Source: Parachlamydiales bacterium
Lineage (GTDB): Bacteria; Chlamydiota; Chlamydiia; Chlamydiales; SM23-39
Assembly: GCA_963800655.1 (NCBI GenBank)
Contig: CAWDBT010000002.1
Coordinates: 641,964 to 705,963, forward strand
Direction: 5' to 3'
Length of the DNA: 64,000 nucleotides
Shown here: in pieces, positions 1-64,000 of the stretch
Layout of the letters: each line of letters begins with the position of its first letter
Numbering within the stretch: position 1 is the stretch's first letter
Notes under the pieces: generated by a model
Databases searched by the model: none
The model's input: the letters and a program-made list of their open reading frames with translations, nothing else
Told to the model about the DNA's origin: nothing
Program-made: the position numbers and the translations under genes

Positions 1-1625
1 CCAATGGAGACGCCGTCTTCGAAGTCGAAGGCAAAATCGTGACTCCGGAAGAAGGCGCAGCCCAAGTGCTGATGAAAATGAAAGAGACCGTCGAAAGCTA
101 TCTCGGAGAAAAAGTCACGGAAGCGATTGTCACCGTTCCGGCTTATTTCAACGACTCCCAGCGCCAGTCCACCAAAGACGCAGGGCGGATCGCCGGACTG
201 GACGTCAAACGGATTCTTCCCGAGCCGACCGCTGCAGCTCTGGCCTATGGGATCGACAAGCTGAAAACCGACAAGAAGATCGCCGTGTATGACCTCGGCG
301 GCGGAACGTTCGACATCTCGATCCTCGAGATCGGCGACGGCGTCTTTGAAGTTCTCTCCACCAATGGGGATACACACCTCGGCGGCGATGACTTCGACAA
401 CGCGATCATGCATTGGATGCTCGACGAGTTCAAAAAAGAGAACGGCATCGACCTCTCGAAGGATAAAATGGCTCTCCAGCGCTTGCGCGATGCTGCCGAA
501 AAAGCGAAAATCGAGCTTTCCGGCGTCGCCTCGACGGAGATCAACCAACCGTTCATCACGATGGATGCGAGCGGCCCGAAGCACTTGGCCCTCACGCTGA
601 CCCGCTCCAAGCTGGAATCCCTCTGCCACGACCTGGTCGAAAGAACAGTCGAGCCGAGCCTCAAAGCTCTGAAAGACGCAGGTCTTTCGACATCGGACAT
701 CGGCGAAGTGATCCTCGTCGGCGGAATGACGAGAATGCCGGCCGTCCAACAGAAAGTAAAGGAACTCTTCGGCAAAGAGCCGAACAAGAGCGTCAACCCC
801 GATGAAGCCGTTGCGATCGGCGCCGCCATCCAGGGCGGAATCATCGCCGGCGACGTCAAAGACGTCCTGCTCCTCGACGTGGTTCCCCTCACCCTCGGCA
901 TCGAAACGCTCGGCGGCATCTTGACCCCGCTCATCGAGCGCAACACCACGATCCCGACGCAGAAGAAACAGATCTTCTCGACTGCGGGAGACAATCAGCC
1001 GGCGGTGACCATCGTCGTTCTCCAAGGCGAGCGCAAGATGGCCAAAGACAACAAAGAAATCGGCCGATTCGATCTGACCGATATTCCCCCGGCTCCTCGA
1101 GGAACTCCGCAAATCGAAGTGACCTTCGACATCAACGCGGACGGAATCCTGCAGGTCTCTGCAAAAGACAAGCAGACGAATAAAGAGCAAAAGATCCAAA
1201 TCCAAGCCAAATCGGGCTTAACGGATGAAGAGATCCAGCGCAAGATCAAAGAAGCCGAGATGCACGAAGCGGAAGATAAACAGCGCAAGGAAGTAGCGGA
1301 AACCCGCAACGAAGCGGACACCCTCGCATTCCGCGCGCAAAAATCGCTGAGCGAGTTTAAAGACAAGCTCCCCGCAAACGTCGTCTCCGAGATCCAATCC
1401 CATATCGACGCTGTGAAAAAAGCGCTCGAATCGGACGATCTCGCTTCGATCAAGGCGAAAACGCAAGAGCTGCAAGAGCACATGCAGCGCATCGGCGAAG
1501 AGCTCGCCAAGAGCGGAGCATCCGCCGAGCAAGCCCAGCCGAATGCCGGCCCTTCAGCCCAAGCGAAGAAGCCCGACATCGAAGAAGCCGAAGTCGAAAT
1601 CATCGACGACGAAAAGAAAAAGTAA
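1..1625 (+). CDS. dnaK: Molecular chaperone DnaK (Hsp70), 5'-truncated by the window edge
   Basis: ORF 39..1625 stays open to position 1 in the same frame. Hsp70 signatures are present ([31 protein letters not shown]), along with the substrate-binding and lid regions and an acidic C-terminal tail. Confidence 0.97.
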
Positions 1626-1635
1626 TTCTCCAGAA

Positions 1636-1665
1636 AGACCCGGGGGTCTCCCGGGTCTTTTTTTT
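1636..1665 (+). terminator. Rho-independent terminator after dnaK, at the convergent end of the LysR gene
   Basis: GC hairpin GACCCGGG-GGTCT-CCCGGGTC followed by T8. It lies immediately after the dnaK stop. Confidence 0.7.
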
Positions 1666-2521
1666 AACCAAAAGCTCTCCGCAATTCGCACAGCAAGGGC
1701 TCCAGCCGCTCGCCCATGTGCTTTCCCGCATTTCTATAGATCGCAAGGATCCGATAACAAGAAGCCTCCGGCTGCCATCCAACCGGCTGCAAATGCAGTT
1801 TCTGCGCTAGAAAATCGGGGAGAAATCCGACTTCAAGCGAATTCGAACAAATATTAGCGATCAAAAGCCAGCTGGGAATGCGCGCCTTCACGGGCAAGGC
1901 ATATCCATGCGCCTGCTGCCAGCTTTGCTGAAGCGAGAGCACTTCCATTTGATCTTCGGGCAATAAGACCGGCTTCAGCGGCGCTAGTCCATCGCTTGCG
2001 TAGAGCTGAAAGAGCCCCTTGCCGATTTCTGCGACACATACGTCTTTCCAGGGGGCGTTGTCCAACACCAGAGCGATATCGGCCTCGTCGTGAAGAATCG
2101 CAGCATATGCACGGTCTGGCCTCATATATTTGAAATCCATATGGTCGACGGAGAGAAGCGCCGGGACTGCGATCTGTGCGATCGCATGCGTCGTAACTAG
2201 GCGGATCGGCGCTCGATCTTTGGAAACGATCAAATCCCGCAATTGCTTGACCCAGTTTTCCAGCCTCGGGAAAAGGAGCTGCCCTTCCCGGGTCAGGCGA
2301 AATTGGCGTTTTTCATGCGCGCATAAAGGGACCCCAAAGGCCGATTCGACTCGCTGGATCGCCGTGCTGGCGGCGCTCTGGCTCAAATGGTGAACCTCGG
2401 CGGATTTCCCCAAACTTTTCATATGGGCGGCCGTGATGAACAGCTCCAAATCCGCCACCCTCAAATTTTTTAAAGAGTTTTCCATTTTCTGCAAGATTTC
2501 TTTCTTCGGAAATTCTTTCAT
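1664..2521 (-). CDS. LysR-family transcriptional regulator
   Basis: N-terminal LysR HTH (LRVADLELFITAAHMKSLGKSAEVHHLSQSAASTAIQRVESAFGVPLCAHEKRQFRLTREG) plus a substrate-binding-type C-terminal domain. It is divergent from the transporter at 2634. Confidence 0.9.
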   Translation of the reverse strand: MKEFPKKEILQKMENSLKNLRVADLELFITAAHMKSLGKSAEVHHLSQSAASTAIQRVESAFGVPLCAHEKRQFRLTREGQLLFPRLENWVKQLRDLIVSKDRAPIRLVTTHAIAQIAVPALLSVDHMDFKYMRPDRAYAAILHDEADIALVLDNAPWKDVCVAEIGKGLFQLYASDGLAPLKPVLLPEDQMEVLSLQQSWQQAHGYALPVKARIPSWLLIANICSNSLEVGFLPDFLAQKLHLQPVGWQPEASCYRILAIYRNAGKHMGERLEPLLCELRRAFG

Positions 2522-2633
2522 AATCTCATGCTCACTTCAAATCGATTTTTTCGAATTTAAATATCTAATCTATCAATGAAACAAATAAAACTTAAAGGAA
2601 TATCCTGAGGTTTCTCATAAAGGAGTCGAACTT

Positions 2634-4034
2634 ATGGAACAACCGATGGGAATCTTAAAAATACTGCAATCGATCTGCCGATTTAATTTCGGAATTTTCG
2701 AAAAAGAAGAATTTAAAAAATTCTTAAAAATGGGGGCCGTATTCGCCCTCATCATTGGAATTTATTGGACGCTGCGCCCCTTGAAGGACGCCGTGTTCAT
2801 CCAAATGGTGGGAAAATTCCAACTGCCCTTTGCCAAAACGGTCTCCGTATTGGCGCTGCTGCCGCTCGTGATCTGCTACACGAAACTCATCGAGAAAACA
2901 TCCAGGGAAAAAATGCTGTTCATCCTCCCCGTCTTTTATGGAGCGAGCCTTCTATTGTTCAGCCTGTTGATCCTGGGCTTCCAATCGCCCGTCGAACCGA
3001 CTGCGTCTTTTCTTTGGATCGCCTCGAGGCGCATCATAGGCTACCTGTTCTACGTATTCGTCGAGAGTTTCGGGTCTCTCGTCGTCGCGCTCTTTTGGGC
3101 GTTTGCGACCGATACCACCGATCCAGTTTCTGCAAAACGGGGGTTTCCCCTCGTCGTCGCCATCGGCCAGCTCGGGGGCATTGCATGTCCCTACGGCATT
3201 GGAGGCCTGCCCTGCCGCCTCCATTTGACGACCGACGCCCTCTCTTTGGCCCTTCTCGGATGCCTGACATTCTGCATCGCCTATCTGGTGCGCTATGTCC
3301 TCAGATCGACTCCGAGTCGCCTCATGGCCTCCCTGGCCGGCCCAACCGCCCCGCAATCCCATCGGGAAGAAGAACCCGGCTTTCTGGAAGGCCTTAAGCT
3401 GCTTCTTAAAAACCGCTATCTGCTGGGGATTTTCGCGGTCAATTTCATCTACGAGGTCGTCATCACGATCTTCGATTTCAATTTTAAAATCGCAGCGAGC
3501 CAGCAATATTCGGGCGTCTATTTGAGCAATTATTTAAGCCTCTATGGATCGAGCGTCAATATCGTCTCTTTGTCCTGCCTGCTCTTGGGGATTAGCAATG
3601 TGACCCGCTTTTTGGGAATAGGGTTTGCCCTCGCGGCCATGCCCCTCATCGTCGCTTTCGCCCTCGTCGGGTTTTTAAGCCTCGACAGCCTCGCATTCCT
3701 GTTCATCCTGATGGTCGGATCGAAAGCGGTGAATTACGCCTTAAACGGCCCGGCTCTAAAGCAATTGTACATCCCGACATCGCCGGATGCGAAATTCAAA
3801 GCTCAGGCATGGATCGAAACCTTCGGTTCCCGCTCGTCGAAACAGGCCGGATCGATGTTCAACATGTCTTTAGCCCCTTTGCAAACGGCCTTTGGAAGCG
3901 CCATCGGAAGATCTCACTACCTCGCGCTCAGCGGAATCCTCTGCTTTCCCCTGTTGGCCCTCTGGCTCGCGACGGCGATCTTTTTGAGCAGGTCTTTCCA
4001 ACGGGCTGTCCAAACCAATCGGGCGATCTGCTAA
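2634..4034 (+). CDS. Divergent NTT/TLC-family (ATP/ADP-translocase-like) membrane transporter paralog
   Basis: Multi-TM 466-aa protein. It aligns by eye block-for-block with the N-half of the ntt gene at 20397: EFKKFLKMGAVF..YWTLRPLKDAVF vs ELKKFLPMFLLF..NYTILRDTKDTL, and ESFGSLVVALFWAFATDTTDPVSAKRGFPL vs [30 protein letters not shown]. Confidence 0.75.
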   Translation: MEQPMGILKILQSICRFNFGIFEKEEFKKFLKMGAVFALIIGIYWTLRPLKDAVFIQMVGKFQLPFAKTVSVLALLPLVICYTKLIEKTSREKMLFILPVFYGASLLLFSLLILGFQSPVEPTASFLWIASRRIIGYLFYVFVESFGSLVVALFWAFATDTTDPVSAKRGFPLVVAIGQLGGIACPYGIGGLPCRLHLTTDALSLALLGCLTFCIAYLVRYVLRSTPSRLMASLAGPTAPQSHREEEPGFLEGLKLLLKNRYLLGIFAVNFIYEVVITIFDFNFKIAASQQYSGVYLSNYLSLYGSSVNIVSLSCLLLGISNVTRFLGIGFALAAMPLIVAFALVGFLSLDSLAFLFILMVGSKAVNYALNGPALKQLYIPTSPDAKFKAQAWIETFGSRSSKQAGSMFNMSLAPLQTAFGSAIGRSHYLALSGILCFPLLALWLATAIFLSRSFQRAVQTNRAIC

Positions 4035-4136
4035 GAAACGCGAATATGCCTCCGCCTAAAGGCGGGGGCTTCTAAGGAGTTCCCCTCGTTCTTCTTATAT
4101 CTACGATGGGCATAGATATTGATCTTCAGTAAGCCT

Positions 4137-4165
4137 TTGAAAAAAATCTCTTCGACGCGCATAAT
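4137..4165 (+). promoter_or_regulatory. Putative sigma-70-type promoter for the tolC-like gene
   Basis: TTGAAA-N17-CATAAT, about 30 nt upstream of the ATG at 4197. Confidence 0.35.
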
Positions 4166-4196
4166 CTCTCGCTTATCTATTGTTTTAAGATAAAAA

Positions 4197-5474
4197 ATGA
4201 AACGGATTCTTTTTTTTCTCGCGGCAAGCGCTTCCCTCTATTGCAAGCCATTGGATTTATCCGACTGCCTGGCCGAAGGTTTGGCCCATAGCAAAAAACT
4301 CCAAGGCGCCCAAGCGCAGATCCTTTTGAGCGAAGCTATCGCCAATCAGGCTCTCGCTCCGCTTTTGCCCCATTTCGATATAGACGGCAGATATGAATTG
4401 AAAAATCATGGGCGCGATTACAGCGTTTTCACTGAATTCGGCAGCGCGTTTTCCGCTAAGACGATTGGGGTGACCGCTCGCTGGATGCTTTTTGATTTTT
4501 TCTCGTCCTGGAATAAATACCAGGCTGGCAAATGCGACATTCGGATTTCCGAAAAAAATTACCAAAAGCTCAGCTTGCGACTCGAAGAGGAGATCAAAAT
4601 CGCCTACTTCAAACTGCTCCAAAACGAACGCAGCGCAAAGGTCATGGAGGACTCTGCAGCGAGGCTTGAAAAGCAGCTCGCATCCCAGAGAGAACTGTTT
4701 AAGCGAGCCACCGCCTCTTCATCGGATCTTCTCGCTCTCCAAATGCAGCTCATCGAACAGAAAAAGAACCTGCTCCACGCCCACGGCGAAACCATCCAAT
4801 CGAAAATATTTCTAAACTCCCTTTTGGGGCGCAATATCTTTTCCCCTCTGGAACTGGCGGATCTTCCCATCGATAGCTATCCCGAACGATCTTTGGAATT
4901 GATGCAACAGCAAGCGCTATCGAATCAATGCGATATCGCCGTCCTCAATGAGAAGCTCAGATCCCTCGACCATCTATTGAAAAGCGCCCGCGAGGCTTTT
5001 GCTCCCAGCTTGTTCGCCTTCGGAGGCTACCAATATCTCGACGATGCGCCTCCCGCATCCGATTCGTGCCATGACTCCAGCCACAATTGGATTTCCGGAG
5101 GGATCGGGGTAACTTTTTCCCTCTATGACGGGGGCAGGAAGCGCTCGGAGCTTCGAAAAATCGAAGCTCAGATCGCAAGCGTCAGGGCAGATCTCGAAGA
5201 CTTAAAGTACAGCGTCTTAAAAGAAGTAAATCAGCGCTATCTAAAATGCAAGGGAACCCTTGAGACGATCGGACTTGATGGCGATGCAATCCGGCTTGCA
5301 GAAGAAAACGTTCGCGCTGTTTCAGAAAGGTACTCCCAAGGACTCGATTCTCTCGATCTTCTACTCAAAGCCGAACAGGCCTGTATTCGCGCTCAAACCG
5401 CTAAAAATGACGCTATCTACAGCTATCATATCGACCGCGCCCATCTCGAGACTGCACTAAACGGCCTTCTCTGA
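4197..5474 (+). CDS. TolC-family outer-membrane efflux protein
   Basis: Has a signal peptide. The two-repeat coiled-coil/beta-barrel architecture is typical of outer membrane factor proteins (LSDCLAEGLAHSKKLQGAQAQ..., C-terminal ...AKNDAIYSYHIDRAHLETALNG). Confidence 0.85.
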   Translation: MKRILFFLAASASLYCKPLDLSDCLAEGLAHSKKLQGAQAQILLSEAIANQALAPLLPHFDIDGRYELKNHGRDYSVFTEFGSAFSAKTIGVTARWMLFDFFSSWNKYQAGKCDIRISEKNYQKLSLRLEEEIKIAYFKLLQNERSAKVMEDSAARLEKQLASQRELFKRATASSSDLLALQMQLIEQKKNLLHAHGETIQSKIFLNSLLGRNIFSPLELADLPIDSYPERSLELMQQQALSNQCDIAVLNEKLRSLDHLLKSAREAFAPSLFAFGGYQYLDDAPPASDSCHDSSHNWISGGIGVTFSLYDGGRKRSELRKIEAQIASVRADLEDLKYSVLKEVNQRYLKCKGTLETIGLDGDAIRLAEENVRAVSERYSQGLDSLDLLLKAEQACIRAQTAKNDAIYSYHIDRAHLETALNGLL

Positions 5475-5494
5475 TTTTCTAAAGCGATAGTCTC

Positions 5495-5543
5495 AGAGGG
5501 CGTCTATAAAGAGCGGCTTCGTCGATTTTTGTAGACACCCTCT
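5495..5543. repeat. PAL-A palindromic repeat, full hairpin copy
   Basis: AGAGGGCGTCTATAAAGAGCGGCTTCGTCGATTTTTGTAGACACCCTCT. It has 16-nt imperfect inverted arms, and the last bases overlap the stop codon of the minus-strand gene at 5543. Confidence 0.85.
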
Positions 5544-7027
5544 CAACATTCCAAAGCTCGAGCAATTACAATATTGTGATAGATCACTGTCTGTGCAGTT
5601 GGATCATAATAAAAGATAGGGACATCGAAATTGGAGGCATCTTCTTGGAAAGCTTCTCGAATTTGAGAAAGAACGGTTTCATCGAACACAAATCCTTTTC
5701 TTTTTAAGCTATCTTCGAGGGCGACTACAAACTCTGAAATCATCTGCTCTTTATAACCAATATGACATTTGTACACTTGATCCAATAATTGAGAAGTTCT
5801 TATCGGCACAATGCGGGCTTTTTCTCTCTTGAGTTTTTTGCATGCTTCTTCAATTTTTTGGCACACTTCCCGAGATAAGCCTCGAGAAAATTCAGTTGCG
5901 TCTTTTATTCCTAAATTTTCCAAAATTTTGAAATAATTACAAAAAGGTTCGATTCCCATCGAGGGATCAAACCAGATTCTATTGACCCCTGTTTCATCAA
6001 CCCGCCAAGCAGTTCCGTAATTTGGGTCGAAAATCATCGTCGGATCAGAAGTCGCAAACACCTCTGCATCGATGACCGTAGGCTCGCAGTTGCGAACTAA
6101 GATATTTTCATAATGAAGATCGGAAATACCCAACCTAAGCGCAATTTCGTCTAATAAAACAAGCCTTTGAAAATATTCAAAAAATTTATCCGGATCGGAA
6201 AAAGTGTTTTCTTCTTTCTTATTTTCCAAAAATTCACAGTATCCATATGACCCGTTCCTGTCTGATTTGCAAATCACTTTATAAGTTCCAAATCCCGCCA
6301 CTTTCAGCACGCTATCTGTCGTATCGCAAAGAAGCCTCTCGGGTTCCGTAGAACGCGGTTTATAGACGATTTTACGATGATTATCGAATTCGATCAGGAG
6401 GGGAATTCTTCCGCGATTATGAGTTTCGCTTCCAAGAGGATAAATAGTCTTAATAAAATTATTTGGTCCAATCCCTAGACATTTCAATTCGCCTTTTTGA
6501 AGATCGATTTTAATTCGATCCCGAGCCTCATTTACGAATTCTAAATGGTTTGCGCACACTCTATCCACAAACTTCTCTTTTTCAAGAGCGGAAATATTTG
6601 AAAAACTCGAAACATTTGTTACTCGTCCAGTTAAATAAGGAATTAAATTACAAACATCGGATTCTCTAAGATTTTTTTTCGCAAAAGATTCGGCAATCTT
6701 TAGAATTCGCAGATCTATATCTCTTAGCTTTTGGCAATATCTATTGAATAATTTTTTATCAGAACATCCTATCATACCCTTCAAAATCGCGCCTTCTTCT
6801 TTCCGAATCGATTCTATTTTATTTACAAGATCGGAAGAGGAAAACTCCGAGGATTTTTTTAACAAACAAATAACACGGCACGGGAAATTTACGGCAGAAC
6901 ACAGGATCGAGAAAGAAGAAGCGATCACAGATCTTGCAGAACTCAAAGCTAGGCCAACCCCACAAGAGAGCTCTTTCCCACCAAAAAAATAAGGGCAAAT
7001 TAATCTTGCTGAATGTTCAACTGACAT
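5543..7027 (-). CDS. Stand-alone LanM-type dehydratase/kinase-like (DUF4135-like) domain protein; effector candidate
   Basis: The motif LGISDLHYENILVRNCEPTVIDAEVF matches the DxHxxN catalytic loop plus downstream metal-binding Asp of class II lanthipeptide synthetase dehydratase domains. There is no LanC cyclase part. The gene is AT-rich relative to its flanks. I chose the start at MSVEHS (7027); the ORF is open to 7084. Confidence 0.55.
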   Translation of the reverse strand: MSVEHSARLICPYFFGGKELSCGVGLALSSARSVIASSFSILCSAVNFPCRVICLLKKSSEFSSSDLVNKIESIRKEEGAILKGMIGCSDKKLFNRYCQKLRDIDLRILKIAESFAKKNLRESDVCNLIPYLTGRVTNVSSFSNISALEKEKFVDRVCANHLEFVNEARDRIKIDLQKGELKCLGIGPNNFIKTIYPLGSETHNRGRIPLLIEFDNHRKIVYKPRSTEPERLLCDTTDSVLKVAGFGTYKVICKSDRNGSYGYCEFLENKKEENTFSDPDKFFEYFQRLVLLDEIALRLGISDLHYENILVRNCEPTVIDAEVFATSDPTMIFDPNYGTAWRVDETGVNRIWFDPSMGIEPFCNYFKILENLGIKDATEFSRGLSREVCQKIEEACKKLKREKARIVPIRTSQLLDQVYKCHIGYKEQMISEFVVALEDSLKRKGFVFDETVLSQIREAFQEDASNFDVPIFYYDPTAQTVIYHNIVIARALEC

Positions 7028-7133
7028 ATTAACCCGCGCTGTTAATTTATTATTTATTATAACATTTAAATTAATTATAAACAAAAGATTAAATTAACAC
7101 AAAAACACATGTCGCTTATAGCGAATAACTTGC

Positions 7134-7206
7134 GCTTACAACGAAACCGCTTCAAGAATCGGTCTTGGACTGCGCTAAAGCGGTTCTTGAAGTAGTTTCG
7201 GTATAT
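7134..7206. repeat. PAL-B palindromic repeat, full hairpin copy
   Basis: TTACAACGAAACCGCTTCAAGAATCGG...loop...CGGTTCTTGAAGTAGTTTCGGTATA. The arms are about 25 nt. Confidence 0.85.
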
Positions 7207-7243
7207 TCGAAAATTTCGATGCGATGGGGAACCCCAAAAAGGG

Positions 7244-7909
7244 TCATGCCGGATGGGTCAGCTTTCCATCGGTCAGATGGATTTGCCGATCGGCCATATT
7301 GGCAAACTCAGGGTCATGGGTGACGAGGACAATCGTCGAGGACAGCTCCTTCTTCGCCTTAAATAGAATGTCGATGACCAGCTTGGCATTGGCGGAGTCC
7401 AAAGAACCGGTCGGCTCGTCGGCGAAAATATACTTGGGAGACATGACCAAGGCGCGGGCAATCGCGACCCTTTGCGCTTGTCCCCCCGAGAGCTGCCTCG
7501 GCAAATGGCGGATCTTTTCTTTCAGATCCAATTGCTCCAGCAAGTGGAGCGCGAAATCCCTTTTTTCCTTGGCGCGGTTTTCTCTGCGAGCGGGAAGCAG
7601 GACATTTTCCAATGCGGAAAGCTCGGCGATGAGGTAATGAAATTGGAAGACAAAGCCCGCTTTTCGGTTGCGGAAATCGCAGATCTCTTCGACGCTCATC
7701 TCTTCTATTTTTCTCCCATCGATCTCGATGGAGCCGAAAGAGGGCTTGTCGAGGGTGCTCAATAAGTACAAAAGAGTGCTCTTGCCCGATCCCGATTTCC
7801 CGGTGAGCGCGATGAATTCTCCATTCGCGATCTCCAGATCGATCCCGCTCAATATATCCGCGGGGGGATCTTCGATCCGTTTGCCCGCTTTGATAGCTCG
7901 AATTCCCAT
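7244..7909 (-). CDS. ABC transporter ATP-binding protein (MacB/LolD/DevA type)
   Basis: Walker A GKSGSGKST, signature LSGGQAQRVAIARAL, Walker B IFADEPTGSLD. There is a 1-nt start/stop overlap with the permease gene. Confidence 0.92.
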   Translation of the reverse strand: MGIRAIKAGKRIEDPPADILSGIDLEIANGEFIALTGKSGSGKSTLLYLLSTLDKPSFGSIEIDGRKIEEMSVEEICDFRNRKAGFVFQFHYLIAELSALENVLLPARRENRAKEKRDFALHLLEQLDLKEKIRHLPRQLSGGQAQRVAIARALVMSPKYIFADEPTGSLDSANAKLVIDILFKAKKELSSTIVLVTHDPEFANMADRQIHLTDGKLTHPA

Positions 7910-9135
7910 TAGTCGGCTCCAGAGCGAATGATTTCAATCGGAGTTAGTTTTTTTGCGAAACGAGCCGGAAAAAAGCTCGAGACCCCGGAAGCGATCAATC
8001 CCAATAGGATTGCATCGATGTAAATGTCCGCGCCGAAATAGAGCGAGCAAAACTCCGGCGGCAGAGATTTTTCGATGCCGACCGAGATAACATAGCCAAA
8101 CCCCGCTCCCAACAGCCCCCCCAGCAATCCAAGGATCATCCCTTGAGACACAAAGAGCAGCATGATGCTCCCCGGGCGATACCCGAGAGATTGCAGGATG
8201 GCGATATCTTTTTTCTTTTGCACAACGGACATGTTGAGGACGTTGTAGATCCCGAATCCGGCGACGAGCATCGTGATCCCCGTGACCGAGAACCGAATGA
8301 GATCGTTGATCGCAAACGCCCGAAAAACCCCGGCAAAAAGCTCCTGCCAGCTCTCTATTTTTTCTCTTCCGAGACAGCTCCAGGCGGACGCGATGCTAGA
8401 CGCCTGGGAGTGATCGCGCAGCTTGACCGCGATTTCATTGATGCAATTCGGTTGTTTGGCCGCCCCTTGCACATCCTCCAACAACCCATAGGCGCACAGA
8501 TCGAGCATGTAATTCTTCGATTTGAAGATCGCAGCGATTTTAAACGGGACGGGGGGATTCTGAGAGATCGATACCATGACGGTCTGATTCAATTTTACGT
8601 TGAGCTGCTGGCGCAAAGCCTCTCCGATCGCAAGGCGGTTGCCGCCGATTGCAATTCCCTCGAAAGATCCCTGCGTGATGTGCCGTTTGAGGTCTCTGAC
8701 CGCCGTCTCCTGTTCGGGATAACATCCGATCAAAGAAGAAAATGCGTCTTCCTTTCCTTTGGAAAAAGAGGCCATCGCAGACAGCCTCGGAGAATGCGAC
8801 TCCACTCTGGAATCGGCCCCGAAGAGCGCGATCCATTTTTTCGGATTGTCTATCCCTTCGCTTTTCTCATGTTTCACGGGGGGCGAAAGCCAAGAGACCC
8901 CGAGATCCTCGGGATAAAAAAACCGGTTTAGCTCGTCTTCTCGTATGGGCTGTTTTTGAGATCTGATATAAAGATGCGCTTCGTTGCTGATCAGCTCCTT
9001 CATGAAATACTCCCGCCAGCCCAATAAAAGGCTGGATAGAGCGACGAATCCGCACGTCCCTAAAACGATCCCCAGCAGGATAAAACACGTCTGTTTTTTC
9101 CTGGCCAGCATGTAGCGAAACGCCAACGAAATCAT
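7909..9135 (-). CDS. ABC transporter permease, FtsX/MacB/LolCE (DevC-like) family
   Basis: N-terminal TM, a large periplasmic domain, and a C-terminal 3-TM FtsX-type module (ILQSLGYRPGSIMLLFVSQGMILG). Confidence 0.88.
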   Translation of the reverse strand: MISLAFRYMLARKKQTCFILLGIVLGTCGFVALSSLLLGWREYFMKELISNEAHLYIRSQKQPIREDELNRFFYPEDLGVSWLSPPVKHEKSEGIDNPKKWIALFGADSRVESHSPRLSAMASFSKGKEDAFSSLIGCYPEQETAVRDLKRHITQGSFEGIAIGGNRLAIGEALRQQLNVKLNQTVMVSISQNPPVPFKIAAIFKSKNYMLDLCAYGLLEDVQGAAKQPNCINEIAVKLRDHSQASSIASAWSCLGREKIESWQELFAGVFRAFAINDLIRFSVTGITMLVAGFGIYNVLNMSVVQKKKDIAILQSLGYRPGSIMLLFVSQGMILGLLGGLLGAGFGYVISVGIEKSLPPEFCSLYFGADIYIDAILLGLIASGVSSFFPARFAKKLTPIEIIRSGAD

Positions 9136-9926
9136 CGTTTCTCCAAGGGCGAAGAAAGGAGCAGCTCGTCTCCTTCCCGAAGATCCGACGAGAGGACCTC
9201 CGCCATATTTCCATCGGAAATCCCGATCCGGACTGCAATGGGAAGCACCGCATCCGCGCGCTTGACGAAGACCTGGTTTTTATCGATCGCGTTCATCGGA
9301 ATCATCAAGATGTCGGAATGCTCTTTGATCTCGATCGAAAGATCGGCCGTCATCCCCGGGAGGATTTTCTCGGGCAAATCCCCTATATCCACTCTGATGC
9401 GGAATTTATTTTGGCAAGGATAGATAGCCGCTACGGTGCCGTTGAAGACCTCGCCCCTAAGCGATTCAAAGCTCAGCTTCACGGCCTGCCCTTTGCAAAC
9501 TCGCATGGCGCTTTTTTGATCTAGAACCGCCGCGATGTAGCGATCGCAAAGATCCGTCAATTCCAAGATATTCGATGCGGAGAACACGGTTTCTCCCTCG
9601 TGGCAGAAAACGGCCGTGACGGTTCCCGAAAAAGGCGCCGTAAAAAGGGTTTCCTGCTGCGCCAGCTTATCGCCTTGCTCCACTCGGTCGCCTTCCTTGA
9701 CGAAAAGAGCTTTGAGATTCCCCGTGACTCCGGTTTTCAACAGGTAATTTTTATTGGCCGCCACCGTCCCTATGCCATAGACGCATTCCATCATCGTCCC
9801 CTTCGAGACGACGTGGGAAAACGAGGCTTTTTGCGTTCCGCCTTTGGCTATCGATACATAACCCAGCCAAATCGCAAAAACAAAAATTAAGGAACAAAAA
9901 ACCTTATGTCTTTTTATCCATCCCAT
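9132..9926 (-). CDS. Periplasmic adaptor (HlyD/MFP, DevB-like) subunit
   Basis: N-terminal anchor, a lipoyl-like motif (FVKEGDRVEQGDKLAQ...APFSGTVTAV) and beta-barrel regions. It overlaps the permease gene by 4 nt. Confidence 0.8.
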   Translation of the reverse strand: MGWIKRHKVFCSLIFVFAIWLGYVSIAKGGTQKASFSHVVSKGTMMECVYGIGTVAANKNYLLKTGVTGNLKALFVKEGDRVEQGDKLAQQETLFTAPFSGTVTAVFCHEGETVFSASNILELTDLCDRYIAAVLDQKSAMRVCKGQAVKLSFESLRGEVFNGTVAAIYPCQNKFRIRVDIGDLPEKILPGMTADLSIEIKEHSDILMIPMNAIDKNQVFVKRADAVLPIAVRIGISDGNMAEVLSSDLREGDELLLSSPLEKR

Positions 9927-10060
9927 TCAAGCCTCTTCTTTGAGCGGTAAATGATATCAAACCGCTTCGATTTCGCAAACCACACATCTCGCCGACCGAT
10001 GGGGAGCCGTCGGGAGGCCCCCCAAGAAAGGCGATTCAAAACCGTTTAAATTCAACGTTT

Positions 10061-10876
10061 TTAACCGACCACGCAATCGAGCCTTTTTTCAAGACGCCGA
10101 ATGGCATCCCATCCCATGCACGCGGTGAATAAGGCAAGAGCCGTCAAACTCATCCAAAACGGGAGATACCCCGCCTGTCCAAGCGTTGCAGCCCGCATCC
10201 CCTCCATGATGTAAACCACGGGATTGAGCAGATGCAAATACCCCGCCTTAGCGGAAATCCCCCAGACGGTCGCCCAGGAATAGTAATAGCACCCGAACAT
10301 ATAGAGCGGATTGATCACCCTGACGAACAAATGGGAAATGCTCCTCATATTCTTGAGCACGCTCACGAGCCAAAGGGCAAAAAATCCAAAGAACAGATTG
10401 CTTAAAGAAAAGATCAGGAAAAATCTCCACAAGCTAATTTGAGAGAGATCGAATTGGGATAGCAAGATCAGCTTTCCAATAGGGAACAGCATCAAGGCAA
10501 TGAGCGCGGAAATGAGCGCCCAGGAAACGCCGATATACGCGAAAACCAGCCGAGAGGGAAGCGGCAGCGTCAATGTATAAAGAATCGTCCTGTCCCCTTC
10601 CAGATCCGCGATCATCACGCCCACCTTGCCGATCATTTCGAACAGCCCGAAGGAGGCGATCAACCCGATGAGAAAAAAAGCCCCGTAATCCGCTTTCAAT
10701 CCATACGAAGGAAGCAAATAGCTGAATACAAGGACAGTCGTAAACAAGATCACCGACGTATCGATGATCTTCCCTAAAAATTCTTCTTTAAACAGCCGTA
10801 AATCGCGCCGGATCAAATGACCGACCGCGGCGAGATATCCGATAGATTTCGACCCGATTAAATTATGCCTCGACAT
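10061..10876 (-). CDS. ABC-2-type transporter permease
   Basis: Six-TM ABC-2 membrane protein. It overlaps the upstream ATPase gene. Confidence 0.85.
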   Translation of the reverse strand: MSRHNLIGSKSIGYLAAVGHLIRRDLRLFKEEFLGKIIDTSVILFTTVLVFSYLLPSYGLKADYGAFFLIGLIASFGLFEMIGKVGVMIADLEGDRTILYTLTLPLPSRLVFAYIGVSWALISALIALMLFPIGKLILLSQFDLSQISLWRFFLIFSLSNLFFGFFALWLVSVLKNMRSISHLFVRVINPLYMFGCYYYSWATVWGISAKAGYLHLLNPVVYIMEGMRAATLGQAGYLPFWMSLTALALFTACMGWDAIRRLEKRLDCVVG

Positions 10877-11660
10877 GGGTACCCCCCTGCATAAGTTTTA
10901 GGAAGACGTCTTCCAATCGCTTTTCCCGATGGAGTTCGATCAGATTCTGCGGAGTATCGATCGTCTTCACCGATCCATCGTCGATGATGCAGACTCGATC
11001 CGATAGATATTCGGCCTCGTCGAGATAGTGGGTCGTCAACAAAATGGATACGCCGGATTTTTTCAATGCGGCGATCTCCTCCCATAGCTGCCTTCGAATA
11101 TGGGGATCGAGTCCAACCGTCGGCTCGTCCAAAATAATGATCTTGGGCCGATGGACAAGCGTTCTTGCGATCAAAAACCGCTGCCTATATCCACCCGAAA
11201 GAACAAAGGCCTTGGATTGGGAATATTCTCCGAGCTGGAATTGCTCCACCAAGCTCTCGACCCGAGAGCGGGTTTCCCCTGCGCTCATGCCGCGATAGCG
11301 CCCTGCAAACGTCAAATTCTCTTCCAGAGTCATTGAAAGATCGAGATTGGGCTTCTGAGGACAAAAGCCTACGATCTTGCGATAACCCACGATATCCTCA
11401 TAGATCGAACGGCCTAGATAGCGGACGTCGCCCGAGGTCGGCGGATGCAGCCCCGCGAGAATCGTGGATAGAGTCGTTTTGCCGGCTCCATTGACTCCCA
11501 GGAGTCCCAAAATTTCCCCTTCTCGGACATCTAAAGAAACTCCCTTCAAAGCTTCCTTTGTATGCCCGGCCTCTTTGATCCAAGGCCTCCAAAAACTCCG
11601 CCCAGCCGGAGTGATATAATGCTTCTTCACCGACTGAACTTCGATCAGCAGTTGTTTCAT
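10863..11660 (-). CDS. ABC transporter ATP-binding protein (ABC-2/DrrA type)
   Basis: Walker A GVNGAGKTT, signature LSGGYRQRFLIARTL, Walker B ILDEPTVGLD. Confidence 0.92.
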   Translation of the reverse strand: MKQLLIEVQSVKKHYITPAGRSFWRPWIKEAGHTKEALKGVSLDVREGEILGLLGVNGAGKTTLSTILAGLHPPTSGDVRYLGRSIYEDIVGYRKIVGFCPQKPNLDLSMTLEENLTFAGRYRGMSAGETRSRVESLVEQFQLGEYSQSKAFVLSGGYRQRFLIARTLVHRPKIIILDEPTVGLDPHIRRQLWEEIAALKKSGVSILLTTHYLDEAEYLSDRVCIIDDGSVKTIDTPQNLIELHREKRLEDVFLKLMQGGTHVEA

Positions 11661-11910
11661 AAAAATACCAAAAAAAAATTGAAAATATCCGAATTGTTAT
11701 TCGGTCGCGTATAGTTCTTGAAAAAAGTCAATCTGCAAATCCATGCCGATCATGAGCTTCCTCATGACCAACGCAGATTCAACGAAATGCCTCTGAAAAA
11801 ATCAGAGGAAAAGAAAAGATTAGATCAACATCTGAAGCACTCAAATTCTAAGATAGAGCATATCAAACACATTCAAAACGAGTCAATAATTTTGAACTTC
11901 GATAGCGCGA

Positions 11911-13869
11911 TCAAGAAAAGAACCTCGAAATAATCCGAACGATATCTTGGTAGGTAATGTAGACGAAGAGGCCGATGATCAGCACGACAAATGGCACGAC
12001 TAGCCGTTCCATCGTCTTTGAACTCAAACGCTTTTTCGTCACGCCCTCGATGGCTGAAAAGAGGATATGCCCGCCATCTAGAACGGGGATGGGAATGAGA
12101 TTGATGATCCCGAGATTCACGCTGATCATCGCCATCCAAAAAAGAGCTTCTTTGATTCCCACCAACCAGCTCTGTTGGACGATATGCACGATCCCTACGG
12201 GACCGGCGACAAACTTTGGATTGAGGTTGCCCGTGACAAGGCTGGACAAGGTGCGCCAAGTATCCTTAAAAGCGCTGCTGAACAATTCGAGCGGACCCGG
12301 ATTGTAAAGCACAGACCGGTCTTTAAGAGAGTGAACGCCCAGGACGAGTTTGCGCTGGCTTTGTTCAAATGCCTGGAGTCTCTGCTCGCGTTGTTCGGGA
12401 TCCTGGATGGCCTCGAGTTCTTTTTGCGTTTGGGCGAGTTGCTGAGCCATTGCCGTTTTTTCAGCTTGGGGCAAAGACATCTCTGCAAAAGGAACGGGAG
12501 CGATCGGATTCAAAAGAGCGAAATGGCCCGTCTCATTGCGAAGATGATCTGTGCCGATGGTCGAGATCAAGGCGTTGAGTTCTTTCAGATCGAGGTTGTC
12601 GTCGAAATCGCGATCGGCTGCGGCCCAGGAAATCCGGTCTGTCGCAGAGGGATCTCGCTGCACGATGAGCAGAACTTTGCGCGCTTGCAGCTCTTGGAGA
12701 AGCCCGTAGGAAGAATCGATTTTCTCGCCTTGGACCGCCAAGACCACGTCTCCCTCGAGCAGGGGATTGAAATATGCGCAGCGCTCGCACCTCTGAAATG
12801 CTTTGGTCTGATCGATTTCATCCAGAAAATCGAGGCGCGCCTCGACTTCTCCCTTAGGGGATAAGAGATAGGGGATGAAATACAAATCCTGAACCCGTCC
12901 TTTCAGACCCGCTTCATGCTGCCAATCGTCGAGTTCCGCCCTCTCGACGGCCGTCATTTTTAATTCATCGAGATGGACGCGAGGAACTTTCGTTTGAAAA
13001 ATTTCGTCTCCGCGGCGGACTGTGAGAAAAGCGGTCGAATCATTGATCGCCGCGCTCAGTTGCTGCATCGAGAAGATCATCTCCCCGTCCGCCCAAAGAA
13101 TCCGATCGCCATCTTGCAATCCGCTGTTCAGCAGAGGAGATCCAGGCGGCAGAATTTGAGCGAGATCTTTTCCTTCGCTATCGAAAATGAGATAGCGGGC
13201 CGGACTCATGACGCCGATCGTTTGGATTTTATCCTGAGCTATATCGGGGTTTGGATAGGTCTGCAGGGTGTAATCGAAATTGAGCCTTTCCCCGGAGAGA
13301 TAGTCGACCTTATATCCTTGGATGCGGGCCTGATCGTCGTTCATGAGCGATGCCATGAGCAAATCCTTGGCTCCCTCAAAAGGACGCCCCCCATAAGTCT
13401 GGATCACATCCCCGGGTCTCACTCCTTGTCGATACAGGGAGGACTTGGGATCGACCCAACCGATCCGGCGGGTGAATTCGGAAAAATTCTTTTCGCGTCC
13501 GCCGCTGATCCAAATGGCTGCAAAAGCGATCAGGGCAAAGGCGATATTGACGGCAGGCCCCATGAGGGCCACTCGGATCCGCTGCATCGGGCTTTTGCTG
13601 TAAAAACCCTCTGCGATCTCGTGCGGTTCCCGGCTCCCCTCTTTCTGCATGCCGGCGATTTTCACATAGCCGCCGAAGGGAATCCAGCCGATCTGCCAGC
13701 GCACGCCGTTTTTAACCCAAGACCATACCGGAGATCCGAATCCGATCGCAAACGATTCGACCTTCATCCCCTCTCTTCGAGCCATCCAGAAATGGCCCAT
13801 TTCATGGATGAAGACTAAAAAACCGAGGCCAAAAATGGAAAATACAATGTAAATGAGATGCTCGAACAT
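11911..13869 (-). CDS. rseP: RIP site-2 zinc metalloprotease RseP (YaeL)
   Basis: HEMGHF zinc motif in TM1, central PDZ region, and a C-terminal NLIPIPVLDGGH motif. Confidence 0.93.
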   Translation of the reverse strand: MFEHLIYIVFSIFGLGFLVFIHEMGHFWMARREGMKVESFAIGFGSPVWSWVKNGVRWQIGWIPFGGYVKIAGMQKEGSREPHEIAEGFYSKSPMQRIRVALMGPAVNIAFALIAFAAIWISGGREKNFSEFTRRIGWVDPKSSLYRQGVRPGDVIQTYGGRPFEGAKDLLMASLMNDDQARIQGYKVDYLSGERLNFDYTLQTYPNPDIAQDKIQTIGVMSPARYLIFDSEGKDLAQILPPGSPLLNSGLQDGDRILWADGEMIFSMQQLSAAINDSTAFLTVRRGDEIFQTKVPRVHLDELKMTAVERAELDDWQHEAGLKGRVQDLYFIPYLLSPKGEVEARLDFLDEIDQTKAFQRCERCAYFNPLLEGDVVLAVQGEKIDSSYGLLQELQARKVLLIVQRDPSATDRISWAAADRDFDDNLDLKELNALISTIGTDHLRNETGHFALLNPIAPVPFAEMSLPQAEKTAMAQQLAQTQKELEAIQDPEQREQRLQAFEQSQRKLVLGVHSLKDRSVLYNPGPLELFSSAFKDTWRTLSSLVTGNLNPKFVAGPVGIVHIVQQSWLVGIKEALFWMAMISVNLGIINLIPIPVLDGGHILFSAIEGVTKKRLSSKTMERLVVPFVVLIIGLFVYITYQDIVRIISRFFS

Positions 13870-13873
13870 ACAA

Positions 13874-15010
13874 CTACAATTCCTCAGCTTTTCGGCGCGT
13901 TTCGAAGTCGACAGCTAAAACTGCCTCCAAGCTTAGCAGATCGGATGCAGCGTGTGAAGACATTAATTTTTCAAGTTTTTCTGCAATCTCGCCCCATCGG
14001 CAGCGCCCTTGCAGGAATTGTTCTACGAATACGTCGTTGGCTGCATTCAGGGCGCAAGGAAAACTTCGGCCGAGTTTCAGGGATTCTTCGGCTAGCTTCA
14101 GACAAGGGAATTTTTTTCTGTCTGGCTCCCGGAACGTCAGTTGGGAGTTCCTCAGAAAATCGAACGGTTCGAACATCCCCTCGAGGCGGCGCGGATAGGT
14201 CAGCGCATATTGAATGGGCATGGCCATATCGGGTTCTCCCATTTGCGCCAGAATCGAGCCGTCGCAATACTCGACCATGCTGTGGACAATGCTTTGCGGA
14301 TGCACGATGGTTTGAATGCGCGAGGCAGGGATGTCGAAAAGCCATTTGGCCTCGATCATCTCGAGGCCTTTATTCATCAGCGTCGAAGAATCGATGGAAA
14401 TCTTCTTCCCCATCTTCCAATTCGGATGGGCCAGAGCGCTTTCGACGTTGGCGGACTGAAGGGTTTCGAGACTCGCATCTCGAAACGGCCCTCCGGATGC
14501 GGTCAAGATCAACCTTCGAACCGTTTTCGAGTCATTGCCCTGCAAGCACTGAAAGATCGCGCTATGCTCGCTGTCTATGGGAAGAACGGTTGTTTTGCGC
14601 CGCTTTGCCAGGCCCATGATCCATTCCCCTGCGCAAACCAACACTTCTTTATTGGCCAGCGCGATCGACTTTCCGGCTTCGATGGCTAAGGCGACGGATG
14701 CCAAAGCCGCATTTCCGGACATGGCGAACACCGTTAGGTCGACCTCGGAATGAGCGGCTGCCGCCGCGATCCCTTCGGCTCCGGACATCACTTCGATCGC
14801 GGGAAAGCGAAGCTTGAATTCAGCGGCTTTGACGGGATCCCAAATCGCGACGAGAGCCGGGCGAAATTCCTCCGCCTGCTCCATTAAAAGATCGATGTTG
14901 GATCGGGCGGCTAAAGCGGCGACTCGAATCTCTCCTTTCAGATGCCGCGCCACGCGCAACGTATTTCGCCCAACCGATCCCGTGCTTCCTAAAATAGCGA
15001 TGCGCTTCAT
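13874..15010 (-). CDS. dxr: 1-deoxy-D-xylulose-5-phosphate reductoisomerase
   Basis: MKRIAILGSTGSVGRNTL... is the canonical Dxr N-terminus, and the protein is Dxr-like throughout. The start is re-assigned to the ATG at 15010 (ATGA overlap with the upstream gene). The track ORF extension to 15385 is R-rich junk overlapping ytgD. Confidence 0.95.
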   Translation of the reverse strand: MKRIAILGSTGSVGRNTLRVARHLKGEIRVAALAARSNIDLLMEQAEEFRPALVAIWDPVKAAEFKLRFPAIEVMSGAEGIAAAAAHSEVDLTVFAMSGNAALASVALAIEAGKSIALANKEVLVCAGEWIMGLAKRRKTTVLPIDSEHSAIFQCLQGNDSKTVRRLILTASGGPFRDASLETLQSANVESALAHPNWKMGKKISIDSSTLMNKGLEMIEAKWLFDIPASRIQTIVHPQSIVHSMVEYCDGSILAQMGEPDMAMPIQYALTYPRRLEGMFEPFDFLRNSQLTFREPDRKKFPCLKLAEESLKLGRSFPCALNAANDVFVEQFLQGRCRWGEIAEKLEKLMSSHAASDLLSLEAVLAVDFETRRKAEEL

Positions 15011-15960
15011 GAATAGATCTTTAGCTTTCTGTTTTTGACTGTGCGGCAAATGCCGAAGGCGATCGGATAAAGAACCCCGAGAAGGGCGGAGACCATCCCC
15101 CCGGTCGAAAGAGCCAGCCCATAGACGGATAAAATGTGGCGGGCCAATGCGACGCCGACGATGGAAACGAGAGCGCCGATCGACACTGCGGCGATCAATA
15201 AAATGTGGAGGCGGTGCGAAAACAGCCTGGCGATTAAATACGGCCCTACGAGAAAAGAAAGCACGAGGAGCACTCCTACGATCCGAAACGCGCTGATGCA
15301 GCTGACGGCCGTCAATCCGAGGAGCAGAGCCTGGAGCCAATTGCACTTTCCCCCGAGGGAACTGAGATGCCCGCTGTCGAAACACGAGTATTTCAACGGA
15401 ACATAGCAGAGCAAAATAGCCGTAGCGCTGATCCCGGCGAGAATAGCTCCCATATATAGGTCCTCCATTCTCAAGGCGTCAGGATTGCCGGTCACGGCCT
15501 CGACGCCGAGATGCACGTCCCGCGTAAATACCGTCACGAGGGCGACGCCAAGGGCAAAAAGAGCCGTGAAGACGAGGCCGATGCTCGCGTCTTCCTGAAG
15601 GCGGAGCCATTTATGGATCGCAAACGTCAGCCCCACGGTCAAAAGAGCGGCGGCCATCGCGCCGGGCAAGAGATAGGGAAATCCGAGAGCGCCGTGTTGA
15701 ACTGCAAAAATCGAAGCGAAGCAAATATAGCTGAGTGCGATTCCGAGCAGAACCGTATGCGCGATCGAATTGGCGAGCATCGCCAGCTTCTTCAGGACGA
15801 GGAACGGCCCCAGCATCCCGCAGGAAATGGCCACAGAGACCAATACGAAGATCTGCAGTTCATCCGCTGCTATCGCCGTCTGTCCGGTGACGACGAGTGG
15901 AAAGCGAGCGGCGAATGTCGCAAAAAACTGCCAAAAATCGCAATCCCAGTAGGGCGCCAT
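15007..15960 (-). CDS. ytgD: Metal (Fe/Mn/Zn) ABC transporter permease, YtgD/TroD type
   Basis: ABC-3 family multi-TM permease, last gene of the ytg block. Confidence 0.88.
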   Translation of the reverse strand: MAPYWDCDFWQFFATFAARFPLVVTGQTAIAADELQIFVLVSVAISCGMLGPFLVLKKLAMLANSIAHTVLLGIALSYICFASIFAVQHGALGFPYLLPGAMAAALLTVGLTFAIHKWLRLQEDASIGLVFTALFALGVALVTVFTRDVHLGVEAVTGNPDALRMEDLYMGAILAGISATAILLCYVPLKYSCFDSGHLSSLGGKCNWLQALLLGLTAVSCISAFRIVGVLLVLSFLVGPYLIARLFSHRLHILLIAAVSIGALVSIVGVALARHILSVYGLALSTGGMVSALLGVLYPIAFGICRTVKNRKLKIYS

Positions 15961-17276
15961 CAGAGATCCTCTCTTTGAGGAATCGGCTGGCTGTGCGGGT
16001 CGACTTTCGGATCGAACAGATAAACGGCAAGCCGAGCCTCCAATTCAGGAGTCAGGATGTGCTCCATTTCTTCAGCGGTTCGATGCACCTGGGCCTCCGG
16101 CCAGCCGAGATCGGCGAGATAGACTTCCCAAAGGCGATGTAGGCGGACGATCCTGGCGGCTCTTCGCATCCCGTCGGATGATAAAGCATATGCGCCTTGA
16201 GAGCGGATCATCCAGCCGTTTCTTTGCATTCGATACAGGAGCGGATAAAACAACCATAGAGGCAGGCGATGGGAATCCCTCAGGCCCCGCAAACAAACGG
16301 TTTGTTTCTTCCACAATTCCTTTAATACATTCTCCTCGATGCATCGCAGCTTGAAGCCGAGGATTTTGAACAGGCGCGCCGCCACGCCGCGCTTCGGGGC
16401 GAATAGAAGCGATGCGATCGCGATGAAAGAACCGATTAATACGATCATCGGCCCTGTCGGCAGCGAGCATCTGACTCCGCTTGCCTCATCGCTCAGTCCG
16501 ATCGAAGCTTCGACGGAAATCCAGTTGCCCAAAAATCCGCTGGCAATCCCGAATGCGGCGGCCAGGGCGAACATCGTTCCGAGCCGGTTGGTGAATTGCC
16601 TCGCCGCCGCTGCGGGAGCGATCGACATGCCGGACATCAAAATGACGCCTGCGCTTCGGATGCCCACGACGATCGAGAGCAGCAAGAGAAAACAGACGGC
16701 TTGAGGCATCCAACGGGGAAATGCCTTGGCCGTCATCGAAAATTCGGGATCGAACAGCATGGCTTGGAGCGGGCGGTAAGCGAACCAGATAAATAAGCCG
16801 ATGCAGACTGCGAGAACGGCGTAAATCGCAACATGCGCATCGGTCATCGTGGCCGCCTGCCCGTAGAGATACGTCTGCACCTGCCTCGCATAGGCGGGAT
16901 AAATGCTTTGCAATGCGCTGAAAATCAAAACTCCTATGCCGAAAAAAGAGGCGAGGAGAAAACAAAGCGCCGCATCGCTGCAAATGCGCCGTTTTTTCTC
17001 CAGCCATTCGAGAACATACAGGCCGATCAGCGAGCACGCAAGGGCTCCTCCCATCGAAAAAAACAGCCCTGAATCCCCCGCGTTGCCGAATCCGGCCAAT
17101 GCGCAAATGCCCATTCCGATCACTACCCCCGGATATGCGGCATGGGAAAGAGCTTCTCCCAAAAGAGATCTCTTTTGCAGGAAAACAAGCGTCCCGATAA
17201 GAGCGGAGGACAAACCCATCAGCATGCAACCCAAGGTAGGCGCTCGAAGAACGGGATCGAAGAAATAAGAAAACAT
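15960..17276 (-). CDS. ytgC: Metal ABC permease fused to a C-terminal DtxR-like repressor domain (YtgC-YtgR)
   Basis: ABC-3 permease (about 290 aa) followed by a DtxR-type dimerisation/metal-binding segment (RLHRLWEVYLADLGWPEAQVHRTAEEMEHILTPELEARL...DPHSQPIP). This fusion is a known chlamydial hallmark. Confidence 0.88.
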   Translation of the reverse strand: MFSYFFDPVLRAPTLGCMLMGLSSALIGTLVFLQKRSLLGEALSHAAYPGVVIGMGICALAGFGNAGDSGLFFSMGGALACSLIGLYVLEWLEKKRRICSDAALCFLLASFFGIGVLIFSALQSIYPAYARQVQTYLYGQAATMTDAHVAIYAVLAVCIGLFIWFAYRPLQAMLFDPEFSMTAKAFPRWMPQAVCFLLLLSIVVGIRSAGVILMSGMSIAPAAAARQFTNRLGTMFALAAAFGIASGFLGNWISVEASIGLSDEASGVRCSLPTGPMIVLIGSFIAIASLLFAPKRGVAARLFKILGFKLRCIEENVLKELWKKQTVCLRGLRDSHRLPLWLFYPLLYRMQRNGWMIRSQGAYALSSDGMRRAARIVRLHRLWEVYLADLGWPEAQVHRTAEEMEHILTPELEARLAVYLFDPKVDPHSQPIPQREDL

Positions 17277-17280
17277 AGCC

Positions 17281-18044
17281 CTACTCCAATCCGCTCGGAA
17301 CTTTCACGGAAAGCGCTGTCGCCTCGCCAAATAAGCTGTGTTCTTTGCCGAACGCTCGCTCCAAATAACAAGGAGCGTATGTTTCGAGAACAGGTCCGCA
17401 TGCGATCAGGCGGCGGTTGATCAAAATCAGCCAATCGAAGTACTGCTTGGCCATCGGAAGATCGTGGAACACGATCAAAATCGTTTTTCCTTTCTCCCTA
17501 AGAGACTGCAACAAAGCGATGATCGCTTTTTCCGTCGCGAGATCGACTCCTGCAAACGGTTCATCCATGAGCAAGATCTCGGGATCCTGGACGAGCGCGC
17601 GGGCGATGAAAAGGCGCTGCTGCTGGCCGCCCGAAAGCTGGCTGATCTGGCGGTCTGCGAACTCCGACATCCCCACTTGCGCAAGAGCTCTTCAGCGGCT
17701 TCTATATCGGCTTGGCGCGGACGTCCGAACAGGGTGAATTGCGCATAGCGGCCCATTAGAACGACGTCGAGAGCGCAGATCGGAAAATCCCAATCGACCG
17801 ATTCCCTTTGCGGCACATAAGCGATTTTCTTTCTCATCGCTTCGAGAGGCGATCCGAAAAATCGCACCTTTCCCGACATCGACGGCACAAGGCCGATGGC
17901 CGCTTTGAGCAACGTGCTTTTTCCTGCTCCGTTAGGGCCCGCGATCCCGCATAAAATCCCGCTCGGCAAAGACAAGGACAGATCCCAAAGCACCGGCGTC
18001 TTATCATAGCTGACAGTCAATCCATCGATCTCAATCGCTTTCAT
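17281..18044 (-). pseudogene. ytgB: Metal ABC transporter ATPase YtgB, split by a single frameshift (real or assembly error)
   Basis: ORF 17475..18044 carries Walker A (GPNGAGKST) and goes off-frame after ...ADIEAAEE. ORF 17281..17676 continues with VGMSEFADRQISQLSGGQQQRLFIARAL..LLMDEPFAGVD. The span is 764 nt (3n-1), so one base is missing near 17680-17695. Confidence 0.85.
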
Positions 18045-19132
18045 AGTTCGCCTTCCGACAAGTGGGTTGCAATGACATCCGCATTATGGCGCATCATCTC
18101 TAAATAATGGAGATTTTCCCCATCCATTGCATCTCCATAAAGCGGCTCTTCGCAAATGCGCACCGCGAGACCCGTCTCGCGTCCGGCAGAGACGATCTTG
18201 CGGATCGAATCGCGGCTCACATTCGTTTCGGGGAAAATGACGCGGATTCGATGCAGGCGGATATAATCGATGATCCGCTGAATATCGACGGAACTCAATT
18301 GGCCGTCGGGAGCGAGGCCTTCCGGAGCTGCAAAACGCGATCTCCAGTCTTTTTCTTCGGCTTCGGCCAAATAGCTCCTAGTAAAATATTGAAATGCATC
18401 GTGGCTGGTCACAAGATAGCGGCTCTTAGCCGGAACAGCTCTGAGCTTCTCTTTGAGTTCGAAATGCGCTTCCCGCATTTTTTCTATTACGGCAGCAGCC
18501 CTTCCGAGATAAAATTCCCTGCCTTCCGGATCGATCTCCGAGAGCCGCTCCGCGATCGGAAGAGCCCCTTGGCTCCAAAGGGAAATATCCATCCAAACGT
18601 GGGGATCGATCGAGGAGCCTTTATATAGGATGCGCTCCGGAGAGGAGAGGCGGATCCGATCCCCTACGGAAACGGCTTTCTGACTCCCCCGCAGCCACTC
18701 GGATAAACTCGCCCCGTGCTCTAGGCCCAGGCCGTTATAAAAAATGAGATCCGCGCGCTGCAAGACCTCATCGTCTCCCTTGACGAGCTCATAACTATGG
18801 GGATCGAGAGTCCCTTGGATGAGAACCCTCGCCTCGAGGCGATCCCCACCTATCTCGGACGTCAAGTCCCCTATCTGCGCCGTTGTGCAAAGAATTTTTT
18901 TCTTACCGTTCTCCGCCATCCAGCTCCTAATAGCTTCTCTCGAACCAGATCTCGTCCGACATCCCGAAATAATGGCAAATAAAAGAATAAAAACCGCGAG
19001 CGATTTGAAAAACCGATTCCAAATTACGCCCGTCTGGATTCTAGATTTTTTTTGACAAGCCTTCCGCTCGATATTCGATTCAAAAACTCGCAAAACCCAA
19101 TGAAACTTAATTTGTAGATGGTCTCTGAACAT
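18041..19132 (-). CDS. ytgA: Metal-binding periplasmic lipoprotein YtgA (TroA/ZnuA family)
   Basis: Cluster-9 solute-binding fold (DPHSYE, DPHVWMD motifs) and a lipobox-like LFAIISGC. The true start may lie downstream of the ATG at 19132. Confidence 0.87.
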   Translation of the reverse strand: MFRDHLQIKFHWVLRVFESNIERKACQKKSRIQTGVIWNRFFKSLAVFILLFAIISGCRTRSGSREAIRSWMAENGKKKILCTTAQIGDLTSEIGGDRLEARVLIQGTLDPHSYELVKGDDEVLQRADLIFYNGLGLEHGASLSEWLRGSQKAVSVGDRIRLSSPERILYKGSSIDPHVWMDISLWSQGALPIAERLSEIDPEGREFYLGRAAAVIEKMREAHFELKEKLRAVPAKSRYLVTSHDAFQYFTRSYLAEAEEKDWRSRFAAPEGLAPDGQLSSVDIQRIIDYIRLHRIRVIFPETNVSRDSIRKIVSAGRETGLAVRICEEPLYGDAMDGENLHYLEMMRHNADVIATHLSEGEL

Positions 19133-19173
19133 TTCCGAATCCGGTTTTTACTGAATGAATAGAATAGGACTTT

Positions 19174-19198
19174 GAAAAAAAGAAAAAAAGAAAAAAAT
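19174..19198 (+). repeat. Phased A-tract (G-A7)x3 in the ytgA / CT066-like divergent promoter region
   Basis: GAAAAAAAGAAAAAAAGAAAAAAAT read directly from the sequence. Confidence 0.8.
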
Positions 19199-19206
19199 CA
19201 AGTTTC

Positions 19207-19235
19207 TTGCTCAAAATCGCCTTGCCACATATAAT
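19207..19235 (+). promoter_or_regulatory. Near-consensus sigma-70-type promoter
   Basis: TTGCTC-N17-TATAAT. It would give a leader of about 190 nt before the ATG at 19431. Confidence 0.45.
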
Positions 19236-19430
19236 CACCGTATTATTATCCCTTCCCTATAGATAAAACTTATAGAGAGCGGGAAAAGAAGATTGCAAAG
19301 AAAACAACCTTCGGCTAAATAACATGTCTGATTTATACAGACTACCTTCAAAACAAGGGATAGAGCCGAGGTTAAAAACCGGCGCATTCGAGAGACGCAT
19401 TAAATTTTAACAATTAAGCAGGGATTATTC

Positions 19431-19961
19431 ATGAACTGGGCACAAAAAGAAGATCACGCAGAACCTAAAACAAAAAATTTGAAAGAAATCGAAGAAGTCA
19501 TTGCAAAGGCAATCCGCAAAATCAATGGAAAGAAAGAAAACGAACTCTGCAAATATCTCCCTATGAAAACGGGCGGCTATATGCACCACTTCACAATGCG
19601 AAAAATGAAACATAAGCAGCCGCAAGAATTGCTCAGCCTGATCGATCGCTTCGTCATGCAATCCGACAAACCCGTTGCCGTCGCTCCAAAACAGCGCGCA
19701 GCGAGAGGCTCCCGTAAGCGCCGCGACCACATGAATTTCACCCGCAATCAACTAGAGCGCATGCTGAATATCGCCCGCATCGCCGGAGACAAAGAAATCA
19801 TTTCCATCCTGAGCCCGAGAAAATCTCTCGCGGCCTGCAAGCGCGAACTCATCCAGGCAATCCGCCATAATAAAGCAGACCAAGAGCTGTGGAATGCTTT
19901 CGTCGAAGCCGCTGCTGCACAGCAGATGGTCGCCGACATGTTGAGCGGAGCTCAACTATAA
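19431..19961 (+). CDS. Conserved hypothetical basic protein (positional equivalent of C. trachomatis CT066)
   Basis: 176-aa Lys/Arg-rich ORF with a clean ATG, followed by two hairpins. It sits between ytgA and ntt, as CT066 does in Chlamydia (from memory). I recognised no family. Confidence 0.6.
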   Translation: MNWAQKEDHAEPKTKNLKEIEEVIAKAIRKINGKKENELCKYLPMKTGGYMHHFTMRKMKHKQPQELLSLIDRFVMQSDKPVAVAPKQRAARGSRKRRDHMNFTRNQLERMLNIARIAGDKEIISILSPRKSLAACKRELIQAIRHNKADQELWNAFVEAAAAQQMVADMLSGAQL

Positions 19962-20016
19962 GTATTCGAGCTCCTCAAAAGATCTCTATAATCTTTGAGG
20001 GCTTGATTTTCCTTCC

Positions 20017-20046
20017 GGGGCGGAGCATTCTTCGCCCTCCTTTTTT
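20017..20046 (+). terminator. Rho-independent terminator after the CT066-like gene
   Basis: GGGGCGGAG-CATT-CTTCGCCCT stem-loop followed by CC-T6. It is preceded by a second hairpin (CCTCAAAAGA...TCTTTGAGG, about 19973-20000). Confidence 0.65.
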
Positions 20047-20314
20047 CAATCGCTCTACCCGCAGCTAGTTTCCCGTTCTAAATTCCGGCATGTGAATTTG
20101 CTGCGGGCAGAGCGAATGGAAAAACCACCGAATTTCCATAGTGTGTTGTAAAATTGCTTTCCCATGAAAACGAAGGCATTTTTTCGAGGAAATTTTAAAG
20201 ATTCCAAAAAGACCGAGTTCTAGAGGGAAATAAATTTTACAACATTCCTTAGCGCAGCTTATGCAACATCAAATCCCCAAGAACTTCAGACGAAGGCGCC
20301 ATGGAGTTCGCCGC

Positions 20315-20344
20315 TTGATTTTAAATACAGACGCCTTATATGAT
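20315..20344 (+). promoter_or_regulatory. Putative promoter of ntt
   Basis: TTGATT-N18-TATGAT, about 50 nt upstream of the ATG at 20397. Confidence 0.4.
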
Positions 20345-20396
20345 TATTGCTGGTTTTTTAACTAACATTTTTAACTCTCCTTGAGGATTAAAACCA

Positions 20397-21971
20397 ATGT
20401 CGCAACCCGTGACCAAGGAATTTGGGAAATGGAGATCGTTCTTTTGGCCCGTCCATACGTTCGAGCTCAAAAAATTCCTCCCAATGTTCCTGCTGTTTTT
20501 TTTCATTAATTTCAACTACACGATTCTGCGAGATACGAAAGATACGTTGATCGTAACGGCCCCCGGTTCCGGAGCCGAAGCAATCCCCTTCTTGAAAGTA
20601 TGGGGCGTGCTGCCTTTTGCCATCATCTTCATGCTGATCTATTCCAAGCTCAGCAATATTTTGAGCAAGCAAAAGCTGTTCATGTCGACGATCGCCTTTT
20701 TCGGCGTATTTTTCGCTCTGTTCGCGCTCGTATTCTATCCCCTCCGCGAATCTCTCCATCCGATCGCTTTTGCAGACCAACTGCAAGCGATTCTTCCCAA
20801 AGGATTTGGCGGCCTCGTCGCCATTTTCCGCAACTGGACGTACAGCTTGTTCTATATCATGGCCGAATTGTGGGGCAGCGTTGCGATCTCCCTCTTGTTC
20901 TGGGGATTTGCAAACGATACGACAAAGGTTTCCGAATCCAAGCGCTTTTATGCGATTTTCGGACTAGGCGCAAACCTCGCGATGTATCCATCCGGAATGC
21001 TTGATTAAGAAATTCGCCCTGATCCGCGACTCCGTCGCTCCCTGCGCATATCGATGCTTGGGGCGTCACCCTGAACTATACGCTTGACTGCGGTCTGCAT
21101 CGCTTGCGTATGCGTCATGGCGGTATACTGGTGGATCAATAAAGAAGTCTTAACCGATCCTCGCTTCTTCGATCCGAACGAAGTCAAAAAATCGAAGAAA
21201 GACAAGCCCAAAATGGGCTTGATGGAGAGCTTTATTTTCCTCGGAAAATCTCCTTACATCCTTTGCCTTGCGATCCTCGTCATCAGCTACGGCGTTTCCA
21301 TCAACCTCGTAGAAGTGACCTGGAAAGGCCAGTTGAAGGTTCTATATCCGAATTCCAATGACTACCAGAACTTCATGGGAACGTTCTCCATGCTGACCGC
21401 GACGGCGACCATCTTGATGATGCTCTTCGTCGGCGGCAACGTCATCCGCCGATTCGGCTGGGGCGTTGGAGCATTGATCACCCCCGTCGTTCTTCTGGCG
21501 ACTGGAGTCGGTTTCTTCTCCTGCGTGATTTTCCGCGACTCCCTGATGGGCCTCATCGCCATGATGGGAACAAGTCCGCTGATGCTCGCAGTAGTCTTCG
21601 GAACGGTGCAGAACTTCATCAGCAAATCGGCGAAGTATTCGCTCTTCGATCCAACGAAAGAAATGGCTTATATTCCTCTCGACCAGGAATCTAAAGTCAA
21701 AGGAAAAGCAGCGATCGACGTCGTCGGTGCGCGGCTTGGCAAAGCCGGCGGATCTTTGATCCAGCAAGGCCTGCTCCTCACGTTCGGATCGCTCAGCGCG
21801 ATTACGCCTTATATCGCGGTTATCCTGTTCGCCATCATCGGCGCATGGATCATTGCGGCTCGCGCCCTCAGCCGACGCTTTAATGAGCTCAGCGCTCAGA
21901 AAGGATCGCCTGCGGAAGCCTTGGCTGATAAAGCGAAAACATCTACGACTCCAGCAGGAGCCGCTAGCTAA
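20397..21971 (+). pseudogene. ntt: Npt1/NTT-type ADP/ATP translocase with a scrambled stretch of about 27 codons (three +1 shifts, two in-frame stops)
   Basis: ORFs 20397..21008 and 21084..21971 are in the same frame, and together they form a full-length TLC/NTT protein. Between them the conserved reading runs ...GANLAMYPSGML / IKKFALIRDS / LPAHIDAWGVTLNYTL / TAVCIACV..., moving through frames 0, 1, 2 and back to 0. Confidence 0.85.
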
Positions 21972-21997
21972 TTTCGCAATCGCTCCATAGCGAATGA

Positions 21998-22031
21998 CCC
22001 CGCGGGGAAAACCTTTCCCGCGGGGTTTTTT
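21998..22031 (+). terminator. Rho-independent terminator after ntt
   Basis: CCCCGCGGGG-AAAACCTTT-CCCGCGGGG followed by T6. Confidence 0.85.
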
Positions 22032-22516
22032 ATTTTGATTCGAAGACCTCTTGCACAAGAGGTCTATTCACTCGCTGGTCAAATAAGAATCTACAAACCT
22101 ATCCCAGCGATGAGCTTCTGTCAATTTTTGGGGTTTTTTCGTCTATTCCGTTCGATCTGTTTTTTGCGAAGCTCGAGAACCAACCGCAAGATCTTCAACG
22201 GAGGTTGCCGAGACGAAGCGAGATGTTCCCCTCCGATCATTTGCCCGAGCAAAATCTGAGCCGCAGCGATAGTTTGAATTCTTTGATCAAATGGATCTTT
22301 AGGCGAACTGTGGAAACGCTCTCGTCCATTCCTCTCTTCCGAAGGCTCTATAGGACGCTTAAAAAAAACACCCATCGCAACCTCTTATTTAAAATTTTTT
22401 CTTACCTAAAAGGCATGGGATCTTAACGTTCTCTTTGAATTAAAATCAATCTTAACAGCTGCGTCTTGCGAATTTCTCAATGACGGCGACGAAAACAACG
22501 AGCCGGCTATACTACT

Positions 22517-22540
22517 TAGAGGGTGTCTACAAAGAGCGGC
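22517..22540 (+). repeat. PAL-A repeat, half copy
   Basis: TAGAGGGTGTCTACAAAGAGCGGC preceded by ACTACTT. It is followed by an unrelated hairpin (GGCTGCGCA...TGCGCAGCC). Confidence 0.75.
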
Positions 22541-22678
22541 TGCGCAGAACTCCTCTTATGCGCAGCCAAACTCGAATCCGGAGAAAAACCAAGATCGAAT
22601 AAAAAATAATTTTAACCCTTATTTTTTTATATTCAATCCGATATAATTTTGCCGAACTTTAACTAACCAGTCATCACA

Positions 22679-24262
22679 ATGACCGTTTCTCCAGCCTCAT
22701 CCCATCCTCTTGCCGGTTATAGATTTTCAAACGGCGACACGCCGCTCCATCACGCGATCGAGACTTCCAATCTGCCCCTCCTCAAAAGGGTGATCGAAGC
22801 CGGATTTCCCTTAGAGGAACGAAATGCTTTCAATCTAACTCCTTTTCAACTGGCGGTCTCTCAAAAAAAAATCGATATGGCCGAGCAAATCGCACGCCAT
22901 CTGATCGAGAGCGAGTTTTCCTTAGAAAACCGCCCTGCGATCGAACAACAGCTAAGCCTTTTTAAACAGCAAAAAAGCTTTTATCAATCGCAAACCCGCC
23001 TATCGGAAACGACGCCTCCTCTCCATCTAGCTGCTGCGGTTGGCGATCTAAAATCCCTCCGAGACGCCTATCCCGCATCGCTGCACATCCCCGATAGAGA
23101 CGGGCGCACCCCTCTCGAATATGCGATCATTTTTGGACAAACCAACGCGGCGGCATTCCTGATCGAACATGGTTTCTCGCCGGATTTAACAGTCGGCCTC
23201 GCCGCTTTGAATCAAAAGGCTTCCCTTTATCTCGCCGCCTTGTTCAATCGGGTCGAAATTTTCAAATCTCTTCTCGATAAAGGACTCGATCCCAATCTGC
23301 CTAACTATGCTGGATGGACGCCGGCTCAATGCTTTGCCGCTTCCTGCGATTCTCTGGAAAGTTTGCTCGCGATCAAAGAGATGGGAGCTTCCCTATCGAC
23401 TCCATCGAACATGTCTCCCGCGGCGATTTTCCTCATCCGACAATTCCCTCCCGCTTCCCTCGTCTCTATGGCAGATGCCGTACTGGCTGGAACAAATGCG
23501 GTCAAACTGGCATTGCTCTATTGCTTTTACTCCCTTGCAAGTCAAGAAAACCCCGGATGGGGAACCTATGGCCTCAACAGTTTGCTCATCCCCGCTTTGG
23601 CGGCGACTTACCTCTTCCAGCAAACGCAAATTTTTTCCCTCTGCCCAGAACATTTGAGGGAGGAAACTAAATCCCACACACACCCAGGGTCGATCGTCTC
23701 GTCGGGAATCAGCTCTTCCGTATCGAGCTTCCTCCTGCCTACCGGCTGGTCGTGGATCTTCGTCGCTCCCGGCGTAAGCACCTATGCGATCGGGCGATCT
23801 TGCCTATCGAAAATCAAAACCGCCTGTTCGCAGATCTTCAATCGCCCGGCAGCCGCTCTCGGAGCGACCGCTTTGCATCTATTCAACGGAGCTGCAGTTG
23901 CAGGAGACGTATACCACGCCTACCGATTCCTAAATTGGGTCCGGACAAACCCATTGATTCAAGCTCCCTACAGGGAAAAACTCCGTTCCGAAACTTGTGA
24001 TTTCAAAGCGGGCGCACCCATCGACGCAGGCATCGTTCAACGCGCCAAATTCTGCGCCGCCCCCCCGGGAGAACACTTCAACGAATGGCTCTACAGCTCT
24101 CATCCGAAAGAATATCTGGCAAAAATTACAGAAACTTTCTCACGCAGCGAGGATGTTGCGGATTGCAAGCCCCTATCGACGATGGCTCTGTCAATCCGGA
24201 TCTTTCCCGCTGGACGGGGAAAAAGTGCGATTCGGATGATTTCGATCTTTGGTCGCAAATGA
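22679..24262 (+). CDS. Ankyrin-repeat protein with C-terminal paired hydrophobic (Inc-like) segments; effector candidate
   Basis: ANK repeats (GDTPLHHAIETSNLPLLKRVIEAGFPLE; PPLHLAAAVGDLKSL; DGRTPLEYAIIFGQTNAAAFLIEHG). Then two TM pairs with short loops (AVLAGTNAVKLALLYCFYSLA-SQENPGWGTYG-LNSLLIPALAATYLF). Confidence 0.85.
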   Translation: MTVSPASSHPLAGYRFSNGDTPLHHAIETSNLPLLKRVIEAGFPLEERNAFNLTPFQLAVSQKKIDMAEQIARHLIESEFSLENRPAIEQQLSLFKQQKSFYQSQTRLSETTPPLHLAAAVGDLKSLRDAYPASLHIPDRDGRTPLEYAIIFGQTNAAAFLIEHGFSPDLTVGLAALNQKASLYLAALFNRVEIFKSLLDKGLDPNLPNYAGWTPAQCFAASCDSLESLLAIKEMGASLSTPSNMSPAAIFLIRQFPPASLVSMADAVLAGTNAVKLALLYCFYSLASQENPGWGTYGLNSLLIPALAATYLFQQTQIFSLCPEHLREETKSHTHPGSIVSSGISSSVSSFLLPTGWSWIFVAPGVSTYAIGRSCLSKIKTACSQIFNRPAAALGATALHLFNGAAVAGDVYHAYRFLNWVRTNPLIQAPYREKLRSETCDFKAGAPIDAGIVQRAKFCAAPPGEHFNEWLYSSHPKEYLAKITETFSRSEDVADCKPLSTMALSIRIFPAGRGKSAIRMISIFGRK

Positions 24263-24266
24263 CAAA

Positions 24267-24289
24267 AACCGTCTGTCGAAAAGACGGTT
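24267..24289 (+). terminator. Hairpin just after the ankyrin-gene stop (weak terminator candidate)
   Basis: AACCGTCT-GTCGAAA-AGACGGTT, followed by a mixed T-rich tract. Confidence 0.35.
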
Positions 24290-24504
24290 CTACGTCTTAA
24301 TTTTAAATTTCTTGAGCAAAGACTTATAGACGAATTATATGACTGCTGTCAAAACATGCAGGAGGCATTTGCTACAGCGCTCGACATCCTTCAAAAAAAC
24401 ACAGCACCTCTAAACCCTGAAAAAGAGTTGACCGCTCGAGCTTATGCAACGGTCTCTGTATAGAATGATTGCCAGCAGAATCTTTTCCTGATAAAATCGC
24501 ATCC

Positions 24505-26312
24505 ATGTTTGACTACAACCGCCGACTGATTCGAAATTTTTCAATTATCGCCCATATCGACCATGGGAAATCGACCTTGGCCGACAGACTGCTCGAATTG
24601 ACTAAGACCGTCGAGCCGAGGGAGATGCAGGAGCAATTTCTCGACAACATGGACCTCGAACGGGAGCGGGGCATCACGATCAAAGCCCGTCCCGTCACCA
24701 TGCTCTATGAGGCGAAAGACGGCCAGACCTATCAGATCAATTTGATCGATACTCCGGGCCACGTCGATTTCGCTTATGAGGTTTCTCGATCTCTTTCCGC
24801 TTGCGAAGGGGCTCTTCTCGTCGTCGATGCGGTTCAAGGCGTGCAAGCGCAAACGCTCGCCAACGTCCATCTCGCCATCGAGCGCAACCTCGAAATCGTG
24901 CCCGTCATCAACAAGATCGATCTGCCGTCCGCAGATGTCGAAGACGTCAAACGGCAAATCGAAGAAGTCATCGGCCTCGACGCGTCTCACGCTTTGCTGA
25001 TTTCGGCTAAAACTGGGATCGGAATCGACGGAGTCCTCGAAAGAATCCTCATCGACATTCCCCCTCCCAAAGAACCTACCGACGATCTGCTTCGAGCCCT
25101 GGTTTTCGATTCCCATTACGATGCGTTTCGCGGAGTCATGGTCTATGTCCGGATCATCAGCGGAGAAATGTCGAAAAAATCCCTCATCCGCTTTATGGCG
25201 ACCGGGAAAATCGTTTGAAGTCAGCGAAGTGGGCAGTTTTCACCCCGACTGAAAAACCAGTCGATATCTTGCGACCCGGAGAAGTGGGCTATTTCGTCGC
25301 CACGATCAAAAATACGTCCGACGTCAAAATCGGCGATACCATCACCCTCCACAAATTCCCGGCTCCAGCTCCGCTGCCCGGATTCAAGATCATCCGCCCC
25401 GTCGTATTCGCAGGAATTTATCCGATCGACTCCTCCGATTTTGAAGCCGTGCGCGACGCCCTTGCCAAACTGCAGCTCAATGATTCGGCTCTCTATGTAG
25501 AACAGGAGAGCAGCCTGGCTCTGGGATTCGGCTTCCGCTGCGGATTTTTAGGCCTTTTGCACCTCGAAATCGTCTTTGAAAGGCTCTCGCGGGAATTCGA
25601 TCTCGACATCATCACGACCGCTCCGAGCGTCATCTATCGCTTTACCCAGACGAACGGCGAATCGATGGAAATCGATAATCCGGCTCGCTATCCCGATCCC
25701 GCTCAAATCGAATTTGTCGAAGAGCCTTGGGTCAAATGCCATATCATGGCTCCGACGGAATATCTCGGCGCGATCATGAGCCTGGGGATGGAAAAGCGAG
25801 GAGAACTCGTCAAAACCGAGACCATGAACGCCTCGCGGCTCATGCTCACCTATCGATTCCCGATGAATGAGATCATCACCGATTTCAACGACAAGCTCAA
25901 ATCGGTGACGCGAGGATATGGCTCGTTCGATTACGAACTCGACACCTATGAAAAAAGCGATATCGTCAAACTCGAAATCCGCGTCAATGAAGAACCCGTC
26001 GATGCATTTTCCTGCCTAGTCCATCGCTCGAAAGCGGAAAGCAAAGGCCGTGCCATTTGCGCAAAACTCAAAGAAGTGATCCCCCAGCAGCTCTTCAAAG
26101 TGCCCATCCAGGCCGCGATCGGAGGGAAGATCATCGCCCGCGAAACCATCAGCGCGATCACGAAAAACGTGACTGCGAAATGCTATGGCGGAGATATCAC
26201 GCGTAAAAGAAAGCTCTGGGAAAAACAGAAAAAGGGCAAAAAGCGCATGAAGGAAATCGGCAAAGTCAATATCCCTCAAAGCGCCTTTATGGAAGTCCTC
26301 AAAGCCGAGTAG
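24505..26312 (+). pseudogene. lepA: Elongation factor 4 (LepA) interrupted by two 1-nt insertions about 28 nt apart
   Basis: ORF 24469..25218 holds the GTPase domain ([31 protein letters not shown]). ORF 25215..26312 holds domains III-V and the LepA C-terminus. The expected ...[34 protein letters not shown] is spread over three frames around 25207-25236. The likely start is MFDYNRR (24505). Confidence 0.9.
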
Positions 26313-26327
26313 CCGTTATACCGAAAC
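26312..26327 (+). repeat. PAL-B repeat, 5' fragment
   Basis: GCCGTTATACCGAAAC matches the conserved left end of PAL-B. It encodes the last residues and the stop codon of alr on the opposite strand. Confidence 0.55.
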
Positions 26328-27470
26328 AACCCCGCGCATCTTTTCGATCCTCGCGGTTTTTTCGATATAGATCCTCGGAATCCTCTCGTTGAAGTGACAG
26401 AGCACCTCTCGTGGATCAGTGCCGATCATGTGGGCCATCTCCACTAGAGAAATCTCCCGACCGCCCTGCTTGCCGACCAGCACGACCTCATCTCCGACGT
26501 AGGCCTCCCCATCGCCGAGATCCACCATGAACTGATCCATGCAGACCGATCCCGCGATCGGATAGAACTGTCCTCGAATGAGAACTTTCATCCGATTCGA
26601 AAAGTCGCGCCGATACCCATCTCCGTACCCGACGGGAACCGTCGCGATGCGGCTTTGCCTTTGCGTCTGGTAAGTATGGCCATAGCTAATCCCTTGATTG
26701 GCTTCGACGACTTTAAAATAGGAAACCTTTGCCTTGAGAGACAGGATCGGTTTGAGTTCCTGCGCCGATGGATTCAAGGCCAGTCCATAGCAAAGGAGGC
26801 CGGCTCGAACCATGTCCAAATGCGATTCCGGATAAAAGGAAATGCCTCCTGAATTGGCCAAATGCCAAATCCAGGGAAGTCCAAATGTCGATGCCGCTCG
26901 TTCCTTCAATGCGAGAAACCGCTCGATTTGGTCTTGCGTGAAAGAGTTATTGGGCGTTTCGGACATTGCGAAATGCGAATAGATGCCCTTCAAGTGGAAA
27001 CACGGTTGTTTGAGCAAATATTCCATGAGGCCGAGTGCGCTCTCGATCCGCACTCCTGTGCGGCGCATGCCGGTATCCACTTCGACATGAACCGTACACT
27101 TGAAATTCCCTTGAATGGCTGCCTTTGCCACAAGCTCCGCTTTAAAGCGGGAACTGATCGTAAACTCGAGATCATAGCGGATCAAATCGGCGATCTGATC
27201 TTCGTGAAAAGCGCCCAGAACTAAAATCGGGATGCGAATCCCCGCTCTCCGAAGAGCGACTCCTTCTTGCAAACGGGCTACGCAAAAATAATCTGCACCG
27301 CATTCTTGCGCCGCCAAAGCCATACGGATGAGCCCATGGCCATAGGCATTCGCCTTGACGCAGCAGCAAAGAAGGCTCGATCCGATCTGCTTTTGAATCC
27401 ACGAGAGGTTGAGTTTGAATTGATCCAGATCGATTTCAAACCAAGCCGGATGAGGCAATCCGCTATGCAT
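26316..27470 (-). CDS. alr: Alanine racemase
   Basis: PLP-site motif CCCVKANAYGHG and an Alr-like sequence throughout. The start is re-assigned to MHSGLPHPAWFEIDL (27470), overlapping the gnd stop. Confidence 0.9.
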   Translation of the reverse strand: MHSGLPHPAWFEIDLDQFKLNLSWIQKQIGSSLLCCCVKANAYGHGLIRMALAAQECGADYFCVARLQEGVALRRAGIRIPILVLGAFHEDQIADLIRYDLEFTISSRFKAELVAKAAIQGNFKCTVHVEVDTGMRRTGVRIESALGLMEYLLKQPCFHLKGIYSHFAMSETPNNSFTQDQIERFLALKERAASTFGLPWIWHLANSGGISFYPESHLDMVRAGLLCYGLALNPSAQELKPILSLKAKVSYFKVVEANQGISYGHTYQTQRQSRIATVPVGYGDGYRRDFSNRMKVLIRGQFYPIAGSVCMDQFMVDLGDGEAYVGDEVVLVGKQGGREISLVEMAHMIGTDPREVLCHFNERIPRIYIEKTARIEKMRGVVSV

Positions 27471-28932
27471 TATAAGAAGAAGAGCTCGTCTCTCCCCCGT
27501 GCCCGGTCCAATTCGTATGGAAAAAGACGCCCCTCGGCTGATCGACTCTCTCATAGGTATGAGCGCCGAAAAAGTCCCTTTGAGCCTGCAGTAGGTTTGC
27601 GGGAAGCCTTTCCGAACGGTAGCCGTCGAAAAATGCCAGAGCCGAACTCATGCACGGCAGAGGAACTCCGAGGTTCGCCCCTTGCGCCGCCGTTTCTTTC
27701 CACGCCTCATAACAGCGGGAAATTTCCCCGATGAAAAAGGGAGAGATGAGCAAATTCTGCAAGGTGGGGTTCGTTTCAAACGCCTCTTTGATCTTGTTTA
27801 AGAACCGGCTTCTGATGATGCACCCATTTCGCCACATCAGGGCGATCGAGCCGAAATTCAGATCCCATTTGCGCTGCTCCGAGGCGCGCCTCATGAGCAT
27901 AAACCCTTGCGCATAACTTACGATTTTCGATGCATAAAGAGCGTGCTCGATCTCAGCGCAAAATGCCTTGGCATCCCCTTTGAATACCGCTTTCGGCAAG
28001 CGATACCGGCGGGAGGCTTCGAGCCTCTCTTCCTTGAGATCCGATAAGTATCTCGCAAATACCGCCTCTCCGATGAGCGTGACCGGAACTCCCAATTCGA
28101 GCGCATTCACGCCCGTCCATTTTCCGGTTCCCTTTTGTCCTGCGATATCGAGGATTTTTTCGACCAGAGGCGATCCGTCTTCGTCGGTTTTTTTTAGAAT
28201 TTGCGCGGTGATTTCGATCAGATAGCTGCTCAACGCCCCACTATTCCACTTTGCGAACAGATCCGCGATATCCCCATTCGATCTTCCCACTCGGCGCATC
28301 AGATCATATGCCTCGCAGATGAGCTGCATATCGCCATACTCGATCCCGTTGTGGATCATTTTGACATAATGGCCGGCGCCTCCGGCTCCCACCCACTCGC
28401 AGCAAGGAACCCCGTCTTCCGACTTCGCGGCAATCGATTGGAAAATTTCTTTGACATACGGCCAAGCATCGACGCTTCCTCCCGGCATGATCGAAGGGCC
28501 ATGGCGGGCTCCCTCTTCCCCTCCCGAAATCCCCGCGCCGATGAACTGAATGCCTCGATCCATCAATGCCATGCAGCGGCGTTCGGTATCGAGATAAAAG
28601 CTATTGCCTCCGTCGATGATGATATCTCCATGCTCGAGATGAGGCGAGATCTGTTCGATGAGATCGTCCACCGCAGCTCCGGCCTTGACCATCAGGATGA
28701 TTCTCCGCGGCCGTTTGAGCTGCTTGATGAATGTGGGCAAGTCCGGATACCCCAGGATCGTCTTGCCTGCGGCAGGCCCCCGCAGGAATTCCGAAATCTT
28801 CGCGGCAGTGCGGTTGTAGACAGCGACGGTAAAACCGTGATCGGCCATATTCAGAACGAGGTTTTGCCCCATGACCGCAAGTCCCACCAACCCGATATCG
28901 GCTTGCATATTCATCCCCTTAGTGCGTTGCAA
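27463..28932 (-). CDS. gnd: 6-phosphogluconate dehydrogenase (decarboxylating)
   Basis: NAD(P)-binding IGLVGLAVMGQNLVLN and the canonical Gnd core (GGNSFY, IMPGG, KMIHNGIEYGDMQLI). Confidence 0.95.
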   Translation of the reverse strand: MQRTKGMNMQADIGLVGLAVMGQNLVLNMADHGFTVAVYNRTAAKISEFLRGPAAGKTILGYPDLPTFIKQLKRPRRIILMVKAGAAVDDLIEQISPHLEHGDIIIDGGNSFYLDTERRCMALMDRGIQFIGAGISGGEEGARHGPSIMPGGSVDAWPYVKEIFQSIAAKSEDGVPCCEWVGAGGAGHYVKMIHNGIEYGDMQLICEAYDLMRRVGRSNGDIADLFAKWNSGALSSYLIEITAQILKKTDEDGSPLVEKILDIAGQKGTGKWTGVNALELGVPVTLIGEAVFARYLSDLKEERLEASRRYRLPKAVFKGDAKAFCAEIEHALYASKIVSYAQGFMLMRRASEQRKWDLNFGSIALMWRNGCIIRSRFLNKIKEAFETNPTLQNLLISPFFIGEISRCYEAWKETAAQGANLGVPLPCMSSALAFFDGYRSERLPANLLQAQRDFFGAHTYERVDQPRGVFFHTNWTGHGGETSSSSYNA

Positions 28933-29135
28933 GCAGTATAGAACGATCGCAAAACCGCCGCAACATGAAAAACCGATCGAAGCATACTTCTCAAAGCTAT
29001 TTTAATTAAAAAGAGAAATGGACCTTAGAGGGAATGTTTCTTTTAAAAGATAGAAACTCATAACATTATCAAGATGGTGAATCTAAAAAGTAGATTGTCT
29101 TTTTAACAATCGATTTATGGCAGAGCATTTTACCC

Positions 29136-29164
29136 TTGAGCGAGGAGCTTAACTGGCGTATACT
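29136..29164 (+). promoter_or_regulatory. Putative promoter of tRNA-Arg
   Basis: TTGAGC-N17-TATACT, ending about 13 nt before the tRNA 5' end. Confidence 0.5.
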
Positions 29165-29177
29165 ATTCGTTTTTTAT

Positions 29178-29250
29178 GTCCTCGTAGCTCAGTGGATAGA
29201 GCGGTCGCCTCCTAAGCGACAGGTCGCAGGTTCAACTCCCGCCGAGGGCA
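29178..29250 (+). tRNA. tRNA-Arg (anticodon CCT)
   Basis: Folded by hand as a 73-nt cloverleaf. The acceptor stem is GTCCTCG/CGAGGGC, the D-loop AGTGGATA, and the anticodon stem-loop GTCGC-CTCCTAA-GCGAC. The T-arm is GCAGG-TTCAACT-CCCGC with one A.C mismatch. No CCA is encoded. Confidence 0.9.
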
Positions 29251-29315
29251 TTCGCTCCTTTCATCGATCCTCTAGTCGCCGCTGCTACGTGGCGCGAGTC
29301 AAATCGACAAAGCTT

Positions 29316-29338
29316 CTCTTTGTAGATATCCTCTAAAA
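29316..29338 (-). repeat. PAL-A repeat, half copy (inverted orientation)
   Basis: The reverse complement TTTTAGAGGATATCTACAAAGAG matches the PAL-A arm. It lies between the tRNA and the first island gene. Confidence 0.7.
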
Positions 29339-30049
29339 CTAAACACCTTCTTGCACATATTCAGAAATTAAAAACTCATAATTAGCTGGTTCTATGCCGT
29401 TAAACGGATGAAAACAAAAATGTTTTGCCCGTTTACTCGATCCAATCCAGAATTCAGCTCCCAAATGACCGAACGCATTTTGCTGTGGCAAGGCCGCATG
29501 TGGAAGGATCTCACTCCCGGCATTTTCCTGAATCAACTCGTGATTCAGCGCCCGAATATGAGATGAAGTCGCCCACCAATACGTCCCGCTATAGTGAGGC
29601 CAATGGCCTAAAAATGTAGCTTCGCGATATAAAACTCCGGCCGTATCATAGCCTTCTTTGAGTTTGGCGACACACTTTTCCCATTGGTAAAGAACATGAT
29701 AGTCCATCATCATCCGCCAAAGTTCGGAAATATACGACTGGCGCCACACTCCTTTCGAATGAAAATAACAAATGTAAGCGTCTGTTTTCTGGGCAAATTC
29801 CAACAAAATTCGCATCGTATTTTTCTCTCTAAGAGATATATCAGAAAATCCGCAAACTTGAATTTTATCATATTTCGATACTAATTTCTGGAGCCACTCG
29901 AAATCCTCAGGTCTCTCATACCCCACACCAAGAAATAGAGAATCGGATTGATCGTAGAGACCTGAAATAAATACTTTTGTAAGCTGATCTTGGATTCTAA
30001 ACTTAAAATCATTCGTCAAAAATACGTGATAAAAAACAGCTATTTTCAC
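29339..30049 (-). CDS. Island paralog A of an uncharacterised ~235-aa family (putative glycan-modifying enzyme)
   Basis: Shares the N-terminus MKIAVFYHVFLTNDFKFRIQDQLTK and the motif HWPHYSGTYWWATSSHIRALN with the genes at 30238 and 31098. The start is set at the GTG giving MKIAVFYHV. The gene is AT-rich. Confidence 0.7.
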   Translation of the reverse strand: MKIAVFYHVFLTNDFKFRIQDQLTKVFISGLYDQSDSLFLGVGYERPEDFEWLQKLVSKYDKIQVCGFSDISLREKNTMRILLEFAQKTDAYICYFHSKGVWRQSYISELWRMMMDYHVLYQWEKCVAKLKEGYDTAGVLYREATFLGHWPHYSGTYWWATSSHIRALNHELIQENAGSEILPHAALPQQNAFGHLGAEFWIGSSKRAKHFCFHPFNGIEPANYEFLISEYVQEGV

Positions 30050-30237
30050 AACCACCTTTTTATAAAAAAATTAAATTAATAAACCATTTTTTTAGATTTT
30101 TATTATCGCAAGCAACGAGATATTTCTAATATTGCACCTCTTGCGATTACAAAAAACAATCATCTTTCGCATAGAAAAAATTCGATTTTTGAAAATACAA
30201 AAAAACAACATTAAATCACTAAAAAGATATATTGAAA

Positions 30238-30936
30238 TCATAAATATTCAAAAATACAATGCTCAATTAAATATGGATTTGTTGCTTTAAGCGGATAGAA
30301 ACAGAAATTCTTAGAATTCCGTCTCGATCCGATCCAAAATTCGGCTCCCAAACGATCGAACGCATCTTGCTCTTGCGGAGACGCATGAGGAAGGATCACG
30401 CTCCCAGCATTCCGCTGAATCAACCTGTGATTGAGAGTCCGAATATGGGACGAAGTCGCCCACCAATACGTCCCGCTGTAGTGAGGCCAATGGCCTAAAA
30501 ATGTATCTTCGCAATATAGAATTCCGGCTGTATCATAGCCTTCTTTAAGTTTGGCGACACACTGTTCCCATTGGAAAAGAACGTGATAATCCATAATCAT
30601 CCGCCAAAGACTCGAATTATATGACTGATGATAGAGTCCCTTGGAATGAAAATAACAAATAAAGGCCTCTTGATGATCGCAAAATTGAGATATCAGCATC
30701 ATTGTATGTTTTTCTGCCAACTCTCCATTTTTAAAACCAACCAGTTTAATTTTTTCATATTTAATAAAAAGCCTTTTCAACCAAAAAAAATCATCGTCCC
30801 GATAATAAACAGCCCCAATAACAACAGAATCGCATTTCTCATAAAGACCAGAAACAAATAGCTTCAAAAACTGATCTTGCACTAGAAACTTAAAATCATT
30901 TACTAAGCATACATGATAAAAAACAGCTGTTTTCAT
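30238..30936 (-). CDS. Island paralog B of the same family
   Basis: MKTAVFYHVCLVNDFKF...HWPHYSGTYWWATSSHIRTLN. The C-terminal half is near-identical to paralog A at the DNA level, while the N-terminal half is divergent. Confidence 0.7.
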   Translation of the reverse strand: MKTAVFYHVCLVNDFKFLVQDQFLKLFVSGLYEKCDSVVIGAVYYRDDDFFWLKRLFIKYEKIKLVGFKNGELAEKHTMMLISQFCDHQEAFICYFHSKGLYHQSYNSSLWRMIMDYHVLFQWEQCVAKLKEGYDTAGILYCEDTFLGHWPHYSGTYWWATSSHIRTLNHRLIQRNAGSVILPHASPQEQDAFDRLGAEFWIGSRRNSKNFCFYPLKATNPYLIEHCIFEYL

Positions 30937-31097
30937 AAAAAACCAATAAAATATCATTTAAAATACAAAACTTTGTCGTTTTTTAGACACTTTCTTATTT
31001 TTAAAACATTGACTGGTTGATATATTATATTTATCGAAAATGAACCTATTCGGAATGCACAAACCCACCCCAACTTCCAAAGATTTTAAAATTAAGA

Positions 31098-31796
31098 TCA
31101 TAAATAACTAGAAATATCATATTCAAAAAAATACGGCTCTATTCCATTAAACGGATAAAAACAGTAATGCTTAAAATCAGGCCTCGAGCCAATCCAAAAT
31201 TCGGCTCCCAAATGAGCGAACTCATCTTGCTTTTGCGCAGACGCATACGGAAGTATAATTCTTCCGGCGTTCTGCTGAATCAAGCCGTGATTCAGCGCTC
31301 GAATATGAGATGAAGTCGTCCACCAATAACCCCCGCTATAGTGAGGCCAATGGCCTAAAACTGTGGCTTCGCGATATAAAATTCCCGCCGTATCATAGCC
31401 TTTTTCGAGCTTCGCGACACACTTTTTCCATTGGAAAAGAACGTGATAGTCCAAAATCATCCGCCAAAGATCGCAAGCATAAGACTGCTGCGACACTCCT
31501 TTTAAATGAAAATAAAAAATGTAAGCATCGTTTTGATTTGCAAAATCCAACAAAACTCGCATCGTATTTTTCTCTCTAAGGGATGGATTAGAAAATCCAC
31601 AAACTTTAATTTTATTATATTTCGATACTAAATTTTGAAGCCAATCGAAATCCTCAGGCCGCTCGTACCCGGCTCCAAGAAATAGAAAATCGCATTGATC
31701 GTAGAGGCCGGAGATAAACAATTTTGTAAGCTGATCTTGAATTCGAAATTTAAAATCGTTCGTCAAAAATACATGATAAAAAACAGCTATTTTCAT
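31098..31796 (-). CDS. Island paralog C of the same family
   Basis: MKIAVFYHVFLTNDFKFRIQDQLTK...HWPHYSGGYWWTTSSHIRALN. By eye it is roughly three quarters identical to paralog A. Confidence 0.7.
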   Translation of the reverse strand: MKIAVFYHVFLTNDFKFRIQDQLTKLFISGLYDQCDFLFLGAGYERPEDFDWLQNLVSKYNKIKVCGFSNPSLREKNTMRVLLDFANQNDAYIFYFHLKGVSQQSYACDLWRMILDYHVLFQWKKCVAKLEKGYDTAGILYREATVLGHWPHYSGGYWWTTSSHIRALNHGLIQQNAGRIILPYASAQKQDEFAHLGAEFWIGSRPDFKHYCFYPFNGIEPYFFEYDISSYL

Positions 31797-31914
31797 AAAA
31801 ACCTTTTATAAAAAAACCAACAACAAATACACCTAAAAAATCTTTGAATTAAGATATGCTCTTAGACTAGACAACTCGTTCTGAGATCAAAATCCGACCT
31901 CGAGTCAAAGCAGC

Positions 31915-32850
31915 TTATAAACACATCTCAATAATTGCTTTCTTCGGATTTTCTAGATTGCATTTCCACCAAGAGATTACCTCTTGCAACCTCTCATTCA
32001 AAGATATCTCAGGCTGCCAATGCAGTTCATCTCGAGCCCTGGATACTTCGGCCACAATCGAGGGGGTGTCCAGAATAGATGGCGCAAGTTTTCCGAACTG
32101 CAGCAAATGCTCGCCCCCAATTTGCTCAGCCAAACACAATGCGAGATCCTTTAACGAAATGCCTCGCCCCGAAGCGATATTGATCCCTCCTTCGACAGCC
32201 CTGTCCAACAGAGCTGCAAATCCCTCTCCGGCATCTTTCGAATGGAGGAAATCCCTGATTTGGTTCCCATGGGAACAGGGAATTTCCTCCCCTTTCAGCA
32301 ATCCTCGAATCACAGCCGGTACGAATCGATTGGGATGTTCAGAGGGACCATATAGGTAAAACAAATATCCCCAGGCAAACTCCATCCCGGTTTGTCTGGC
32401 AAATGCCTCGAGCATTAAATATAGCGCTCTTTTTGATGCTCCATAGATGGTCTTCGGACGAAAACGGCTCGTACGTTCTTCGTAGATCCGGCCGGCTTCA
32501 TATTCCGTACAGCTTCCAGCGACGACCATTCGGCGTCCGCCGGATTCGGCAAAACACCTGGCCAAATGCAAACTCGCATTCACCCATTTCCAATTGTCCA
32601 GAGAAGACCAAAATGCTCCATGATCCGTTACCCAGGCGAAGTGGAGCAAATGCGTGAATGAATGCTCGGAGCACAACTTGGCGATTTTCACCTCGTCGAA
32701 GAGATCGAGCTCATGCCAGAACACCCTCTGATCCATGTCAGACGTTTTTTTCCGGCAAATCGCGTGTACTTCATACGATCTTTCATGAAGAGCCGGAAGC
32801 GACCATCTTCCAATAAATCCCGTCCCTCCGGTCACCAATACCTTTTTCAC
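31915..32850 (-). CDS. NAD-dependent epimerase/dehydratase (extended SDR; probable NDP-4-keto-sugar reductase)
   Basis: Rossmann motif VTGGTGFIGR and catalytic YGASK. It is the last gene of the sugar-nucleotide operon. Confidence 0.85.
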   Translation of the reverse strand: MKKVLVTGGTGFIGRWSLPALHERSYEVHAICRKKTSDMDQRVFWHELDLFDEVKIAKLCSEHSFTHLLHFAWVTDHGAFWSSLDNWKWVNASLHLARCFAESGGRRMVVAGSCTEYEAGRIYEERTSRFRPKTIYGASKRALYLMLEAFARQTGMEFAWGYLFYLYGPSEHPNRFVPAVIRGLLKGEEIPCSHGNQIRDFLHSKDAGEGFAALLDRAVEGGINIASGRGISLKDLALCLAEQIGGEHLLQFGKLAPSILDTPSIVAEVSRARDELHWQPEISLNERLQEVISWWKCNLENPKKAIIEMCL

Positions 32851-33374
32851 GTCAAGTCCTCATATCTTCGATCTTTTTCGGACATGCAGGTGATTTCAAG
32901 AGGCCAATGAATTCCCAAAGCAGGGTCATTCCAACGCACTCCCCGCTCGCTTTCCGGCCGATAGCAAGCCGATACGTAATAAAACAGTTCCGTATCGTCT
33001 TCCAATGTCTGAAATCCATGGGCAAACCCCCTCGGGATATAGATCATCTCGCGTTTGTTTTCATGCAGTTCAATCGCGATCCATTCCTTATACGTCGGGG
33101 AATCAGGGCGCAGATCGACGATGACGTCGTAGAGAGAACCCTTTGTGCAGAAAATCACCTTTACCTCCTGATGAGGAGCGATTTGCCGATGCAATCCCCT
33201 CAGGGTTCCTTTGATCCGGTTGCGAGAGATGTTGCATTCGACATAATCCGATTCGAGATTGGCCTGTTTGAACGCCTCTTTCGAAAACGATTTGACGAAC
33301 TCCCCTCTTTCATCCGAAAAAGACTTAAGTTCTATTACATAAGCACCCGTCAATCGCAACGGTTTAAACAGCAT
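32847..33374 (-). CDS. NDP-4-keto-6-deoxyhexose 3,5-epimerase (RmlC-like cupin)
   Basis: 175-aa cupin with RmlC-type motifs (RGLHRQ..., YIPRGFAHGFQTLEDDTELFY). Confidence 0.85.
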   Translation of the reverse strand: MLFKPLRLTGAYVIELKSFSDERGEFVKSFSKEAFKQANLESDYVECNISRNRIKGTLRGLHRQIAPHQEVKVIFCTKGSLYDVIVDLRPDSPTYKEWIAIELHENKREMIYIPRGFAHGFQTLEDDTELFYYVSACYRPESERGVRWNDPALGIHWPLEITCMSEKDRRYEDLT

Positions 33375-34593
33375 GGATCTCCTCTTCGATCGAAAGGGGG
33401 AATAAAAATTTCCCGCCCCAGTTTTGAATGTACGAAAGCTGCTCGGTGATTTCGCGTTTTAAATTCCAAGGAAGAACGAGGACGTAATCTGGACGAACTT
33501 CCTCTATTTTTTCGATTCCGAAGATCGGAATGCGGCTGCCCGGGAGAAAATGTCCTTGTTTATATGGATTGACATCGACTGTAAACGGAAGGAGATCAGG
33601 ATTGACCTTGCAATAATTTAACAAGGTGTTTCCCTTGGCAGGAGCGCCATAGCCGACGACTGATTTTCCCGTCTTCTTTAAATCTTGGAGCTTGGCTACG
33701 AGCCTGTTTCGGATCATTTTAGCCCGTTCGTTAAAGGCCAAATACGTTTTGAGATATCCCAATCCAAACATGTGCTCTTTTGCCCGCAATGCATCGACTC
33801 TCTCTTCGATTTTTCTAGAAGCTCCCGCATGCTGTAGATATACCCTGAGGGATCCGCCGTGCGTGGATAGTTCTTCGACATCGAATATTTCCAGATCGTG
33901 CTGTTCGAAGATTTTTTCGACGCTCAGCAAGGAAAAATAAGAAAAATGTTCGTGATAGATCGTGTCGAATTGGTTTTGTTCGATGAGATTTAAAAGATGA
34001 GGGAACTCTAAGGTGATCGCTCCATCTGGCGCGAGCAGGCATCTAAACCCTTCTACAAAATCATGGAGATCGGGAACATGCGCCAACACATTGTTGCCGA
34101 TCATCAAATCGGCTTTTTCTCCGCGATCCCGCAGGGTTTGAGCGAGCCGTTCCCCAAAAAACTCCGAGATCGTAGGAACGCCTCGTTCAATTGCAATTTT
34201 CGCCACATTTGCAGCCGGTTCGATCCCGAGGACCGGAATTTGCCGAGCTAAGAAATGCTGCAAAAGATACCCGTCATTACTGGCGATCTCGACGACTTTG
34301 TTCGACGAGTCCAATTGAAGGCGTTTTTGAATGTCCTCCGCATATTTTTTTCCATGGGCAATCCAGCTTTCAGAACAGGAGGAAAAGTAAAAATATTCTC
34401 CAAAAATCTCCTCGGGCGTTTGAAATTGCCCGAGCTGCACGAGAAAACACGATCTGCATACATAGGCGCAGAGAGGAAATGCGATCTCTTTTCCATCTGC
34501 TTGTTTTAAATAGGCGTTTGCCGGCGGCGTAGCTCCTAAATCGCAAAAACAATCGAATAGTTCCGCATGACAAGCTCTGCATTTTTGACTCAT
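33364..34593 (-). CDS. SAM-dependent NDP-hexose C-methyltransferase (TylC3-like)
   Basis: N-terminal Cys4 zinc ribbon (CRAC...CFC...CRSC), a class I methyltransferase core (VVEIASNDGYLL) and a C-terminal C-methyltransferase domain (HEHFSYFS). Confidence 0.82.
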   Translation of the reverse strand: MSQKCRACHAELFDCFCDLGATPPANAYLKQADGKEIAFPLCAYVCRSCFLVQLGQFQTPEEIFGEYFYFSSCSESWIAHGKKYAEDIQKRLQLDSSNKVVEIASNDGYLLQHFLARQIPVLGIEPAANVAKIAIERGVPTISEFFGERLAQTLRDRGEKADLMIGNNVLAHVPDLHDFVEGFRCLLAPDGAITLEFPHLLNLIEQNQFDTIYHEHFSYFSLLSVEKIFEQHDLEIFDVEELSTHGGSLRVYLQHAGASRKIEERVDALRAKEHMFGLGYLKTYLAFNERAKMIRNRLVAKLQDLKKTGKSVVGYGAPAKGNTLLNYCKVNPDLLPFTVDVNPYKQGHFLPGSRIPIFGIEKIEEVRPDYVLVLPWNLKREITEQLSYIQNWGGKFLFPLSIEEEIHAV

Positions 34594-35576
34594 CTAATTC
34601 CCTTAATTAAATAGTTTTTGTACCAATCAATCGTCCGTTTCAATCCTTCTTTCAGCGGATAGCGAGATCTCCAACGGAGCCGCTCCTTGGCCTTATCGGC
34701 GTTGAGAGACTGATGCTCGATTTCATTTGAAGCGCATCCCAAAATGTTCGCCTGAATATGCTCGCAGCCCATGAGCCCCTGAATCGCGCCTACGATTTCC
34801 AGAACACTCGAAGGGGCTTCCGGGCCGAAATTAAACGCTTCTCCTTCGACATCGGAGCGATCTAATTGTTCAGCCAACAATAAATATGCTTCGACCGCAT
34901 CTTCGACATAGACGTAGTCGCGAGTATATAAACCATTGCTGCGGATAAGAGGAGGCGTTCCCAATAGAAAACTGCGGATGCTCCCTGGAACAATCCGGCT
35001 CCAATTCATATCCCGCCCTCCATAGATATTCCCGCATCGAGCGATCGCCACTGGTAGGCGATAGGTATGCGCGTAGGAAAGCGCCAAGAGATCGGTGCAA
35101 GATTTAGATACGTCATAAGGATGCTTGCCGCAAAGAGGCATGTCCTCGACATAAGGCAGGCGATCGCTCGACCCGTAGGCCTTGTCGCTCGACGCCACCA
35201 CGATGCGTCGAACGAGTCCGAAAGATCTTCGGCATGCCTCCAAGAGATGGTATGTTCCCCGGATATTGGCTTCAAACGTCCCAAGCGGATTGCGCAAAGC
35301 AGTGCCTACAATCGTCTGCGCTCCTAAATGAAATACCGTATCGATTTCGTATTTATGAATCGCCCGCTCAAGCGCATCGAGATCTTCGAGAGAGCCCGAT
35401 ACGAACTCGACCTGTTGATCGAACGTGCCGCGGCAAGTCAATCGATCTGCTGGAGTATCGTGGATGAGAGCGACGACATCCGCTTTCCGATCTATCAGCG
35501 CTTGCATGAGCCACGACCCTACGAGACCGGTCGCTCCTGTGATAAAAACTCTTTTTTTCTCCCAAAATATATTCAT
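34590..35576 (-). CDS. rfbG: CDP-glucose 4,6-dehydratase
   Basis: FITGATGLVGSWL Rossmann motif and YDVSK catalytic motif. It is RfbG-like throughout and is coupled to rfbF by a 4-nt overlap. Confidence 0.88.
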   Translation of the reverse strand: MNIFWEKKRVFITGATGLVGSWLMQALIDRKADVVALIHDTPADRLTCRGTFDQQVEFVSGSLEDLDALERAIHKYEIDTVFHLGAQTIVGTALRNPLGTFEANIRGTYHLLEACRRSFGLVRRIVVASSDKAYGSSDRLPYVEDMPLCGKHPYDVSKSCTDLLALSYAHTYRLPVAIARCGNIYGGRDMNWSRIVPGSIRSFLLGTPPLIRSNGLYTRDYVYVEDAVEAYLLLAEQLDRSDVEGEAFNFGPEAPSSVLEIVGAIQGLMGCEHIQANILGCASNEIEHQSLNADKAKERLRWRSRYPLKEGLKRTIDWYKNYLIKGIR

Positions 35577-36406
35577 TTAGATTTCACCCTCGACTTGATT
35601 CGTTCCGTCAATTTCGCATCCAGGCCGCTTGAATGATCAGCCCATTTTTTCCAAGGCGCTTTCCCGGATTCCCAAAGGGACTCGAGCAGACGATGTTCCC
35701 GCAGGGTATCCATCGGCTGCCAAAAGCCATCGTGAAAATAAGCCATTAATTCTTTTGTCTCGGCGAGCCGTTCGAGCGGTTCTTTTTCCCAAAGAGTCTC
35801 ATCTCCTTCGATCAAATCGAGGACTTCGGGTTCCAGCACAAAAAATCCCCCGCTCACGCGCCCCTCGAGAAGCTGGTTTTTTTCCGTGAATTCTTCGACG
35901 CAATGGCCGTTAAGAGAAAATCCGCCGAATCGAGCGGGTGGATGAACTGCAGTCAGAGTCGCCAGCCGCCCATGTTCCTTATGGAATGCGACTAGATCCG
36001 CGATATTGACATCGGATAGGCCATCGCCATAGGTCATCATAAATGTTTCGTTGCCGAGATATTGTTTTAGCCTCTTCAAGCGACCTCCGGTTTGCGTAGT
36101 CGACCCGGTATCGATCAGATGGATCTTCCAATTCGGCTGGTTGCCTTTGTAAATCGTCGTTTGCCCCGTCGATAAATCCAAAGACAGATCATGGCTCAAC
36201 GCATAGAAGTCGAGAAAATACTTCTTCACTATTTCCGCTTTATATCCCAATGCGATGATGAATTCGGAATAACCGAATCTCGCATAGGAATTGAGAATAT
36301 GCCAGAGGATCGGTCTCCCGCCGATTTCTACCATCGGCTTTGGAACCAGACCCGTTAATTCAGACAATCGAGTGCCCAAACCGCCTGCTAAAATCACTGT
36401 TTTCAT
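35573..36406 (-). CDS. rfbF: Glucose-1-phosphate cytidylyltransferase
   Basis: MKTVILAGGLGTRLSELTGLVPKPMVEIGGRPILWHI is the canonical RfbF N-terminus. The start is re-assigned from 36514 to the ATG at 36406. Confidence 0.9.
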   Translation of the reverse strand: MKTVILAGGLGTRLSELTGLVPKPMVEIGGRPILWHILNSYARFGYSEFIIALGYKAEIVKKYFLDFYALSHDLSLDLSTGQTTIYKGNQPNWKIHLIDTGSTTQTGGRLKRLKQYLGNETFMMTYGDGLSDVNIADLVAFHKEHGRLATLTAVHPPARFGGFSLNGHCVEEFTEKNQLLEGRVSGGFFVLEPEVLDLIEGDETLWEKEPLERLAETKELMAYFHDGFWQPMDTLREHRLLESLWESGKAPWKKWADHSSGLDAKLTERIKSRVKSK

Positions 36407-36449
36407 AGAAAAACCCGAATAGTTATTTTTATTCTTTTCAAGTTTATAA

Positions 36450-37155
36450 TTAATGAGCTTCAAACCTGCGATCGCAATCTCGATAATGTCCGACATGCAC
36501 CTGAGGAACTTCAATCAATAAACTTTTGTCAATTTCTTTATAAATTGAGTGTTCGATATCGACATCGGTAAACATTGAATAATAAAACATTTTATAAAGC
36601 AGATCCATTGCATTTGAATATAATTTAACAGGAAATGACCACAATACCATCTGAAGATAAAAAGGATAGATTTCTCTATCTTGCCTCCAAGATGGCTCTC
36701 TTTTTCTCAGAACATATTTTTCAGCGCATTCCGTGCTTTCATAATAAGACAGGTCAAATGAATCCATTAATTTATATCTACCAGTCATCTTAAATACTCT
36801 TTTTATATCACCAAAACCGATTCTGTCTTCTATGAATTTCAAACCTTCTATCACAGAATGAACGACTAGAGCGTTCTTTTTAAAAGCGACCCCTGGAACG
36901 GGATCGTATTTTTTTAAAACAGATACGCCATAAACATTTTTCAAACTAATTAATAAATCGGCTTTTTTTTGAATTATCTTATTTGCCTCAGAACTTTCAT
37001 GGCTGATTGAATTTTCTACAACGACAATCAGAGCAGAAGGATCTTTTTTTCTAATGCTATCTACACAATCCAGAACTTGACAGAGCCTTTCTTCTCGGTG
37101 AAAACGCGCTCACATCGCTATAAATGGAAGACGTTAAAACAAACAAATTCCTCAT
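36450..37155 (-). pseudogene. Island family-2 paralog D (GT-A-like?), broken by a 1-nt insertion
   Basis: ATG at 37155 gives MRNLFVLTSSIYSDVSAFSP. The reading then continues in another frame as EERLCQVLDCVDSIRKKDPSALIVVVENS...MTGRYKLMDSFDLSYY (track ORF 36450..36944). It is collinear with paralog E. The span is 706 nt (3n+1) and the shift lies near 37090-37098. Confidence 0.7.
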
Positions 37156-37181
37156 AACACACCTTTTTAAATTATAAAATA

Positions 37182-37874
37182 TCAATGAATCTCTACACTT
37201 CCATTTCCATCATGCTGATGCATGACATGCAACATTGGAATCTGAATGTGAGCTTTATTCAAAAACTCTTCGAAAAAAAACTTCTCTACAAATGTTATTC
37301 CTAATAAACATTGATAAAATGCTCGATGAAGGATCTCCAATATATCTGGAATCAAATCGAAAGAAAACGACCATAAATCCAGAGGAATTACCGAAAACAC
37401 CTCTTCGCAATTCGGCCTGCGCCACATCACCGGCTCTGCAAAAATATATTTCCCGACAAACTCAGGATTATCATAATAAGATATATCAAAAGAATCCATC
37501 AGTTGATATCGACCTGTCATTCGAAAGATACGTTTTATTTTACAACCCGACAATTTCTGTAAAAACTTTAAAGATTCAACCACAGAATGAATTTCCAAAG
37601 CTCCCTTAACAGGAGGCCACATATTTTTTTTCAAAATAGAAACAATCATATGATCTTTTACAAAAAGAAAAAAATCAACTTTCTCACTGAGAAATGGAAC
37701 AAACTCCGAATCGTTTTGATCTAAAGAATTATCCACCAGAAGAACAATCGACTCCGGATCTTTTAATTTAATTCTTTCGATCGCAGATCGAACTTGCATC
37801 GCCCTGGATTTTGGATCGAAACAACTAACATCGCTAAAAACAGAAGAGGTTAATAAAAAGCAATTACGACCCAT
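37182..37874 (-). CDS. Island family-2 paralog E (uncharacterised, GT-A-like?)
   Basis: MGRNCFLLTSSVFSDVSCFDP...IVLLVDNSLD...MTGRYQLMDSFDISYY. The gene is AT-rich. The 'hydrophobic-strand + D/E-N-S' segment resembles the nucleotide-sugar binding strand of GT-A transferases, but this is a weak match. Confidence 0.6.
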   Translation of the reverse strand: MGRNCFLLTSSVFSDVSCFDPKSRAMQVRSAIERIKLKDPESIVLLVDNSLDQNDSEFVPFLSEKVDFFLFVKDHMIVSILKKNMWPPVKGALEIHSVVESLKFLQKLSGCKIKRIFRMTGRYQLMDSFDISYYDNPEFVGKYIFAEPVMWRRPNCEEVFSVIPLDLWSFSFDLIPDILEILHRAFYQCLLGITFVEKFFFEEFLNKAHIQIPMLHVMHQHDGNGSVEIH

Positions 37875-37926
37875 ACAAGCCATGTTTTATTTTTTTCAAA
37901 ACATAGCGACTATTATTATTAAAAAT

Positions 37927-38595
37927 CTATTTCTTTTTGAAATAATAATCGATTCCGTCGGCGATGCCTCGGGCGATTTTTTCCAAATACAGGGGATCTT
38001 TAAGAAAGGCCCGTTCCTGGGGATTCGAAATAAATCCCCCTTCGACGAGAACCGCGGGCATCTCGGTTTCTCGGATCACATATAAATTGCCGCGTTTGAC
38101 GCCTCGCGAAAGAGCCTGAGTCCGGCGAATCACCCTTGTCAGAATGGAATTGGCGAGCCTGCGCGAAGAATTCGCGCGGCGGACATTTTCCGACGAATCG
38201 CAAAAAAACACCTCGACGCCCTGAGCGGAAGGGGTGCGCGAAGAGTTGTAATGGATGCTGACAAATAAGTCGGTCCCCCCTTTATTGGCCAATTCGACCC
38301 GTTTCGGCAACGGAATAAACGTATCCGATTGCCTTGTGAGAAGCACGTGATAGCCGAGTTGAGCGAGATATTTTTTCACGAGTCTGGCGGTTTGCAATGC
38401 GAGTCGTTTCTCCTCGCAATAGGGATTGCGCCCTTTCGCTCCGAGATCTTGTCCCCCATGTCCGGCATCGATCGTAATCGAGGGGACTATTCCTAGCTGT
38501 CCCACAGCGGCGGCAACCCGCTCTTGACGGACGGCAGCAGAGGCAACCCAGGGGAGAAATAAAAAAAGCCACAACTGCCTTGCAATTGCATTCAT
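37927..38595 (-). CDS. amiA: N-acetylmuramoyl-L-alanine amidase (Amidase_3)
   Basis: Signal peptide followed by ITIDAGHGGQDLGAKG...SIHYNS...EGGFISN motifs. Confidence 0.9.
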   Translation of the reverse strand: MNAIARQLWLFLFLPWVASAAVRQERVAAAVGQLGIVPSITIDAGHGGQDLGAKGRNPYCEEKRLALQTARLVKKYLAQLGYHVLLTRQSDTFIPLPKRVELANKGGTDLFVSIHYNSSRTPSAQGVEVFFCDSSENVRRANSSRRLANSILTRVIRRTQALSRGVKRGNLYVIRETEMPAVLVEGGFISNPQERAFLKDPLYLEKIARGIADGIDYYFKKK

Positions 38596-38790
38596 CTAAG
38601 ACCGCGAGCAATATCTACCCAAAATACATGACAAATCAGTAAATCGGCAAGAGGTCTGTTCTCGGCGAAATGGAATTCTATTCGCAAACCTTCTCAAAAA
38701 GACCTCAGCTTGTGAATGCGACACTTTCGAAAGAAGGAAAAACCGCATAGGACGAACGCTATTCGGATGATGCAATTTTGGCCCGATCAT
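38596..38790 (-). CDS. Doubtful 64-codon ORF exactly filling the murE-amiA gap
   Basis: ATGA overlap with the murE stop, and its TAG abuts the amiA ATG. The composition is Arg/Phe-rich and unconvincing, and I recognised no family. Confidence 0.25.
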   Translation of the reverse strand: MIGPKLHHPNSVRPMRFFLLSKVSHSQAEVFLRRFANRIPFRREQTSCRFTDLSCILGRYCSRS

Positions 38791-40259
38791 CGAGGCTGTA
38801 GTTCGCAGAGCGCTTCGCGCACGGCATCTCGATCATCGAAAGGCACGGTCTGATGGGCGAAGATCTGCGTCCGTTCATGCCCTTTGCCTGCGATCAGAAC
38901 GATATCCCCGCACTTTGCGGCGGCGATTGCTTCCGCGATCGCTTTTTTTCGATCCAATTGGACTCGAACGGCTTTGAGACTGGAAAATCCAGCCAGGATC
39001 TGCCGGCAGATCTCCTCGGGATCTTCGCTCCGAGGATTATCCGAAGTGACGATTGAGAGATCGGAACCTCTGTCAGCTGCTTTTGCCAACGCGGGGCGCC
39101 GCCCGGGATCTCGATTGCCGCCGGCCCCGAATACGGTGATGATGCGCCCTCGCGTCGTTTCCCGAAGGGTTTGCAGCACCTGATCGAGAGCGTCCCCCAC
39201 ATGGGCATAATCGATAAAGATATGCAGCCCCCGTTGATTGGGAACTCGTTCGAGCCGCCCGGGAACGGTTTCGAAACGGCGGAAGATTCCGGCCATTTCT
39301 TCGAGCGAAAATCCGAGATGCAATCCGACTGCGGCCGCGCCCAACACATTGCAGACGTTGAATCGACCGATGAGAGGGATTAAAAACCGAGCGGATTCCT
39401 GCCGATAGCGGGCGACAAACGACGTTTGCCCGGCATTTAAAGAGATCTCCTCGGCTCGCAAGTCCGCTTTGGGGGAAAGCCCGAACGATAGCCGATGAGC
39501 CAAGCATCCCTCGAGCATAAAATCGGCCATGGGGTCGTCGGCATTCGCAATCGCGCATTTGTTTTCTTTGGAGCTTTGATTTAACAATCGGAACAGCTCG
39601 CGCTTGGCCTTGGCGTATGCCTCCATATTCCCGTGGAAATCGAGGTGATCGGGGATCAAATTCGTGAAAAGAGCGGCATCGAATTGAATCTGGTCGACTC
39701 TGCCTTGGATCAATCCATGGGAAGAGACTTCCAGCACGGCTGCCTTGCCTTTTTCGTTTGCGATTTCAGCCAACCACTTGTGATTTAAAGAGACGTCATG
39801 GGTCGTGTGGGTAGAAGGCATTCTCCTTCGGCCTGCGATCGTCTCGACCGTGCCGATGAGCCCGCTTGGCATCTGTTTGGCATCGAGCAAATGCTTGAGG
39901 AGATAGGTCGTCGTCGTCTTCCCCTTGGTTCCGGTCACTCCGGCGATAAATAACTTGCGCGAGGGATGCTCGAACAATCGATCGGCCAACAATGCCTCGA
40001 ACTTTTCCGGAGATGGGCAAATGAGCTGGGTGGCTTTGGAAAGAAGCGGATGATATAAATCGCAGACGACTGCAGCGGCTCCGTTTTGCACTGCCTGCGA
40101 GACAAACTCGCCGCCGTGATGCTTATCCCCCTTCTTTGCGATGAAAAGATTCCCAAACGCAACGGTGCGTGAATCGGAGGAAATGCCGGTGATTTCGATT
40201 TCTTTGGATCCCTTGATTGCGTCGAAGGGAATTCCGTCGATGAGCTTTTTAAGTTTCAT
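38787..40259 (-). CDS. murE: UDP-N-acetylmuramoyl-L-alanyl-D-glutamate--2,6-diaminopimelate ligase
   Basis: Mur ligase P-loop GVTGTKGKTTT and a DNPR motif (TSDNPRSEDP). Confidence 0.95.
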   Translation of the reverse strand: MKLKKLIDGIPFDAIKGSKEIEITGISSDSRTVAFGNLFIAKKGDKHHGGEFVSQAVQNGAAAVVCDLYHPLLSKATQLICPSPEKFEALLADRLFEHPSRKLFIAGVTGTKGKTTTTYLLKHLLDAKQMPSGLIGTVETIAGRRRMPSTHTTHDVSLNHKWLAEIANEKGKAAVLEVSSHGLIQGRVDQIQFDAALFTNLIPDHLDFHGNMEAYAKAKRELFRLLNQSSKENKCAIANADDPMADFMLEGCLAHRLSFGLSPKADLRAEEISLNAGQTSFVARYRQESARFLIPLIGRFNVCNVLGAAAVGLHLGFSLEEMAGIFRRFETVPGRLERVPNQRGLHIFIDYAHVGDALDQVLQTLRETTRGRIITVFGAGGNRDPGRRPALAKAADRGSDLSIVTSDNPRSEDPEEICRQILAGFSSLKAVRVQLDRKKAIAEAIAAAKCGDIVLIAGKGHERTQIFAHQTVPFDDRDAVREALCELQPR

Positions 40260-40287
40260 CTTATACCTTTTATAATTTTGTATTTTT

Positions 40288-40356
40288 CTATGCCGAAACT
40301 ACTTAGAGGGTGTCTACAAAGAGAAACTTCAGTCGTTTTTGGTAGACATCCTCTCA
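40288..40356. repeat. Chimeric repeat: PAL-B 5' fragment fused to a full PAL-A hairpin
   Basis: CTATGCCGAAACTACTT + AGAGGGTGTCTACAAAGAGAAACTTCAGTCGTTTTTGGTAGACATCCTCT. The last bases form the stop codon of ftsI. Confidence 0.85.
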
Positions 40357-42348
40357 CTCATTCCATTTCTGATAGAGCTGTTTGAGCGCCTGCGTTTCCG
40401 CCATCCAATCCGCTTTTTCGCTATCGCGGCGCGGATCTCCCGGAGGATATCCGTACGGATCATCCGGCTGCACTCCGAGATATTGCAGCGAACGGGTGGC
40501 GATTTCCCTAAATACCGGAGAGGCGCATACGCCCCCGAGTTGCTGCTTGCCGACTCCCGGGACAAACCTGACCTCGGGATCATCGATAGAAACCATAAGG
40601 ACGAACCGCGGGTTCTTGGCCGGCGCAAATCCCAGAAACGAAGAGATATGATGCTGCTTGGAATAGGTTCCGGCAATGATTTTTTCAGAAGTGCCGGATT
40701 TTCCCGCTTCGGTATATCCCATGATATCGGCTCGTTTCGACGAACCGCCTTCTTTCGTGACGAACTTCAATCCGCGAACCACCGGCTCCACAATCGACGG
40801 ACTGAGGACCTGTTTGGCTGTGATGGGGGTTTTCGTTCGATCGAAAATCACTTCCTGAGAGCCGTTCTGATGTCGACGGGCAATTTTTCGAACGAGGTGA
40901 GGCTGAACCATCTTCCCTCCATTCGCAAATACCCCATAGGCGCGCACCATCTGGATGCTGTTGATTAGCACATTGTGGCCGATCGCAAGGGAATAAGGGG
41001 TCGGAACAGACCATTCGAGTTTGCCGTTCGGGTGGAGCTTGCCCGGAGTTGGAATGAGCCCTGGATTTTCGGCGGGCAGTTCGATCATCGTCTTTTGCCC
41101 GAATCCGAAGATTTGCTCCAACGCATTCCGATACCACTTCTCTCCCATCGCTTCGATGAGCCTCTGCATGAGCCGCGCCATGTAGACGTTGGAGGATTTC
41201 TGAAGCCCTAAATACATGTTGAGATAGCGATGGGTTCTGCCGTCTTTCAAAGGAGAACTGCGCCCCGGAAACCAGCCGTTGGAAGTGGGAATTTTTTCAT
41301 CGGGGGAAAAAATCGGCTTTTTTTTCGCCGCGATCAACTCTTCATTCGCCTTGAGGCAAAGGGCGACTGTGATGGACTTGAAAATCGAACCGGGCTCGAA
41401 ACAATCGCTCACCGCTTTGACACGGGTATGCTCTTGAAGGCTCGGATCATTGAAATAATCGGGATAGCGGCTCAGGTGAAACGGCGGGTATTGGGCGAGA
41501 GCCAGGATCTCTCCGTTCGAAGGATCCATCATGACGGCCCATCCCCCTTTCGCCTTGACGGCTTTCACCCCTTTTTCCAATTCGGTTTCCGCGATCGCCT
41601 GCAAGTAATGGTTCACGGTGAGATAGATATCCGCTCCGTTTTCCGGTTCTTCGAGAACCGTTCCGGTGTCCAGAGGATGGCTCGGAGAGCGAGTGATCAG
41701 CCTTTTGCCCCTTTTTCCCTTGAGATAATGGTTGAACAGCATCTCCAGGCCGCCGGTCGGCAAACTCTGAAACGTATGGGGATCTTTTTCCTCTTGAACG
41801 GTATGGAGCACCGAGCCGAGCAACCCCCCGAACGGATAGGAACGCTTGTAATCGGAAAGGAAAAACAAAGCGTTCCGAACGATCTTCTCTTTTGCGGCAA
41901 ATGCGCTCCACCAAGACGAGATCTGATCTTTCATCTCGCGGTCGAGCCACATGGAAATCTTGCGGCTGCGGCTCTTGCGCCCGATTTCCGCTTTGATCTT
42001 CGCCTTTTTTTCCTTGTCGGCTTTCAACAGTTTGGCAAGTTGCTCTGCGATGGGATCTTTCAGCTCATTTGGAATGGAATCGGGATCCGCGTAGAGATGG
42101 AACTTCGGCACATCGATCGCAAAGGGCTGCTCGTCTTCGGGATGGCCGGGTTGAATCGAGGTATTGGAATAAAACGATCCGCGCATAAACGGCTCGTAAA
42201 CGATCGTCTGGTGCTGGGAAAGCGCGGTTCTAGTCCATTTCTCCCCTTCGACGATCTGAATATAGTAAAAACGGGCGATGAGCGCGGCGAACATGCCTGA
42301 AAGAACGGCGGCGATGCATGCGAGCCGCTTGCGATTACCAGAGTTCAT
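40354..42348 (-). CDS. ftsI: Penicillin-binding protein 3 / FtsI (class B transpeptidase)
   Basis: N-terminal anchor and dimerisation domain, plus the transpeptidase motifs S-x-x-K (SIFK), SSN and KSG(T). Confidence 0.93.
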   Translation of the reverse strand: MNSGNRKRLACIAAVLSGMFAALIARFYYIQIVEGEKWTRTALSQHQTIVYEPFMRGSFYSNTSIQPGHPEDEQPFAIDVPKFHLYADPDSIPNELKDPIAEQLAKLLKADKEKKAKIKAEIGRKSRSRKISMWLDREMKDQISSWWSAFAAKEKIVRNALFFLSDYKRSYPFGGLLGSVLHTVQEEKDPHTFQSLPTGGLEMLFNHYLKGKRGKRLITRSPSHPLDTGTVLEEPENGADIYLTVNHYLQAIAETELEKGVKAVKAKGGWAVMMDPSNGEILALAQYPPFHLSRYPDYFNDPSLQEHTRVKAVSDCFEPGSIFKSITVALCLKANEELIAAKKKPIFSPDEKIPTSNGWFPGRSSPLKDGRTHRYLNMYLGLQKSSNVYMARLMQRLIEAMGEKWYRNALEQIFGFGQKTMIELPAENPGLIPTPGKLHPNGKLEWSVPTPYSLAIGHNVLINSIQMVRAYGVFANGGKMVQPHLVRKIARRHQNGSQEVIFDRTKTPITAKQVLSPSIVEPVVRGLKFVTKEGGSSKRADIMGYTEAGKSGTSEKIIAGTYSKQHHISSFLGFAPAKNPRFVLMVSIDDPEVRFVPGVGKQQLGGVCASPVFREIATRSLQYLGVQPDDPYGYPPGDPRRDSEKADWMAETQALKQLYQKWNE

Positions 42349-42658
42349 CGAAACGGCCCGTCTCAGGCTGAAGAGCGATGCCTTCCGGCACGGTCATGAT
42401 TTCTTTGACAAGCGGATGCTTGAGATGGCTGAATTCGGGATGGTGCGCCAACTCGATCAGACGGGAGGGGCTTTCGATCCGGTCGATCTCATATCGAAGC
42501 CGCCGATTTTCTTCGCGGATTCCCTTCACTTCTTTTTCCATCTGGGGGAGTTTGATCCTGAGTTGCGTCAGCTGATTTTGCTTATGCTGATATGAATACA
42601 GGCAAAGCGACAGCACTCCGAGACAAAATCCAAGCCGAAGCATCCCGCCTTTTCTCAT
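42335..42658 (-). CDS. ftsL: FtsL-like small bitopic division protein (CT271-position)
   Basis: MRKGGMLRLGFCLGVLSLCLYSY is followed by a coiled coil (QLTQLRIKLPQMEKEVKGIREENRRLRYEI). The start is re-assigned to 42658 (ATGA overlap with rsmH). It lies between rsmH and ftsI. Confidence 0.7.
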   Translation of the reverse strand: MRKGGMLRLGFCLGVLSLCLYSYQHKQNQLTQLRIKLPQMEKEVKGIREENRRLRYEIDRIESPSRLIELAHHPEFSHLKHPLVKEIMTVPEGIALQPETGRFDELW

Positions 42659-43587
42659 TCTTCCACCTGCTCGACTTTTTCGGCTGCGCGCAATTTTGCA
42701 CTGCGGCAGCGCGGATTTTTCTTCACTTCTTCTTCGGTCGGCTCCAGCGGCTTTTTCGTTAAAATCCGCATCGTTCCCATCGGTTTGTCCGATCCTTTTT
42801 TCCGCTCGCGAAATTCGCATTTTTTGAAAGACTGTTTCGCAATCCGGTCTTCCAAACGATGAAACGAGATCACGGCGATCCGCCCTTGCGGGCAAAGGGA
42901 TTCGATTCCCCTTTCGATGCCGTTTTCCAATTCTTTCAACTCGTCGTTCACGGCGATTCTAAGCGCCTGAAACGTCAACGTGGCCGGATGGAGGTGGCCT
43001 CTTTTATAGCCGCCCGCCACCGGCATAATCGCCTCGACGAGTTCTTTCGTCGTCTTGAGCGGCCGTTTTTTACGCGCCGCCACGATCGCCCGGGCGATCG
43101 CGCGCGAACGGGGCTCTTCCCCGTATTCCTTCAAAATCCTCGCGAGATCGGCTTCCGTCCATCGGTTGACGACCTTTTCCGCCGTCAGAGGAGACTCGGG
43201 GTTCATCCGCATATCCAGCGGCCCCTCTCCCTGAAAACTAAATCCCCTAGCCTTTTGATCGAGCTGCATTGAAGAAACTCCCGCATCGATCAGAACGCCG
43301 TCAAAACATTCGATTTTCGCTTCCTTCATCCAAAGGCGGATGTCGGAATGACTCCCATGGACCAGGCGAATTTTTTCCTTCCAGGGCGATAATTCTTTCG
43401 CCGCAAGTTCCAGCGCTTGGGGATCTCGGTCGCATCCCACATATAATTCGATCTCCGGATGCGCGGCCAAGAGCGCCGCAGCATGTCCGCCTGCGCCGAG
43501 CGTCCCATCGAAAAATCGATTCACTTTGACGGGTTCGAAGATCTCCAGAACCTCTTTCAGAAGAACTGAAATATGAGGTCGGGTCAT
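42655..43587 (-). CDS. rsmH: 16S rRNA (cytosine1402-N4)-methyltransferase RsmH (MraW)
   Basis: HISVLLKEVLE...DGTLGAGGHA...GVLIDAGVSSMQLD...SFHRLEDR motifs. Confidence 0.95.
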   Translation of the reverse strand: MTRPHISVLLKEVLEIFEPVKVNRFFDGTLGAGGHAAALLAAHPEIELYVGCDRDPQALELAAKELSPWKEKIRLVHGSHSDIRLWMKEAKIECFDGVLIDAGVSSMQLDQKARGFSFQGEGPLDMRMNPESPLTAEKVVNRWTEADLARILKEYGEEPRSRAIARAIVAARKKRPLKTTKELVEAIMPVAGGYKRGHLHPATLTFQALRIAVNDELKELENGIERGIESLCPQGRIAVISFHRLEDRIAKQSFKKCEFRERKKGSDKPMGTMRILTKKPLEPTEEEVKKNPRCRSAKLRAAEKVEQVEE

Positions 43588-44072
43588 GTCGCTGCCGGCG
43601 TCTCTTCGGAAAGAAGAGCAAACGCTTCTTCCACCATTTTATCTAAATTTTGATCCGCCCCGCCATTGAGCAAATCGGCCAAGTTGCGGTCGTAAACTTC
43701 TTTGGGCCAGATTTCGATCTTATCCATGACTCCGGCGATCACGATCTCTTTTTCAATTCCAACCGCAGCCTTTAAAGGAGCGGGAATTCCCACGCGGCCG
43801 ATCTTGTCGCATTCGGTCGGGTGCAACGTCGAGAAAAACAGCGTGAAAAACTTCTGGTATTGAGCTACGTGCTGCTTTTCGCGGAACTTTTCCACAATTT
43901 TGTCGATCAGGGTTTTTCGATAGATCGCAAGACAGCCCCCGATCCCTAAGCCGATGACGAATTCGCATTTTCCTTCCTCGACAAGCCCATAGCGCATGGC
44001 TTGAGGAAGGACAAACCGCCCCTTGTCGTCGAGCTTGGTATCGGAAGATCCACTGAAGAAGAAGGCGCCCAT
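43584..44072 (-). CDS. mraZ: Transcriptional regulator MraZ
   Basis: Two SpoVT/AbrB-like halves, each with a D-x-x-x-R type motif (LDDKGRFVLP; CDKIGRVGIP). The alternative GTG start at 44084 adds 4 residues. Confidence 0.88.
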   Translation of the reverse strand: MGAFFFSGSSDTKLDDKGRFVLPQAMRYGLVEEGKCEFVIGLGIGGCLAIYRKTLIDKIVEKFREKQHVAQYQKFFTLFFSTLHPTECDKIGRVGIPAPLKAAVGIEKEIVIAGVMDKIEIWPKEVYDRNLADLLNGGADQNLDKMVEEAFALLSEETPAAT

Positions 44073-44200
44073 GATCTTTTCCACTTTCTACCACAGACTA
44101 GCAAAGCGGCCTCAAACCGCGCAATCGGTTTATCTCCCCACCCCCTTTTGCTTTCAGATAACTCACTATCGCTCAAACTACTCGGGCGAAACATTCCGTT

Positions 44201-44220
44201 TGTGGAAAATTGTGGAAATT
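44201..44220 (+). promoter_or_regulatory. Two head-to-tail 10-bp repeats TGTGGAAAAT/TGTGGAAATT (candidate MraZ operator or DnaA-box pair)
   Basis: Exact 10-bp phasing, 117-136 nt upstream of mraZ. A third related copy, CGTGGAAATT, lies at about 44337-44346. Confidence 0.4.
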
Positions 44221-44435
44221 CTGTTCACAAACAACCGCTCAACCGGCAAAACCAAATCGCAATCTTCTGGATTTCAGAACGATCCAATCCTTATAGAAAA
44301 AATCGGCCGGCTGTTCATAACTCGGATGCAAAAATGCGTGGAAATTCGAAAAACTTCGGATTTCCTAGGAATATTTCTTGATCTCCGTGCATCATGTTGG
44401 CATCTTGCAAATGAACAGCTGAAAATTCGGTCTTT

Positions 44436-44882
44436 ATGGATGCGCATCCAGTCACAATCGACAACCTCGGGATCGACGCTTCCCGCACCTATGCCAAAAA
44501 CCAGGAATTGCTCGATAAAAATCTTCGGGCCGATTCGCTATCGATTTCAAAAAAAACTGAAATTTCAGTCATATCGCCTTATCTGGCAGAAGGAGAAGAT
44601 CGGCAGTTTGCCGTCGGCGTCGCTCAGGGATGGGTCGTTTTCTCGCTGCCTAAAAACTACGGGATCGACGTAGCGAGGCTATTCACTTATCAGTTAGCTC
44701 CTTCTTTGGGCTCCCAGGAAGAAGAGGAAGCCATTATAGAATCCCTCTCCTTGCTAGAGGGATTGAATCCCCTTGAAGAAGTAGAGAGAAAAAAAATCCT
44801 CTCATGCTTAAAAATGCTAAAGGAATTGCGCAAGCTCATGGAGCAAATCATTGGGCGCTGCAATCAATTCCATAGGGGCTGA
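44436..44882 (+). CDS. Hypothetical 148-aa protein translationally coupled to a TPR chaperone gene
   Basis: Good ORF whose TGA overlaps the ATG of the next gene (TGATG). I recognised no family. Confidence 0.6.
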   Translation: MDAHPVTIDNLGIDASRTYAKNQELLDKNLRADSLSISKKTEISVISPYLAEGEDRQFAVGVAQGWVVFSLPKNYGIDVARLFTYQLAPSLGSQEEEEAIIESLSLLEGLNPLEEVERKKILSCLKMLKELRKLMEQIIGRCNQFHRG

Positions 44883-45274
44883 TGATGGATTGGAAAGACG
44901 TGCTGGGTTGGAATGAAAGAGAAATAGAAGATGTCCGCCTTTTAGGAGCTTCCTATCTCCGCCAAGGCGTTTATGACACAGCTCTCGTCATGTTCGAGGC
45001 GCTCGCCGCAATCGATCCTGCCAATCCTTACGACCTACAAACGCTCGGAGCTTTGCATCTGCAGCAAGGCGAAGGGATGAAAGCCCTCGATTATTTGGAT
45101 CGCGCGCTAAAACTCGATCCGACCGACGCGAAAATCAAACTCAATCGAGCCAAAGCCTTATTCATGCTGGGTTATCGCAGGCAAGGCTTACTGGAAGCGA
45201 GAGAACTGCAAAGCGCGCAAGACGCGGAAGTCGCCTCTCAGGCAAGCGCCCTGATCCTCGCCTACAGCTCTTAG
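44882..45274 (+). CDS. Small all-TPR protein, T3SS class II / YscY-like chaperone candidate
   Basis: 130 aa made of three TPR-like helical pairs (LGASYLRQGVYDTALVMFEALAAIDPANPYDLQTLGALHLQQGEGMKALDYLDRALKLDPTDAKIKLNRAKALFMLG). Confidence 0.6.
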   Translation: MMDWKDVLGWNEREIEDVRLLGASYLRQGVYDTALVMFEALAAIDPANPYDLQTLGALHLQQGEGMKALDYLDRALKLDPTDAKIKLNRAKALFMLGYRRQGLLEARELQSAQDAEVASQASALILAYSS

Positions 45275-45344
45275 AAGCTGTCCTACGAGATCCATTATAT
45301 AAGGCTCTTCGATTCTTTGGGTTGTTTTGGCCGCTCGCAGTATA

Positions 45345-45375
45345 AGAGTGTGTCTGCAAATTGCAGACACACTCT
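45345..45375. repeat. PAL-A-related perfect palindrome
   Basis: AGAGTGTGTCTGCAA-A-TTGCAGACACACTCT. Confidence 0.75.
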
Positions 45376-45654
45376 AAATCCGGACGAAATGCCGCAGCGC
45401 GACGAACTCAAATTCAGATTGATCCGATCGAAAACTCTTGCTACATTGCTCAAAGGCGCAATCCATGCTATACTCCGCCTCTTACCCGAATGCAGCAGTT
45501 TTGAGGAGTTGGAGCGAATGCGAGAATTCCCGCTCTCTGCCGGCTTTAAAAAAGCTGGTAGGCGATGCATATCTATTTGAAGTCGCTGGATTTTTGCAAA
45601 CTGGCATCGGGGCGCATGATTCTATAAATAGCAACATGTCACAGATCGGGCTTT

Positions 45655-46992
45655 ATGCTTGAATGCGAAGTAAAAAACGGCTGGCCTCAGTTTCTCGAAT
45701 TCATTCAAACGCGCTGTTCGCGCGCGGAGTTTGAAAATTGGATCGCTCCGATTCGGCTCATCTCTTCGGATTCGGAAGAGATCTCATTGGAAACGCCGAA
45801 TATTTTCGTCCAGGAATATTTGCTCGAAAATTACAAGGAATTGCTCCGCGATTTCGTCCCGATGCGACCAAACGGAGAACTCGCGATCTCATTTTCGATT
45901 TCGGCGGCCCCCAAGCCCCAACCTCCCGCGCAAACCTCCTGCCAAAACGAATCATCCGGCGCCGCGACCAGCCCCTCGCTGAAACTCAATCCCCTTTACC
46001 GATTCGAAACGTTCATCGAAGGAACCTCGAATCAATTCGTCAAATCGGCCTCGATGGGCGTCGCCTCGCGGCCGGGGAAAACTTATAATCCCCTATTCAT
46101 CCACGGCGGCGTCGGCCTTGGGAAAACACATCTTCTGCACGGCATCGGCCACTATGTGCGCGAAAATCATCGAAAACTGAAGATCCAGGCGATCACCACT
46201 GAAGGGTTTATCAACGAGATCGTCGATGGGCTGCGCAATAAATCGATCGATCAGATGAAGCGCTTCTATAGGACATTGGACCTTCTGCTCGTCGACGATA
46301 TCCAATTCCTGCAGAATCGGGGAAATTTCGAGGAAGAATTCTGCAATACGTTCGAAACCCTGATCCATCAAAACAAACAGATTGTGATCACAAGCGATAA
46401 ACCGCCCTCCCAGCTCAAATTATCCGAAAGGATCATCGCCCGGATGGAATGGGGACTCGTCGCGCAGATGGGCGTTCCCGATCTCGAAACCCGCGTCGCG
46501 ATCATCAAACATAAAGCGGAATCGAGAGAGCTTTCTCTTTCGAACGACGTCGCATTTTTTATCGCGGAGCACGTCTGCAATAATATCCGCCAGCTCGAAG
46601 GCGCGATCAACCGCCTTTGCGCCTATGCGCGTTTCCAGGGGACGCAGCTCGACATCGCCTGCGCGGAAAAGATTTTAAACGAGCTGATGCAAAGTTCGCC
46701 TCCAAAGCGCATCTCCGTCGATTCCATTTTGCAAAGTATCGCCTCCGTCTTCCAAGTGAGATTGGGAGACTTGAAAGGAGATTCGCGCCAAAAAGAGATC
46801 GCCCTCGCTAGACAAGCCGCTATGTATCTGGCCAAGGAGATGATCGACGAATCGCTTTCCAAAATCGCATCGTCGTTTGGGGGAAAAACGCATTCGACCC
46901 TCCTCCACTCATGGAAAAAAATCTCCGAAGAAATCCTGGAAAACGATGTTTTGCGCCGCCAGATCCAAATGGCTCGCAAAAGCATCGAATAG
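45655..46992 (+). CDS. dnaA: Chromosomal replication initiator DnaA
   Basis: AAA+ core ([26 protein letters not shown]) and the C-terminal DNA-binding domain ([14 protein letters not shown]...[20 protein letters not shown]). Confidence 0.95.
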
Positions 46993-47147
46993 GGTTCAGC
47001 TCCTCTCTTTCTATAGGAAAACCCCGCCGCGGATTCACCCGGAAACCCGGCGGGATTTCCCTTTGCGGATATCCTCTTCCAGAAATTTAAATTGCCAAAA
47101 TTTGCAGCCGCGTTTCATAATTTCGTCCGACCTTTATGGAGGTTTTT

Positions 47148-47753
47148 ATGAAAACGAAATTTATGTTCGCAATACTGACCGCAGTTTCCTCTTTTGGATT
47201 TGCATCAGAGCCTCTCGCTACGACTGAACTGCCTCTCGAGGTAAAACAGAGTTTGGTCAACGTGAAATCAGTGCGCAACTGGTTCGGCTACATGAGAATG
47301 GGCCCAAGCTCGAGACCAGTAGGAGACGCTGCAAACGTTCTCCCCGCTCTTGGACTTGGCTGGCGTTATAGCATCGCTTCGAGCGCAATCGACATTTCCG
47401 CTTCTTATACCGGCGTAGATGCATTTGCTTCGAATAAAGAGAGCTATTCCTTTACCCTTCCTCGCGTTTCCTACCTTTATTACTTTTCTCCAGAAAGCAA
47501 AGCTCAAAGCTTCTACATGGGCGCAGGGCTGGCTTACGGCGGATCGAAAACAGATGCTATGGCATTCAATGGCCTCATTCCTAGCCTGTCCGCTGGCTAT
47601 GAAATGAATCGCCATCAAAACTGGCGCAGCTTTATGCAACTGGATGTAAGCCATCCTACATTTGCCACCACCTTGGACAAACCTTTTGTTCACATGGCAA
47701 ATATGAATTTCAGCGCCATTACAGCTGAATTCTCCGTAGGCTTGGGTTATTAA
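47148..47753 (+). CDS. Small outer-membrane beta-barrel protein
   Basis: Signal peptide MKTKFMFAILTAVSSFGFA, alternating amphipathic strands, and a terminal ...FSVGLGY with a C-terminal aromatic residue. Confidence 0.7.
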   Translation: MKTKFMFAILTAVSSFGFASEPLATTELPLEVKQSLVNVKSVRNWFGYMRMGPSSRPVGDAANVLPALGLGWRYSIASSAIDISASYTGVDAFASNKESYSFTLPRVSYLYYFSPESKAQSFYMGAGLAYGGSKTDAMAFNGLIPSLSAGYEMNRHQNWRSFMQLDVSHPTFATTLDKPFVHMANMNFSAITAEFSVGLGY

Positions 47754-47776
47754 TCTTTTCCCAGTTTCATGTTTCA

Positions 47777-47803
47777 GGGGGCAGTTTTTCTGCCCCTTTT
47801 TTA
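47777..47803. terminator. Bidirectional rho-independent terminator between the OMP gene and comF
   Basis: GGGGCAG-TTTTT-CTGCCCC followed by T6. Confidence 0.75.
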
Positions 47804-48496
47804 TTTTCCAAAGATAGAAAATACAAATACTCCCTCGGCAAAGGCATCTTTCATCAAAGAAACCGCCTTTAAAAGATCCTCCTTGGAACTTTCCCAATCG
47901 AGGAGCAATACGGATTTTCCGTTTCCGATTTGATCATCCTTCCAACCGCCTTCCCTGCGACGCACTAACCTCCATTGAAATGGACCGATCCACTTCAGAA
48001 CTAACTCGCGGCTGTATTCGATATCCAGCATCCGCGCTGTTTCCTCTGCGATTACTTCGAGAGTCCGGCTTTTTCCCCAAGATGGAATGATGGCGATTCG
48101 ATCAAAAGAATCCCATTCGAGGCGATCGAGCTGTACGATCAAAAATGAAGCCATCGCACGGCGCAAAGCTTCTTCCGACTCCCTCAGCAAAAGCGCCTGC
48201 ATCTGCGCAGCCGCATAGGTCGGCTCGAACAGATAGGCATAGGGCGATCGAAACGCATCGGAGGAATCGCATCGAGGGCAAAGAGCGGCTTCCCAATCCA
48301 GCGAAGAAAAGCACTTGCGGCAGCGCACTCTGGGATCCGCTGCGATCAGCTGCTCCATGCACATTTCGCAGAGGAGTTTCTCGCAAGGCCTTTTGCACAT
48401 CGGGCAAATCGGAGGGAATACGAGATCAACCGGCGCTCGGCTCAGGAACCCTATTAGTTTTTTGCAGATGGTAAGAGGGTTCTTCCAACGTTCCAT
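47801..48496 (-). CDS. ComF-family (phosphoribosyltransferase-like) protein with N-terminal double zinc ribbon
   Basis: CPMCKRPC..CEMC and RCRKC...CPRC motifs. The C-terminal PRT-like core has a degenerate PRPP loop (VLLLDWESS). The start is uncertain, because the ORF overlaps the end of tamB. Confidence 0.65.
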   Translation of the reverse strand: MERWKNPLTICKKLIGFLSRAPVDLVFPPICPMCKRPCEKLLCEMCMEQLIAADPRVRCRKCFSSLDWEAALCPRCDSSDAFRSPYAYLFEPTYAAAQMQALLLRESEEALRRAMASFLIVQLDRLEWDSFDRIAIIPSWGKSRTLEVIAEETARMLDIEYSRELVLKWIGPFQWRLVRRREGGWKDDQIGNGKSVLLLDWESSKEDLLKAVSLMKDAFAEGVFVFSIFGK

Positions 48497-51400
48497 CGAG
48501 GAACAGAAAAAACGCCTCGGTGATTTTAAACAGGACATATTGTTTCATCTTGATGAGAATCCGTACATTGCCGTCGAGGTCGACCGAAGGCGAAGCGCCT
48601 TCGCGGACGAGAAAGAACTCGGCTCTTTGGCCCTCGCTATAAGTGTCTTTGAGATCTCTGAGCCAAAATCTGCCGTTGTCCAGATTGAATTTGACATTGC
48701 CCTTCACAGGGATCATCAATTCGAGATCCAGCCCGATGATTCCCCCGAAGAGATTGAATGGCAGATCGAAAATCGTATATTCGCGCTTAAATGAATTGAC
48801 AAAGGACAATTCTCCTTCGGCCAGATAAGTCTTTGCATCGTCGGGACAGCCGCGGAAATCGACCAGTTTCAATTCTCGAATCACGAGGGGTTTGATCGAA
48901 GTTTCCTCGGCTCCGATCTTCCTTAAAAGGCTCGGGCGGAATTCCAACAGCTTGCAAAGAGGCATCGAAAGCTTCCATTCCCCCCCTTCGGCTTCATAAA
49001 TCGAAAGGGAATCGATGCGCAAAAGCCCAGCGAAATCGCTTCCTCGAATCTCTGAAATCTTCACGCGAGACGGCTCTGCTTCCACATTCGCAAATAATGT
49101 GCGCAGCCGATAGCCGAAGAATTCCCATTGTTTGCCGAACAGCTGCCCGGAAAAAGAAAAATCGGAGGGGCAATGCGGATCATAGCGAAGTCGGCCTTTG
49201 ATCTCATATCCCGATCCCATCTTGAGCGTTTCGAATGCTTCGCCGACCGCCGAAGGGAGCATTCCCGAAAGCGACTTCAAATCGAGATGAGCCGAACCGA
49301 CCAAACAGACTCCGGCGTTCTCAACTTCCTCTCGAAAAGAGGCTTCGATTCCTCCAAAAGATCCTTCGACCGAATGAATCCTAAATCCACCCTCCGCGGG
49401 CATCTCCCAATCGATCCGGAGCGGAGCCTCTTCATTTGGATCGCTCGCCAAAGACGCCCATCCTTGAGGATGCGGAGAAAACGCAGCTTCGGCCCATAAA
49501 TACAATGGTTTTCCTGCATGGAGCAAAGAACCGGATGCGCTTAAAGAATCCCCATCCCATGCGAGATCGATGTGCTGAAAGCGTCGGATCGATCCATACA
49601 CAGGTGCGAGCGCATCTCGAATCGAACAAGAGAACGAAGAAAAATCAGAGGCGCATTCGAGATCTGCCGCAAATTCGATCCCCTTGGACATATCGATCGC
49701 GCGCAAGCAAGCGATCGCCGCGTGATCCGGAGGCAGTTTTTTTTCGATCTGTTCCAAAGCATCGGGAGCTAAATGCGAGCGCAAATGCTGCAGAGTCCAG
49801 CGGCCGGTTTCAAAATTGAATTGGAGCAATCCGATCCGGCCATAGATCACAGGCCAATTGAGATCGGAGGGATGAATTTCGAAATGGAGCTTGGAAATCG
49901 AGAGCCCTTGCGCATTCGAATAATGGAGATGAAGCCGATCCGGATTCCCGATCAATGCAGTTCCGCATTTTAGTTTGCTGCACTGTAAATCGAGATCCGC
50001 TTCATAGGAAATCCCCATCTCCCATCCGAAGGAAATATACCCATCCCCTTGCGCTTCTCCTTCGAGCAAGGGATATCCGAGATGCTCGGCCATCGGCTGC
50101 AAATCGCATCGAAGCTCCTGCACGTTGAGTTCGCATTTTCCATGGCTCAAATAGCCCGATGCACTGCAATGCAGGCCGCTTTGATGCTTCAGCTCGCAGT
50201 CCTCGATGCGCCAGCGGGAAGGTTCTCTTACGATCTGAAATCTCCCTTTGCAAGGGCCGGCTTGCCAATGCGAAATCGACCACTGCCCTTTTCCATATTC
50301 GAGGCGGCAGGACAAAGGAATGCAGATTCCATCGACAGAGGCCTTTTCGCCTTCGATCTGCAAGGCGAATTTCCGATCTTCGAAAATGTCCAAAGACACG
50401 CGAGCGCTCCCCTCGATCGCGCGCTGGAATAAAAAACCGCCCTCGGATTCATTGGACAATAGGCCCTGGACGAGGGATTGGACAGTGTTCAGAGGAATGG
50501 ATGAATGAGCTTCGATCCTCGCTTCCGGAAAAATCCTGCATTGTTTGAGCTCAATGCTCGAGCCGAGGCAATGGCTTCTCTTTGGATCCAATTCGACGGC
50601 GATGCTTCCATCTTTGAAGCGGCCGATGCCTGCCACTCGAATCAAATCCAGAGCGCGCCTCTCTACGCTCAGATCGAAGATCCACTCTTCTTTGCATTTT
50701 TTCAGCTTCGATCCGCGAAGGGCTATTCCTCCTTCGACAGCCCCAAGGCGCCCATATAATCCGATACATGAGACAAGCCCCTCTTTCGAATCGGCGGAAA
50801 TATGGGCTCGCCCTTGGGACAACTCCCCCCATTCGATTTCCGCAAAGCTGCCCGAAAACCGCCAGTCCCATCCGGATGGATCCGCTTTTAGATCTCCGAA
50901 AATTTCAATTCCCTGCTGATCGGCGCATACCACGCCCTCGACGCCATGGATTCCAAAGAGATCTGAAATGAGGGGGCCGATCGGCCCCTCCGCCTTGTCG
51001 GCCGCGAATGAAAACCCCCTCTGTCCGGATAACTCGCATGCGCCGACTCCTGAGAATATTACGTCCTCGAAATGCCCTTCTTCGATTGAAAAATGCAAAG
51101 CCCCGCCGCAAACTTCAAAAGATCCTAAAAACCGCAATTCCCGGTTCGGGATGTTGCAGCAGCCAGAGCAATCCTCGGCCGTTCCTCCCCACGTTCGATC
51201 CGTTGGATCCCAGTACAGCGAAATCCCAGGGGAAAAAGGTTCGACAGAACCGAGATTCGGCACGCGGACTTTGCATTGGGATGACTGCCAGGCGAGTCCT
51301 GCTCCAGAGGCATCTAGCCGCCAGATCCCATCGGCCAATTGAATGACTCCATCGCAGAACCCAGCGCTTTCCGCCCCGAGCGCGCCGTTTAAAATCGCAA

Positions 51401-53021
51401 GAGGAAATCTTCGAATCGAGCCCGTCGCCGACCCGATCTTCCATCCTCCATTTTCACATGCGATGCTGAAAGAGAGATCGATCGATGCAGCCTCTTGAGC
51501 CGGGGCGCCGCCGCGGATCTTCCCTTCGATTTGGCATCGATCGAAAGAACCCGAGCATGCGACTGCGAAGGAAAAATCATTCAGCCTGCCATTTGCCTCT
51601 CCGCGACCGATTCTCCCTTCGTCGACCTCAAACGATAGTTCCGCTCCATCGATTCGCTCCGCGCCATAAGAGGCTTTCAACCCCGTTGCGCTGATCTTGG
51701 CTTGGCACTCTTCAAGGCGATTTCTCGTCCCATCCGCTGAAGCAATCACATTCTCGCAGGACAATTCCCACTCTCGCCCTTGGAGAGAAAGCTCTTCGAT
51801 AGCCAAGCGCTCGATATTCCATTTTTCCAAGGTTTGACGCCGCTCTTCCCAAGAAAGGAGACCCGATATGCGCCCGCGCTCCATGCTTACTGAATTCCAA
51901 TCGGGGAAAAAATACTGAACTAACTGCCAGCATGTACTGTCTACATTGTCCAATTCGAGAGACCATTTCCGGTTGGGCAATCCCTCCTCCGATATGCCGA
52001 GCGCCAGTTTGGATTGCCCGAATTGCGAAACGGTTTGCAATCCCCGCACCCTGCCGCGCTCGATCCCCCCCGCTCCCCTTGAGAAAAAGTTTGCGCCTGA
52101 AACATCCCATTCGAGTTTCCCGTGCCGGATGCAATCGAATAAATCGGCTTCTCCGATGAGGTCTTCCTGCTGCAGAAGATGCCCTTCCAATGCGATTGAT
52201 CCAAAAAGATCGCCCAGTTCGAATCTCCCCTTTTGAATCAGGCCGTTTTCCAAGCGAATTCGACAGCGATCGAAGAGCCACCCATCGCCGAAAGGGCTGC
52301 AATCCGCTTGCACTTGCGCCAGCTGGCTTTCTGCTCGAATCCCCAGCGAATCGGAAACCCAGCGAAGCGCTTCGAGCTGGATATTTGAGGAAACAGCGGG
52401 AATTCCGCTTGGCCCGAATTCGAAATCGATCGATCCGGTCAGCTTTCCCTTGCATTCCGCTTCGGCCAATCGATCCATAAATGAGGACAGATCCCATCGA
52501 TCAAAGCGGCAGGAAATTCGGTTTTTCTCCCCTTCTTCAATCGACCTGGCGACAAAAGTCCCGCCTTTTCTCTCTACGCATAGACCTTCTTTTGGCCCGA
52601 TGGAAAATTTTCCGTAAATCGGATCTTTGCCGCCGAGCTTCCATTCGAATGTTCCCTCTATCGCTTTGACCGCCATCTTGCAGCCGGATCCATTCATGAA
52701 AGATGTTTCTAGCGGATTTATCTTTCCCAGCAATGCGACGTGGGGGCGGAACAACTCGAATTCAAATCCCTTCCGCTTCCAGCAAAATCCGATTCCCACT
52801 CGCTCGGACCGCACATGAAAGGAAAAGGGCTTGGAACCTCGATCGAACAGCACGGCATCTTCCAAGGAGATCTTTCCCTTTCGAAATTCCACATGCGCGC
52901 AAGCCATCTGGCAGCCGAGCCAACAACGCACGGCGATTTTCAACGCAGTCTCGAGGAGGAGATGCCTTGAAAAAATGCACAGCAAAATGAGAACGCTGAT
53001 GATGACGATCCGCCGCCGCAA
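48426..53021 (-). CDS. TamB/AsmA-like translocation-and-assembly module protein (1531 aa)
   Basis: Single N-terminal TM (RRRIVIISVLILLCIF) and a very long beta-rich body. The C-terminal segment is DUF490-like (VKGNVKFNLDNGRFWLRDL...ILIKMKQ). Confidence 0.7.
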   Translation of the reverse strand: MRRRIVIISVLILLCIFSRHLLLETALKIAVRCWLGCQMACAHVEFRKGKISLEDAVLFDRGSKPFSFHVRSERVGIGFCWKRKGFEFELFRPHVALLGKINPLETSFMNGSGCKMAVKAIEGTFEWKLGGKDPIYGKFSIGPKEGLCVERKGGTFVARSIEEGEKNRISCRFDRWDLSSFMDRLAEAECKGKLTGSIDFEFGPSGIPAVSSNIQLEALRWVSDSLGIRAESQLAQVQADCSPFGDGWLFDRCRIRLENGLIQKGRFELGDLFGSIALEGHLLQQEDLIGEADLFDCIRHGKLEWDVSGANFFSRGAGGIERGRVRGLQTVSQFGQSKLALGISEEGLPNRKWSLELDNVDSTCWQLVQYFFPDWNSVSMERGRISGLLSWEERRQTLEKWNIERLAIEELSLQGREWELSCENVIASADGTRNRLEECQAKISATGLKASYGAERIDGAELSFEVDEGRIGRGEANGRLNDFSFAVACSGSFDRCQIEGKIRGGAPAQEAASIDLSFSIACENGGWKIGSATGSIRRFPLAILNGALGAESAGFCDGVIQLADGIWRLDASGAGLAWQSSQCKVRVPNLGSVEPFSPGISLYWDPTDRTWGGTAEDCSGCCNIPNRELRFLGSFEVCGGALHFSIEEGHFEDVIFSGVGACELSGQRGFSFAADKAEGPIGPLISDLFGIHGVEGVVCADQQGIEIFGDLKADPSGWDWRFSGSFAEIEWGELSQGRAHISADSKEGLVSCIGLYGRLGAVEGGIALRGSKLKKCKEEWIFDLSVERRALDLIRVAGIGRFKDGSIAVELDPKRSHCLGSSIELKQCRIFPEARIEAHSSIPLNTVQSLVQGLLSNESEGGFLFQRAIEGSARVSLDIFEDRKFALQIEGEKASVDGICIPLSCRLEYGKGQWSISHWQAGPCKGRFQIVREPSRWRIEDCELKHQSGLHCSASGYLSHGKCELNVQELRCDLQPMAEHLGYPLLEGEAQGDGYISFGWEMGISYEADLDLQCSKLKCGTALIGNPDRLHLHYSNAQGLSISKLHFEIHPSDLNWPVIYGRIGLLQFNFETGRWTLQHLRSHLAPDALEQIEKKLPPDHAAIACLRAIDMSKGIEFAADLECASDFSSFSCSIRDALAPVYGSIRRFQHIDLAWDGDSLSASGSLLHAGKPLYLWAEAAFSPHPQGWASLASDPNEEAPLRIDWEMPAEGGFRIHSVEGSFGGIEASFREEVENAGVCLVGSAHLDLKSLSGMLPSAVGEAFETLKMGSGYEIKGRLRYDPHCPSDFSFSGQLFGKQWEFFGYRLRTLFANVEAEPSRVKISEIRGSDFAGLLRIDSLSIYEAEGGEWKLSMPLCKLLEFRPSLLRKIGAEETSIKPLVIRELKLVDFRGCPDDAKTYLAEGELSFVNSFKREYTIFDLPFNLFGGIIGLDLELMIPVKGNVKFNLDNGRFWLRDLKDTYSEGQRAEFFLVREGASPSVDLDGNVRILIKMKQYVLFKITEAFFLFLDGTLEEPSYHLQKTNRVPEPSAG

Positions 53022-53103
53022 ATAAGACTCCGAGTCTATTTATTATGAACCTATCCGACGAACGCGATGAGAAGGATAGGTTTTCACACCCCAATACCGA
53101 TCA

Positions 53104-53126
53104 AAGAGGGCGTCTACAAAATAAGG
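53104..53126 (+). repeat. PAL-A repeat, half copy
   Basis: AAGAGGGCGTCTACAAAATAAGG. Confidence 0.6.
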
Positions 53127-53319
53127 CCTCTTGCAAAATTCGAATGTCGCAAGGGCTTCAACACATTTTTCAAATGATACAGAGAGCGGGAAAATCTTTC
53201 GAGAACTCGAATGCACATGCGGGATCACGCATTGCAATCGCACGCGTCCATAAATCTCAAGGATCAGGCAAAAGTCCTATTGCAAAGCCACAGCGAGTAA
53301 TTTGTCGCTTATTTTTCTA

Positions 53320-53362
53320 GCGGTTTATACCGAAACTACTTCAAGAATCGGTTTCGGTATAG
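53320..53362 (+). repeat. PAL-B repeat, short form
   Basis: GCGGTTTATACCGAAACTACTTCAAGAATCGGTTTCGGTATA. The left arm is shared with the copy at 55185, and it folds as a 10-bp hairpin. Confidence 0.8.
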
Positions 53363-53399
53363 TAATCTCGTGCATCTCGCTGCTGAACAGGAGATCCAT

Positions 53400-53804
53400 A
53401 TGAAGTTAGGCTTTATTATCGCCTACGTCAAAGACGTAAAGGCAACACAACGATTTTATCAAGAAGCGTTCGGGCTAAAAATTCGCTTTGAAGATCCGGA
53501 TGGCGATCTCTACGGGGAAATGGAAACGGGCAGTACCGTATTGGCTTTTTTAAAGGAAGACTACATGAAAGTCGCCTTTGAAAAAATGAAAAATCCGCCG
53601 CGTGCGATTGCCGCTCAATCAGGCGCCACAGAGATCGGTTTTCTCATCGAAGATGTGCCCGCCGCTTATGCGCGCGCAATAAAGGCGGGGGCGACGCAGG
53701 AACTCCCTCCGATCGAACTGCCTTGGGGGCAAATCGTCGGCTATGTACGCGATTTGAACGGGATCTTGGTCTCGATCGGAAGCCCGTGGAGTTCTCAGCA
53801 ATAA
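53400..53804 (+). CDS. VOC-family (glyoxalase/bleomycin-resistance/dioxygenase) protein
   Basis: MKLGFIIAYVKDVKATQRFYQEAFGL... shows the paired beta-alpha-beta-beta-beta pattern, and the protein is 134 aa. Confidence 0.8.
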   Translation: MKLGFIIAYVKDVKATQRFYQEAFGLKIRFEDPDGDLYGEMETGSTVLAFLKEDYMKVAFEKMKNPPRAIAAQSGATEIGFLIEDVPAAYARAIKAGATQELPPIELPWGQIVGYVRDLNGILVSIGSPWSSQQ

Positions 53805-53961
53805 CCGCCCCCTTCTTCTAAAGCTCACCCGCTCCCAATTCCGCTTCGCGCTGTCCAAAAAACAATCAATTAAATTTTAAACTTAACATTGACTTTAAAA
53901 ACTTGATTTAAAACAAAGAACTTGATAAAATTAATACCAGATTAGTAATAATAAGGAATTT

Positions 53962-55176
53962 ATGACAATTAACAATATTATTTCCAAATCCGAAGGACAA
54001 TTACCTTCGTCGCAATCCGAATCCCCGACGTCCCGCTGCTTGATCCCTATTCTTCGCAGCGCGAATGTTTTTTCATCGATCGATCCGACCCGCACTCATG
54101 TCGGCATCGGAAATTCCGGGTATGCTCTTCAGAACGGACGGATAAAAAAATTCGCCGTCCCCCAAACAAAACTGCAAAAGACGGTTCATGGAGTTTTTTT
54201 TCATTGCAAAACGCCCTCCGGAACAAAGAACCCCAAAGGCGCCGACAACGTCTGCAAAAAAGCAATCCGCTTGGGAAATAACGAACTCTGTGCAAGGCTT
54301 GTCTGTCCGCTCAACACCCTCTATAAAAACGAACAGCGCAGAGCTTTGAAGTTAAAATCATGGCGCATCCTCAATAGCCTCCGCGGCACTCCGGGAATCG
54401 TCGAGCATTATGCGGAAGCGACCCGCAAAAACAAACGCGGCTTCGACCAGCTCATCAGCTATCAAAAACTCTATGACGGCGATCTATATTCGTTGGAAGA
54501 AGGCGCCTTCGACAAACCCGTCGATGAACGCGTTTGCGAACGCATGGCCGGGCAACTCCTCGAAGGTTTGGTCGCGATGCATGCAAAAGGCATCTATCAC
54601 CGCGACTTAAAACTGGACAACATCCTGGTGGACAAAGCCCGCGAGCAGCTTGCGATCGCAGATTTGGATTTCGCCTGCGAATGGGGTGTCGACACCGCTG
54701 AGGAATTGAATAAACCGTGCGGAACTCCGTATGCCCTCTCTCCGGAACGAGCCAAAATGTGTCAGATTTCGCCGGATCGAAGACCCGCCTTCACCCAAGA
54801 AGACCTGGAAAAAAACGACGTTTGGGGGATGGGAATCGTCCTCTATAGCCTGTATCACCCGCTTCAACTGCCCCCGGCTCTGGGACACCTAAGCAATCTG
54901 CGCCCAAGAGAGCAACTCCGCGCTGCTGCGACAGTGGATGAGTTTGCCAAGTCGAAAGCGAGCCGAGCAGCCGCTTTGTCGACTACGGAAGAAGAAAAAG
55001 CTCTCGCATTCGCGATGGCGGAAACCGCCGCCTATGTCCCTCCGGGTTCTTCGAACACGAATCGGATCTTCGGGGTCATTTCCAAGATGCTGCGATTCGA
55101 CCCGCGCCAAAGGATTTCCGCTAGAGAAGCGCTGCAGGAACTCCGACAGGTCATCGCGCAAACGCCGGCGATCTAA
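53962..55176 (+). CDS. Eukaryote-like Ser/Thr protein kinase; effector candidate
   Basis: Hanks motifs: GIGNSGYA (G-loop), VCKKAI (Lys), HRDLKLDNILV (catalytic loop), DLDFA (DFG-like), GTPYALSPE (APE-like), DVWGMGIVLY, and MLRFDPRQRISAREAL (subdomain XI). There is no signal peptide, and the N-terminus is Ser/Pro-rich. Confidence 0.85.
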   Translation: MTINNIISKSEGQLPSSQSESPTSRCLIPILRSANVFSSIDPTRTHVGIGNSGYALQNGRIKKFAVPQTKLQKTVHGVFFHCKTPSGTKNPKGADNVCKKAIRLGNNELCARLVCPLNTLYKNEQRRALKLKSWRILNSLRGTPGIVEHYAEATRKNKRGFDQLISYQKLYDGDLYSLEEGAFDKPVDERVCERMAGQLLEGLVAMHAKGIYHRDLKLDNILVDKAREQLAIADLDFACEWGVDTAEELNKPCGTPYALSPERAKMCQISPDRRPAFTQEDLEKNDVWGMGIVLYSLYHPLQLPPALGHLSNLRPREQLRAAATVDEFAKSKASRAAALSTTEEEKALAFAMAETAAYVPPGSSNTNRIFGVISKMLRFDPRQRISAREALQELRQVIAQTPAI

Positions 55177-55184
55177 AAAATCCG

Positions 55185-55262
55185 GCGCCTTTATACCGAA
55201 ACTGTTTCAAGAATCGGTTTCCGTCAACGCAACAACCGGTTCTTGAAACAGTTTCGGTATTT
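55185..55262. repeat. PAL-B repeat, full hairpin copy
   Basis: GCGCCTTTATACCGAAACTGTTTCAAGAATCGGTT...AACCGGTTCTTGAAACAGTTTCGGTAT. The arms are about 27 nt and nearly perfect. Confidence 0.88.
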
Positions 55263-55417
55263 AAAGCCGCGGAGCTGTTTGCAAAACCGTTTCTTCCCGC
55301 GCTTCAGGAAGATCCCTATTGTAACATTTCCCTAAACCCAGTATGGAAACCCTTAGAGACTGCTCGCGGGTTTTCGCGAGGATTCTCTTAGAGGGCCTCG
55401 GCGGCTTTGGGATACTC

Positions 55418-56254
55418 ATGAAACGACTGACTGCGATCAATCTTTCCGCTCTGATCGCCATGGTTTTAATCGCGGTCGGCACAATCATCTTCCTTAGAGA
55501 TAAAGAAAAGACAAACGGCCTGACCCTGTATGGCAACGTCGATGTGCGGCAAGTCGACATCGGATTCCGCGTCCCGGGACAAGTGCAGGAGCTGCTCTTC
55601 GAAGAGGGCGATTTCGTCTCGAAAGGCACTCCTCTAGCTTCTCTGGATCAAACGCCTTACGACGAGGAAATCCGCAAAGCGGCCAGCATGGTCGCCTCGC
55701 TGCAAGCCAATTTGAAAAACGCTGAAATCCTCCTCAAGAGGAGACAAGAGCTGATCGGCATCGGCGGCGTCTCTCAGGAAGATCTCGACAATGCGCTGGC
55801 TCAAAGAGACAGCTTATCGGCCGATCTGCAAGCGGCTAGAGCCTCGCTGCAAATCGCAAAAGACAACCTCGGCTACACCAAGGCATACGCCCCTGTCGAC
55901 GGGATCATTTTGACGCGAATCCGCGAGCCTGGCACAGTCGTCAACCCATCGAATCCGGTCTACACCCTCTCGGTTTCCTCGCCGATTTGGGTGCGAGCTT
56001 TTGTGAATGAGCCGAATCTCGGACGCATTTATTACGGAATGGATGCGGAAGTCTTCACGGATACCAAAGATGGTCCGTTTTACCGAGGCAAAATCGGATT
56101 CATCTCGCCGGTGGCTGAATTCACTCCGAAAACGGTCGAGACGACGGAACTTCGCACCGACCTCGTTTATCGGCTGCGGATTTACATCGACCATCCCGAT
56201 CAAGGCCTCAAACAAGGCATGCCCGTCACTGTCAAGCTCAAAGGGCGAAAGTGA
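55418..56254 (+). CDS. HlyD-family membrane fusion protein (YbhG-like)
   Basis: N-terminal anchor (MKRLTAINLSALIAMVLIAV), lipoyl, coiled-coil and beta-barrel regions. It is followed by a ybhFSR-like gene order. Confidence 0.85.
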   Translation: MKRLTAINLSALIAMVLIAVGTIIFLRDKEKTNGLTLYGNVDVRQVDIGFRVPGQVQELLFEEGDFVSKGTPLASLDQTPYDEEIRKAASMVASLQANLKNAEILLKRRQELIGIGGVSQEDLDNALAQRDSLSADLQAARASLQIAKDNLGYTKAYAPVDGIILTRIREPGTVVNPSNPVYTLSVSSPIWVRAFVNEPNLGRIYYGMDAEVFTDTKDGPFYRGKIGFISPVAEFTPKTVETTELRTDLVYRLRIYIDHPDQGLKQGMPVTVKLKGRK

Positions 56255-56258
56255 ATGT

Positions 56259-57978
56259 ATGCCGGAAAATCTCGTCGAAATCAAAGGCCTCTTTCAAACA
56301 TTCAAAGGCCATAGCGCATTCGCGCTAGAGGATATCTCCGCTTCGATCCCTCCCGGAAAGATCGTCGGCCTCGCCGGACCGGACGGCGCGGGAAAAACGA
56401 CTTTGATCCGCCTCATCGCAGCTCTTTTGCATCCGAGCCCAAGGATCGATTTCGGTCTTGGGCAAAGATACCGTCCGCGATCCGGAATTCATCCACCTCA
56501 ACGCGGGCTACATGCCCCAGAAATTCGGACTTTACGAAGATCTCTCGGTCATCCAGAACCTGCGCCTTTACGCAGACTTAAGAGGCGTCGTCGGAAAAGA
56601 GCGAACCGATGCGTTTGAAAGGCTCCTCAAATTCACAGGTCTCTCTCCTTTTCAGGATCGCCTCGCGGGAAATCTCTCCGGCGGGATGAAGCAAAAGCTG
56701 GGGCTCGCCTGCGCGCTCGTGCGCAAACCTTCTCTGTTGCTCCTGGACGAACCGAGCGTCGGCGTCGATCCGATTTCTCGAAGAGAACTGTGGAAAATGG
56801 TTCGAGATCTCATCGACGATGGGATCTCGGTGCTATGGAGCACTTCCTATCTCGACGAAGCGGAGCGCTGCGACAGCGTCTTGCTCCTCAGCGGCGGGAA
56901 GCTCCTTTACAACGGGCCTCCCAAAGAACTCACCAAGACGCTCGACGGCCGCGTCTTTAGACTCCACGATATCGATGGACAGCGCCGCAAACTCCTCATG
57001 GAAGTCCTCGAACAAAAAAACGTCGTCGACGGGACGATCCAAGGATCGGATATCCGCCTCGTGTTCGGCAAGGATGCTCCCGCGACTTTAAACATCTCCT
57101 CGAACATCCCATTGGAACCGATTCCGCCTCGCTTCGAAGATGCATTCGTCGACATGCTCGGAGGCTGTCCGAAAGAAAAATCAAAGCTCGCCGAACGCAC
57201 TCCCGCCATTTCCTCTCCTTCGCCGATCGCGATTACCGCAAATGGGCTGACCAAAAAATTCGGCTCTTTCACAGCCGCGGATCACATCACTTTTTCCGTA
57301 AAAAGAGGGGAGATTTTCGGTCTCCTCGGCCCCAATGGAGCCGGCAAATCGACTACATTCAAAATGCTTTGCGGCCTTTTGAAACCAACCGAAGGGACCT
57401 GCTCGGTCAACGACCTCGACCTGCAAAAGGCGCCCGCTGCCGCCAGATCCAGGTTCGGCTATATGGCCCAGAAATTCTCCCTCTATGGAGATCTCAGCGT
57501 CAAACAAAATCTCGAATTTTTCGCAGGGATCTACAACCTGCAAAACCAAGACCGAAAACTGGCCGTCGAGCAGATGGTCGAAATCTTCAATTTCCAGGGA
57601 TATCTCGGCGATTCATCCGACTCCCTCCCGTTGGGATTCAAGCAGAGGCTCAGCCTCGCCTGCGCCACCATGCACCATCCCGAAGTGCTATTTCTCGACG
57701 AGCCGACCTCCGGGGTAGACCCGATCGCCCGCCGCGAATTCTGGAACCACATCAACGGCCTTATCGCCAAGCATGTCACCATCATGGTGACCACGCACTT
57801 CATGGACGAGGCCGAATACTGCGACCGCATCGGATTGGTCTATCGAGGCAAGATCATCCACCTGGATACGCCGGATGCCTTGAAAGCGACCGCCAAATCG
57901 CAAGACAATCCCGAGCCGACCCTGGAATGCGCATTCATCAAGCTCATCGAGGAGTACGATGCCCAACATCCCGTTTGA
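56259..57978 (+). pseudogene. Tandem-ATPase ABC protein (YbhF-like), split by a 1-nt insertion
   Basis: MPENLVEIKG...GLAGPDGAGKTTLIRLIAALLHPS goes off-frame at about 56438 (CCC run). The expected continuation QGSISVLGKDTVRDPEF... is track ORF 56458..57978, which carries the rest of NBD1 and a complete NBD2. Confidence 0.85.
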
Positions 57979-59107
57979 GCATAAAAACGGCAGCTTTCGC
58001 CGTTTAAAAGCACTCATCCGCAAGGAATCGATCCAGATCATCCGCGATCCGAGCAGCATCCTCATCAGCGCCGTACTGCCTCTGATCCTGTTGTTTTTGT
58101 ATGGATTCGGAGTGTCCTTGGATCTAAACCACCTGCGCCTCGGCCTCGTCCTCGAAGATACCACACCCGTTGCCCGCACGTTTGCCGAGTGCCTGACCAA
58201 TTCGAGGTATTTCGACATGAAGATCGCGCGCGATCGCCGCGAGATGCTGAAGGATATGGAAAACGGAAGCATCCGGGGATTCGTCGTCATCCCCTCGTAT
58301 TTTTCGGCGTTTTTCAATCGGAAAGACGCAATCGCGCCCATCCAGGTGATCGCCGACGGCGGAGAGACGAATACCGCCAATTTCGTGCGCAACTATGTCC
58401 AGGGCGTCTATCAAAAATGGCTGGCTCAAGAGGCGATTTCCAATGACCTCCAGGGGCTGCCTCGCGTCGTAGCGCAGCAAAGGTTCTGGTACAACGAACA
58501 GCTCGAGAGCCGTTTTTTTCTGCTCCCCGGCTCTTTGGCCATCATCATGACTTTGATCGGAACGCTCCTAACCGCCCTCGTCGTCTCCCGCGAGTGGGAA
58601 AGAGGGACCATGGAAGCATTGATGTCGACCCCTGCGAGCATCTGGGAAATCGTCCTCGGGAAATTCATCTCCTATTTCGTCCTCGGCATGGGCTCGATGG
58701 CGATCTGCGTCGTGATCTCCGTTTTGTGCTATGGGGTTCCTTTGCGCGGCTCAATCTGGGTTCTCGCCTTTGTCTCCGCCGTATTCTTAATCGGAGCCCT
58801 CGCAACGGGCCTGCTCATCTCGACGCTCTCCAGAAATCAGCTGGCCGCCTCGCAAGCAGCTATCCAGGCGGGGTTTCTTCCAGCTTACATGCTCTCGGGA
58901 TTCATCTTTGAGATCTCCAGCATGCCCGAGCCGATCCAATGGCTCACTTACATCATTCCTGCGAGGTATTTCGTCCAATGCCTCCAAACGATCTTTTTGA
59001 CCGGCAATGTCTGGAGCCTGATCCTGTTCAATCAGATCCCCATGATCGCCATCGGCGCCCTTCTCCTCGGGATCACCGCGCGAAAAACCGTCAAGAGGCT
59101 CGACTGA
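57959..59107 (+). CDS. ABC-2 permease (YbhS-like)
   Basis: N-terminal TM, a large external loop and five C-terminal TMs. Confidence 0.85.
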   Translation: MPNIPFEHKNGSFRRLKALIRKESIQIIRDPSSILISAVLPLILLFLYGFGVSLDLNHLRLGLVLEDTTPVARTFAECLTNSRYFDMKIARDRREMLKDMENGSIRGFVVIPSYFSAFFNRKDAIAPIQVIADGGETNTANFVRNYVQGVYQKWLAQEAISNDLQGLPRVVAQQRFWYNEQLESRFFLLPGSLAIIMTLIGTLLTALVVSREWERGTMEALMSTPASIWEIVLGKFISYFVLGMGSMAICVVISVLCYGVPLRGSIWVLAFVSAVFLIGALATGLLISTLSRNQLAASQAAIQAGFLPAYMLSGFIFEISSMPEPIQWLTYIIPARYFVQCLQTIFLTGNVWSLILFNQIPMIAIGALLLGITARKTVKRLD

Positions 59108-59108
59108 C

Positions 59109-60218
59109 ATGCTCCAGAGAATTTGGTCTCTTGTCATCAAAGAGCTGCTCATCGTCTGGAAAAATCCCAAGACGCGCATCATGCTCGTTCTGCCTCCGAT
59201 CGTCCAGCTCCTCATCTTTACTTTTGCAGCGACATTGGACGTCAAAAACGTCTCGATCGGCGTTCTCAATCGCGACAATGGAAAAGAAGCTTTCGAACTC
59301 GTCGAGCGATTCAAAGGATCTCCCACTTTCACCCGGATCTCCCATCTATCCGCCGTCGAGGAAATCGCCCCGTTCATCGACAATCAGCGAGGAATCATGG
59401 TCGTCTCGATCGACGAAACATTTTCGCGCAAGCTCAACCAAAACCAAACAGCGGAAGTCCAGATCATCTGCGACGGGCGCAAATCGAACGCAGCTCAAAT
59501 CGTCTTCGGATACGCAAATGACATCCTGGCTCGCTTCAATGCCGATTTTTGCAAGACAGCTTCCATTCCGCAAGAAAACGCCCAGCTCTTCATCCGAAAT
59601 TGGTACAATCCCAATCTCCTTTATTTCTGGTACAACGTCCCCTGCCTCGTGGCCACCTTGGCGATGATCACCTGCTTGATCGTCACCTCCTCGTCCGTCT
59701 CGAAAGAGAGGGAATTCGGCACGTTCGATCAACTCTTGGTCTCCCCTCTTCTCCCCGTGGAAATCCTAGCGGGAAAAATCATCCCCGGCCTCATTATCGG
59801 TTTGATCGAGGGATCCATCATCCTCCTGGTCGGAATTGCGATCTTCCAGGTTCCTTTCACCGGTTCGTGGCTGCTTTTTTACTTCAGCCTGTTCGTCTTC
59901 GTCCTTTCCATCAGCGGAGTCGGCCTTTTCATCTCCTCTTTTTGCGCCACCCAGCAGCAGGCCATCCTTGGGACATTCGTCTTCATCACCCCATCCGTCC
60001 TCCTCGCCGGATTCGCCACTCCGATTGAAAATATGCCCGAATGGCTTCAGCCGACCACCTATCTGATTCCTCTCCGCTACATGCTGGTGATTTCCAAAGG
60101 ATTATTCTTGAAAGCAATGCCGCCCTCGATCGTCTTGAAACAAATCTGGCCGATGGCCGTCATCGCCCTATTCAACTTGATCGGAGCATCCCTATTTTTC
60201 CGCAGGAGGCTTGGATGA
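59109..60218 (+). CDS. ABC-2 permease (YbhR-like)
   Basis: Paralogous to the preceding permease, with the same topology. Confidence 0.85.
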   Translation: MLQRIWSLVIKELLIVWKNPKTRIMLVLPPIVQLLIFTFAATLDVKNVSIGVLNRDNGKEAFELVERFKGSPTFTRISHLSAVEEIAPFIDNQRGIMVVSIDETFSRKLNQNQTAEVQIICDGRKSNAAQIVFGYANDILARFNADFCKTASIPQENAQLFIRNWYNPNLLYFWYNVPCLVATLAMITCLIVTSSSVSKEREFGTFDQLLVSPLLPVEILAGKIIPGLIIGLIEGSIILLVGIAIFQVPFTGSWLLFYFSLFVFVLSISGVGLFISSFCATQQQAILGTFVFITPSVLLAGFATPIENMPEWLQPTTYLIPLRYMLVISKGLFLKAMPPSIVLKQIWPMAVIALFNLIGASLFFRRRLG

Positions 60219-61666
60219 TGAAACGATGCATTTTTCTCTGCTGCGCCCTCATCGGAGGATGCATGGTGGGCCCCAATTACGAGGCTCCCGACGTCGCTAT
60301 CGCCGATGACTGGCAAAACCCCGATGCCCCTTCTTCGATTTCCGAAGAGCCTCCTGCATCTAAATGGTGGGAGCTCTTCGAAGATCCCCTCCTTTGCAAA
60401 TACATCGATCGAGCGGCTCAAGCCAACGAGCAGATCCTCGCCGCTGAAGCGCGCATCTGCGAAGCCAGAGCCATGCGCCAAGTCGCCGCATCCGCGCTTT
60501 TTCCCCAAGTCAGCGCCGATCTCAACGCTATGAAGACCTATTTTAGTAAAAACGGCCCTGTCTATTCTGCAACTCCCGGACAGATGTCCTCTTCGACAAA
60601 CATCCTCCCATTCAACGTGCAGGCTCCGCAGATTCAAAATCTCTTCAATGCTCTCTTCGACGCTTCTTGGGAAATCGACCTGTTTGGAAAAACCCGACGC
60701 GCTGTCGAGGGAGCCTCTGCCGTCGCGGATCGCGCGATCGATGAAAAGAATGACATCCTGCTAAGCGTATTTGCGGAATTGGCCCGCAATTACCTCGAAC
60801 TGTGCAGCGCCCGCAAACAAACCTCTCTCGTCGAAACGAATCTGGCCCTATTGGAAAAAACGGCATTTCTCATCAAAGAGCGCCTCAAATACGGCTATTC
60901 CAATCAGCTCGACCTCGACCGCGTCGAAGCGGAACTCTCCTCTCTCAAGAGCCAGCTGCCCGAACTCTACGCCATCGCATATCGCAATACCTATGCGATC
61001 GCCGTGCTGACCGGATCGATGCCGGAAACCCTCGTCGATGAACTCGCCTCCGTCAAAGAACTTCCGCGCCTTCCCAGTTCAATCGCGATCGGCCTTAAAT
61101 CCGATCTCCTCCGCCGCCGCCCCGATGTTCGCGCCGCCGAACGAACGCTCGCCGCTGCAACCGCTTACATCGGCGTCGCCGTCGCTTCCTTTTATCCATC
61201 TTTCGTCATGAGCGGAGGCGCGGGATTCCAATCCTTGCAACTCAAAGACCTCTTCCAATCCTCCAGTAAAACTTGGGCCTATGGGGGTAACTTTAACATC
61301 CCCGTATTCGAAGGGGGAAAGCTCGTCGGCTATCTCGAAGCCGCTAGAGCCTCTGCCTGCGCAGCAGCCCATACCTACCAACAAACCATTCTCTCGGCGC
61401 TGCAAGATGCCGAAACTGCTCTGGCGCTATTTACCGAAGCGCGCGCGTCTTCGTCCAATCTCAGCGAAAGCGCATCTCAATACCGCCACTTGGCCTGGCT
61501 ATCTCAAATCCGGCATCAAAAAGGACTCGTCGGCCTTCTCGACGTTCTCGACAGCGACCGCCAATTCGTCCGCTCTCAAATCGACCTCCTCGCTTCCGAT
61601 ACCAAAGCATTCATCGACCTCATCGCACTGTACAAATCTCTCGGGGGAGGATGGGAAGTTTTTTAG
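60215..61666 (+). CDS. NodT-family outer-membrane efflux lipoprotein
   Basis: Lipobox MMKRCIFLCCALIGGC followed by MVGPNYEAPD. It has OMF repeats throughout. The start is re-assigned from 60041 (ATGATG overlap with the ybhR-like stop). Confidence 0.88.
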   Translation: MMKRCIFLCCALIGGCMVGPNYEAPDVAIADDWQNPDAPSSISEEPPASKWWELFEDPLLCKYIDRAAQANEQILAAEARICEARAMRQVAASALFPQVSADLNAMKTYFSKNGPVYSATPGQMSSSTNILPFNVQAPQIQNLFNALFDASWEIDLFGKTRRAVEGASAVADRAIDEKNDILLSVFAELARNYLELCSARKQTSLVETNLALLEKTAFLIKERLKYGYSNQLDLDRVEAELSSLKSQLPELYAIAYRNTYAIAVLTGSMPETLVDELASVKELPRLPSSIAIGLKSDLLRRRPDVRAAERTLAAATAYIGVAVASFYPSFVMSGGAGFQSLQLKDLFQSSSKTWAYGGNFNIPVFEGGKLVGYLEAARASACAAAHTYQQTILSALQDAETALALFTEARASSSNLSESASQYRHLAWLSQIRHQKGLVGLLDVLDSDRQFVRSQIDLLASDTKAFIDLIALYKSLGGGWEVF

Positions 61667-61680
61667 AGGGTGTCTACCAG
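61664..61680 (+). repeat. PAL-A repeat, half copy
   Basis: TAGAGGGTGTCTACCAG. The TAG is the stop codon of the OMF gene. Confidence 0.65.
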
Positions 61681-61811
61681 TACCCAACCCGCCAAAACTT
61701 TCAAGGCCGAGCACTAGTTCAAAAAATTATTTAATAACAAACAACCGCAAAAACCATTGAAAACAATCTCATAAAATACACATCATTTTTTTCAAAAAAA
61801 ATTCCAGGCTT

Positions 61812-62015
61812 ATGGACGTCTCAACTCCTTCTTTTTCTCCTGTTTTATTTCACAAATATACGATCGACAAAAGCTACCGCATCAAGACATTTCGAAACGG
61901 GAAAGAAGAATCGATCGGCGATCCCGAGCGGATAGATCAGATGCTCTCCGGCGACTTTTTTCTCTGGATCCATCAGTTTTACGCGAGATCGAAAACATTT
62001 CGGCTTTTTACATAA
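61812..62015 (+). CDS. Doubtful small hypothetical protein (67 aa)
   Basis: ATG ORF in an otherwise empty 400-nt gap. The SD is weak and I recognised no family. Confidence 0.3.
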   Translation: MDVSTPSFSPVLFHKYTIDKSYRIKTFRNGKEESIGDPERIDQMLSGDFFLWIHQFYARSKTFRLFT

Positions 62016-62208
62016 GCTGATCTTTATCGTCCAACTGATTCATTCGCTTCTATTTAGGAGAAAAAATGCCGACGTCAGTTTATGCCATGCAGCCATCGTA
62101 CTTCGCAGCGCCTCGCCGACAGAAGCTTTTCCCCATCCATTCCTGCTCGCCCATGCGGATCGCCCCGGCATCTTCACCGAAATAGACGATGCGCTCGCAG
62201 GTAAAAAC

Positions 62209-62814
62209 GTGACGGAACTCGTCCTCTATCGCCCTATTTCCAGCGATCTTCGCAAAGAGATCTGCGACACCGCAGAAAAAACAGCTCTCTATACGAAAGA
62301 CGCGAAAACAAAAACCCCCTTCTCCTACCTCGACATCTTCCTCTCGCCGCTGCGCAATTCGAAACATCGCGTCTGCGCTCGATCCCCGCATTTTCAACAC
62401 CCCTCTTCCGATCTCATCGAGAAAACGGCCCGCCTCGTCGCCGATGCTATATTGGGCAATGAGATCCTTTCGAAAAAAGGCTCTCCCAAGCCGCTGTTTT
62501 GCAGCCCTTATGTCGCTTCGATCCTCCAATCGAGCCTCTTTTTGCAAGCGCTCAAATCCCTAGATCCTTCCGATGTGGAAGCCTTCAAATTCTCTACAAA
62601 TGGATTTCCCAACCGGATCGCCCTCATCGAGAAAATCGCAGGGGCTTTCAAGGCATCTGCCCCTAAAGGCCCAGTCGAACAACTCCTGCACAAAACCTAC
62701 TGGGATTCGACGCGAATTGGGAAGCTCGTCCGGCGGGATGTGCAATCCATCATGTCTTCTTACCTCGCCAAAAACCTCGACAAACTCTCGGAAAGATCCG
62801 CTGTTGCGACTTGA
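62209..62814 (+). CDS. Hypothetical protein, N-terminus unresolved (possible frameshift)
   Basis: The frame is open upstream to about 61936 without an ATG. A strong AGGAG-N7-ATG at 62066 is in a different frame and stops at about 62185. Confidence 0.5.
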   Translation: MTELVLYRPISSDLRKEICDTAEKTALYTKDAKTKTPFSYLDIFLSPLRNSKHRVCARSPHFQHPSSDLIEKTARLVADAILGNEILSKKGSPKPLFCSPYVASILQSSLFLQALKSLDPSDVEAFKFSTNGFPNRIALIEKIAGAFKASAPKGPVEQLLHKTYWDSTRIGKLVRRDVQSIMSSYLAKNLDKLSERSAVAT

Positions 62815-62831
62815 TTATAATTGTTTCGAAG

Positions 62832-62874
62832 TAAGAGGGTGTCTACAAAGAGCGGCTTTGTAGACGCCCTCTAA
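62832..62874. repeat. PAL-A repeat, full hairpin copy
   Basis: TAAGAGGGTGTCTACAAAGAGCGGCTTTGTAGACGCCCTCTAA. Confidence 0.88.
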
Positions 62875-62958
62875 GGAAAATTTCTTGAAAAATTGCGCTC
62901 TTTCTTCTTAAACTCTCCGCTCAAATTCTCAAGACCACAAGCACCATCAGGAACGCCC

Positions 62959-63249
62959 ATGCAAATTTCCAGCCTCAATCCGCTTCCTTCTATCCTTGCC
63001 TCGATTCAACCCATTGGGATCTCGAAACTTTTAATCGCTGCGATGAGCGCCGCTGCTTTGAATGCCCTCTCCTATTTTCCCAAAGCATCCGCTCAGGTTT
63101 TTGACAGTTCGTGCTTCGATCACTGCATGGATCTCACCAGAAATATGACTACGCCCAATCAGTTCAGGGATTTGAATCCCCTTTTGCAAAAAAATTGCCA
63201 TGATTATTGCGGCGATGCGAAACGCCTGATGGGCGCAACTATTGGCTAG
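62959..63249 (+). CDS. Small secreted protein with a twin CX3C motif
   Basis: AGGA-N7-ATG start. There is a signal-like segment (ISKLLIAAMSAAALNALSYFPKASA), then CFDHC-X23-CHDYC. Confidence 0.5.
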   Translation: MQISSLNPLPSILASIQPIGISKLLIAAMSAAALNALSYFPKASAQVFDSSCFDHCMDLTRNMTTPNQFRDLNPLLQKNCHDYCGDAKRLMGATIG

Positions 63250-63300
63250 GTTCCTGGACTGCGCAAATTTTTTTCGTAGAGGAAAATCGCTTCAAAAGAC

Positions 63301-64000
63301 TCATTCCAATCGCGCCAGTCCTTTGGCGCGGCTTTTTTCAAACATCCATCGAAATAGCGCGATTGATCCTGCGAGAAACACCGCGTTCAGGCCGATGCTG
63401 ATCCAAAAATAAGACATCGGGAACCTCCCCTCGTAGAGGATCGCGCGCATTCCCTCGAAGATATACGTCGTCGGAAGACTCCAAGCGATCCACTGCGCCC
63501 ATCCGGGGAGAACGGCTACGGGGTAGAATACCGCGCTGAATGGAGCGAACAATCCTCCGATCATCCAGGCGAACATTTCGACCGCATGGCCCCAGTAGAC
63601 AATCGCAGCCGATGCGAGGAACCCAATCGACCATCCGAAGATCAGCAGCGATGCGGCAAACGGAATAAACGCCCACCCTATGGCAAATACATCGAGGGCA
63701 TAGAGGACATAAATCGCTCCGGCGCAGAATGCAATCGTGAACATGAGCTTGCAAAGGGAAATCAACAGAACCCCCGCGATCCACTCCGAGAGCTTAAGAG
63801 GAGTCGAAAAGAGGTTGACCATGTTGCGATGCCAAAATTCTTGCAATAGGCTCGTCGATATATCGACGCAGCCGCGCCAGCAGACTTGCCAGAACATGAG
63901 GCCCGTCATGAGGATCATCGGCAAAAGAGGCGAGCGGAAATTTTGGGATTGGATCCAAGCGGAAGTGAGCCCCCAGAGAAAGATGTCCACGAGCGGCCAA
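63301..64000 (-). CDS. ABC-2-type transporter permease, probably 5'-truncated by the window edge
   Basis: Multi-TM ABC-2 pattern. The frame is still open upstream of the GTG at 63990 to the end of the window. Confidence 0.75.
   Translation of the reverse strand, partial: WPLVDIFLWGLTSAWIQSQNFRSPLLPMILMTGLMFWQVCWRGCVDISTSLLQEFWHRNMVNLFSTPLKLSEWIAGVLLISLCKLMFTIAFCAGAIYVLYALDVFAIGWAFIPFAASLLIFGWSIGFLASAAIVYWGHAVEMFAWMIGGLFAPFSAVFYPVAVLPGWAQWIAWSLPTTYIFEGMRAILYEGRFPMSYFWISIGLNAVFLAGSIALFRWMFEKSRAKGLARLE

Follow-up and report, generated by a model that had tools for sequence, protein, structure and literature searches.

What would a LanM-type enzyme without a cyclase be doing between a tolC-like gene and an exporter operon in a chlamydial genome? 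The question is raised by an AT-rich gene in a 64,000-nucleotide stretch of DNA (the window), whose host genome is, judged from gene content that includes an NTT/TLC transporter, a YtgC-YtgR fusion and an ankyrin-repeat protein, chlamydial. An initial annotation offered two answers, a horizontally acquired, secreted kinase-like effector or the modifying enzyme of a peptide-export module, and we have followed up both by analysing the protein, its locus and its relatives.

A stand-alone LanM-type domain

The open reading frame occupies 5543..7084 on the minus strand and encodes 513 residues from a TTG start, with an ATG at 7027 giving the 494-residue form (5543..7027, minus strand) that is stored in the protein database. 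We find that the initial assignment to a stand-alone LanM-type kinase/dehydratase domain is borne out: the Pfam DUF4135 profile matches at 91.1 bits (cut-off 29; E 1e-25), through profile positions 6-184 of 378 only, and both the D/H/N/D set and the four elimination residues align with those of CylM. The LanM model TIGR03897 gives 70.8 bits where its cut-off requires 304, over model positions 99-271 of 932, a low score because the cyclase half is absent. The features of the gene and its protein are as follows.

5543..7027, minus strand: stand-alone LanM-type (DUF4135) Ser/Thr kinase/dehydratase gene, 494 aa (Pfam, CylM alignment, AF2 model and fold search)
6857..7027, minus strand: N-terminal module, residues 1-57, a low-confidence head followed by a Ser-rich hydrophobic segment (hydropathy, pLDDT, relatives)
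6410..6427, minus strand: P-loop E201-T-H203-N-R-G206 (profile alignment to CylM)
6359..6361, minus strand: K223 of VYKPRS, equivalent to CylM K274 (CylM alignment)
6062..6121, minus strand: catalytic loop D303-L-H305-Y-E-N308 and metal ligand D320 of IDAE (CylM alignment)
5795..5815, minus strand: R405-IVPIR-T411, equivalent to CylM R506 and T512, in the kinase-activation domain (CylM alignment)
5606..5626, minus strand: C-terminal D468-V-P-I-F-Y-Y, compared with CylM DIPIFY at about residues 563-569 (alignment)

CylM is the sole sequence match of the protein in the PDB, and the family profile aligns with CylM residues 161-573. An AF2 model (pLDDT 74.8, pTM 0.71) returns CylM as its best Foldseek match in the PDB (5dzt; E 3e-12, TMq 0.52), followed by LicM2 (6st5; E 1e-9), and the structural comparison with CylM suggested at the outset thus holds at the level of the overall fold, which is lipid-kinase/PIKK-like. 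The homology to CylM and LicM2 extends to sequence, with the P-loop (D/E)xH, YKP(K/R), DxHxxN, DxE, R...T and D(I/V)PIFY motifs all in alignment. The absence of a LanC cyclase noted initially also stands: no second Pfam domain is found in the protein, which stops about 20 residues past the DVPIFYY motif, and the WCxG and CHG motifs, which serve as a rough stand-in for LanC, are missing from all window ORFs of at least 200 aa. Unlike LanM loci, this one is without a LanC domain, a precursor (LanA), LanT or an immunity gene, and two further differences from LanM enzymes are the membrane segment at the N-terminus of the window protein and its occurrence in Chlamydiota.

Residues for phosphorylation and phosphate elimination

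Mutagenesis of CylM distinguishes residues needed for phosphorylation (K274, D347, H349, N352 and D364), among which K274 activates the ATP gamma-phosphate, from residues needed for phosphate elimination and not for phosphorylation (D252, H254, R506 and T512) (PMC4550811). All nine have counterparts in the window protein. D303, H305, N308 and D320, all within the motif LGISDLHYENILVRNCEPTVIDAEVF (residues 298-323), align with CylM D347, H349, N352 and D364, and E201 and H203 take the places of the elimination residues D252 and H254, with the Asp-to-Glu substitution a conservative one. Across 60 stand-alone representatives clustered at 50% identity, K223 is invariant (60/60) and the catalytic loop with D320 nearly so (59-60/60), while the elimination residues are retained in 57 (E201), 58 (H203), 58 (R405) and 55 (T411) of these sequences, and in 40-43 of 43 second-tier proteins. 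This active-site conservation points to strong purifying selection across the family.

The domain is also more compact than that of CylM. D320 and R405 are separated by 84 residues, as compared to 141 in CylM, making the kinase-activation domain about 57 residues shorter, and the CylM capping helices 5-131 and k-alpha10/11 are missing; by sequence comparison, the activity might differ from that of CylM in consequence of these losses. Published work on CylM shows that residues 1-625, without the cyclase, still dehydrate on their own. We infer activity from these alignments and predict that the window protein is a catalytically competent, cyclase-less LanM-type dehydratase.

An insertion beside an exporter operon

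The elements that surround the gene are listed here.

4197..5474, plus strand: TolC-like OEP, convergent with the DUF4135 gene, context only (Pfam OEP)
5450..7262, no strand: AT-rich insertion of about 1.8 kb that a related genome does not have (blastn, L020/L021 map, composition)
5495..5542, no strand: PAL-A hairpin, flanked by the stop codons of tolC (plus) and the DUF4135 gene (minus) (folding)
7127..7215, no strand: PAL-B hairpin, with the stop of the ABC ATPase gene (7244) on one side and the promoter region of the DUF4135 gene on the other (folding)
7244..9926, minus strand: MFP-permease-ATPase operon, context only (Pfam)
7244-7909, minus strand: ABC ATPase of the exporter operon
7909-9135, minus strand: MacB/FtsX permease of the exporter operon
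9132-9926, minus strand: MFP of the exporter operon

Pfam agrees with the initial description of these neighbours, a convergent tolC on one side and an MFP-permease-ATPase operon upstream on the strand of the gene. The compositional contrast reported with them is equally clear: the gene has 37.8% GC as compared to 50.3% in the remaining window, and a GC3 of 32.3% against 56-72% in the neighbouring genes. In the related locus L020/L021, no gene separates the tolC-like gene from that of the ABC ATPase, and the two overlap tail to tail. Window positions 4359-5449 match L020 10166-11241 in blastn and positions 7263-9803 match L020 11272-13812, with the tolC orthologue of L020 (58% identity) abutting the exporter; measured from intergenic region to intergenic region, the insertion spans 5475-7243. 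Composition and the empty site in the relative together support the proposal, already made in the initial annotation, that the gene was acquired horizontally by its lineage, as a 1.8-kb insertion. It is an accessory gene, AT-rich and inserted, and not a core chlamydial gene of ordinary composition.

Both hairpins described initially are real. PAL-A folds at -27.6 kcal/mol on the plus strand (z -6.8) and at -22.3 on the strand of the gene (z -4.3), and is likely a bidirectional terminator or a REP-like element. PAL-B folds at -27.6 kcal/mol (z -2.9) and is followed by a small terminator-like stem (7124-7112) and then by an extremely AT-rich stretch (7040-7100), a combination that probably keeps the gene insulated from the exporter. 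The view that the repeats bracket the gene is an overreading: the window contains 11 matches to the PAL-A arm where 0.9 are expected and 5 to the PAL-B core where 0.01 are expected, and because both are dispersed intergenic families, neither is specific to this gene. PAL repeats as the ends of a mobile element are ruled out, with both families present at many gene ends in the window. A promoter scan was uninformative (6 sites against 5.0 expected).

These results bear directly on the second of the two initial options, in which the protein, the adjacent exporter and TolC would make and export a dehydrated linear peptide. The gene does lie on the strand of the exporter, 216 bp downstream of it and convergent with tolC, and two family loci (L017, L030) adjoin an RND efflux operon. 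A published Algichlamydia study interpreted a gene that it annotated as lanthionine synthetase as pointing to lantibiotic production, and there is a chemical precedent in CcaM (LanMbC), a leader-independent DUF4135 enzyme of dehydrazole RiPP biosynthesis that leaves dehydro-residues in place and forms no lanthionine rings (PMC10676384). CcaM, however, still has a cyclase domain, zinc-free and of class III, on which its activity depends, and it is encoded together with a precursor peptide in a YcaO RiPP cluster (PMC10676384); the window locus shows none of these features. The locus argues further against a peptide-export module. Because tolC and the exporter abut without the gene in the relative, the gene is an insertion and its link to the exporter accidental, and the tail-to-tail overlap means that the exporter locus predates it; in the window a stable hairpin and a terminator-like stem part the two. 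The neighbouring ABC system is of the MacB/FtsX type with no LanT-type C39 domain, no C39 peptidase or YcaO protein is found among the neighbouring genes scanned with Pfam, and the motif proxy for LanC is negative. No plausible precursor ORF is present in 5400-7300, in accord with the initial impression, as a filter for small ORFs with Cys and rich in Ser/Thr finds only an out-of-frame one inside the gene. An exporter of the MFP-permease-ATPase type does not recur at other family loci, most of which have no exporter at all. The exporter operon has no functional tie to the DUF4135 gene, its coupling being ruled out by the L020/L021 empty site and by the neighbourhoods at 20+ loci, and we regard the peptide-export reading as already largely refuted and very improbable.

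Relatives coupled to secretion devices

The family to which the protein belongs comprises about 80 clusters of proteins of about 500 aa, so far in Chlamydiota MAGs, and 94 cluster representatives fall below E 1e-30. Literature searches that paired DUF4135 or LanM with chlamydiae or effectors turned up no account of it. The genes around other family members bear no relation to those at the window locus, and comparison of 20+ loci reveals a single recurring neighbour family, a gene for a TPR protein of 190-244 aa resembling SycD/LcrH, on the same strand and upstream in 5 of the 12 bacterial loci whose upstream DNA can be seen and absent from the other 7. TPR proteins are common. The best NCBIfam match of those encoded here is nevertheless the SycD/LcrH family of T3SS chaperones (E 1e-15 to 3e-25), at scores below the TIGR02552 cut-off (57-88 bits vs 104.8), and their end-to-end PDB matches are SycD, AcrH, PcrH and the 178-aa 4nrh_B, deposited as 'Chaperone SycD'. 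All chaperone-linked members with a readable N-terminus (L003, L005, L009, L015) have an N-terminal TM segment. Eight further family loci from a metagenome scan add no chaperone association, and no T3S chaperone gene is present beside the window gene or anywhere else in the window.

A different secretion context is seen just outside the family, whose tree is an unbootstrapped neighbour-joining one: the nearest outgroup is fused to the toxin marker eCIS_core and lies at the end of an eCIS-like operon, and eCIS_core is present in the relatives P0012, P0090, P0092 and P0098. The window protein has no eCIS_core match, and no eCIS genes surround its gene. A cyclase-less LanM-type toxin domain of polymorphic-toxin/PVC (eCIS) systems was described in 2012 as Tox-Peptide Kinase, in proteins reported from Firmicutes, with phosphorylation alone proposed as its activity (Zhang et al. 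2012, PMC3482391). Its motifs can be traced in the window protein as ETH, VYKPRS, DLHYEN, DAE and R405/T411, the first being ExH and not DxH. The eCIS-loaded Tox-Peptide Kinases are proteins of 740-840 aa with an N-terminal eCIS_core (PVC-metallopeptidase, DUF4157) domain that the window protein does not have; members of the window family have instead TM segments and T3S-chaperone neighbours.

One further clade is found on contigs that encode PCNA, RFC, PEPCK and the NCLDV minor capsid protein P8, and by this gene context apparently belongs to giant viruses. A scan of IMG/VR and a BFVD fold search gave no close viral homologue. Such giant-virus-like contexts suggest that the enzyme can work in a eukaryotic cell without a bacterial partner. 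The family is repeatedly coupled to secretion devices and has spread horizontally among protist-dwelling intracellular bacteria and, apparently, giant viruses. The effector option of the initial annotation thus gains from the relatives, by way of their chaperones, TM segments, eCIS_core fusions and giant-virus copies.

A hydrophobic N-terminal segment

The hydrophobic segment of the window protein covers residues 23-57 and ends in LLKKSS. It is marginal, with a Kyte-Doolittle 19-residue maximum of 1.67 (residues 38-57), and includes Arg, Pro and Asn. The AF2 model has pLDDT <50 across residues 1-48, and the N-terminal head is probably disordered. Many relatives carry a single TM helix where the window protein has residues 23-57; in the wider family the TM segment is strong in 15 and moderate in about 33 of 60 proteins, at residues ~35-70, and several members, e.g., P0004 and the viral clade, have none. 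Basic residues trail the hydrophobic segment (LLKKSS, YRSRKH, RRYQDKK).

Chlamydial Inc proteins and the CopB and CopD substrates start with an unstructured region, after which come one or more hydrophobic segments; Scc2 and Scc3 are class II chaperones of such substrates. The present family resembles them in this layout and, in relatives, in a SycD/LcrH-type TPR gene immediately upstream; the window copy differs, with no chaperone gene adjacent. When judged by the bilobed hydrophobic segment of Inc proteins, the window protein shows one marginal segment with the Kyte-Doolittle maximum given above, and the TM segment looks bilobed in L009, P0005 and L004 and single in most family members.

A proposed host-directed dehydratase and its alternatives

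We propose, at what we take to be even chances, that the gene encodes a secreted, membrane-anchored Ser/Thr dehydratase that acts on host proteins; we infer secretion of the window copy, its membrane topology and the nature of its substrates. The N-terminal ~60 residues, disordered head and hydrophobic segment together, would direct type III export and leave the enzyme anchored in the host-derived (inclusion) membrane, with its catalytic domain toward the ATP-containing host cytosol. There K223, N308 and D320 would bind ATP/Mg2+ in the kinase core, D303 and H305 would phosphorylate a Ser or Thr hydroxyl of a host protein, and E201, H203, R405 and T411 would eliminate the phosphate to give dehydroalanine or dehydrobutyrine. 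Because the protein has no cyclase domain, the reaction would stop at the dehydro-residue, and the modification would be irreversible, with the phosphorylatable site lost.

One alternative is a delivered effector that acts as a kinase only, with Ser/Thr of proteins or a lipid (a phosphoinositide, for instance) as its substrate, and leaves the phosphate in place. The lipid-kinase/PIKK-like fold is consistent with this, as are a weak PI3_PI4_kinase match in one eCIS relative and the simple S/T phosphorylation that Zhang et al. proposed for the toxin versions (PMC3482391), and the shortened kinase-activation domain might impair elimination. We nonetheless consider a pure kinase unlikely: the elimination-specific residues are kept in 55-58 of 60 stand-alone and 40-43 of 43 second-tier proteins, and such conservation would be difficult to account for had elimination been lost. 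More probable, while still well short of favoured, is a housekeeping-type enzyme that is never secreted, sits TM-anchored in the chlamydial inner membrane with its catalytic domain on the cytoplasmic side, and dehydrates or phosphorylates proteins or peptides of the bacterium itself. The basic residues that follow the hydrophobic segment fit the positive-inside rule with a cytoplasmic C-terminal domain, and so agree with this placement as well as with the proposed one, the bacterial cytoplasm would meet the need for ATP, and more than half of the bacterial loci (7/12) have no chaperone neighbour; against this, the gene is accessory, AT-rich and inserted and not core, SycD/LcrH-like genes recur upstream, several members (P0004, the viral clade) have no TM segment, and some homologues are eCIS cargo while others lie on giant-virus-like contigs, where a bacterial substrate is lacking. 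The gene could also be a functionless passenger, recently acquired and on its way to decay, as its strongly atypical composition, its degenerate hydrophobic segment and the Neptunochlamydia copy (L005), which appears split into two ORFs, might indicate. An intact 494-aa frame with every catalytic residue, the retention in the same genome of a paralogue with 47% identity, and the family-wide conservation of the active site, pointing to strong purifying selection, make decay a quite improbable account of it.

Implications

If a secreted dehydratase is the correct reading, host residues would be phosphorylated and then beta-eliminated, which would permanently erase phosphosites and create reactive dehydroalanine or dehydrobutyrine. 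The phosphothreonine lyases OspF, SpvC and HopAI1 are T3S effectors that irreversibly convert host Ser/Thr phosphosites to dehydro-amino acids; their fold is unrelated to the LanM kinase and resembles the LanL lyase domain. OspF-type lyases need prior phosphorylation by host kinases, whereas a LanM-type domain performs both steps, and the chlamydial protein would be a one-enzyme counterpart of this host-kinase-plus-OspF/SpvC route. It would reach the host by T3S, aided by a dedicated SycD-like chaperone, would be anchored in the inclusion membrane, and would naturally generate the dehydro-amino acids for which eukaryotic LanCL proteins have a proposed detoxifying role.

In its broadest form, that chlamydiae, eCIS bacteria and some giant viruses share unrecognised, host-directed Ser/Thr dehydratases derived from LanM kinases, delivered by T3S in the case of chlamydiae, the proposal is a tentative one, which we hold to be somewhat more doubtful than true. 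To our knowledge, LanM-type protein dehydration is known only from peptide antibiotic biosynthesis, and the cyclase-less version was noted once before, in silico, as a toxin domain assumed to be kinase-only. The analysis gives genes annotated vaguely as 'DUF4135' or 'lanthionine synthetase' a hypothesis of new effector chemistry that can be tested, and corrects a reading, seen in one paper, of chlamydiae with such genes as makers of lantibiotics.

A low-GC DUF4135 gene in a chlamydial window

The sole long ORF between a TolC-like gene and an exporter operon encodes the DUF4135 protein, and the neighbours named in the initial annotation are confirmed. The window is, from its gene content, chlamydial, with an NTT/TLC transporter, a YtgC-YtgR fusion and an ankyrin-repeat protein aboard:

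2634-4034, NTT/TLC nucleotide transporter
4197-5474, plus strand, TolC-like OEP, convergent with the DUF4135 gene
5543-7084, minus strand, DUF4135 ORF, long form, 513 aa from TTG
5543-7027, minus strand, DUF4135 ORF from its first ATG (7027), 494 aa, the form present in the protein collection
7244-7909, minus strand (that of the DUF4135 gene), ABC ATPase, upstream
7909-9135, minus strand, MacB/FtsX permease, upstream
9132-9926, minus strand, MFP, upstream
15960-17276, minus strand, YtgC-YtgR-type fusion (ABC-3 permease plus iron-dependent repressor C-terminal domain)
18041-19132, minus strand, ZnuA/YtgA-like binding protein near the fusion
22679-24262, plus strand, ankyrin-repeat protein, 527 aa

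The N-terminus of the 494-aa form aligns with that of the closest homologue. The gene has a GC content of 37.8% and a GC3 of 32.3%; the window outside it is 50.3% GC, and GC3 of the flanking genes is 56-72%. The YtgC-YtgR fusion, ZnuA/YtgA-like and ankyrin genes fit an environmental chlamydia, and about 50% GC is unusually high for the phylum.

A LanM-type active site without a cyclase

The window protein passes the Pfam DUF4135 model clearly (91.1 bits, cut-off 29) and fails the full LanM model TIGR03897 (70.8 bits vs 304), of which only positions 99-271 of 932 are matched. The catalytic motif quoted in the initial annotation lies at residues 298-323. Searched singly, the protein matches only CylM among PDB sequences, and an 11-member family profile aligns with CylM residues 161-573; counting along this alignment gives the residue equivalences below. 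In CylM, K274, D347, H349, N352 and D364 serve phosphorylation, D252, H254, R506 and T512 are required for phosphate elimination, and the cyclase-less CylM(1-625) dehydrates efficiently by itself (PMC4550811).

Equivalent residues in the family-profile alignment (window protein, CylM)
E201, D252
H203, H254
K223, K274
D303, D347
H305, H349
N308, N352
D320, D364
R405, R506
T411, T512
DVPIFYY, DIPIFY

An AlphaFold2 model (pLDDT 74.8, pTM 0.71; core >85) finds CylM (E 3e-12) and LicM2 (E 1e-9) as its best PDB matches, with ordinary protein kinases and RIO kinases far weaker. Missing relative to CylM are the capping helices (5-131), helices k-alpha10/11 and the entire cyclase; the kinase-activation domain is also shorter, spanning 84 residues from the metal-binding Asp to the Arg rather than 141. 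LanM-type (DUF4135) domain identity is thus nearly certain, and the kinase/eliminase active site, as read from the alignment, is intact outside any cyclase or RiPP context. On its domain matches the protein belongs to DUF4135 and not to LanM; a check for LanM's cyclase, precursor and transporter features found none. The initial annotation saw no LanC domain in the protein; no window ORF of 200 aa or more carries a LanC motif proxy, nor was a credible precursor ORF found around the gene.

Insertion beside a bystander exporter

Two contigs from relatives, L020 and L021 (48.9% GC), carry a 58%-identical orthologue of the TolC-like protein and a topoisomerase-SWIB fusion gene. There the OEP and ABC ATPase genes overlap tail to tail, followed by a permease of 408 aa and an MFP of 264 aa, equal in length to those of the window. 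DNA alignment pairs window 4359-5449 with L020 10166-11241 and window 7263-9803 with L020 11272-13812, so that at 5450-7262 some 1.8 kb of window sequence takes the place of roughly 30 bp in L020. The DUF4135 gene is therefore a horizontal insertion and the exporter a bystander. The exporter is separated from the gene's ATG by PAL-B, a small stem resembling a terminator and a segment of very high AT content, which argues for separate transcription of the gene.

PAL-A, which lies between the convergent stop codons of the TolC-like and DUF4135 genes, and PAL-B had been read as bracketing the gene; both are genuine, stable hairpins, but they belong to dispersed intergenic families and are not gene-specific. 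Matches in the window number 11 for the PAL-A arm (0.9 expected) and five for the PAL-B core (0.01 expected). These two GC-rich, REP-like palindromic families lie at gene ends, each far above chance, with PAL-A at 5495-5542, 22518-22556, 40305-40353, 53106, 61666 and 62834-62872, and PAL-B at 7127-7215, 53324-53358 and 55190-55258. At two further loci (L017 462-7123 and L030 98-3200) an RND efflux operon (AcrB-MFP-OEP) has its last gene convergent with the family gene. This echoes the window gene's place beside an efflux system, perhaps by coincidence or perhaps because gene ends of this kind are favoured for insertion.

A mainly chlamydial family

A word-indexed search returned 13 relatives of 395-579 aa, apart from P0012, a 791-aa eCIS_core fusion; all 13 lack a cyclase. 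One of the 13, a 47%-identical paralogue, lies on the same 719-kb contig, outside the window. An exhaustive profile search gives 94 cluster representatives with E under 1e-30; some 78 match end to end and are about 500 aa long, and true LanMs (~1000 aa) enter only from E ~1e-23. Across species-representative genomes, full-length members come from Chlamydiota MAGs only (Neptunochlamydia, Rhabdochlamydiaceae, Anoxychlamydiales, unclassified Chlamydiia and Chlamydiales), plus one MAG labelled Verrucomicrobia. Another member occurs in Parachlamydia sp. AcF125, where 3.5 kb with transposase remnants separates it from a second copy. At most loci the gene exceeds its surroundings in AT content, by as much as 14 points, which together with the AcF125 copies fits a mobile accessory gene. 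In AcF125 (L001 10001-16778) the fragments separating the paralogues are of DDE type, the pair is flanked by paralogous ORFs of ~141 aa whose C-terminal tails are hydrophobic, and the locus adjoins a type II secretion operon.

A chaperone-like neighbour and hydrophobic N-termini

All-against-all comparison of neighbouring ORFs reveals one recurrent neighbour, a TPR protein of 190-244 aa, at five of the 12 bacterial loci with visible upstream DNA (upstream on the same strand in L003, L005, L009 and L015; within 2 kb in L002). In every case SycD/LcrH T3SS chaperones are its best-matching NCBIfam family (E 1e-15 to 3e-25), at scores of 57-88 bits that lie under the 104.8 cut-off. End to end, the only natural PDB proteins it matches are SycD, AcrH, PcrH and 4nrh_B, whose 178-aa chain was deposited as 'Chaperone SycD'. 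Class II chaperones serve T3S substrates with TM segments. The chaperone-linked members with a readable N-terminus (L003, L005, L009, L015) have clear N-terminal hydrophobic segments, bilobed in L009. Across the family, a TM-like segment at residues ~35-70 is strong in 15 of 60 members and moderate in about 33, often with an (H/N)P motif before it and basic residues after; the positional homologue in the window protein (residues 23-57, ending LLKKSS) is marginal (KD 1.67). In a Neptunochlamydia MAG (L005 6910-9092), the chaperone-like and DUF4135 genes seem frameshift-split (ORFs 7538-7996 and 7869-9092), which could be pseudogenisation or long-read assembly error.

Predicted function and alternatives

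Beyond domain identity and insertion, we infer the following. The enzyme would phosphorylate Ser/Thr with ATP/Mg2+ and then eliminate the phosphate, leaving Dha or Dhb as a final, irreversible modification. The N-terminal module would mediate T3S export and membrane anchoring, placing the catalytic domain in the host cytosol, with host proteins as substrates. The case for delivery into another cell draws on the chaperone-like neighbours, the hydrophobic N-termini, the eCIS_core fusions and the family genes on putative giant-virus contigs. We consider the two-step activity probable, and give the package as a whole, export, anchoring and host substrates included, an even chance. A self-sufficient protein dehydratase acting as an effector would be surprising chemistry, open to direct test.

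The hydrophobic N-termini could also anchor a non-secreted enzyme in the bacterial membrane, a reading that we regard as unlikely given the chaperone-like neighbours. An effector acting as a kinase only, with the counterparts of the CylM elimination residues in place, is improbable. Nine catalytic positions are kept in 55-60 of 60 full-length representatives, and we see only a slight chance that this is a decaying passenger gene. Slimmer still is the prospect of a partner of the exporter, its upstream neighbour on the same strand, or of a RiPP pathway. The literature searched contains no description of this family. In one paper, an Algichlamydia gene with a lanthionine synthetase annotation was taken to indicate lantibiotic production; that gene may be the divergent 397-aa DUF4135 gene of an Algichlamydia MAG (L014), and for this family such production is unlikely.

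Toxin fusions, putative giant-virus contigs and other islands

The nearest outgroup is formed by proteins of 740-840 aa whose N-terminal part is an eCIS_core (DUF4157) domain. Theirs is the 'Tox-Peptide Kinase' domain listed in Zhang et al. 2012 (PMC3482391), and motif string and PVC-type secretion agree. The window protein most resembles this in-silico toxin version but lacks its eCIS_core trafficking domain, and its mainly chlamydial clade is distinct from the toxin group. At one outgroup locus (L019 6226-9960), an eCIS-like operon that includes an AAA ATPase closes with two consecutive eCIS_core proteins, the second carrying a DUF4135 domain as C-terminal cargo.

In a rough NJ tree, a tight clade whose proteins are 572-588 aa long falls within the chlamydial family. 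Its genes are found on AT-rich JGI metagenome contigs (L024, L025, L028, L029), between PCNA and the gene for an RFC-like AAA protein; PEPCK, phospholipase B and P8, a minor capsid protein of NCLDVs, are encoded nearby. This context suggests gene exchange between giant viruses and chlamydiae, and on such a contig the enzyme would meet no bacterial substrate. The proteins of the clade are strongly basic at the N-terminus and end in an extension rich in Pro and Ser.

Elsewhere in the window, a 1493-aa ORF of normal composition (48426-52907, minus strand), a large orphan protein in a chlamydial genome, has no Pfam domain at all. An AT-rich island of 33-42% GC (29436-31801) is built of three tandem copies of a ~870-bp unit that share 84-85% identity over 300 nt. 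It encodes paralogous ~230-240-aa proteins lacking a Pfam match (30238-30957 and 31098-31796, both minus strand), and appears to be a further array of accessory or effector-like genes. A third AT-rich island (37182-37883, minus strand) encodes a 233-aa protein without a Pfam match, at 35% GC and 31% GC3 in surroundings of about 52% GC.

Follow-up and report, generated by a model that had tools for sequence, protein, structure and literature searches.

The 64-kb window, by which the whole stretch of chlamydial DNA analysed is meant, carries a dispersed family of short palindromes, designated PAL-A, and raises the question of whether these are REP-like repeats, regulatory sites or the debris of a transposable element. 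The evidence set out below indicates that PAL-A very probably consists of collapsed remnants of MITEs with ISPsy19-like (IS5 family) ends.

PAL-A copies in the window

Searching both strands with the 17-mer AGAGGGTGTCTACAAAG at <=3 mismatches recovers 11 arms, compared with 0.08 expected from 100 dinucleotide shuffles of the 64-kb window and a maximum of two matches in any shuffle, which excludes chance hairpins. These arms make up eight PAL-A elements, the number and positions given by the first-pass annotation (Table 1). The hairpins it placed at 5495-5543, 40304-40356 and 62832-62874 and the palindrome at 45345-45375 read as claimed, and the single arms at 22519, 29333 (minus strand), 53106 and 61666 are real, the one at 22519 having in addition a degenerate right end with a TTA/TTA duplication. 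Two weaker look-alikes near 20221 and 29025 had to be dropped, as they have only TNAGAGGG in common with PAL-A; this motif occurs 13 times in the window versus 7 expected, and seven of the 13 are true PAL-A copies. A profile of the full-length family adds three decayed fragments (19067-19125 on the minus strand, 22086-22157 and 45302-45334), giving eight clear copies, non-coding and 29-48 bp long, and three fragments in 64 kb. Two of the copies (40306 and 45346) also occur in an independent public assembly (L115; 9,933 bp, 99.96% identical), and are therefore not assembly artefacts. As first described, all copies are intergenic or at gene ends, three of them overlapping stop codons. The proposal that they concentrate where accessory material begins or ends holds only in part, as the 40306 and 45346 copies lie inside a conserved block (mraZ-ftsI-murE / dnaA) whose synteny extends to relatives.

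Table 1. PAL-A copies, decayed fragments and an adjoining repeat fragment in the window.
Feature	Coordinates	Strand	Structure	Duplication or flank	Context	Hairpin (kcal/mol; z)
47-bp collapsed MITE	5496..5542	+	left arm of ~35 nt plus last 12 nt of right end	TCA 5493-5495 / TCA 5543-5545	DUF4135 (LanM-like) gene 5543..7084, minus strand, has its TGA stop in the right TCA	-27.6; -6.1
Strongly decayed subfamily arm, tentative (weak similarity)	19067..19125	-	TIR-like GAGACCATCTACAAAT, then subterminal sequence	after TCA	near a ZnuA-type gene, either upstream or within its mechanically called 5' end
Decayed left-arm fragment	22086..22157	+	partial TIR TCTACAAA plus subterminal positions ~16-60 of a subfamily-1 MITE		downstream of a split ATP/ADP translocase gene
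37-bp collapsed copy	22519..22555	+	perfect left TIR, degenerate right end (..CTCCTC)	TTA 22516-22518 / TTA 22556-22558	upstream of ankyrin-repeat gene 22679..24262
Single left arm, 33 nt	29301..29333	-	TIR plus subterminal GAGAAGCTTTGTCGATTT	TAA 29334-29336	tRNA-Arg (29177-29251) on one side, stop of ORF 29339..30055 on the other
Terminal fragment of second repeat family	40288-40304				adjoins the 40306 copy
48-bp collapsed MITE	40306..40353	+		TTA 40303-40305 / TCA 40354-40356	ftsI/murE spacer; ftsI (40354..42348, minus strand) has its TGA stop in the right TCA
Interior (subterminal) subfamily-1 arm fragment	45302..45334	+	without TIR		immediately left of the 29-bp palindrome
29-bp minimal TIR-TIR palindrome	45346..45374	+	variant ends GAGTGTGTCTGCAAA on both arms	TAA 45343-45345 / TAA 45375-45377	spacer upstream of dnaA	-24.1; -8.3
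Single left TIR arm	53106..53130	+	GAGGGCGTCTACAAAA	AAA, no TNA flank	between the tamB start and a glyoxalase/VOC gene
Single left TIR	61666..61681	+	GAGGGTGTCTACCAGT	TTA 61663-61665
37-bp collapsed MITE	62835..62871	+	TIR, AGCGG, TIR	TAA 62832-62834 / TAA 62872-62874		-29.4; -9.1

PAL-A starts with GAGGGTGTCTACAAAG and ends with its reverse complement. Four window copies have perfect flanking 3-bp duplications of the form TNA; that of a fifth is imperfect (40306, TTA/TCA), and 53106 has none. The perfectly symmetric half-sites of 14-17 bp are what palindromic operators for a DNA-binding regulator, which would not be mobile DNA, might look like; however, the copies are located at gene 3' ends and not at promoters, bear target duplications, and belong to a family that spans phyla with variable interiors. 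Together with the match to IS ends, which contradicts both operator sites and chance hairpins, this leaves such an explanation exceedingly improbable.

Origin of the ends and of the short forms

The PAL-A end matches the right end of an autonomous element at locus L102 (GAGGGTGTCTACAAAA) at 15 of 16 positions and the published ISPsy19 repeat at 14 of 16. ISPsy19 is a 1178-nt member of the IS5 family with a 17-nt inverted repeat, GAGGGTGTAGACAAAAT, and a 3-nt duplication (PMC3189936). The L102 element (168-1356, 1189 bp) is bounded by GAGGGTGTTTACAAAA and GAGGGTGTCTACAAAA with a TTA duplication, and its single ORF matches DUF4096 (2.6e-23), DDE_Tnp_1 (5.7e-22) and NCBIfam transpos_IS5_3 (2.5e-59, 201 bits against a cut-off of 110). 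The ISPsy19 protein is 62% identical to this transposase, and ISPsy19 copies end in GAGGGTGTAGACAAAA. A further ~65 full-length copies, 1173-1214 bp long, have GAGGGTGT(TT/AG/CT)ACAAA ends and C|TNA|G flanks, and the target logo of the MITE arms described below likewise has C, T and A at -4, -3 and -1, respectively. PAL-A thus has the ends, the duplications and the target consensus of these elements and lacks coding capacity. The motif does match a known IS end, an outcome named in advance as speaking against the first-pass proposal. Given the TNA duplications and the IS5-type, ISPsy19-like TIR, the cognate enzyme would be an IS5-family DDE transposase.

The same two features undo the earlier analogy with REP/BIME and ERIC elements and the expectation of a RAYT. 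Repeats of the REP/BIME type, moved by a RAYT (an IS200/IS605-like Y1 transposase), would be comparable to the window copies in size (29-48 bp), palindromic form and extragenic location. However, the TNA 3-bp duplications, ends identical to those of DDE IS5-family elements, the existence of longer 165-180-bp parent forms, and a GAGG head in place of the GTAG/CGTC head given for REP families (PMC3733652) all argue against this origin, as does the absence of Y1 transposase homology in the window (best E 0.065 over 19 aa), making it hardly credible.

The longer forms were recovered by a search of genome contigs, in which AGAGGGTGTCTACAAAG bounds near-palindromes of 163-182 bp in many Chlamydiota MAGs. 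MITE-type arms are present in 67 of 114 loci; the MITE-type loci come from ~25-30 PVC assemblies (hand count ~28), mostly labelled Chlamydiota, with 16 gammaproteobacterial loci in addition, and at least six MAGs contain several copies per genome. Elsewhere, ~40 of 51 elements with paired ends are flanked by TAA/TAA, TTA/TTA, TGA/TGA or TCA/TCA, and minimal TIR-TIR forms of 27-32 bp occur in other chlamydial MAGs (L012, L016 and L110). Nothing comparable was found in the literature searched, consistent with the earlier remark that no equivalent had been described in Chlamydiota; the elements are nonetheless widespread across chlamydial MAGs. The first-pass annotation was right in seeing a dispersed family of palindromic repeats that derives from a mobile element, and in calling it "MITE-like".

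Window copies can be aligned with the initial 21-37 nt of the left arm of subfamily 1 and with the final 4-14 nt of its right end, and are internally deleted relics of this long subfamily. Three of them have a private variant, AAAGAGCGGCT, in common, with differing deletion end points, and the deletion junction of the 5496 copy lies at a TTTG direct repeat. The 47- and 48-bp copies are nearly alike in architecture, so the short form itself could instead have transposed. In the scheme proposed here, a DDE transposase (DUF4096 + DDE_Tnp_1) would recognise a ~16-bp TIR, GAGGGTGT(NN)ACAAA(R), and insert into C|TNA|G targets with duplication of TNA. Non-coding long-hairpin derivatives of ~165-180 bp would have spread through Chlamydiota and some other PVC bacteria, and deletions between short direct repeats of the palindrome would later have removed the centres of the copies inserted here, leaving 29-48-bp hairpins or single arms with the TNA duplication still flanking.

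No IS5, Y1 or OrfB transposase was found in the 64-kb window, bearing out the first-pass statement that it holds no cognate transposase. Even the 1206-bp interval 61666-62871, with a left end at one side and a right end at the other, bears no resemblance to a transposase in protein or DNA sequence. An autonomous element with PAL-A ends was found neither in the window nor in ~50 PVC-type 8-kb loci, and 80 metagenome hits were all of GC-rich proteobacterial types, with no chlamydial autonomous element among them. PAL-A itself was ruled out as an autonomous IS5-family element, having no coding capacity. Mobilisation inside Chlamydiota is accordingly inferred and would have occurred in trans; with no transposase nearby, the window copies are most likely immobile fossils.

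Stop codons, the ftsI/murE spacer and hairpin stability

The ORF map confirms the three stop-codon overlaps reported earlier, but not that the element supplies the stop in each: at 5543 and 40354 the stop bases are part of the host target that was duplicated. There, TCA at 5543-5545 is the stop of the minus-strand ORF 5543..7084 and TCA at 40354-40356 that of ftsI, whereas TAG at 61664-61666, the stop of the OEP/NodT ORF 60041..61666, is composed of flanking TA and the first G of the element. By crude ORF-based gene calls, 15 of 51 insertions lie on stop codons against 4.9% (p = 1e-8), and 12 of 37 against 5.4% (p = 3e-7) for the window together with the PVC-type loci; the excess weakens to 3/26 (p = 0.08) once only perfect duplications are counted. 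Some of the gammaproteobacterial stop-codon cases may be orthologous, and so not independent.

Every TNA triplet reads as a stop codon on one of the two strands and is restored by the duplication, so that insertion on a stop leaves the protein unchanged; among surviving copies, such insertions are over-represented. Selection, and not targeting, probably lies behind the bias. It is conceivable, though rather unlikely, that stop codons serve as a safe harbour, admitting ISPsy19-type miniature elements to the small-spaced, operon-rich genomes of Chlamydiota that live as obligate intracellular bacteria, down to sites between genes with coupled translation such as ftsI and murE, and that collapsed stable hairpins might then persist as REP-like gene-end elements. 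If true, through active targeting or exaptation and not survivorship, this would be an undescribed insertion strategy and a source of regulatory hairpins in Chlamydiota.

The ftsI/murE site allows filled and empty sites to be compared. In three relatives (L120, L121 and L122) ftsI and murE overlap, stop on start (e.g. GAATGAAG), and the window FtsI has the same terminal residues (WNE*) with the murE start 94 nt later. This 94-nt spacer is repeat-derived, consisting of PAL-A and a fragment of the second repeat. An insertion has occurred at ftsI/murE relative to these relatives, at the level of the lineage and not of the strain, as these nearest relatives have only 73% FtsI identity and the single public sequencing run scarcely covers the window.

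Exaptation of the short hairpins, kept by selection as REP-like RNA or DNA structures at gene ends, would offer another account of their persistence, with possible roles in mRNA 3'-end protection, attenuation or decoupling in operons (ftsI-murE), or bidirectional termination between convergent genes. Four copies form very stable hairpins (-17 to -29 kcal/mol, z -3.9 to -9.1), most copies directly follow stop codons, both arms of the 45346 copy carry identical pairs of substitutions, and compensatory changes at 11 of 58 pairs keep the long-subfamily hairpin. However, half of the copies, being single arms or having degenerate partners, lack a significant fold (z -0.2 to -2.0), which argues against selection for structure, and relatives have an empty ftsI/murE site. 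None of the hairpins is followed by a T/U tract, a terminator scan of 39500-46000 made no call at 40306 or 45346, and PAL-A has no Rfam match, the Rfam scan of the window returning no family other than tRNA. Exaptation is accordingly judged distinctly improbable. Intrinsic (Rho-independent) terminators were rejected as a separate candidate, the hairpins being followed by TAAGGAAAA, TCAACATT, TAAATCCG and the like, without a T tract.

Comparison with known systems

As collapsed MITEs, the PAL-A copies would make a conspicuous chlamydial repeat ordinary selfish DNA, or transposon debris, in an unusual host, which averts its reading as a new regulatory or REP system. One IS5-type end is almost unchanged across Gammaproteobacteria and many Chlamydiota and Verrucomicrobiota MAGs, which bears on gene flow among bacteria in common environments or hosts. 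The signature GAGGGTGTCTACAAAG ... TNA can be used for repeat masking, finding assembly breaks and dating insertions in chlamydial MAGs, and the stop-codon excess is a small, testable observation on the persistence of miniature elements in compact genomes.

REP/BIME, ERIC and Correia (NEMIS) elements are, like PAL-A, short, dispersed, hairpin-forming extragenic sequences, often co-transcribed at gene ends, but PAL-A ends are found in none of them. REPs have no duplications and depend on a RAYT, ERIC elements are ~127 bp and enterobacterial, and Correia elements have a TA duplication and other ends. Among eukaryotes, Tourist-type MITEs and PIF/Harbinger transposons have IS5-related transposases and 3-bp TAA/TTA duplications. 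Tourist-type MITEs may be likened to PAL-A in their TNA-type 3-bp duplication, short terminal repeats and nature as hairpin miniatures of an IS5-like DDE transposon, but are not known to resemble it in sequence. The collapse itself has a parallel in nearly precise excision of Tn10, in which slippage between short direct repeats in the inverted IS10 ends leaves a ~50-bp palindromic remnant. In both cases a long inverted repeat becomes a short palindrome retaining only outer ends and target duplication; the Tn10 process was established experimentally in E. coli with a composite transposon, whereas collapse of PAL-A is inferred from sequence.

Within the IS5 family, MITEPsy1 is a 100-nt MITE of P. 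syringae pv. phaseolicola that is thought to derive from ISPsy2 and whose transposition was shown experimentally (PMC3189936). It resembles PAL-A as a miniature non-autonomous IS5-family derivative with matching terminal repeats and presumed mobilisation in trans, but differs in its ends, GGAAGGTCTGAAAAAGCC, and its 4-nt CTAG/YTAA duplication (PMC3189936). ISPsy19-like IS5 elements, known from Pseudomonas syringae with relatives in Halomonas, Porticoccaceae and many metagenomes, are 1.17-1.21 kb long, GC-rich and encode a DUF4096+DDE_Tnp_1 transposase, whereas PAL-A is a non-coding 29-48 bp, with parents of ~170 bp, in a PVC/Chlamydiota genome. The two nevertheless have nearly the same TIR (GAGGGTGTAGACAAAAT in ISPsy19, GAGGGTGTCTACAAAA at the L102 right end and GAGGGTGTCTACAAAG in PAL-A), and the 3-bp duplication and the C|TNA|G target are common to both.

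Distribution of PAL-A in the window

The four palindromes assigned to the dispersed repeat PAL-A have exactly the sequence reported in the first-pass annotation. A search for the 17-mer AGAGGGTGTCTACAAAG on both strands of the window, allowing up to three mismatches, identified 11 arms against the 0.08 expected from dinucleotide shuffles, and these arms make up the same eight elements that the first-pass annotation had counted. Two weaker look-alikes noted near 20221 and 29025 have only TNAGAGGG in common with PAL-A, at a frequency that equals chance, and are discounted. An independent public assembly, from wastewater (run assembly L115), is 99.96% identical over 9.9 kb that includes two PAL-A copies; among public runs, one alone contains any window sequence, amounting to 5% of words, with contigs that cover very little of the window. 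The three overlaps with stop codons described earlier are all present in a mechanical ORF map, and the same TNA triplet flanks four copies exactly and a fifth, 40306-40353, imperfectly.

PAL-A and neighbouring features of the window
Feature	Coordinates	Left flank	Right flank	Remark
PAL-A copy	5496-5542	TCA	TCA	
PAL-A copy	22519-22555	TTA	TTA	
PAL-A copy	40306-40353	TTA	TCA	
PAL-A copy	45346-45374	TAA	TAA	
PAL-A copy	62835-62871	TAA	TAA	
Stop-codon overlap	5543-5545			stop of DUF4135 (LanM-like) gene
Stop-codon overlap	40354-40356			stop of ftsI
Stop-codon overlap	61664-61666			stop of OEP/NodT gene
PAL-A fragment	19067-19125			strongly decayed
PAL-A fragment	22086-22157			strongly decayed
PAL-A fragment	45302-45334			strongly decayed
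ATP/ADP translocase (TLC) gene	20397-21971			two ORFs
TLC ORF	20397..21008			profile positions 5-200
TLC ORF	21084..21971			profile positions 227-491
Tandem paralogous genes	29339-31801			three units of ~870 bp
PAL-B	7135-7205			
PAL-B	53324-53361			
PAL-B	55190-55260			
PAL-B	40288-40304			end fragment

A decayed PAL-A fragment lies directly downstream of the split TLC gene, which is either a pseudogene or the product of a sequencing error. Elsewhere, tRNA-Arg(CCT) and a PAL-A arm are followed directly by the three tandem paralogs, which are 84-85% identical over their best-matching 300-nt core; the one paralog scanned (29339..30055) has no Pfam or NCBIfam match. The window also carries a second palindromic family, PAL-B, with ends TATACCGAAACT(A/G)(C/T)TTCAAGAA(T/C)CGGTT ... 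AACCG(A/G)TTCTTGAA..GTTTCGGTATA, comprising two complete copies (~70 bp), a third with an internal deletion, and an end fragment that abuts PAL-A at the ftsI/murE junction. As TA is present at both tips, PAL-B is guessed to be a TA-duplicating (IS630/mariner-like) MITE, a small non-autonomous transposon; it was not found in any of the 203 fetched loci.

Long relatives and the parent insertion sequence

Scanning one genome per species for AGAGGGYGTCTACAAAR returned at least 114 loci. Many Chlamydiota MAGs have inverted pairs of this motif at a spacing of 163-182 bp, enclosing near-perfect palindromes. When elements are bounded as GAGGG...CCCTC, the same three outer bases (TAA, TTA, TGA or TCA) stand on each side in about 40 of 51 pairs among the loci listed, and are a 3-bp TNA target-site duplication. 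A logo of 165 arms, with C at -4, T at -3 and A at -1, defines the target as C|TNA|G. MITE-type arms occur in at least roughly 25-30 PVC assemblies (about 28 by hand count from record titles), and the chlamydial MITEs, grouped by their interiors, form three or more subfamilies. Subfamily 1, the most frequent, has a length of ~172 bp and folds as a 58-pair hairpin with compensatory changes at 11 pairs; it had no match in the plasmid collection searched. Many single 17-mer hits outside PVC were rejected as chance or coding matches, of which an EF-G motif in Verrucomicrobia (L057, L061, L109) is an example of the latter; by our estimate, 596 Gb would yield ~280 hits by chance.

A 141-bp MITE bounded by the same ends (GAGGGTGTCTACAAAA / GAGGGTGTTTACAAAA) and flanked by TNA duplications, in many cases at a stop codon, is present in genomes of Halomonadaceae and Pseudomonas (Ectopseudomonas) (L009, L031, L033, L054, L070, L072, L088, L103 and others). 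In the Chlamydiales MAG SMAG_U15640 (L018, 2612-4048), a subfamily-1 MITE with a TTA/TTA duplication is broken by a ~1.27 kb insert containing frameshifted group II intron reverse-transcriptase/maturase ORFs with a YADD motif, as though an intron had homed into the hairpin of the MITE.

An autonomous element with these ends was identified in a Porticoccaceae locus (L102), where one end pair 1189 bp apart, with the duplication TTA, encloses a single ORF. Its product contains DUF4096 and DDE_Tnp_1 domains and matches the NCBIfam model 'IS5 family transposase' (NF033580) at 201 bits (cut-off 110). The closest named relative of this transposase is that of ISPsy19 (62% protein identity), an IS5-family element of 1178 nt whose 17-nt repeat, GAGGGTGTAGACAAAAT, is perfect and whose duplication is 3 nt long (Bardaji et al., PMC3189936). 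Copies of ISPsy19 type on P. savastanoi and Halomonas plasmids have GAGGGTGTAGACAAAA and GAGGGTGTTTACATAA ends and TNA flanks. A scan of metagenomes with an alignment of three transposase sequences yielded 80 loci, among them ~65 further full copies of 1173-1214 bp with ends GAGGGTGT(TT/AG/CT)ACAAA and flanks CTNA...TNAG. Since the same ends and flanks recur in L102, ISPsy19 and these IS copies, the PAL-A arm belongs to a known IS type, as its terminal inverted repeat.

The 80 metagenome loci are all at least 60% identical and have an element GC of 50-70%, and on these grounds none looks chlamydial. In a tblastn search of the window and the 114 genome loci listed with the L102 transposase, L102 itself was the sole match. 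No autonomous chlamydial copy (~1.2 kb, GAGGGTGTCTACAAAG ends, IS5-type transposase) was found in the window, the fetched genome loci or the metagenome scan, and the window lacks IS5-type, Y1 and OrfB transposases alike; the first-pass annotation, too, saw no cognate transposase there. One ISPsy19-like IS (L165, 55-1234) has 59% GC within a 41% GC flank that, from ORF translations alone, resembles a restriction-modification pair, suggesting recent transfer into a low-GC host. An IS200/IS605 pair (Y1_Tnp and OrfB/TnpB) near the dcw cluster of a relative of the window organism (L122, 14324-15976, and L123) is unrelated to PAL-A.

A left PAL-A end (61666, flank TTA) and a right end (62871, flank TAA) bound a 1206-bp interval of the window, which is as long as an autonomous ISPsy19-type IS. 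Tested as a decayed IS or cassette, this interval had no transposase similarity by protein or DNA profile, and its 201-aa ORF (62209..62814) had no homologue among 5.8 billion proteins and no family hit; complete decay of an IS, a cassette or coincidence would each be a possible explanation of the interval.

Insertion at ftsI/murE and the stop-codon excess

The names and synteny of the nearest relatives, whose FtsI identity is only 73%, point to Parachlamydiales. Three of these relatives (L120, L121, L122) have an ftsI stop that overlaps the start codon of murE (...TGGAACGAATGAAGCTC...). The window FtsI terminates at the same residues (WNE*), and its TGA is followed by the 48-bp PAL-A, another TNA, 14 nt from an end of the other repeat family, a new AAAGG ribosome-binding region and murE, at an ftsI-murE distance of 94 nt. 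The proposal that PAL-A marks the borders of accessory DNA thus holds only in part, failing for this copy, which sits inside a conserved operon, and for the copy upstream of dnaA. In another relative (L118, 12300-14978) an autotransporter gene (892 aa) is inserted between ftsI and murE, which means repeated disruption of this junction within the group.

Each of the four TNA triplets reads as a stop codon on one or the other strand, and duplication leaves the stop intact. Empty sites were reconstructed and ORFs of at least 100 aa called; with these crude gene calls, and with some gammaproteobacterial cases that may be orthologous, the target was exactly a stop codon in 15/51 of all elements against 4.9% of non-coding TNA sites (p = 1.3e-8). 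The stop overlapped the target by at least 2 nt in 12/37 of the PVC-type loci plus window (background 5.4%, p = 3e-7). Exact coincidence at PVC-type loci with perfect duplications reached 3/26 (background 3.9%, p = 0.08), and full-length IS copies with adequate flanks gave 0/10 (background 9.2%, p = 1.0). The excess is real but approximate, and is better explained by harmless insertions having survived than by transposase targeting.

Origin of the short copies and comparison with known repeat classes

In an alignment to 13 full-length members, the similarity of the window copies is limited to the opening 21-37 nt of the left arm and the final 4-14 nt of the right end. A profile search of the window gave these coordinates again, with no significant similarity to the long-element interior (positions about 40-135). 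Three window copies share the private variant AAAGAGCGGCT with different internal end points, and the junction of the 5496 copy falls at a TTTG direct repeat, which is read as the collapse of long elements at their insertion sites, through a deletion spanning the palindrome, rather than transposition of tiny elements. The 47-bp and 48-bp copies have nearly the same architecture, and for these, movement of a short form is a possible alternative to in-place collapse. Comparable TIR-TIR forms of 27-32 bp occur in other chlamydial MAGs (L012, L016, L110).

Of the window copies, only four fold into very stable hairpins. No T tract follows any copy, and a terminator scan of 39500-46000 called neither of the copies there, so that a role as intrinsic terminator was rejected on both counts; no copy matches Rfam, the sole match in the window being the tRNA-Arg. 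With stable hairpins confined to four copies and neither terminator calls nor Rfam matches, the copies are regarded as probable fossils, and exaptation as REP-like hairpins, which the four stable copies would suit, is a minority possibility.

The first-pass annotation knew of no described equivalent in Chlamydiota, and MITEs and IS5 elements in Chlamydiae are indeed absent from the literature searched. Its analogy with REP/BIME repeats does not fit PAL-A, nor does PAL-A have the properties of an autonomous IS element. The features tested are those of a MITE of an IS5-family (ISPsy19-like) element, and two points alone are mildly surprising, the bias toward stop codons and an end sequence conserved across phyla.

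Follow-up and report, generated by a model that had tools for sequence, protein, structure and literature searches.

The cytidylyltransferase and 4,6-dehydratase steps with which the rfbF/ddhA and rfbG/ddhB CDP-hexose pathway begins are common to the locus described here, an 8.7 kb block of inserted genes in a 64,000-nucleotide stretch of chlamydial DNA (the whole of which is referred to below as the window); the lack of DdhC/DdhD 3-deoxygenation genes in the island implies that its route is not the one leading to abequose, tyvelose or paratose. On rhizobial megaplasmids the two genes form a trio with one for an "NDP-hexose 3-C-methyltransferase", as in S. meliloti SMb21416-21418 (PMC4053727), and this methyltransferase is of the type seen in the island, whose enzyme is 54-56% identical to the rhizobial copies. 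However, the rhizobial clusters lie in EPS/CPS loci with Wzc/Wza, whereas the island has no export genes and carries virus-type transferase arrays at its flanks. Homology over the full length of the island enzyme, including an N-terminal Cys4 zinc site and a catalytic YHEH motif, extends to TcaB9, KijD1, MtmC and TylC3, from the actinomycete pathways to TDP-mycarose, kijanose and tetronitrose; these act on TDP-linked 2,6-dideoxy sugars destined for antibiotics, while the island enzyme is predicted from its context to act on a CDP-linked 6-deoxyhexose that would enter a glycoconjugate of the cell. A further parallel is virenose (6-deoxy-3-C-methyl-gulose) in the phase I LPS O-antigen of Coxiella burnetii (PMC3539893), for which the logic of dehydratase, TylC3-type methyltransferase and then epimerase or reductase is as in the island, but the proposed route starts from GDP-mannose or TDP-glucose rather than CDP-glucose, and Coxiella has a large O-antigen region and chemically demonstrated virenose, whereas the island sugar is predicted from gene content.

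For the flanking genes the nearest parallel lies among the glycosylation enzymes of giant viruses, in particular A064R of chlorovirus PBCV-1, which uses UDP-L-rhamnose; its domain 2 is a cation-independent inverting alpha-L-rhamnosyltransferase followed by a methyltransferase domain 3, the structure of its domain 1 has been solved, and a GT10-annotated Pithovirus homologue of domain 2 has been noted in review (PMC9614988). As to its setting, the block has in common with tRNA-linked islands and chlamydial plasticity-zone-like hotspots an exact insertion between a tRNA 3' end and the next gene, deviant composition, empty sites and swapped cargo, but unlike typical tRNA-linked islands it has no integrase, att direct repeat or mobility gene, and it is older than a single strain.

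The reading that we favour, and consider reasonably likely, is that of a glycan-decoration island, gained by horizontal transfer and restricted to its lineage, which occupies a variable cargo hotspot of the clade beside the tRNA-Arg(CCT) 3' end. Its genes and boundaries are as follows.

29177..29251, plus strand: tRNA-Arg(CCT) (ARAGORN; Rfam 63 bits), 3' end towards the island; left insertion boundary
29339..30055, minus strand: A1, DUF8361 (PF27674) paralog, predicted GT-A-like transferase (family HMM, 259 bits; precomputed PF27674 assignment)
30238..30957, minus strand: A2, DUF8361 paralog (family HMM), 232-aa product from its likely start (MKTAVFYH...)
31098..31796, minus strand: A3, DUF8361 paralog, the copy chosen for structure modelling
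31915..32850, minus strand: extended-SDR NDP-sugar oxidoreductase, presumed 4-ketoreductase (Pfam Epimerase, 2.7e-42)
32847..33374, minus strand: RmlC-family NDP-4-keto-6-deoxyhexose 3,5-epimerase (TIGR01221; PDB RmlC structures)
33364..34593, minus strand: NDP-hexose 3-C-methyltransferase of the TylC3/TcaB9/MtmC/KijD1 family (Pfam; PDB 4rv9)
34590..35576, minus strand: NDP-glucose 4,6-dehydratase, closest in the PDB to CDP-glucose 4,6-dehydratases (TIGR02622 below cut-off)
35573..36406, minus strand: glucose-1-phosphate cytidylyltransferase, RfbF/DdhA (TIGR02623)
36450..37155, minus strand: B1, full-length B-family copy broken by one +1 frameshift (B-family HMM)
37182..37883, minus strand: B2, member of an unnamed family without a Pfam match, predicted GT-A-fold transferase
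37927..38595, minus strand: amiA, Amidase_3 (Pfam, 1.3e-54), first backbone gene; right insertion boundary

Gene calls thus bear out an earlier sequence-only reading, which had counted ten same-strand genes between tRNA-Arg(CCT) and amiA in three groups: three A paralogs, the five genes of a CDP-sugar operon and two B paralogs, all on the minus strand. Of the limits it gave, 29136-37883, the right one stands, B2 stopping at 37883, while the left one belongs to a spurious plus-strand ORF overlapping the tRNA. It had also seen no integrase or att duplication, and searches for an integrase gene, a mobility gene, an att direct repeat or a second copy of the tRNA 3' end likewise gave nothing.

The modified 6-deoxyhexose pathway proposed in that reading is supported by Pfam, NCBIfam and PDB matches of the five operon genes. 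The cytidylyltransferase scores 362 bits against TIGR02623 (cut-off 300), and since the model aligns to residues 37-291 of the long ORF its likely start is the ATG at 36406, not the TTG at 36514. The dehydratase falls short of the TIGR02622 cut-off (212 bits against 278); its best PDB matches, 1rkx and 1wvg, are both CDP-glucose 4,6-dehydratases (E 8e-41). For the C-methyltransferase, Methyltransf_13, Methyltransf_23 and Methyltransf_14 of Pfam all match, PDB 4rv9 is matched over the full length (E 1e-76) and MtmC, KijD1 and TcaB9 at 1e-76 to 1e-60, and the four zinc-site Cys residues and the YHEH motif are conserved. The epimerase exceeds the TIGR01221 cut-off (179 bits against 155.75) and matches PDB RmlC structures at 2e-41, whereas for the SDR protein no NCBIfam model scores above its cut-off and the PDB matches are only to generic SDR sugar enzymes, so that its role as a 4-ketoreductase is presumed from position alone. 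Taken in order, RfbF would convert glucose-1-phosphate to CDP-D-glucose and the dehydratase would yield CDP-4-keto-6-deoxyglucose, to which the TcaB9/MtmC-type enzyme would add a methyl group at C3; the RmlC-like protein would then invert C5, or C3 and C5, and the SDR protein would reduce C4. The expected product is a CDP-6-deoxy-3-C-methyl-hexose, probably of the L series and of 3-C-methyl-rhamnose or -talose type, that is, a rare branched 6-deoxy sugar.

Both flanking families are uncharacterised, and DUF8361 proteins are named "hypothetical" in the databases without exception. Over 300 nt the three A copies are 84-85% identical in DNA, at spacings of 887 and 860 nt, which is far beyond chance; A2 is 62% identical in amino acids to A1 and to A3 (dN/dS about 0.32-0.35), dN/dS for the A copies is 0.14-0.35, and the family-invariant residues are present in each. 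The AF2 model of A3 (pLDDT 75, pTM 0.78), compared with the PDB by Foldseek, matches the GT-A proteins GtrB, RmlT and B3GalT5 but also IspD and TarI (E about 1e-4, TM 0.4-0.5), and weakly suggests a GT-A-like fold. For B2, which has no Pfam or NCBIfam match and 197 relatives in a library of 1.84 billion proteins, the model (pLDDT 95) matches GT6 enzymes (BoGT6a, alpha-3GalT, GTA/GTB) and the GT8 enzyme glycogenin at 2e-7 (TM 0.5-0.57), from which a GT6/GT8-like GT-A fold can be predicted with confidence. As both predicted folds are of GT-A type, the five transferase-like genes listed in the sequence-only reading are plausibly just that. It could instead be that the A and B proteins are nucleotidyl- or phosphotransferases, sugar-tailoring enzymes or host-directed effectors using host UDP-sugars, whose connection with the CDP-sugar operon would be a loose one: among the PDB folds matched by DUF8361 are the nucleotidyltransferases IspD, TarI and CobY, among those matched by the B family is the toxin-type glycosyltransferase YeGT, ankyrin effector-like genes occupy the same junction in relatives, and neither family shows an evident DXD motif. 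We nevertheless regard this as distinctly unlikely, given that metal-independent GT-A enzymes lacking DXD exist (among them BoGT6a, the top structural match of B), that the fusions on record are to GT2, GT10, GT25 and O-methyltransferase domains, and that close operon-like association with genes for C-methyltransferases and dehydratases is seen repeatedly, both in three chlamydial contigs and in viruses that are unrelated.

Outside the island, both families are found mainly in large-phage and giant-virus contigs, with at least 499 IMG/VR matches for DUF8361 and at least 200 for the B family. In viruses, DUF8361 occurs as a domain fused to GT2, Methyltransf_24 and DUF6445, also to GT10, and one copy lies within a protein that its source names a GT25-family glycosyltransferase. 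A sugar C-methyltransferase gene lies within 8 kb, and often adjacent, in 21 of 80 IMG/VR DUF8361 loci (10 of 37 after dereplication) and within the same distance in 14 of 80 B-family loci; A and B occur together in 10-11 of 80, and phage locus L122 has overlapping SDR, B, C-methyltransferase, A and GT1 genes. These neighbouring methyltransferases belong to a different clade (26-31% identity), and none of the 80 viral C-methyltransferases closest to the chlamydial one has an A or B gene beside it. Against BFVD, the A3 model matches phage and giant-virus proteins (TM 0.6-0.7), the best including multidomain giant-virus glycosyltransferases and a 638-aa protein (E 3e-11), far above the PDB matches. 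The likeness of this last protein to A064R is one of length (638 aa in both), and if it is an A064R orthologue the match would not be to domain 1, since that structure is solved and no PDB match comes close. DUF8361 resembles A064R domain 2 in its described features, in that it has no DXD, is often followed in viruses by Methyltransf_24 in the same protein and co-occurs with GT10; unlike A064R, the chlamydial A proteins are single-domain and sit beside a CDP-sugar pathway.

Such relatives raise the possibility, tentative and on the whole less probable than not, that the island serves protein glycosylation and not LPS or LOS synthesis; the A and B proteins, acting in the cytoplasm, would then assemble a short C-methyl-sugar glycan on proteins that the bacterium displays at its surface or secretes. 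Precedent comes from chloroviruses, mimiviruses and glycosylated phage virions, viruses have no LPS of their own, the DUF8361 gene of Synechococcus phage S-SRM01 sits among tail-fibre, baseplate and glycan genes, and capsid and fibril proteins are known targets of giant-virus glycosyltransferases (PMC9614988). The copies in phages might just as well act on envelope glycans of the host, however, and the island encodes neither a candidate acceptor protein nor an oligosaccharyltransferase, while its counterpart in a second assembly (L070, see below) includes HtrL/YibB and GT25, families usually annotated with LPS/LOS core synthesis.

In the favoured reading the five A and B proteins, small, soluble and cytoplasmic, would be glycosyltransferases placing the C-methyl sugar and neighbouring residues on an acceptor at the cytoplasmic face. 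None of the island proteins has a hydrophobic segment of transmembrane grade, and among the island genes of the window, L001 and L070 no priming transferase, flippase, polymerase, ligase or exporter family was matched; the island is thus not a self-sufficient O-antigen cluster, and stepwise extension of a pre-existing acceptor is favoured. This acceptor could be a lipid A-Kdo core, LOS-like and exported in the way of ordinary LPS, or else, by analogy with viral capsids, a protein. The missing functions might also be encoded elsewhere, leaving sugar synthesis and serotype-specific transferases to the island within a conventional O-antigen or capsule system with a priming transferase, Wzx/Wzy or Wzm/Wzt and a ligase. 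There is something to be said for this: the same set of C-methyltransferase, RfbF and RfbC adjoins Wzc/Wza-type export genes on a Neorhizobium megaplasmid, the virenose of Coxiella shows such a sugar in the O-antigen of an obligate intracellular bacterium, and a Wzm/Wzt-like pair of ABC-2 permease and ATPase lies at 10061-11660 in the window. This pair is generic and 18 kb away, though, and small soluble transferase arrays are more like LOS or viral stepwise systems than like O-unit assembly on undecaprenyl phosphate. The chlamydiae studied so far, moreover, are not known to have an O-antigen, and we consider this alternative unlikely. The host-directed glycoconjugate also raised in the sequence-only reading is, we infer, unlikely should the bacterium itself make the CDP-sugar on which the transferases act.

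Comparison of the junction in relatives places the block outside the conserved chlamydial backbone, as had been claimed. About ten Chlamydiota MAG loci share the gene order mraW-pbp3-murE-amiA, and in four related Chlamydiota contigs (L011, L012, L314 and L006) amiA, the tRNA-Arg site and gnd directly adjoin without the block, some 7-80 nt separating the tRNA 3' end from the amiA stop codon in the first three; in L006, where gnd follows amiA, no tRNA was detected. In three more (L003, L005, L047) the junction holds other cargo (ankyrin, AbiEii or PARG-like genes), and together these empty and differently filled sites identify the block as an insertion at a variable hotspot. Versions of the island are found in two or three close relatives, one directly after amiA: this is L070, an independent assembly, in which an amiA 3' end 93% identical in amino acids to that of the window is followed by HtrL/YibB, three B copies, the five-gene operon and then GT25. 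In L001 an operon 93% identical to that of the window precedes A copies and a B copy, repeating the operon-A junction, and in L002 B, A, a methyltransferase, an RmlD-like gene and a C-methyltransferase lie in a row. The island is thus common to L070 and the window genome, probably also to L001, and its acquisition predates the separation of these lineages.

As for composition, GC3 is 0.56-0.68 in the backbone, 0.48-0.54 in the sugar operon, 0.35-0.38 in the A genes (A1 0.38) and 0.28-0.31 in the B genes; the A and B genes are AT-rich, as had been described, but the operon is slightly below the backbone rather than normal. Far from being present at this locus with native composition throughout the Chlamydiota, then, the block is absent from four relatives and deviates in GC3. 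Foreign origin fits both the composition and the tRNA 3'-end position, and the suggestion of horizontal acquisition gains further from the empty junctions. The sugar genes are also unlikely to be remnants: the operon is under strong purifying selection, with dN/dS of 0.03-0.08 across its genes (against L001, 0.075 for the SDR reductase and 0.046 for the C-methyltransferase).

B1 runs from an ATG at 37155 to a stop at 36450 and loses its frame at a T4 run (37101-37104), as seen both by direct reading and from the B-family HMM, which matches in two frames (positions 19-226 in 36453-37109, 2-24 in 37060-37209); removal of one T restores the family motif FSxExRxxQ. Because the window contains two further split genes, lepA (broken at an A4 run) and one for a TLC transporter, the frameshift is probably a sequencing error. 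A break of this kind, together with very AT-rich A and B segments whose relatives are mostly viral, might lead one to suspect that the island is a remnant in decay, or viral DNA misjoined to a chlamydial contig during assembly. This we regard as highly improbable, since L070 independently joins amiA to the same island, the operon-A junction recurs in L001, all but one of the ten ORFs are unbroken and their dN/dS is well under 1, and the T4 homopolymer at the B1 break, the like split of the housekeeping gene lepA at an A4 run and the split TLC transporter gene speak for sequencing error, not decay.

The best MurE matches of the window are Chlamydiota MAGs, in keeping with the chlamydial host proposed earlier. 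Identity of this MurE to any representative genome is only 48-55%, and the lineage is judged to be deep-branching; rough LPS is an established property of the Chlamydiaceae rather than of this lineage, for which the island, going by its gene content, points to an undescribed chlamydial glycan. The window also encodes TLC transporters and a YtgC-YtgR fusion.

Between the tRNA-Arg(CCT) gene and amiA lies, in the region 29.1-37.9 kb, an island of about 8.7 kb made up of ten minus-strand genes: three paralogs (A1–A3, the A family) that all carry a precomputed Pfam assignment to DUF8361 (PF27674), a five-gene CDP-sugar operon, and two paralogs (B1 and B2) of a second family that has no Pfam name. 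The features concerned are as follows.

Features of the tRNA-Arg(CCT)/amiA junction in the window
29177-29251, plus strand: tRNA-Arg(CCT)
29339-30055, minus strand: A1, DUF8361 paralog
30238-30957, minus strand: A2, DUF8361 paralog
31098-31796, minus strand: A3, DUF8361 paralog
31915-32850, minus strand: SDR reductase, a generic extended SDR, last in the operon
32847-33374, minus strand: RmlC-like epimerase (TIGR01221)
33364-34593, minus strand: C-methyltransferase (Pfam Methyltransf_13, _23 and _14)
34590-35576, minus strand: 4,6-dehydratase, closest to CDP-glucose 4,6-dehydratases
35573-36406, minus strand: glucose-1-phosphate cytidylyltransferase (TIGR02623)
ATG at 37155, minus strand: B1, full-length copy of the B family, with a frameshift from a single additional base in the T4 run at 37101-37104
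completing the block with B1, minus strand: B2, paralog of B1
37927-38595: amiA, just before which the ten island genes end

The A proteins share 62-75% amino acid identity and their genes contain DNA repeats, 84-85% identical across 300 nt, at spacings of 887 and 860 nt, while the five operon genes are tightly packed, with stops overlapping starts. Third-position GC (GC3) is 0.56-0.68 in the backbone, 0.48-0.54 in the sugar operon, 0.35-0.38 in the A genes and 0.28-0.31 in the B genes, and the intergenic spacers have GC contents down to about 0.29; the mosaic of base composition noticed from the bare sequence is thus real, though the operon itself lies slightly under the backbone. A scan for promoters and terminators performed no better than on shuffled sequence, and the tRNA was the sole match in an Rfam search. 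Both halves of B1 match the B-family HMM, in different frames, and the frameshift is probably a sequencing error rather than decay, because two other genes in the window are also split. One is lepA (24469-26312, plus strand), in which a surplus A in the A4 run at 25207-25210 separates a GTP_EFTU ORF from a LepA_C ORF, and whose reading frame is restored if that base is dropped; the other is a TLC ATP/ADP transporter gene in two ORFs (20397-21008 and 21084-21971, plus strand, covering profile positions 5-200 and 227-491), which is either a third interrupted gene or a real pseudogene. Together, lepA, B1 and the split TLC gene suggest that the assembly has homopolymer sequencing errors.

On sequence comparison the window is chlamydial, from a lineage that has no close representative genome: searched against 185,579 species genomes, its MurE finds its best matches in Chlamydiota MAGs, where identity is 48-55%. 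It holds two TLC nucleotide transporters (the second, divergent from the split one, at 2634-4034), a YtgC-YtgR fusion, ankyrin proteins and a eukaryote-type kinase. The YtgC-YtgR-like fusion (ABC-3 permease to DtxR-type repressor, 15960-17276, minus strand), a 527-aa ankyrin-repeat protein (22679-24262, plus strand) and the Ser/Thr kinase (53962-55176, plus strand) are consistent with a host-associated chlamydia.

The order mraW-pbp3-murE-amiA is kept in about ten of the Chlamydiota MAG loci. Four related contigs have an empty site where the window has its island. In three of these contigs (L011, L012 and L314) the 3' end of tRNA-Arg(CCT) follows amiA after 7-80 nt and gnd comes next, and in a fourth (L006) the gap between amiA and gnd is 130 nt. 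Other relatives carry different cargo at the same junction (L003 6511-10471, L005 13022-17016 and L047 1441-3360), namely ankyrin-repeat proteins, an AbiEii toxin-antitoxin pair and a PARG-like protein. It follows that in this clade the amiA/tRNA-Arg junction is a hotspot of variable content, with the 8.7-kb block among its cargoes. A metagenome scan with amiA yielded no closer relative and one further empty site only, that of L314. In another MAG locus, L009 (1-5528), the order is gnd, tRNA-Arg, murE, an uncharacterised 385-aa gene, and amiA, with the tRNA abutting murE; the displacement of amiA there is a local rearrangement of an otherwise conserved cluster. The island lies at a tRNA 3' end, deviates in composition and is missing from related genomes, all of which are marks of a tRNA island. 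The classical form of such an island, integrated at the tRNA with an integrase and att sites, was rejected, as Pfam and NCBIfam annotation found no integrase among the ten island products and a search for the tRNA 3' end at up to three mismatches found no second copy.

Turning to what the operon might make, the cytidylyltransferase scores 362.4 bits against the RfbF/DdhA equivalog model TIGR02623 (cut-off 300.25), covering profile positions 1-255 of 255. The dehydratase reaches 211.9 bits against TIGR02622 (RfbG/DdhB), which is under the cut-off of 278.45, and its best PDB matches are the CDP-glucose 4,6-dehydratases 1rkx (E 8e-41) and 1wvg (2.5e-39), ahead of dTDP enzymes. The epimerase scores 179.1 bits against TIGR01221 (cut-off 155.75) and matches RmlC structures in the PDB at E 2e-41. 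The C-methyltransferase has a three-domain architecture (zinc, SAM methyltransferase and C-terminal domains, with Methyltransf_13, _23 and _14 all above their Pfam cut-offs), and its match to MtmC, KijD1 and TcaB9 spans the full length, with E values from 1e-76 to 1e-60 (4rv9 at 1e-76), the Cys4 zinc site (CxxC...CxxC) and the segment FDTIYHEH, with its catalytic YHEH, being kept in the alignment. By architecture and motifs it belongs to the TylC3/TcaB9/MtmC/KijD1 family of NDP-hexose 3-C-methyltransferases, and transfer to C3 is predicted; an exact look-up of its sequence found no record. By analogy with established deoxysugar chemistry, CDP-glucose would be converted to CDP-4-keto-6-deoxyglucose, methylated at C3, epimerised at one or two centres and then, presumably, reduced at C4, to give a CDP-6-deoxy-3-C-methyl-hexose whose stereochemistry is not predictable from sequence. 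The combination of cytidylyltransferase, dehydratase and C-methyltransferase is common on rhizobial megaplasmids, within polysaccharide loci and at 54-56% identity, and the operon itself is for that reason a known bacterial module.

The B proteins have no match in Pfam, in NCBIfam, in PHROGs (B2) or among PDB sequences, where profile matches stay at chance level; a word-indexed homology search with B2 returned B2 itself only, whereas an exhaustive HMMER search recovered 197 relatives. The predicted structure of B2 has a pLDDT of 95 and a pTM of 0.92, and the B-family model matches 332 PDB structures at E <= 1e-3, the top ones being GT6 enzymes (BoGT6a, alpha-3GalT, GTA/GTB) and the GT8 enzyme glycogenin, at E 2e-7 and TM 0.50-0.57. 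Judged from the model, then, the B family has a GT-A fold significantly similar to that of solved glycosyltransferases. It has no DXD motif, D70 being the sole invariant acidic residue; BoGT6a, among the closest structures, is a metal-independent GT6.

DUF8361 proves unrelated to the B family in a profile-profile comparison. Its members are named "hypothetical" in every source, A3 has no match in PHROGs, and the DUF8361 profile finds chance-level matches only among PDB sequences. The AlphaFold model of the A family, built from a 10-sequence alignment and with a pLDDT of 75, has GtrB, RmlT and B3GalT5 as its best PDB matches, and these are weak (E 1.6e-4 to 3e-4, TM 0.4-0.5); the nucleotidyltransferases IspD and TarI match about as well as the GT-A enzymes. 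Predicted viral structures match far better (TM 0.6-0.7), among them Synechococcus phage S-SRM01 gp342, proteins of uncultured caudoviruses, and, from Klosneuvirus and Harvfovirus, multidomain "glycosyltransferases". Conserved positions are Y95, H97, K99, G100, W111, H152, S154, G155, W158, W159 and E199, falling in the motifs YFHxKG (Y95-G100), WR, PHYSGxxWW and ExW, with no conserved DXD. GT-A enzymes that are independent of metal exist, so the missing DXD weakens the case for a GT-A fold in DUF8361 without excluding it.

Two contigs show the island in chlamydial relatives. One (Logan contig L070) opens with the 3' end of amiA (93% identical in amino acids) and continues with an HtrL/YibB gene, two ORFs, three B copies, the five-gene operon (69-85% amino acid identity) and a GT25 gene. 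The HtrL/YibB-family gene and the two ORFs, of 216 and 203 aa, occupy positions 245-2448; the ORFs have no Pfam match, belong to neither the A nor the B family, and may be further uncharacterised glycan enzymes. In the other (ENA contig L001) the operon is 93% identical in nucleotides and 93-99% in amino acids to that of the window, and beyond it lie three A copies, between which stand a B copy and a fragment of an A gene. Since both contigs carry versions of the block, its acquisition is older than one strain, yet confined to a narrow group.

Comparison with L001 gives dN/dS values of 0.046, 0.033 and 0.075 for three operon genes (dS 0.16-0.45), so that by the test available the operon is functional, while the A copies are evidently still under selection, as their dN/dS is 0.14-0.35. 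The two parts of the island have nevertheless diverged very differently: against operon proteins at 93-99%, the A copies of the window and L001 are 75% identical at best, and positional counterparts are not closer than non-counterparts. L070 has three B copies and, where the window has its A array, HtrL/YibB and GT25 genes. The picture is one of a conserved donor pathway flanked by arrays of putative transferases with fast turnover, and such turnover is the pattern expected of a glycan that varies in structure between strains.

Both families are found widely among viruses, with at least 499 matches for the A family and at least 200 for the B family (the latter from a scan with a 12-member alignment) in IMG/VR viral contigs. 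A sugar C-methyltransferase lies within 8 kb, mostly directly adjacent, in 21 of 80 A-seeded loci (10 of 37 when dereplicated at 65% identity), and 10 of the same 80 contain a B-family gene; among 80 B-seeded loci, 14 have a C-methyltransferase and 11 an A gene. Out of 2.9 million viral contigs, a capped count found C-methyltransferases in some 600 or more, and this association is therefore far above any plausible background. In a T4-like phage contig (L122, with UvsX present), five genes with overlapping ends encode, in this order, an SDR-dehydratase, B, a C-methyltransferase, A and GT1; a virus-like 257-kb scaffold (L002), with the closest non-chlamydial A homolog (43%), has the order B, A, methyltransferase, RmlD-like, C-methyltransferase. 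None of the best 80 viral C-methyltransferases by similarity to the chlamydial enzyme (31-50% identity) has an A or B neighbour, from which it appears that the island combines a donor operon of bacterial type with putative transferases of virus type. The link between A or B and C-methyltransferases recurs across clades of the latter, which argues for a functional link over a merely inherited one.

In viruses, DUF8361 occurs in fusions with Methyltransf_24, GT2, DUF6445 and also GT10, and one such domain lies within a 1052-aa protein named by its source as a GT25-family glycosyltransferase. DUF8361 is encoded at up to three places in an uncultured 735-kb megaphage (LR756501.1 / LR756503.1, about 306.4-307.0 kb) and once in S-SRM01 (NC_070963.1 gp342; L152 8001-8705), where it is flanked by tail-fibre/baseplate genes and a sulfotransferase-GT-epimerase cluster; all these copies are annotated as hypothetical or left unannotated. 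A possible parallel is domain 2 of A064R from PBCV-1, a cation-independent, inverting alpha-L-rhamnosyltransferase without homology to known GTs, with a methyltransferase domain after it and a homologue in Pithovirus annotated as GT10 (PMC9614988). DUF8361 resembles it, by description, in its lack of DXD, its frequent C-terminal methyltransferase fusion and its GT10 fusion, and one BFVD protein matched by the DUF8361 model is 638 aa long, as is A064R.

The mechanism we propose is that the island would make a CDP-activated 3-C-methyl-6-deoxyhexose, and that five soluble, putative GT-A-type transferases would attach this hexose, and neighbouring sugars, one step at a time in the cytoplasm; no membrane-spanning segment was found in any island protein. 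Among the island genes of the window, L001 and L070 there is no priming phosphoglycosyltransferase, Wzx/Wzy, Wzm/Wzt or ligase, so the simplest acceptor would be a molecule that the cell exports in any case. It may be the lipid A-Kdo core, which would then carry an LOS-like extension, and this is favoured by the HtrL/YibB and GT25 neighbours in L070; a protein acceptor is also a candidate, and here it is the viral distribution of both transferase families that speaks for it. Less probably, the product would be a conventional O-antigen, with its machinery encoded outside the 64 kb. Within the window, 18 kb away from the island, an ABC-2 permease (271 aa) and an ABC ATPase (265 aa) at 10061-11660 (minus strand) have the size and architecture of a Wzm/Wzt-type pair, the architecture being generic. 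Host-directed, toxin-like glycosylation was set aside, as it would be an improbable role for enzymes whose donor is a CDP-sugar made by the bacterium. The observation of the sequence-only reading is confirmed, and its interpretation holds in so far as it described a foreign, glycan-related, transferase-rich island; its rough-LPS expectation and its view of the nature of the product go beyond the evidence.

A more far-reaching combination of claims can be put forward tentatively, and is rather unlikely to be correct: that DUF8361 and the B family are two new glycosyltransferase families for branched-chain (3-C-methyl) 6-deoxyhexoses, DUF8361 being the bacterial and phage counterpart of chlorovirus A064R domain 2; that both form a mobile module together with sugar C-methyltransferases, passed between cyanophages, jumbo phages, giant viruses and chlamydiae that live in protists; and that in this chlamydia a glycan like those of viruses covers the LOS or the surface proteins, varied between strains by fast-diversifying transferase arrays.

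Chlamydiae are not known to have any complex surface glycan other than a Kdo-lipid A rough LPS. Given an intact, selected pathway for a rare C-methyl deoxysugar with five dedicated putative transferases, one environmental lineage or more probably produces something beyond rough LPS, which bears on host recognition and on symbiont evolution. A glycan-biosynthesis genomic island is as such of a known kind; the novelty is in the two uncharacterised, virus-enriched families of putative transferases and in the occurrence in Chlamydiota. Literature searches on DUF8361, on vinelose, and on CDP-sugar or O-antigen genes of chlamydiae gave no relevant result. For DUF8361 and the unnamed GT-A family, both widespread in aquatic phages and giant viruses and recurring there beside sugar C-methyltransferases, the locus gives a concrete functional hypothesis, and since it unites a complete bacterial-type donor pathway with single-domain A and B proteins it is a convenient test system for their activity.

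Elsewhere in the window, a 1531-aa ORF at 48426-53021 (minus strand) has zero Pfam matches and a backbone-like composition. A second AT-rich gene, at 5543-7084 (minus strand; GC 0.37, GC3 0.32) within the region 4197-9926, encodes a DUF4135 domain and is flanked by an OEP outer-membrane gene and by a MacB-type ABC transporter with HlyD genes; it may be another foreign insertion, perhaps a locus for peptide modification and export.
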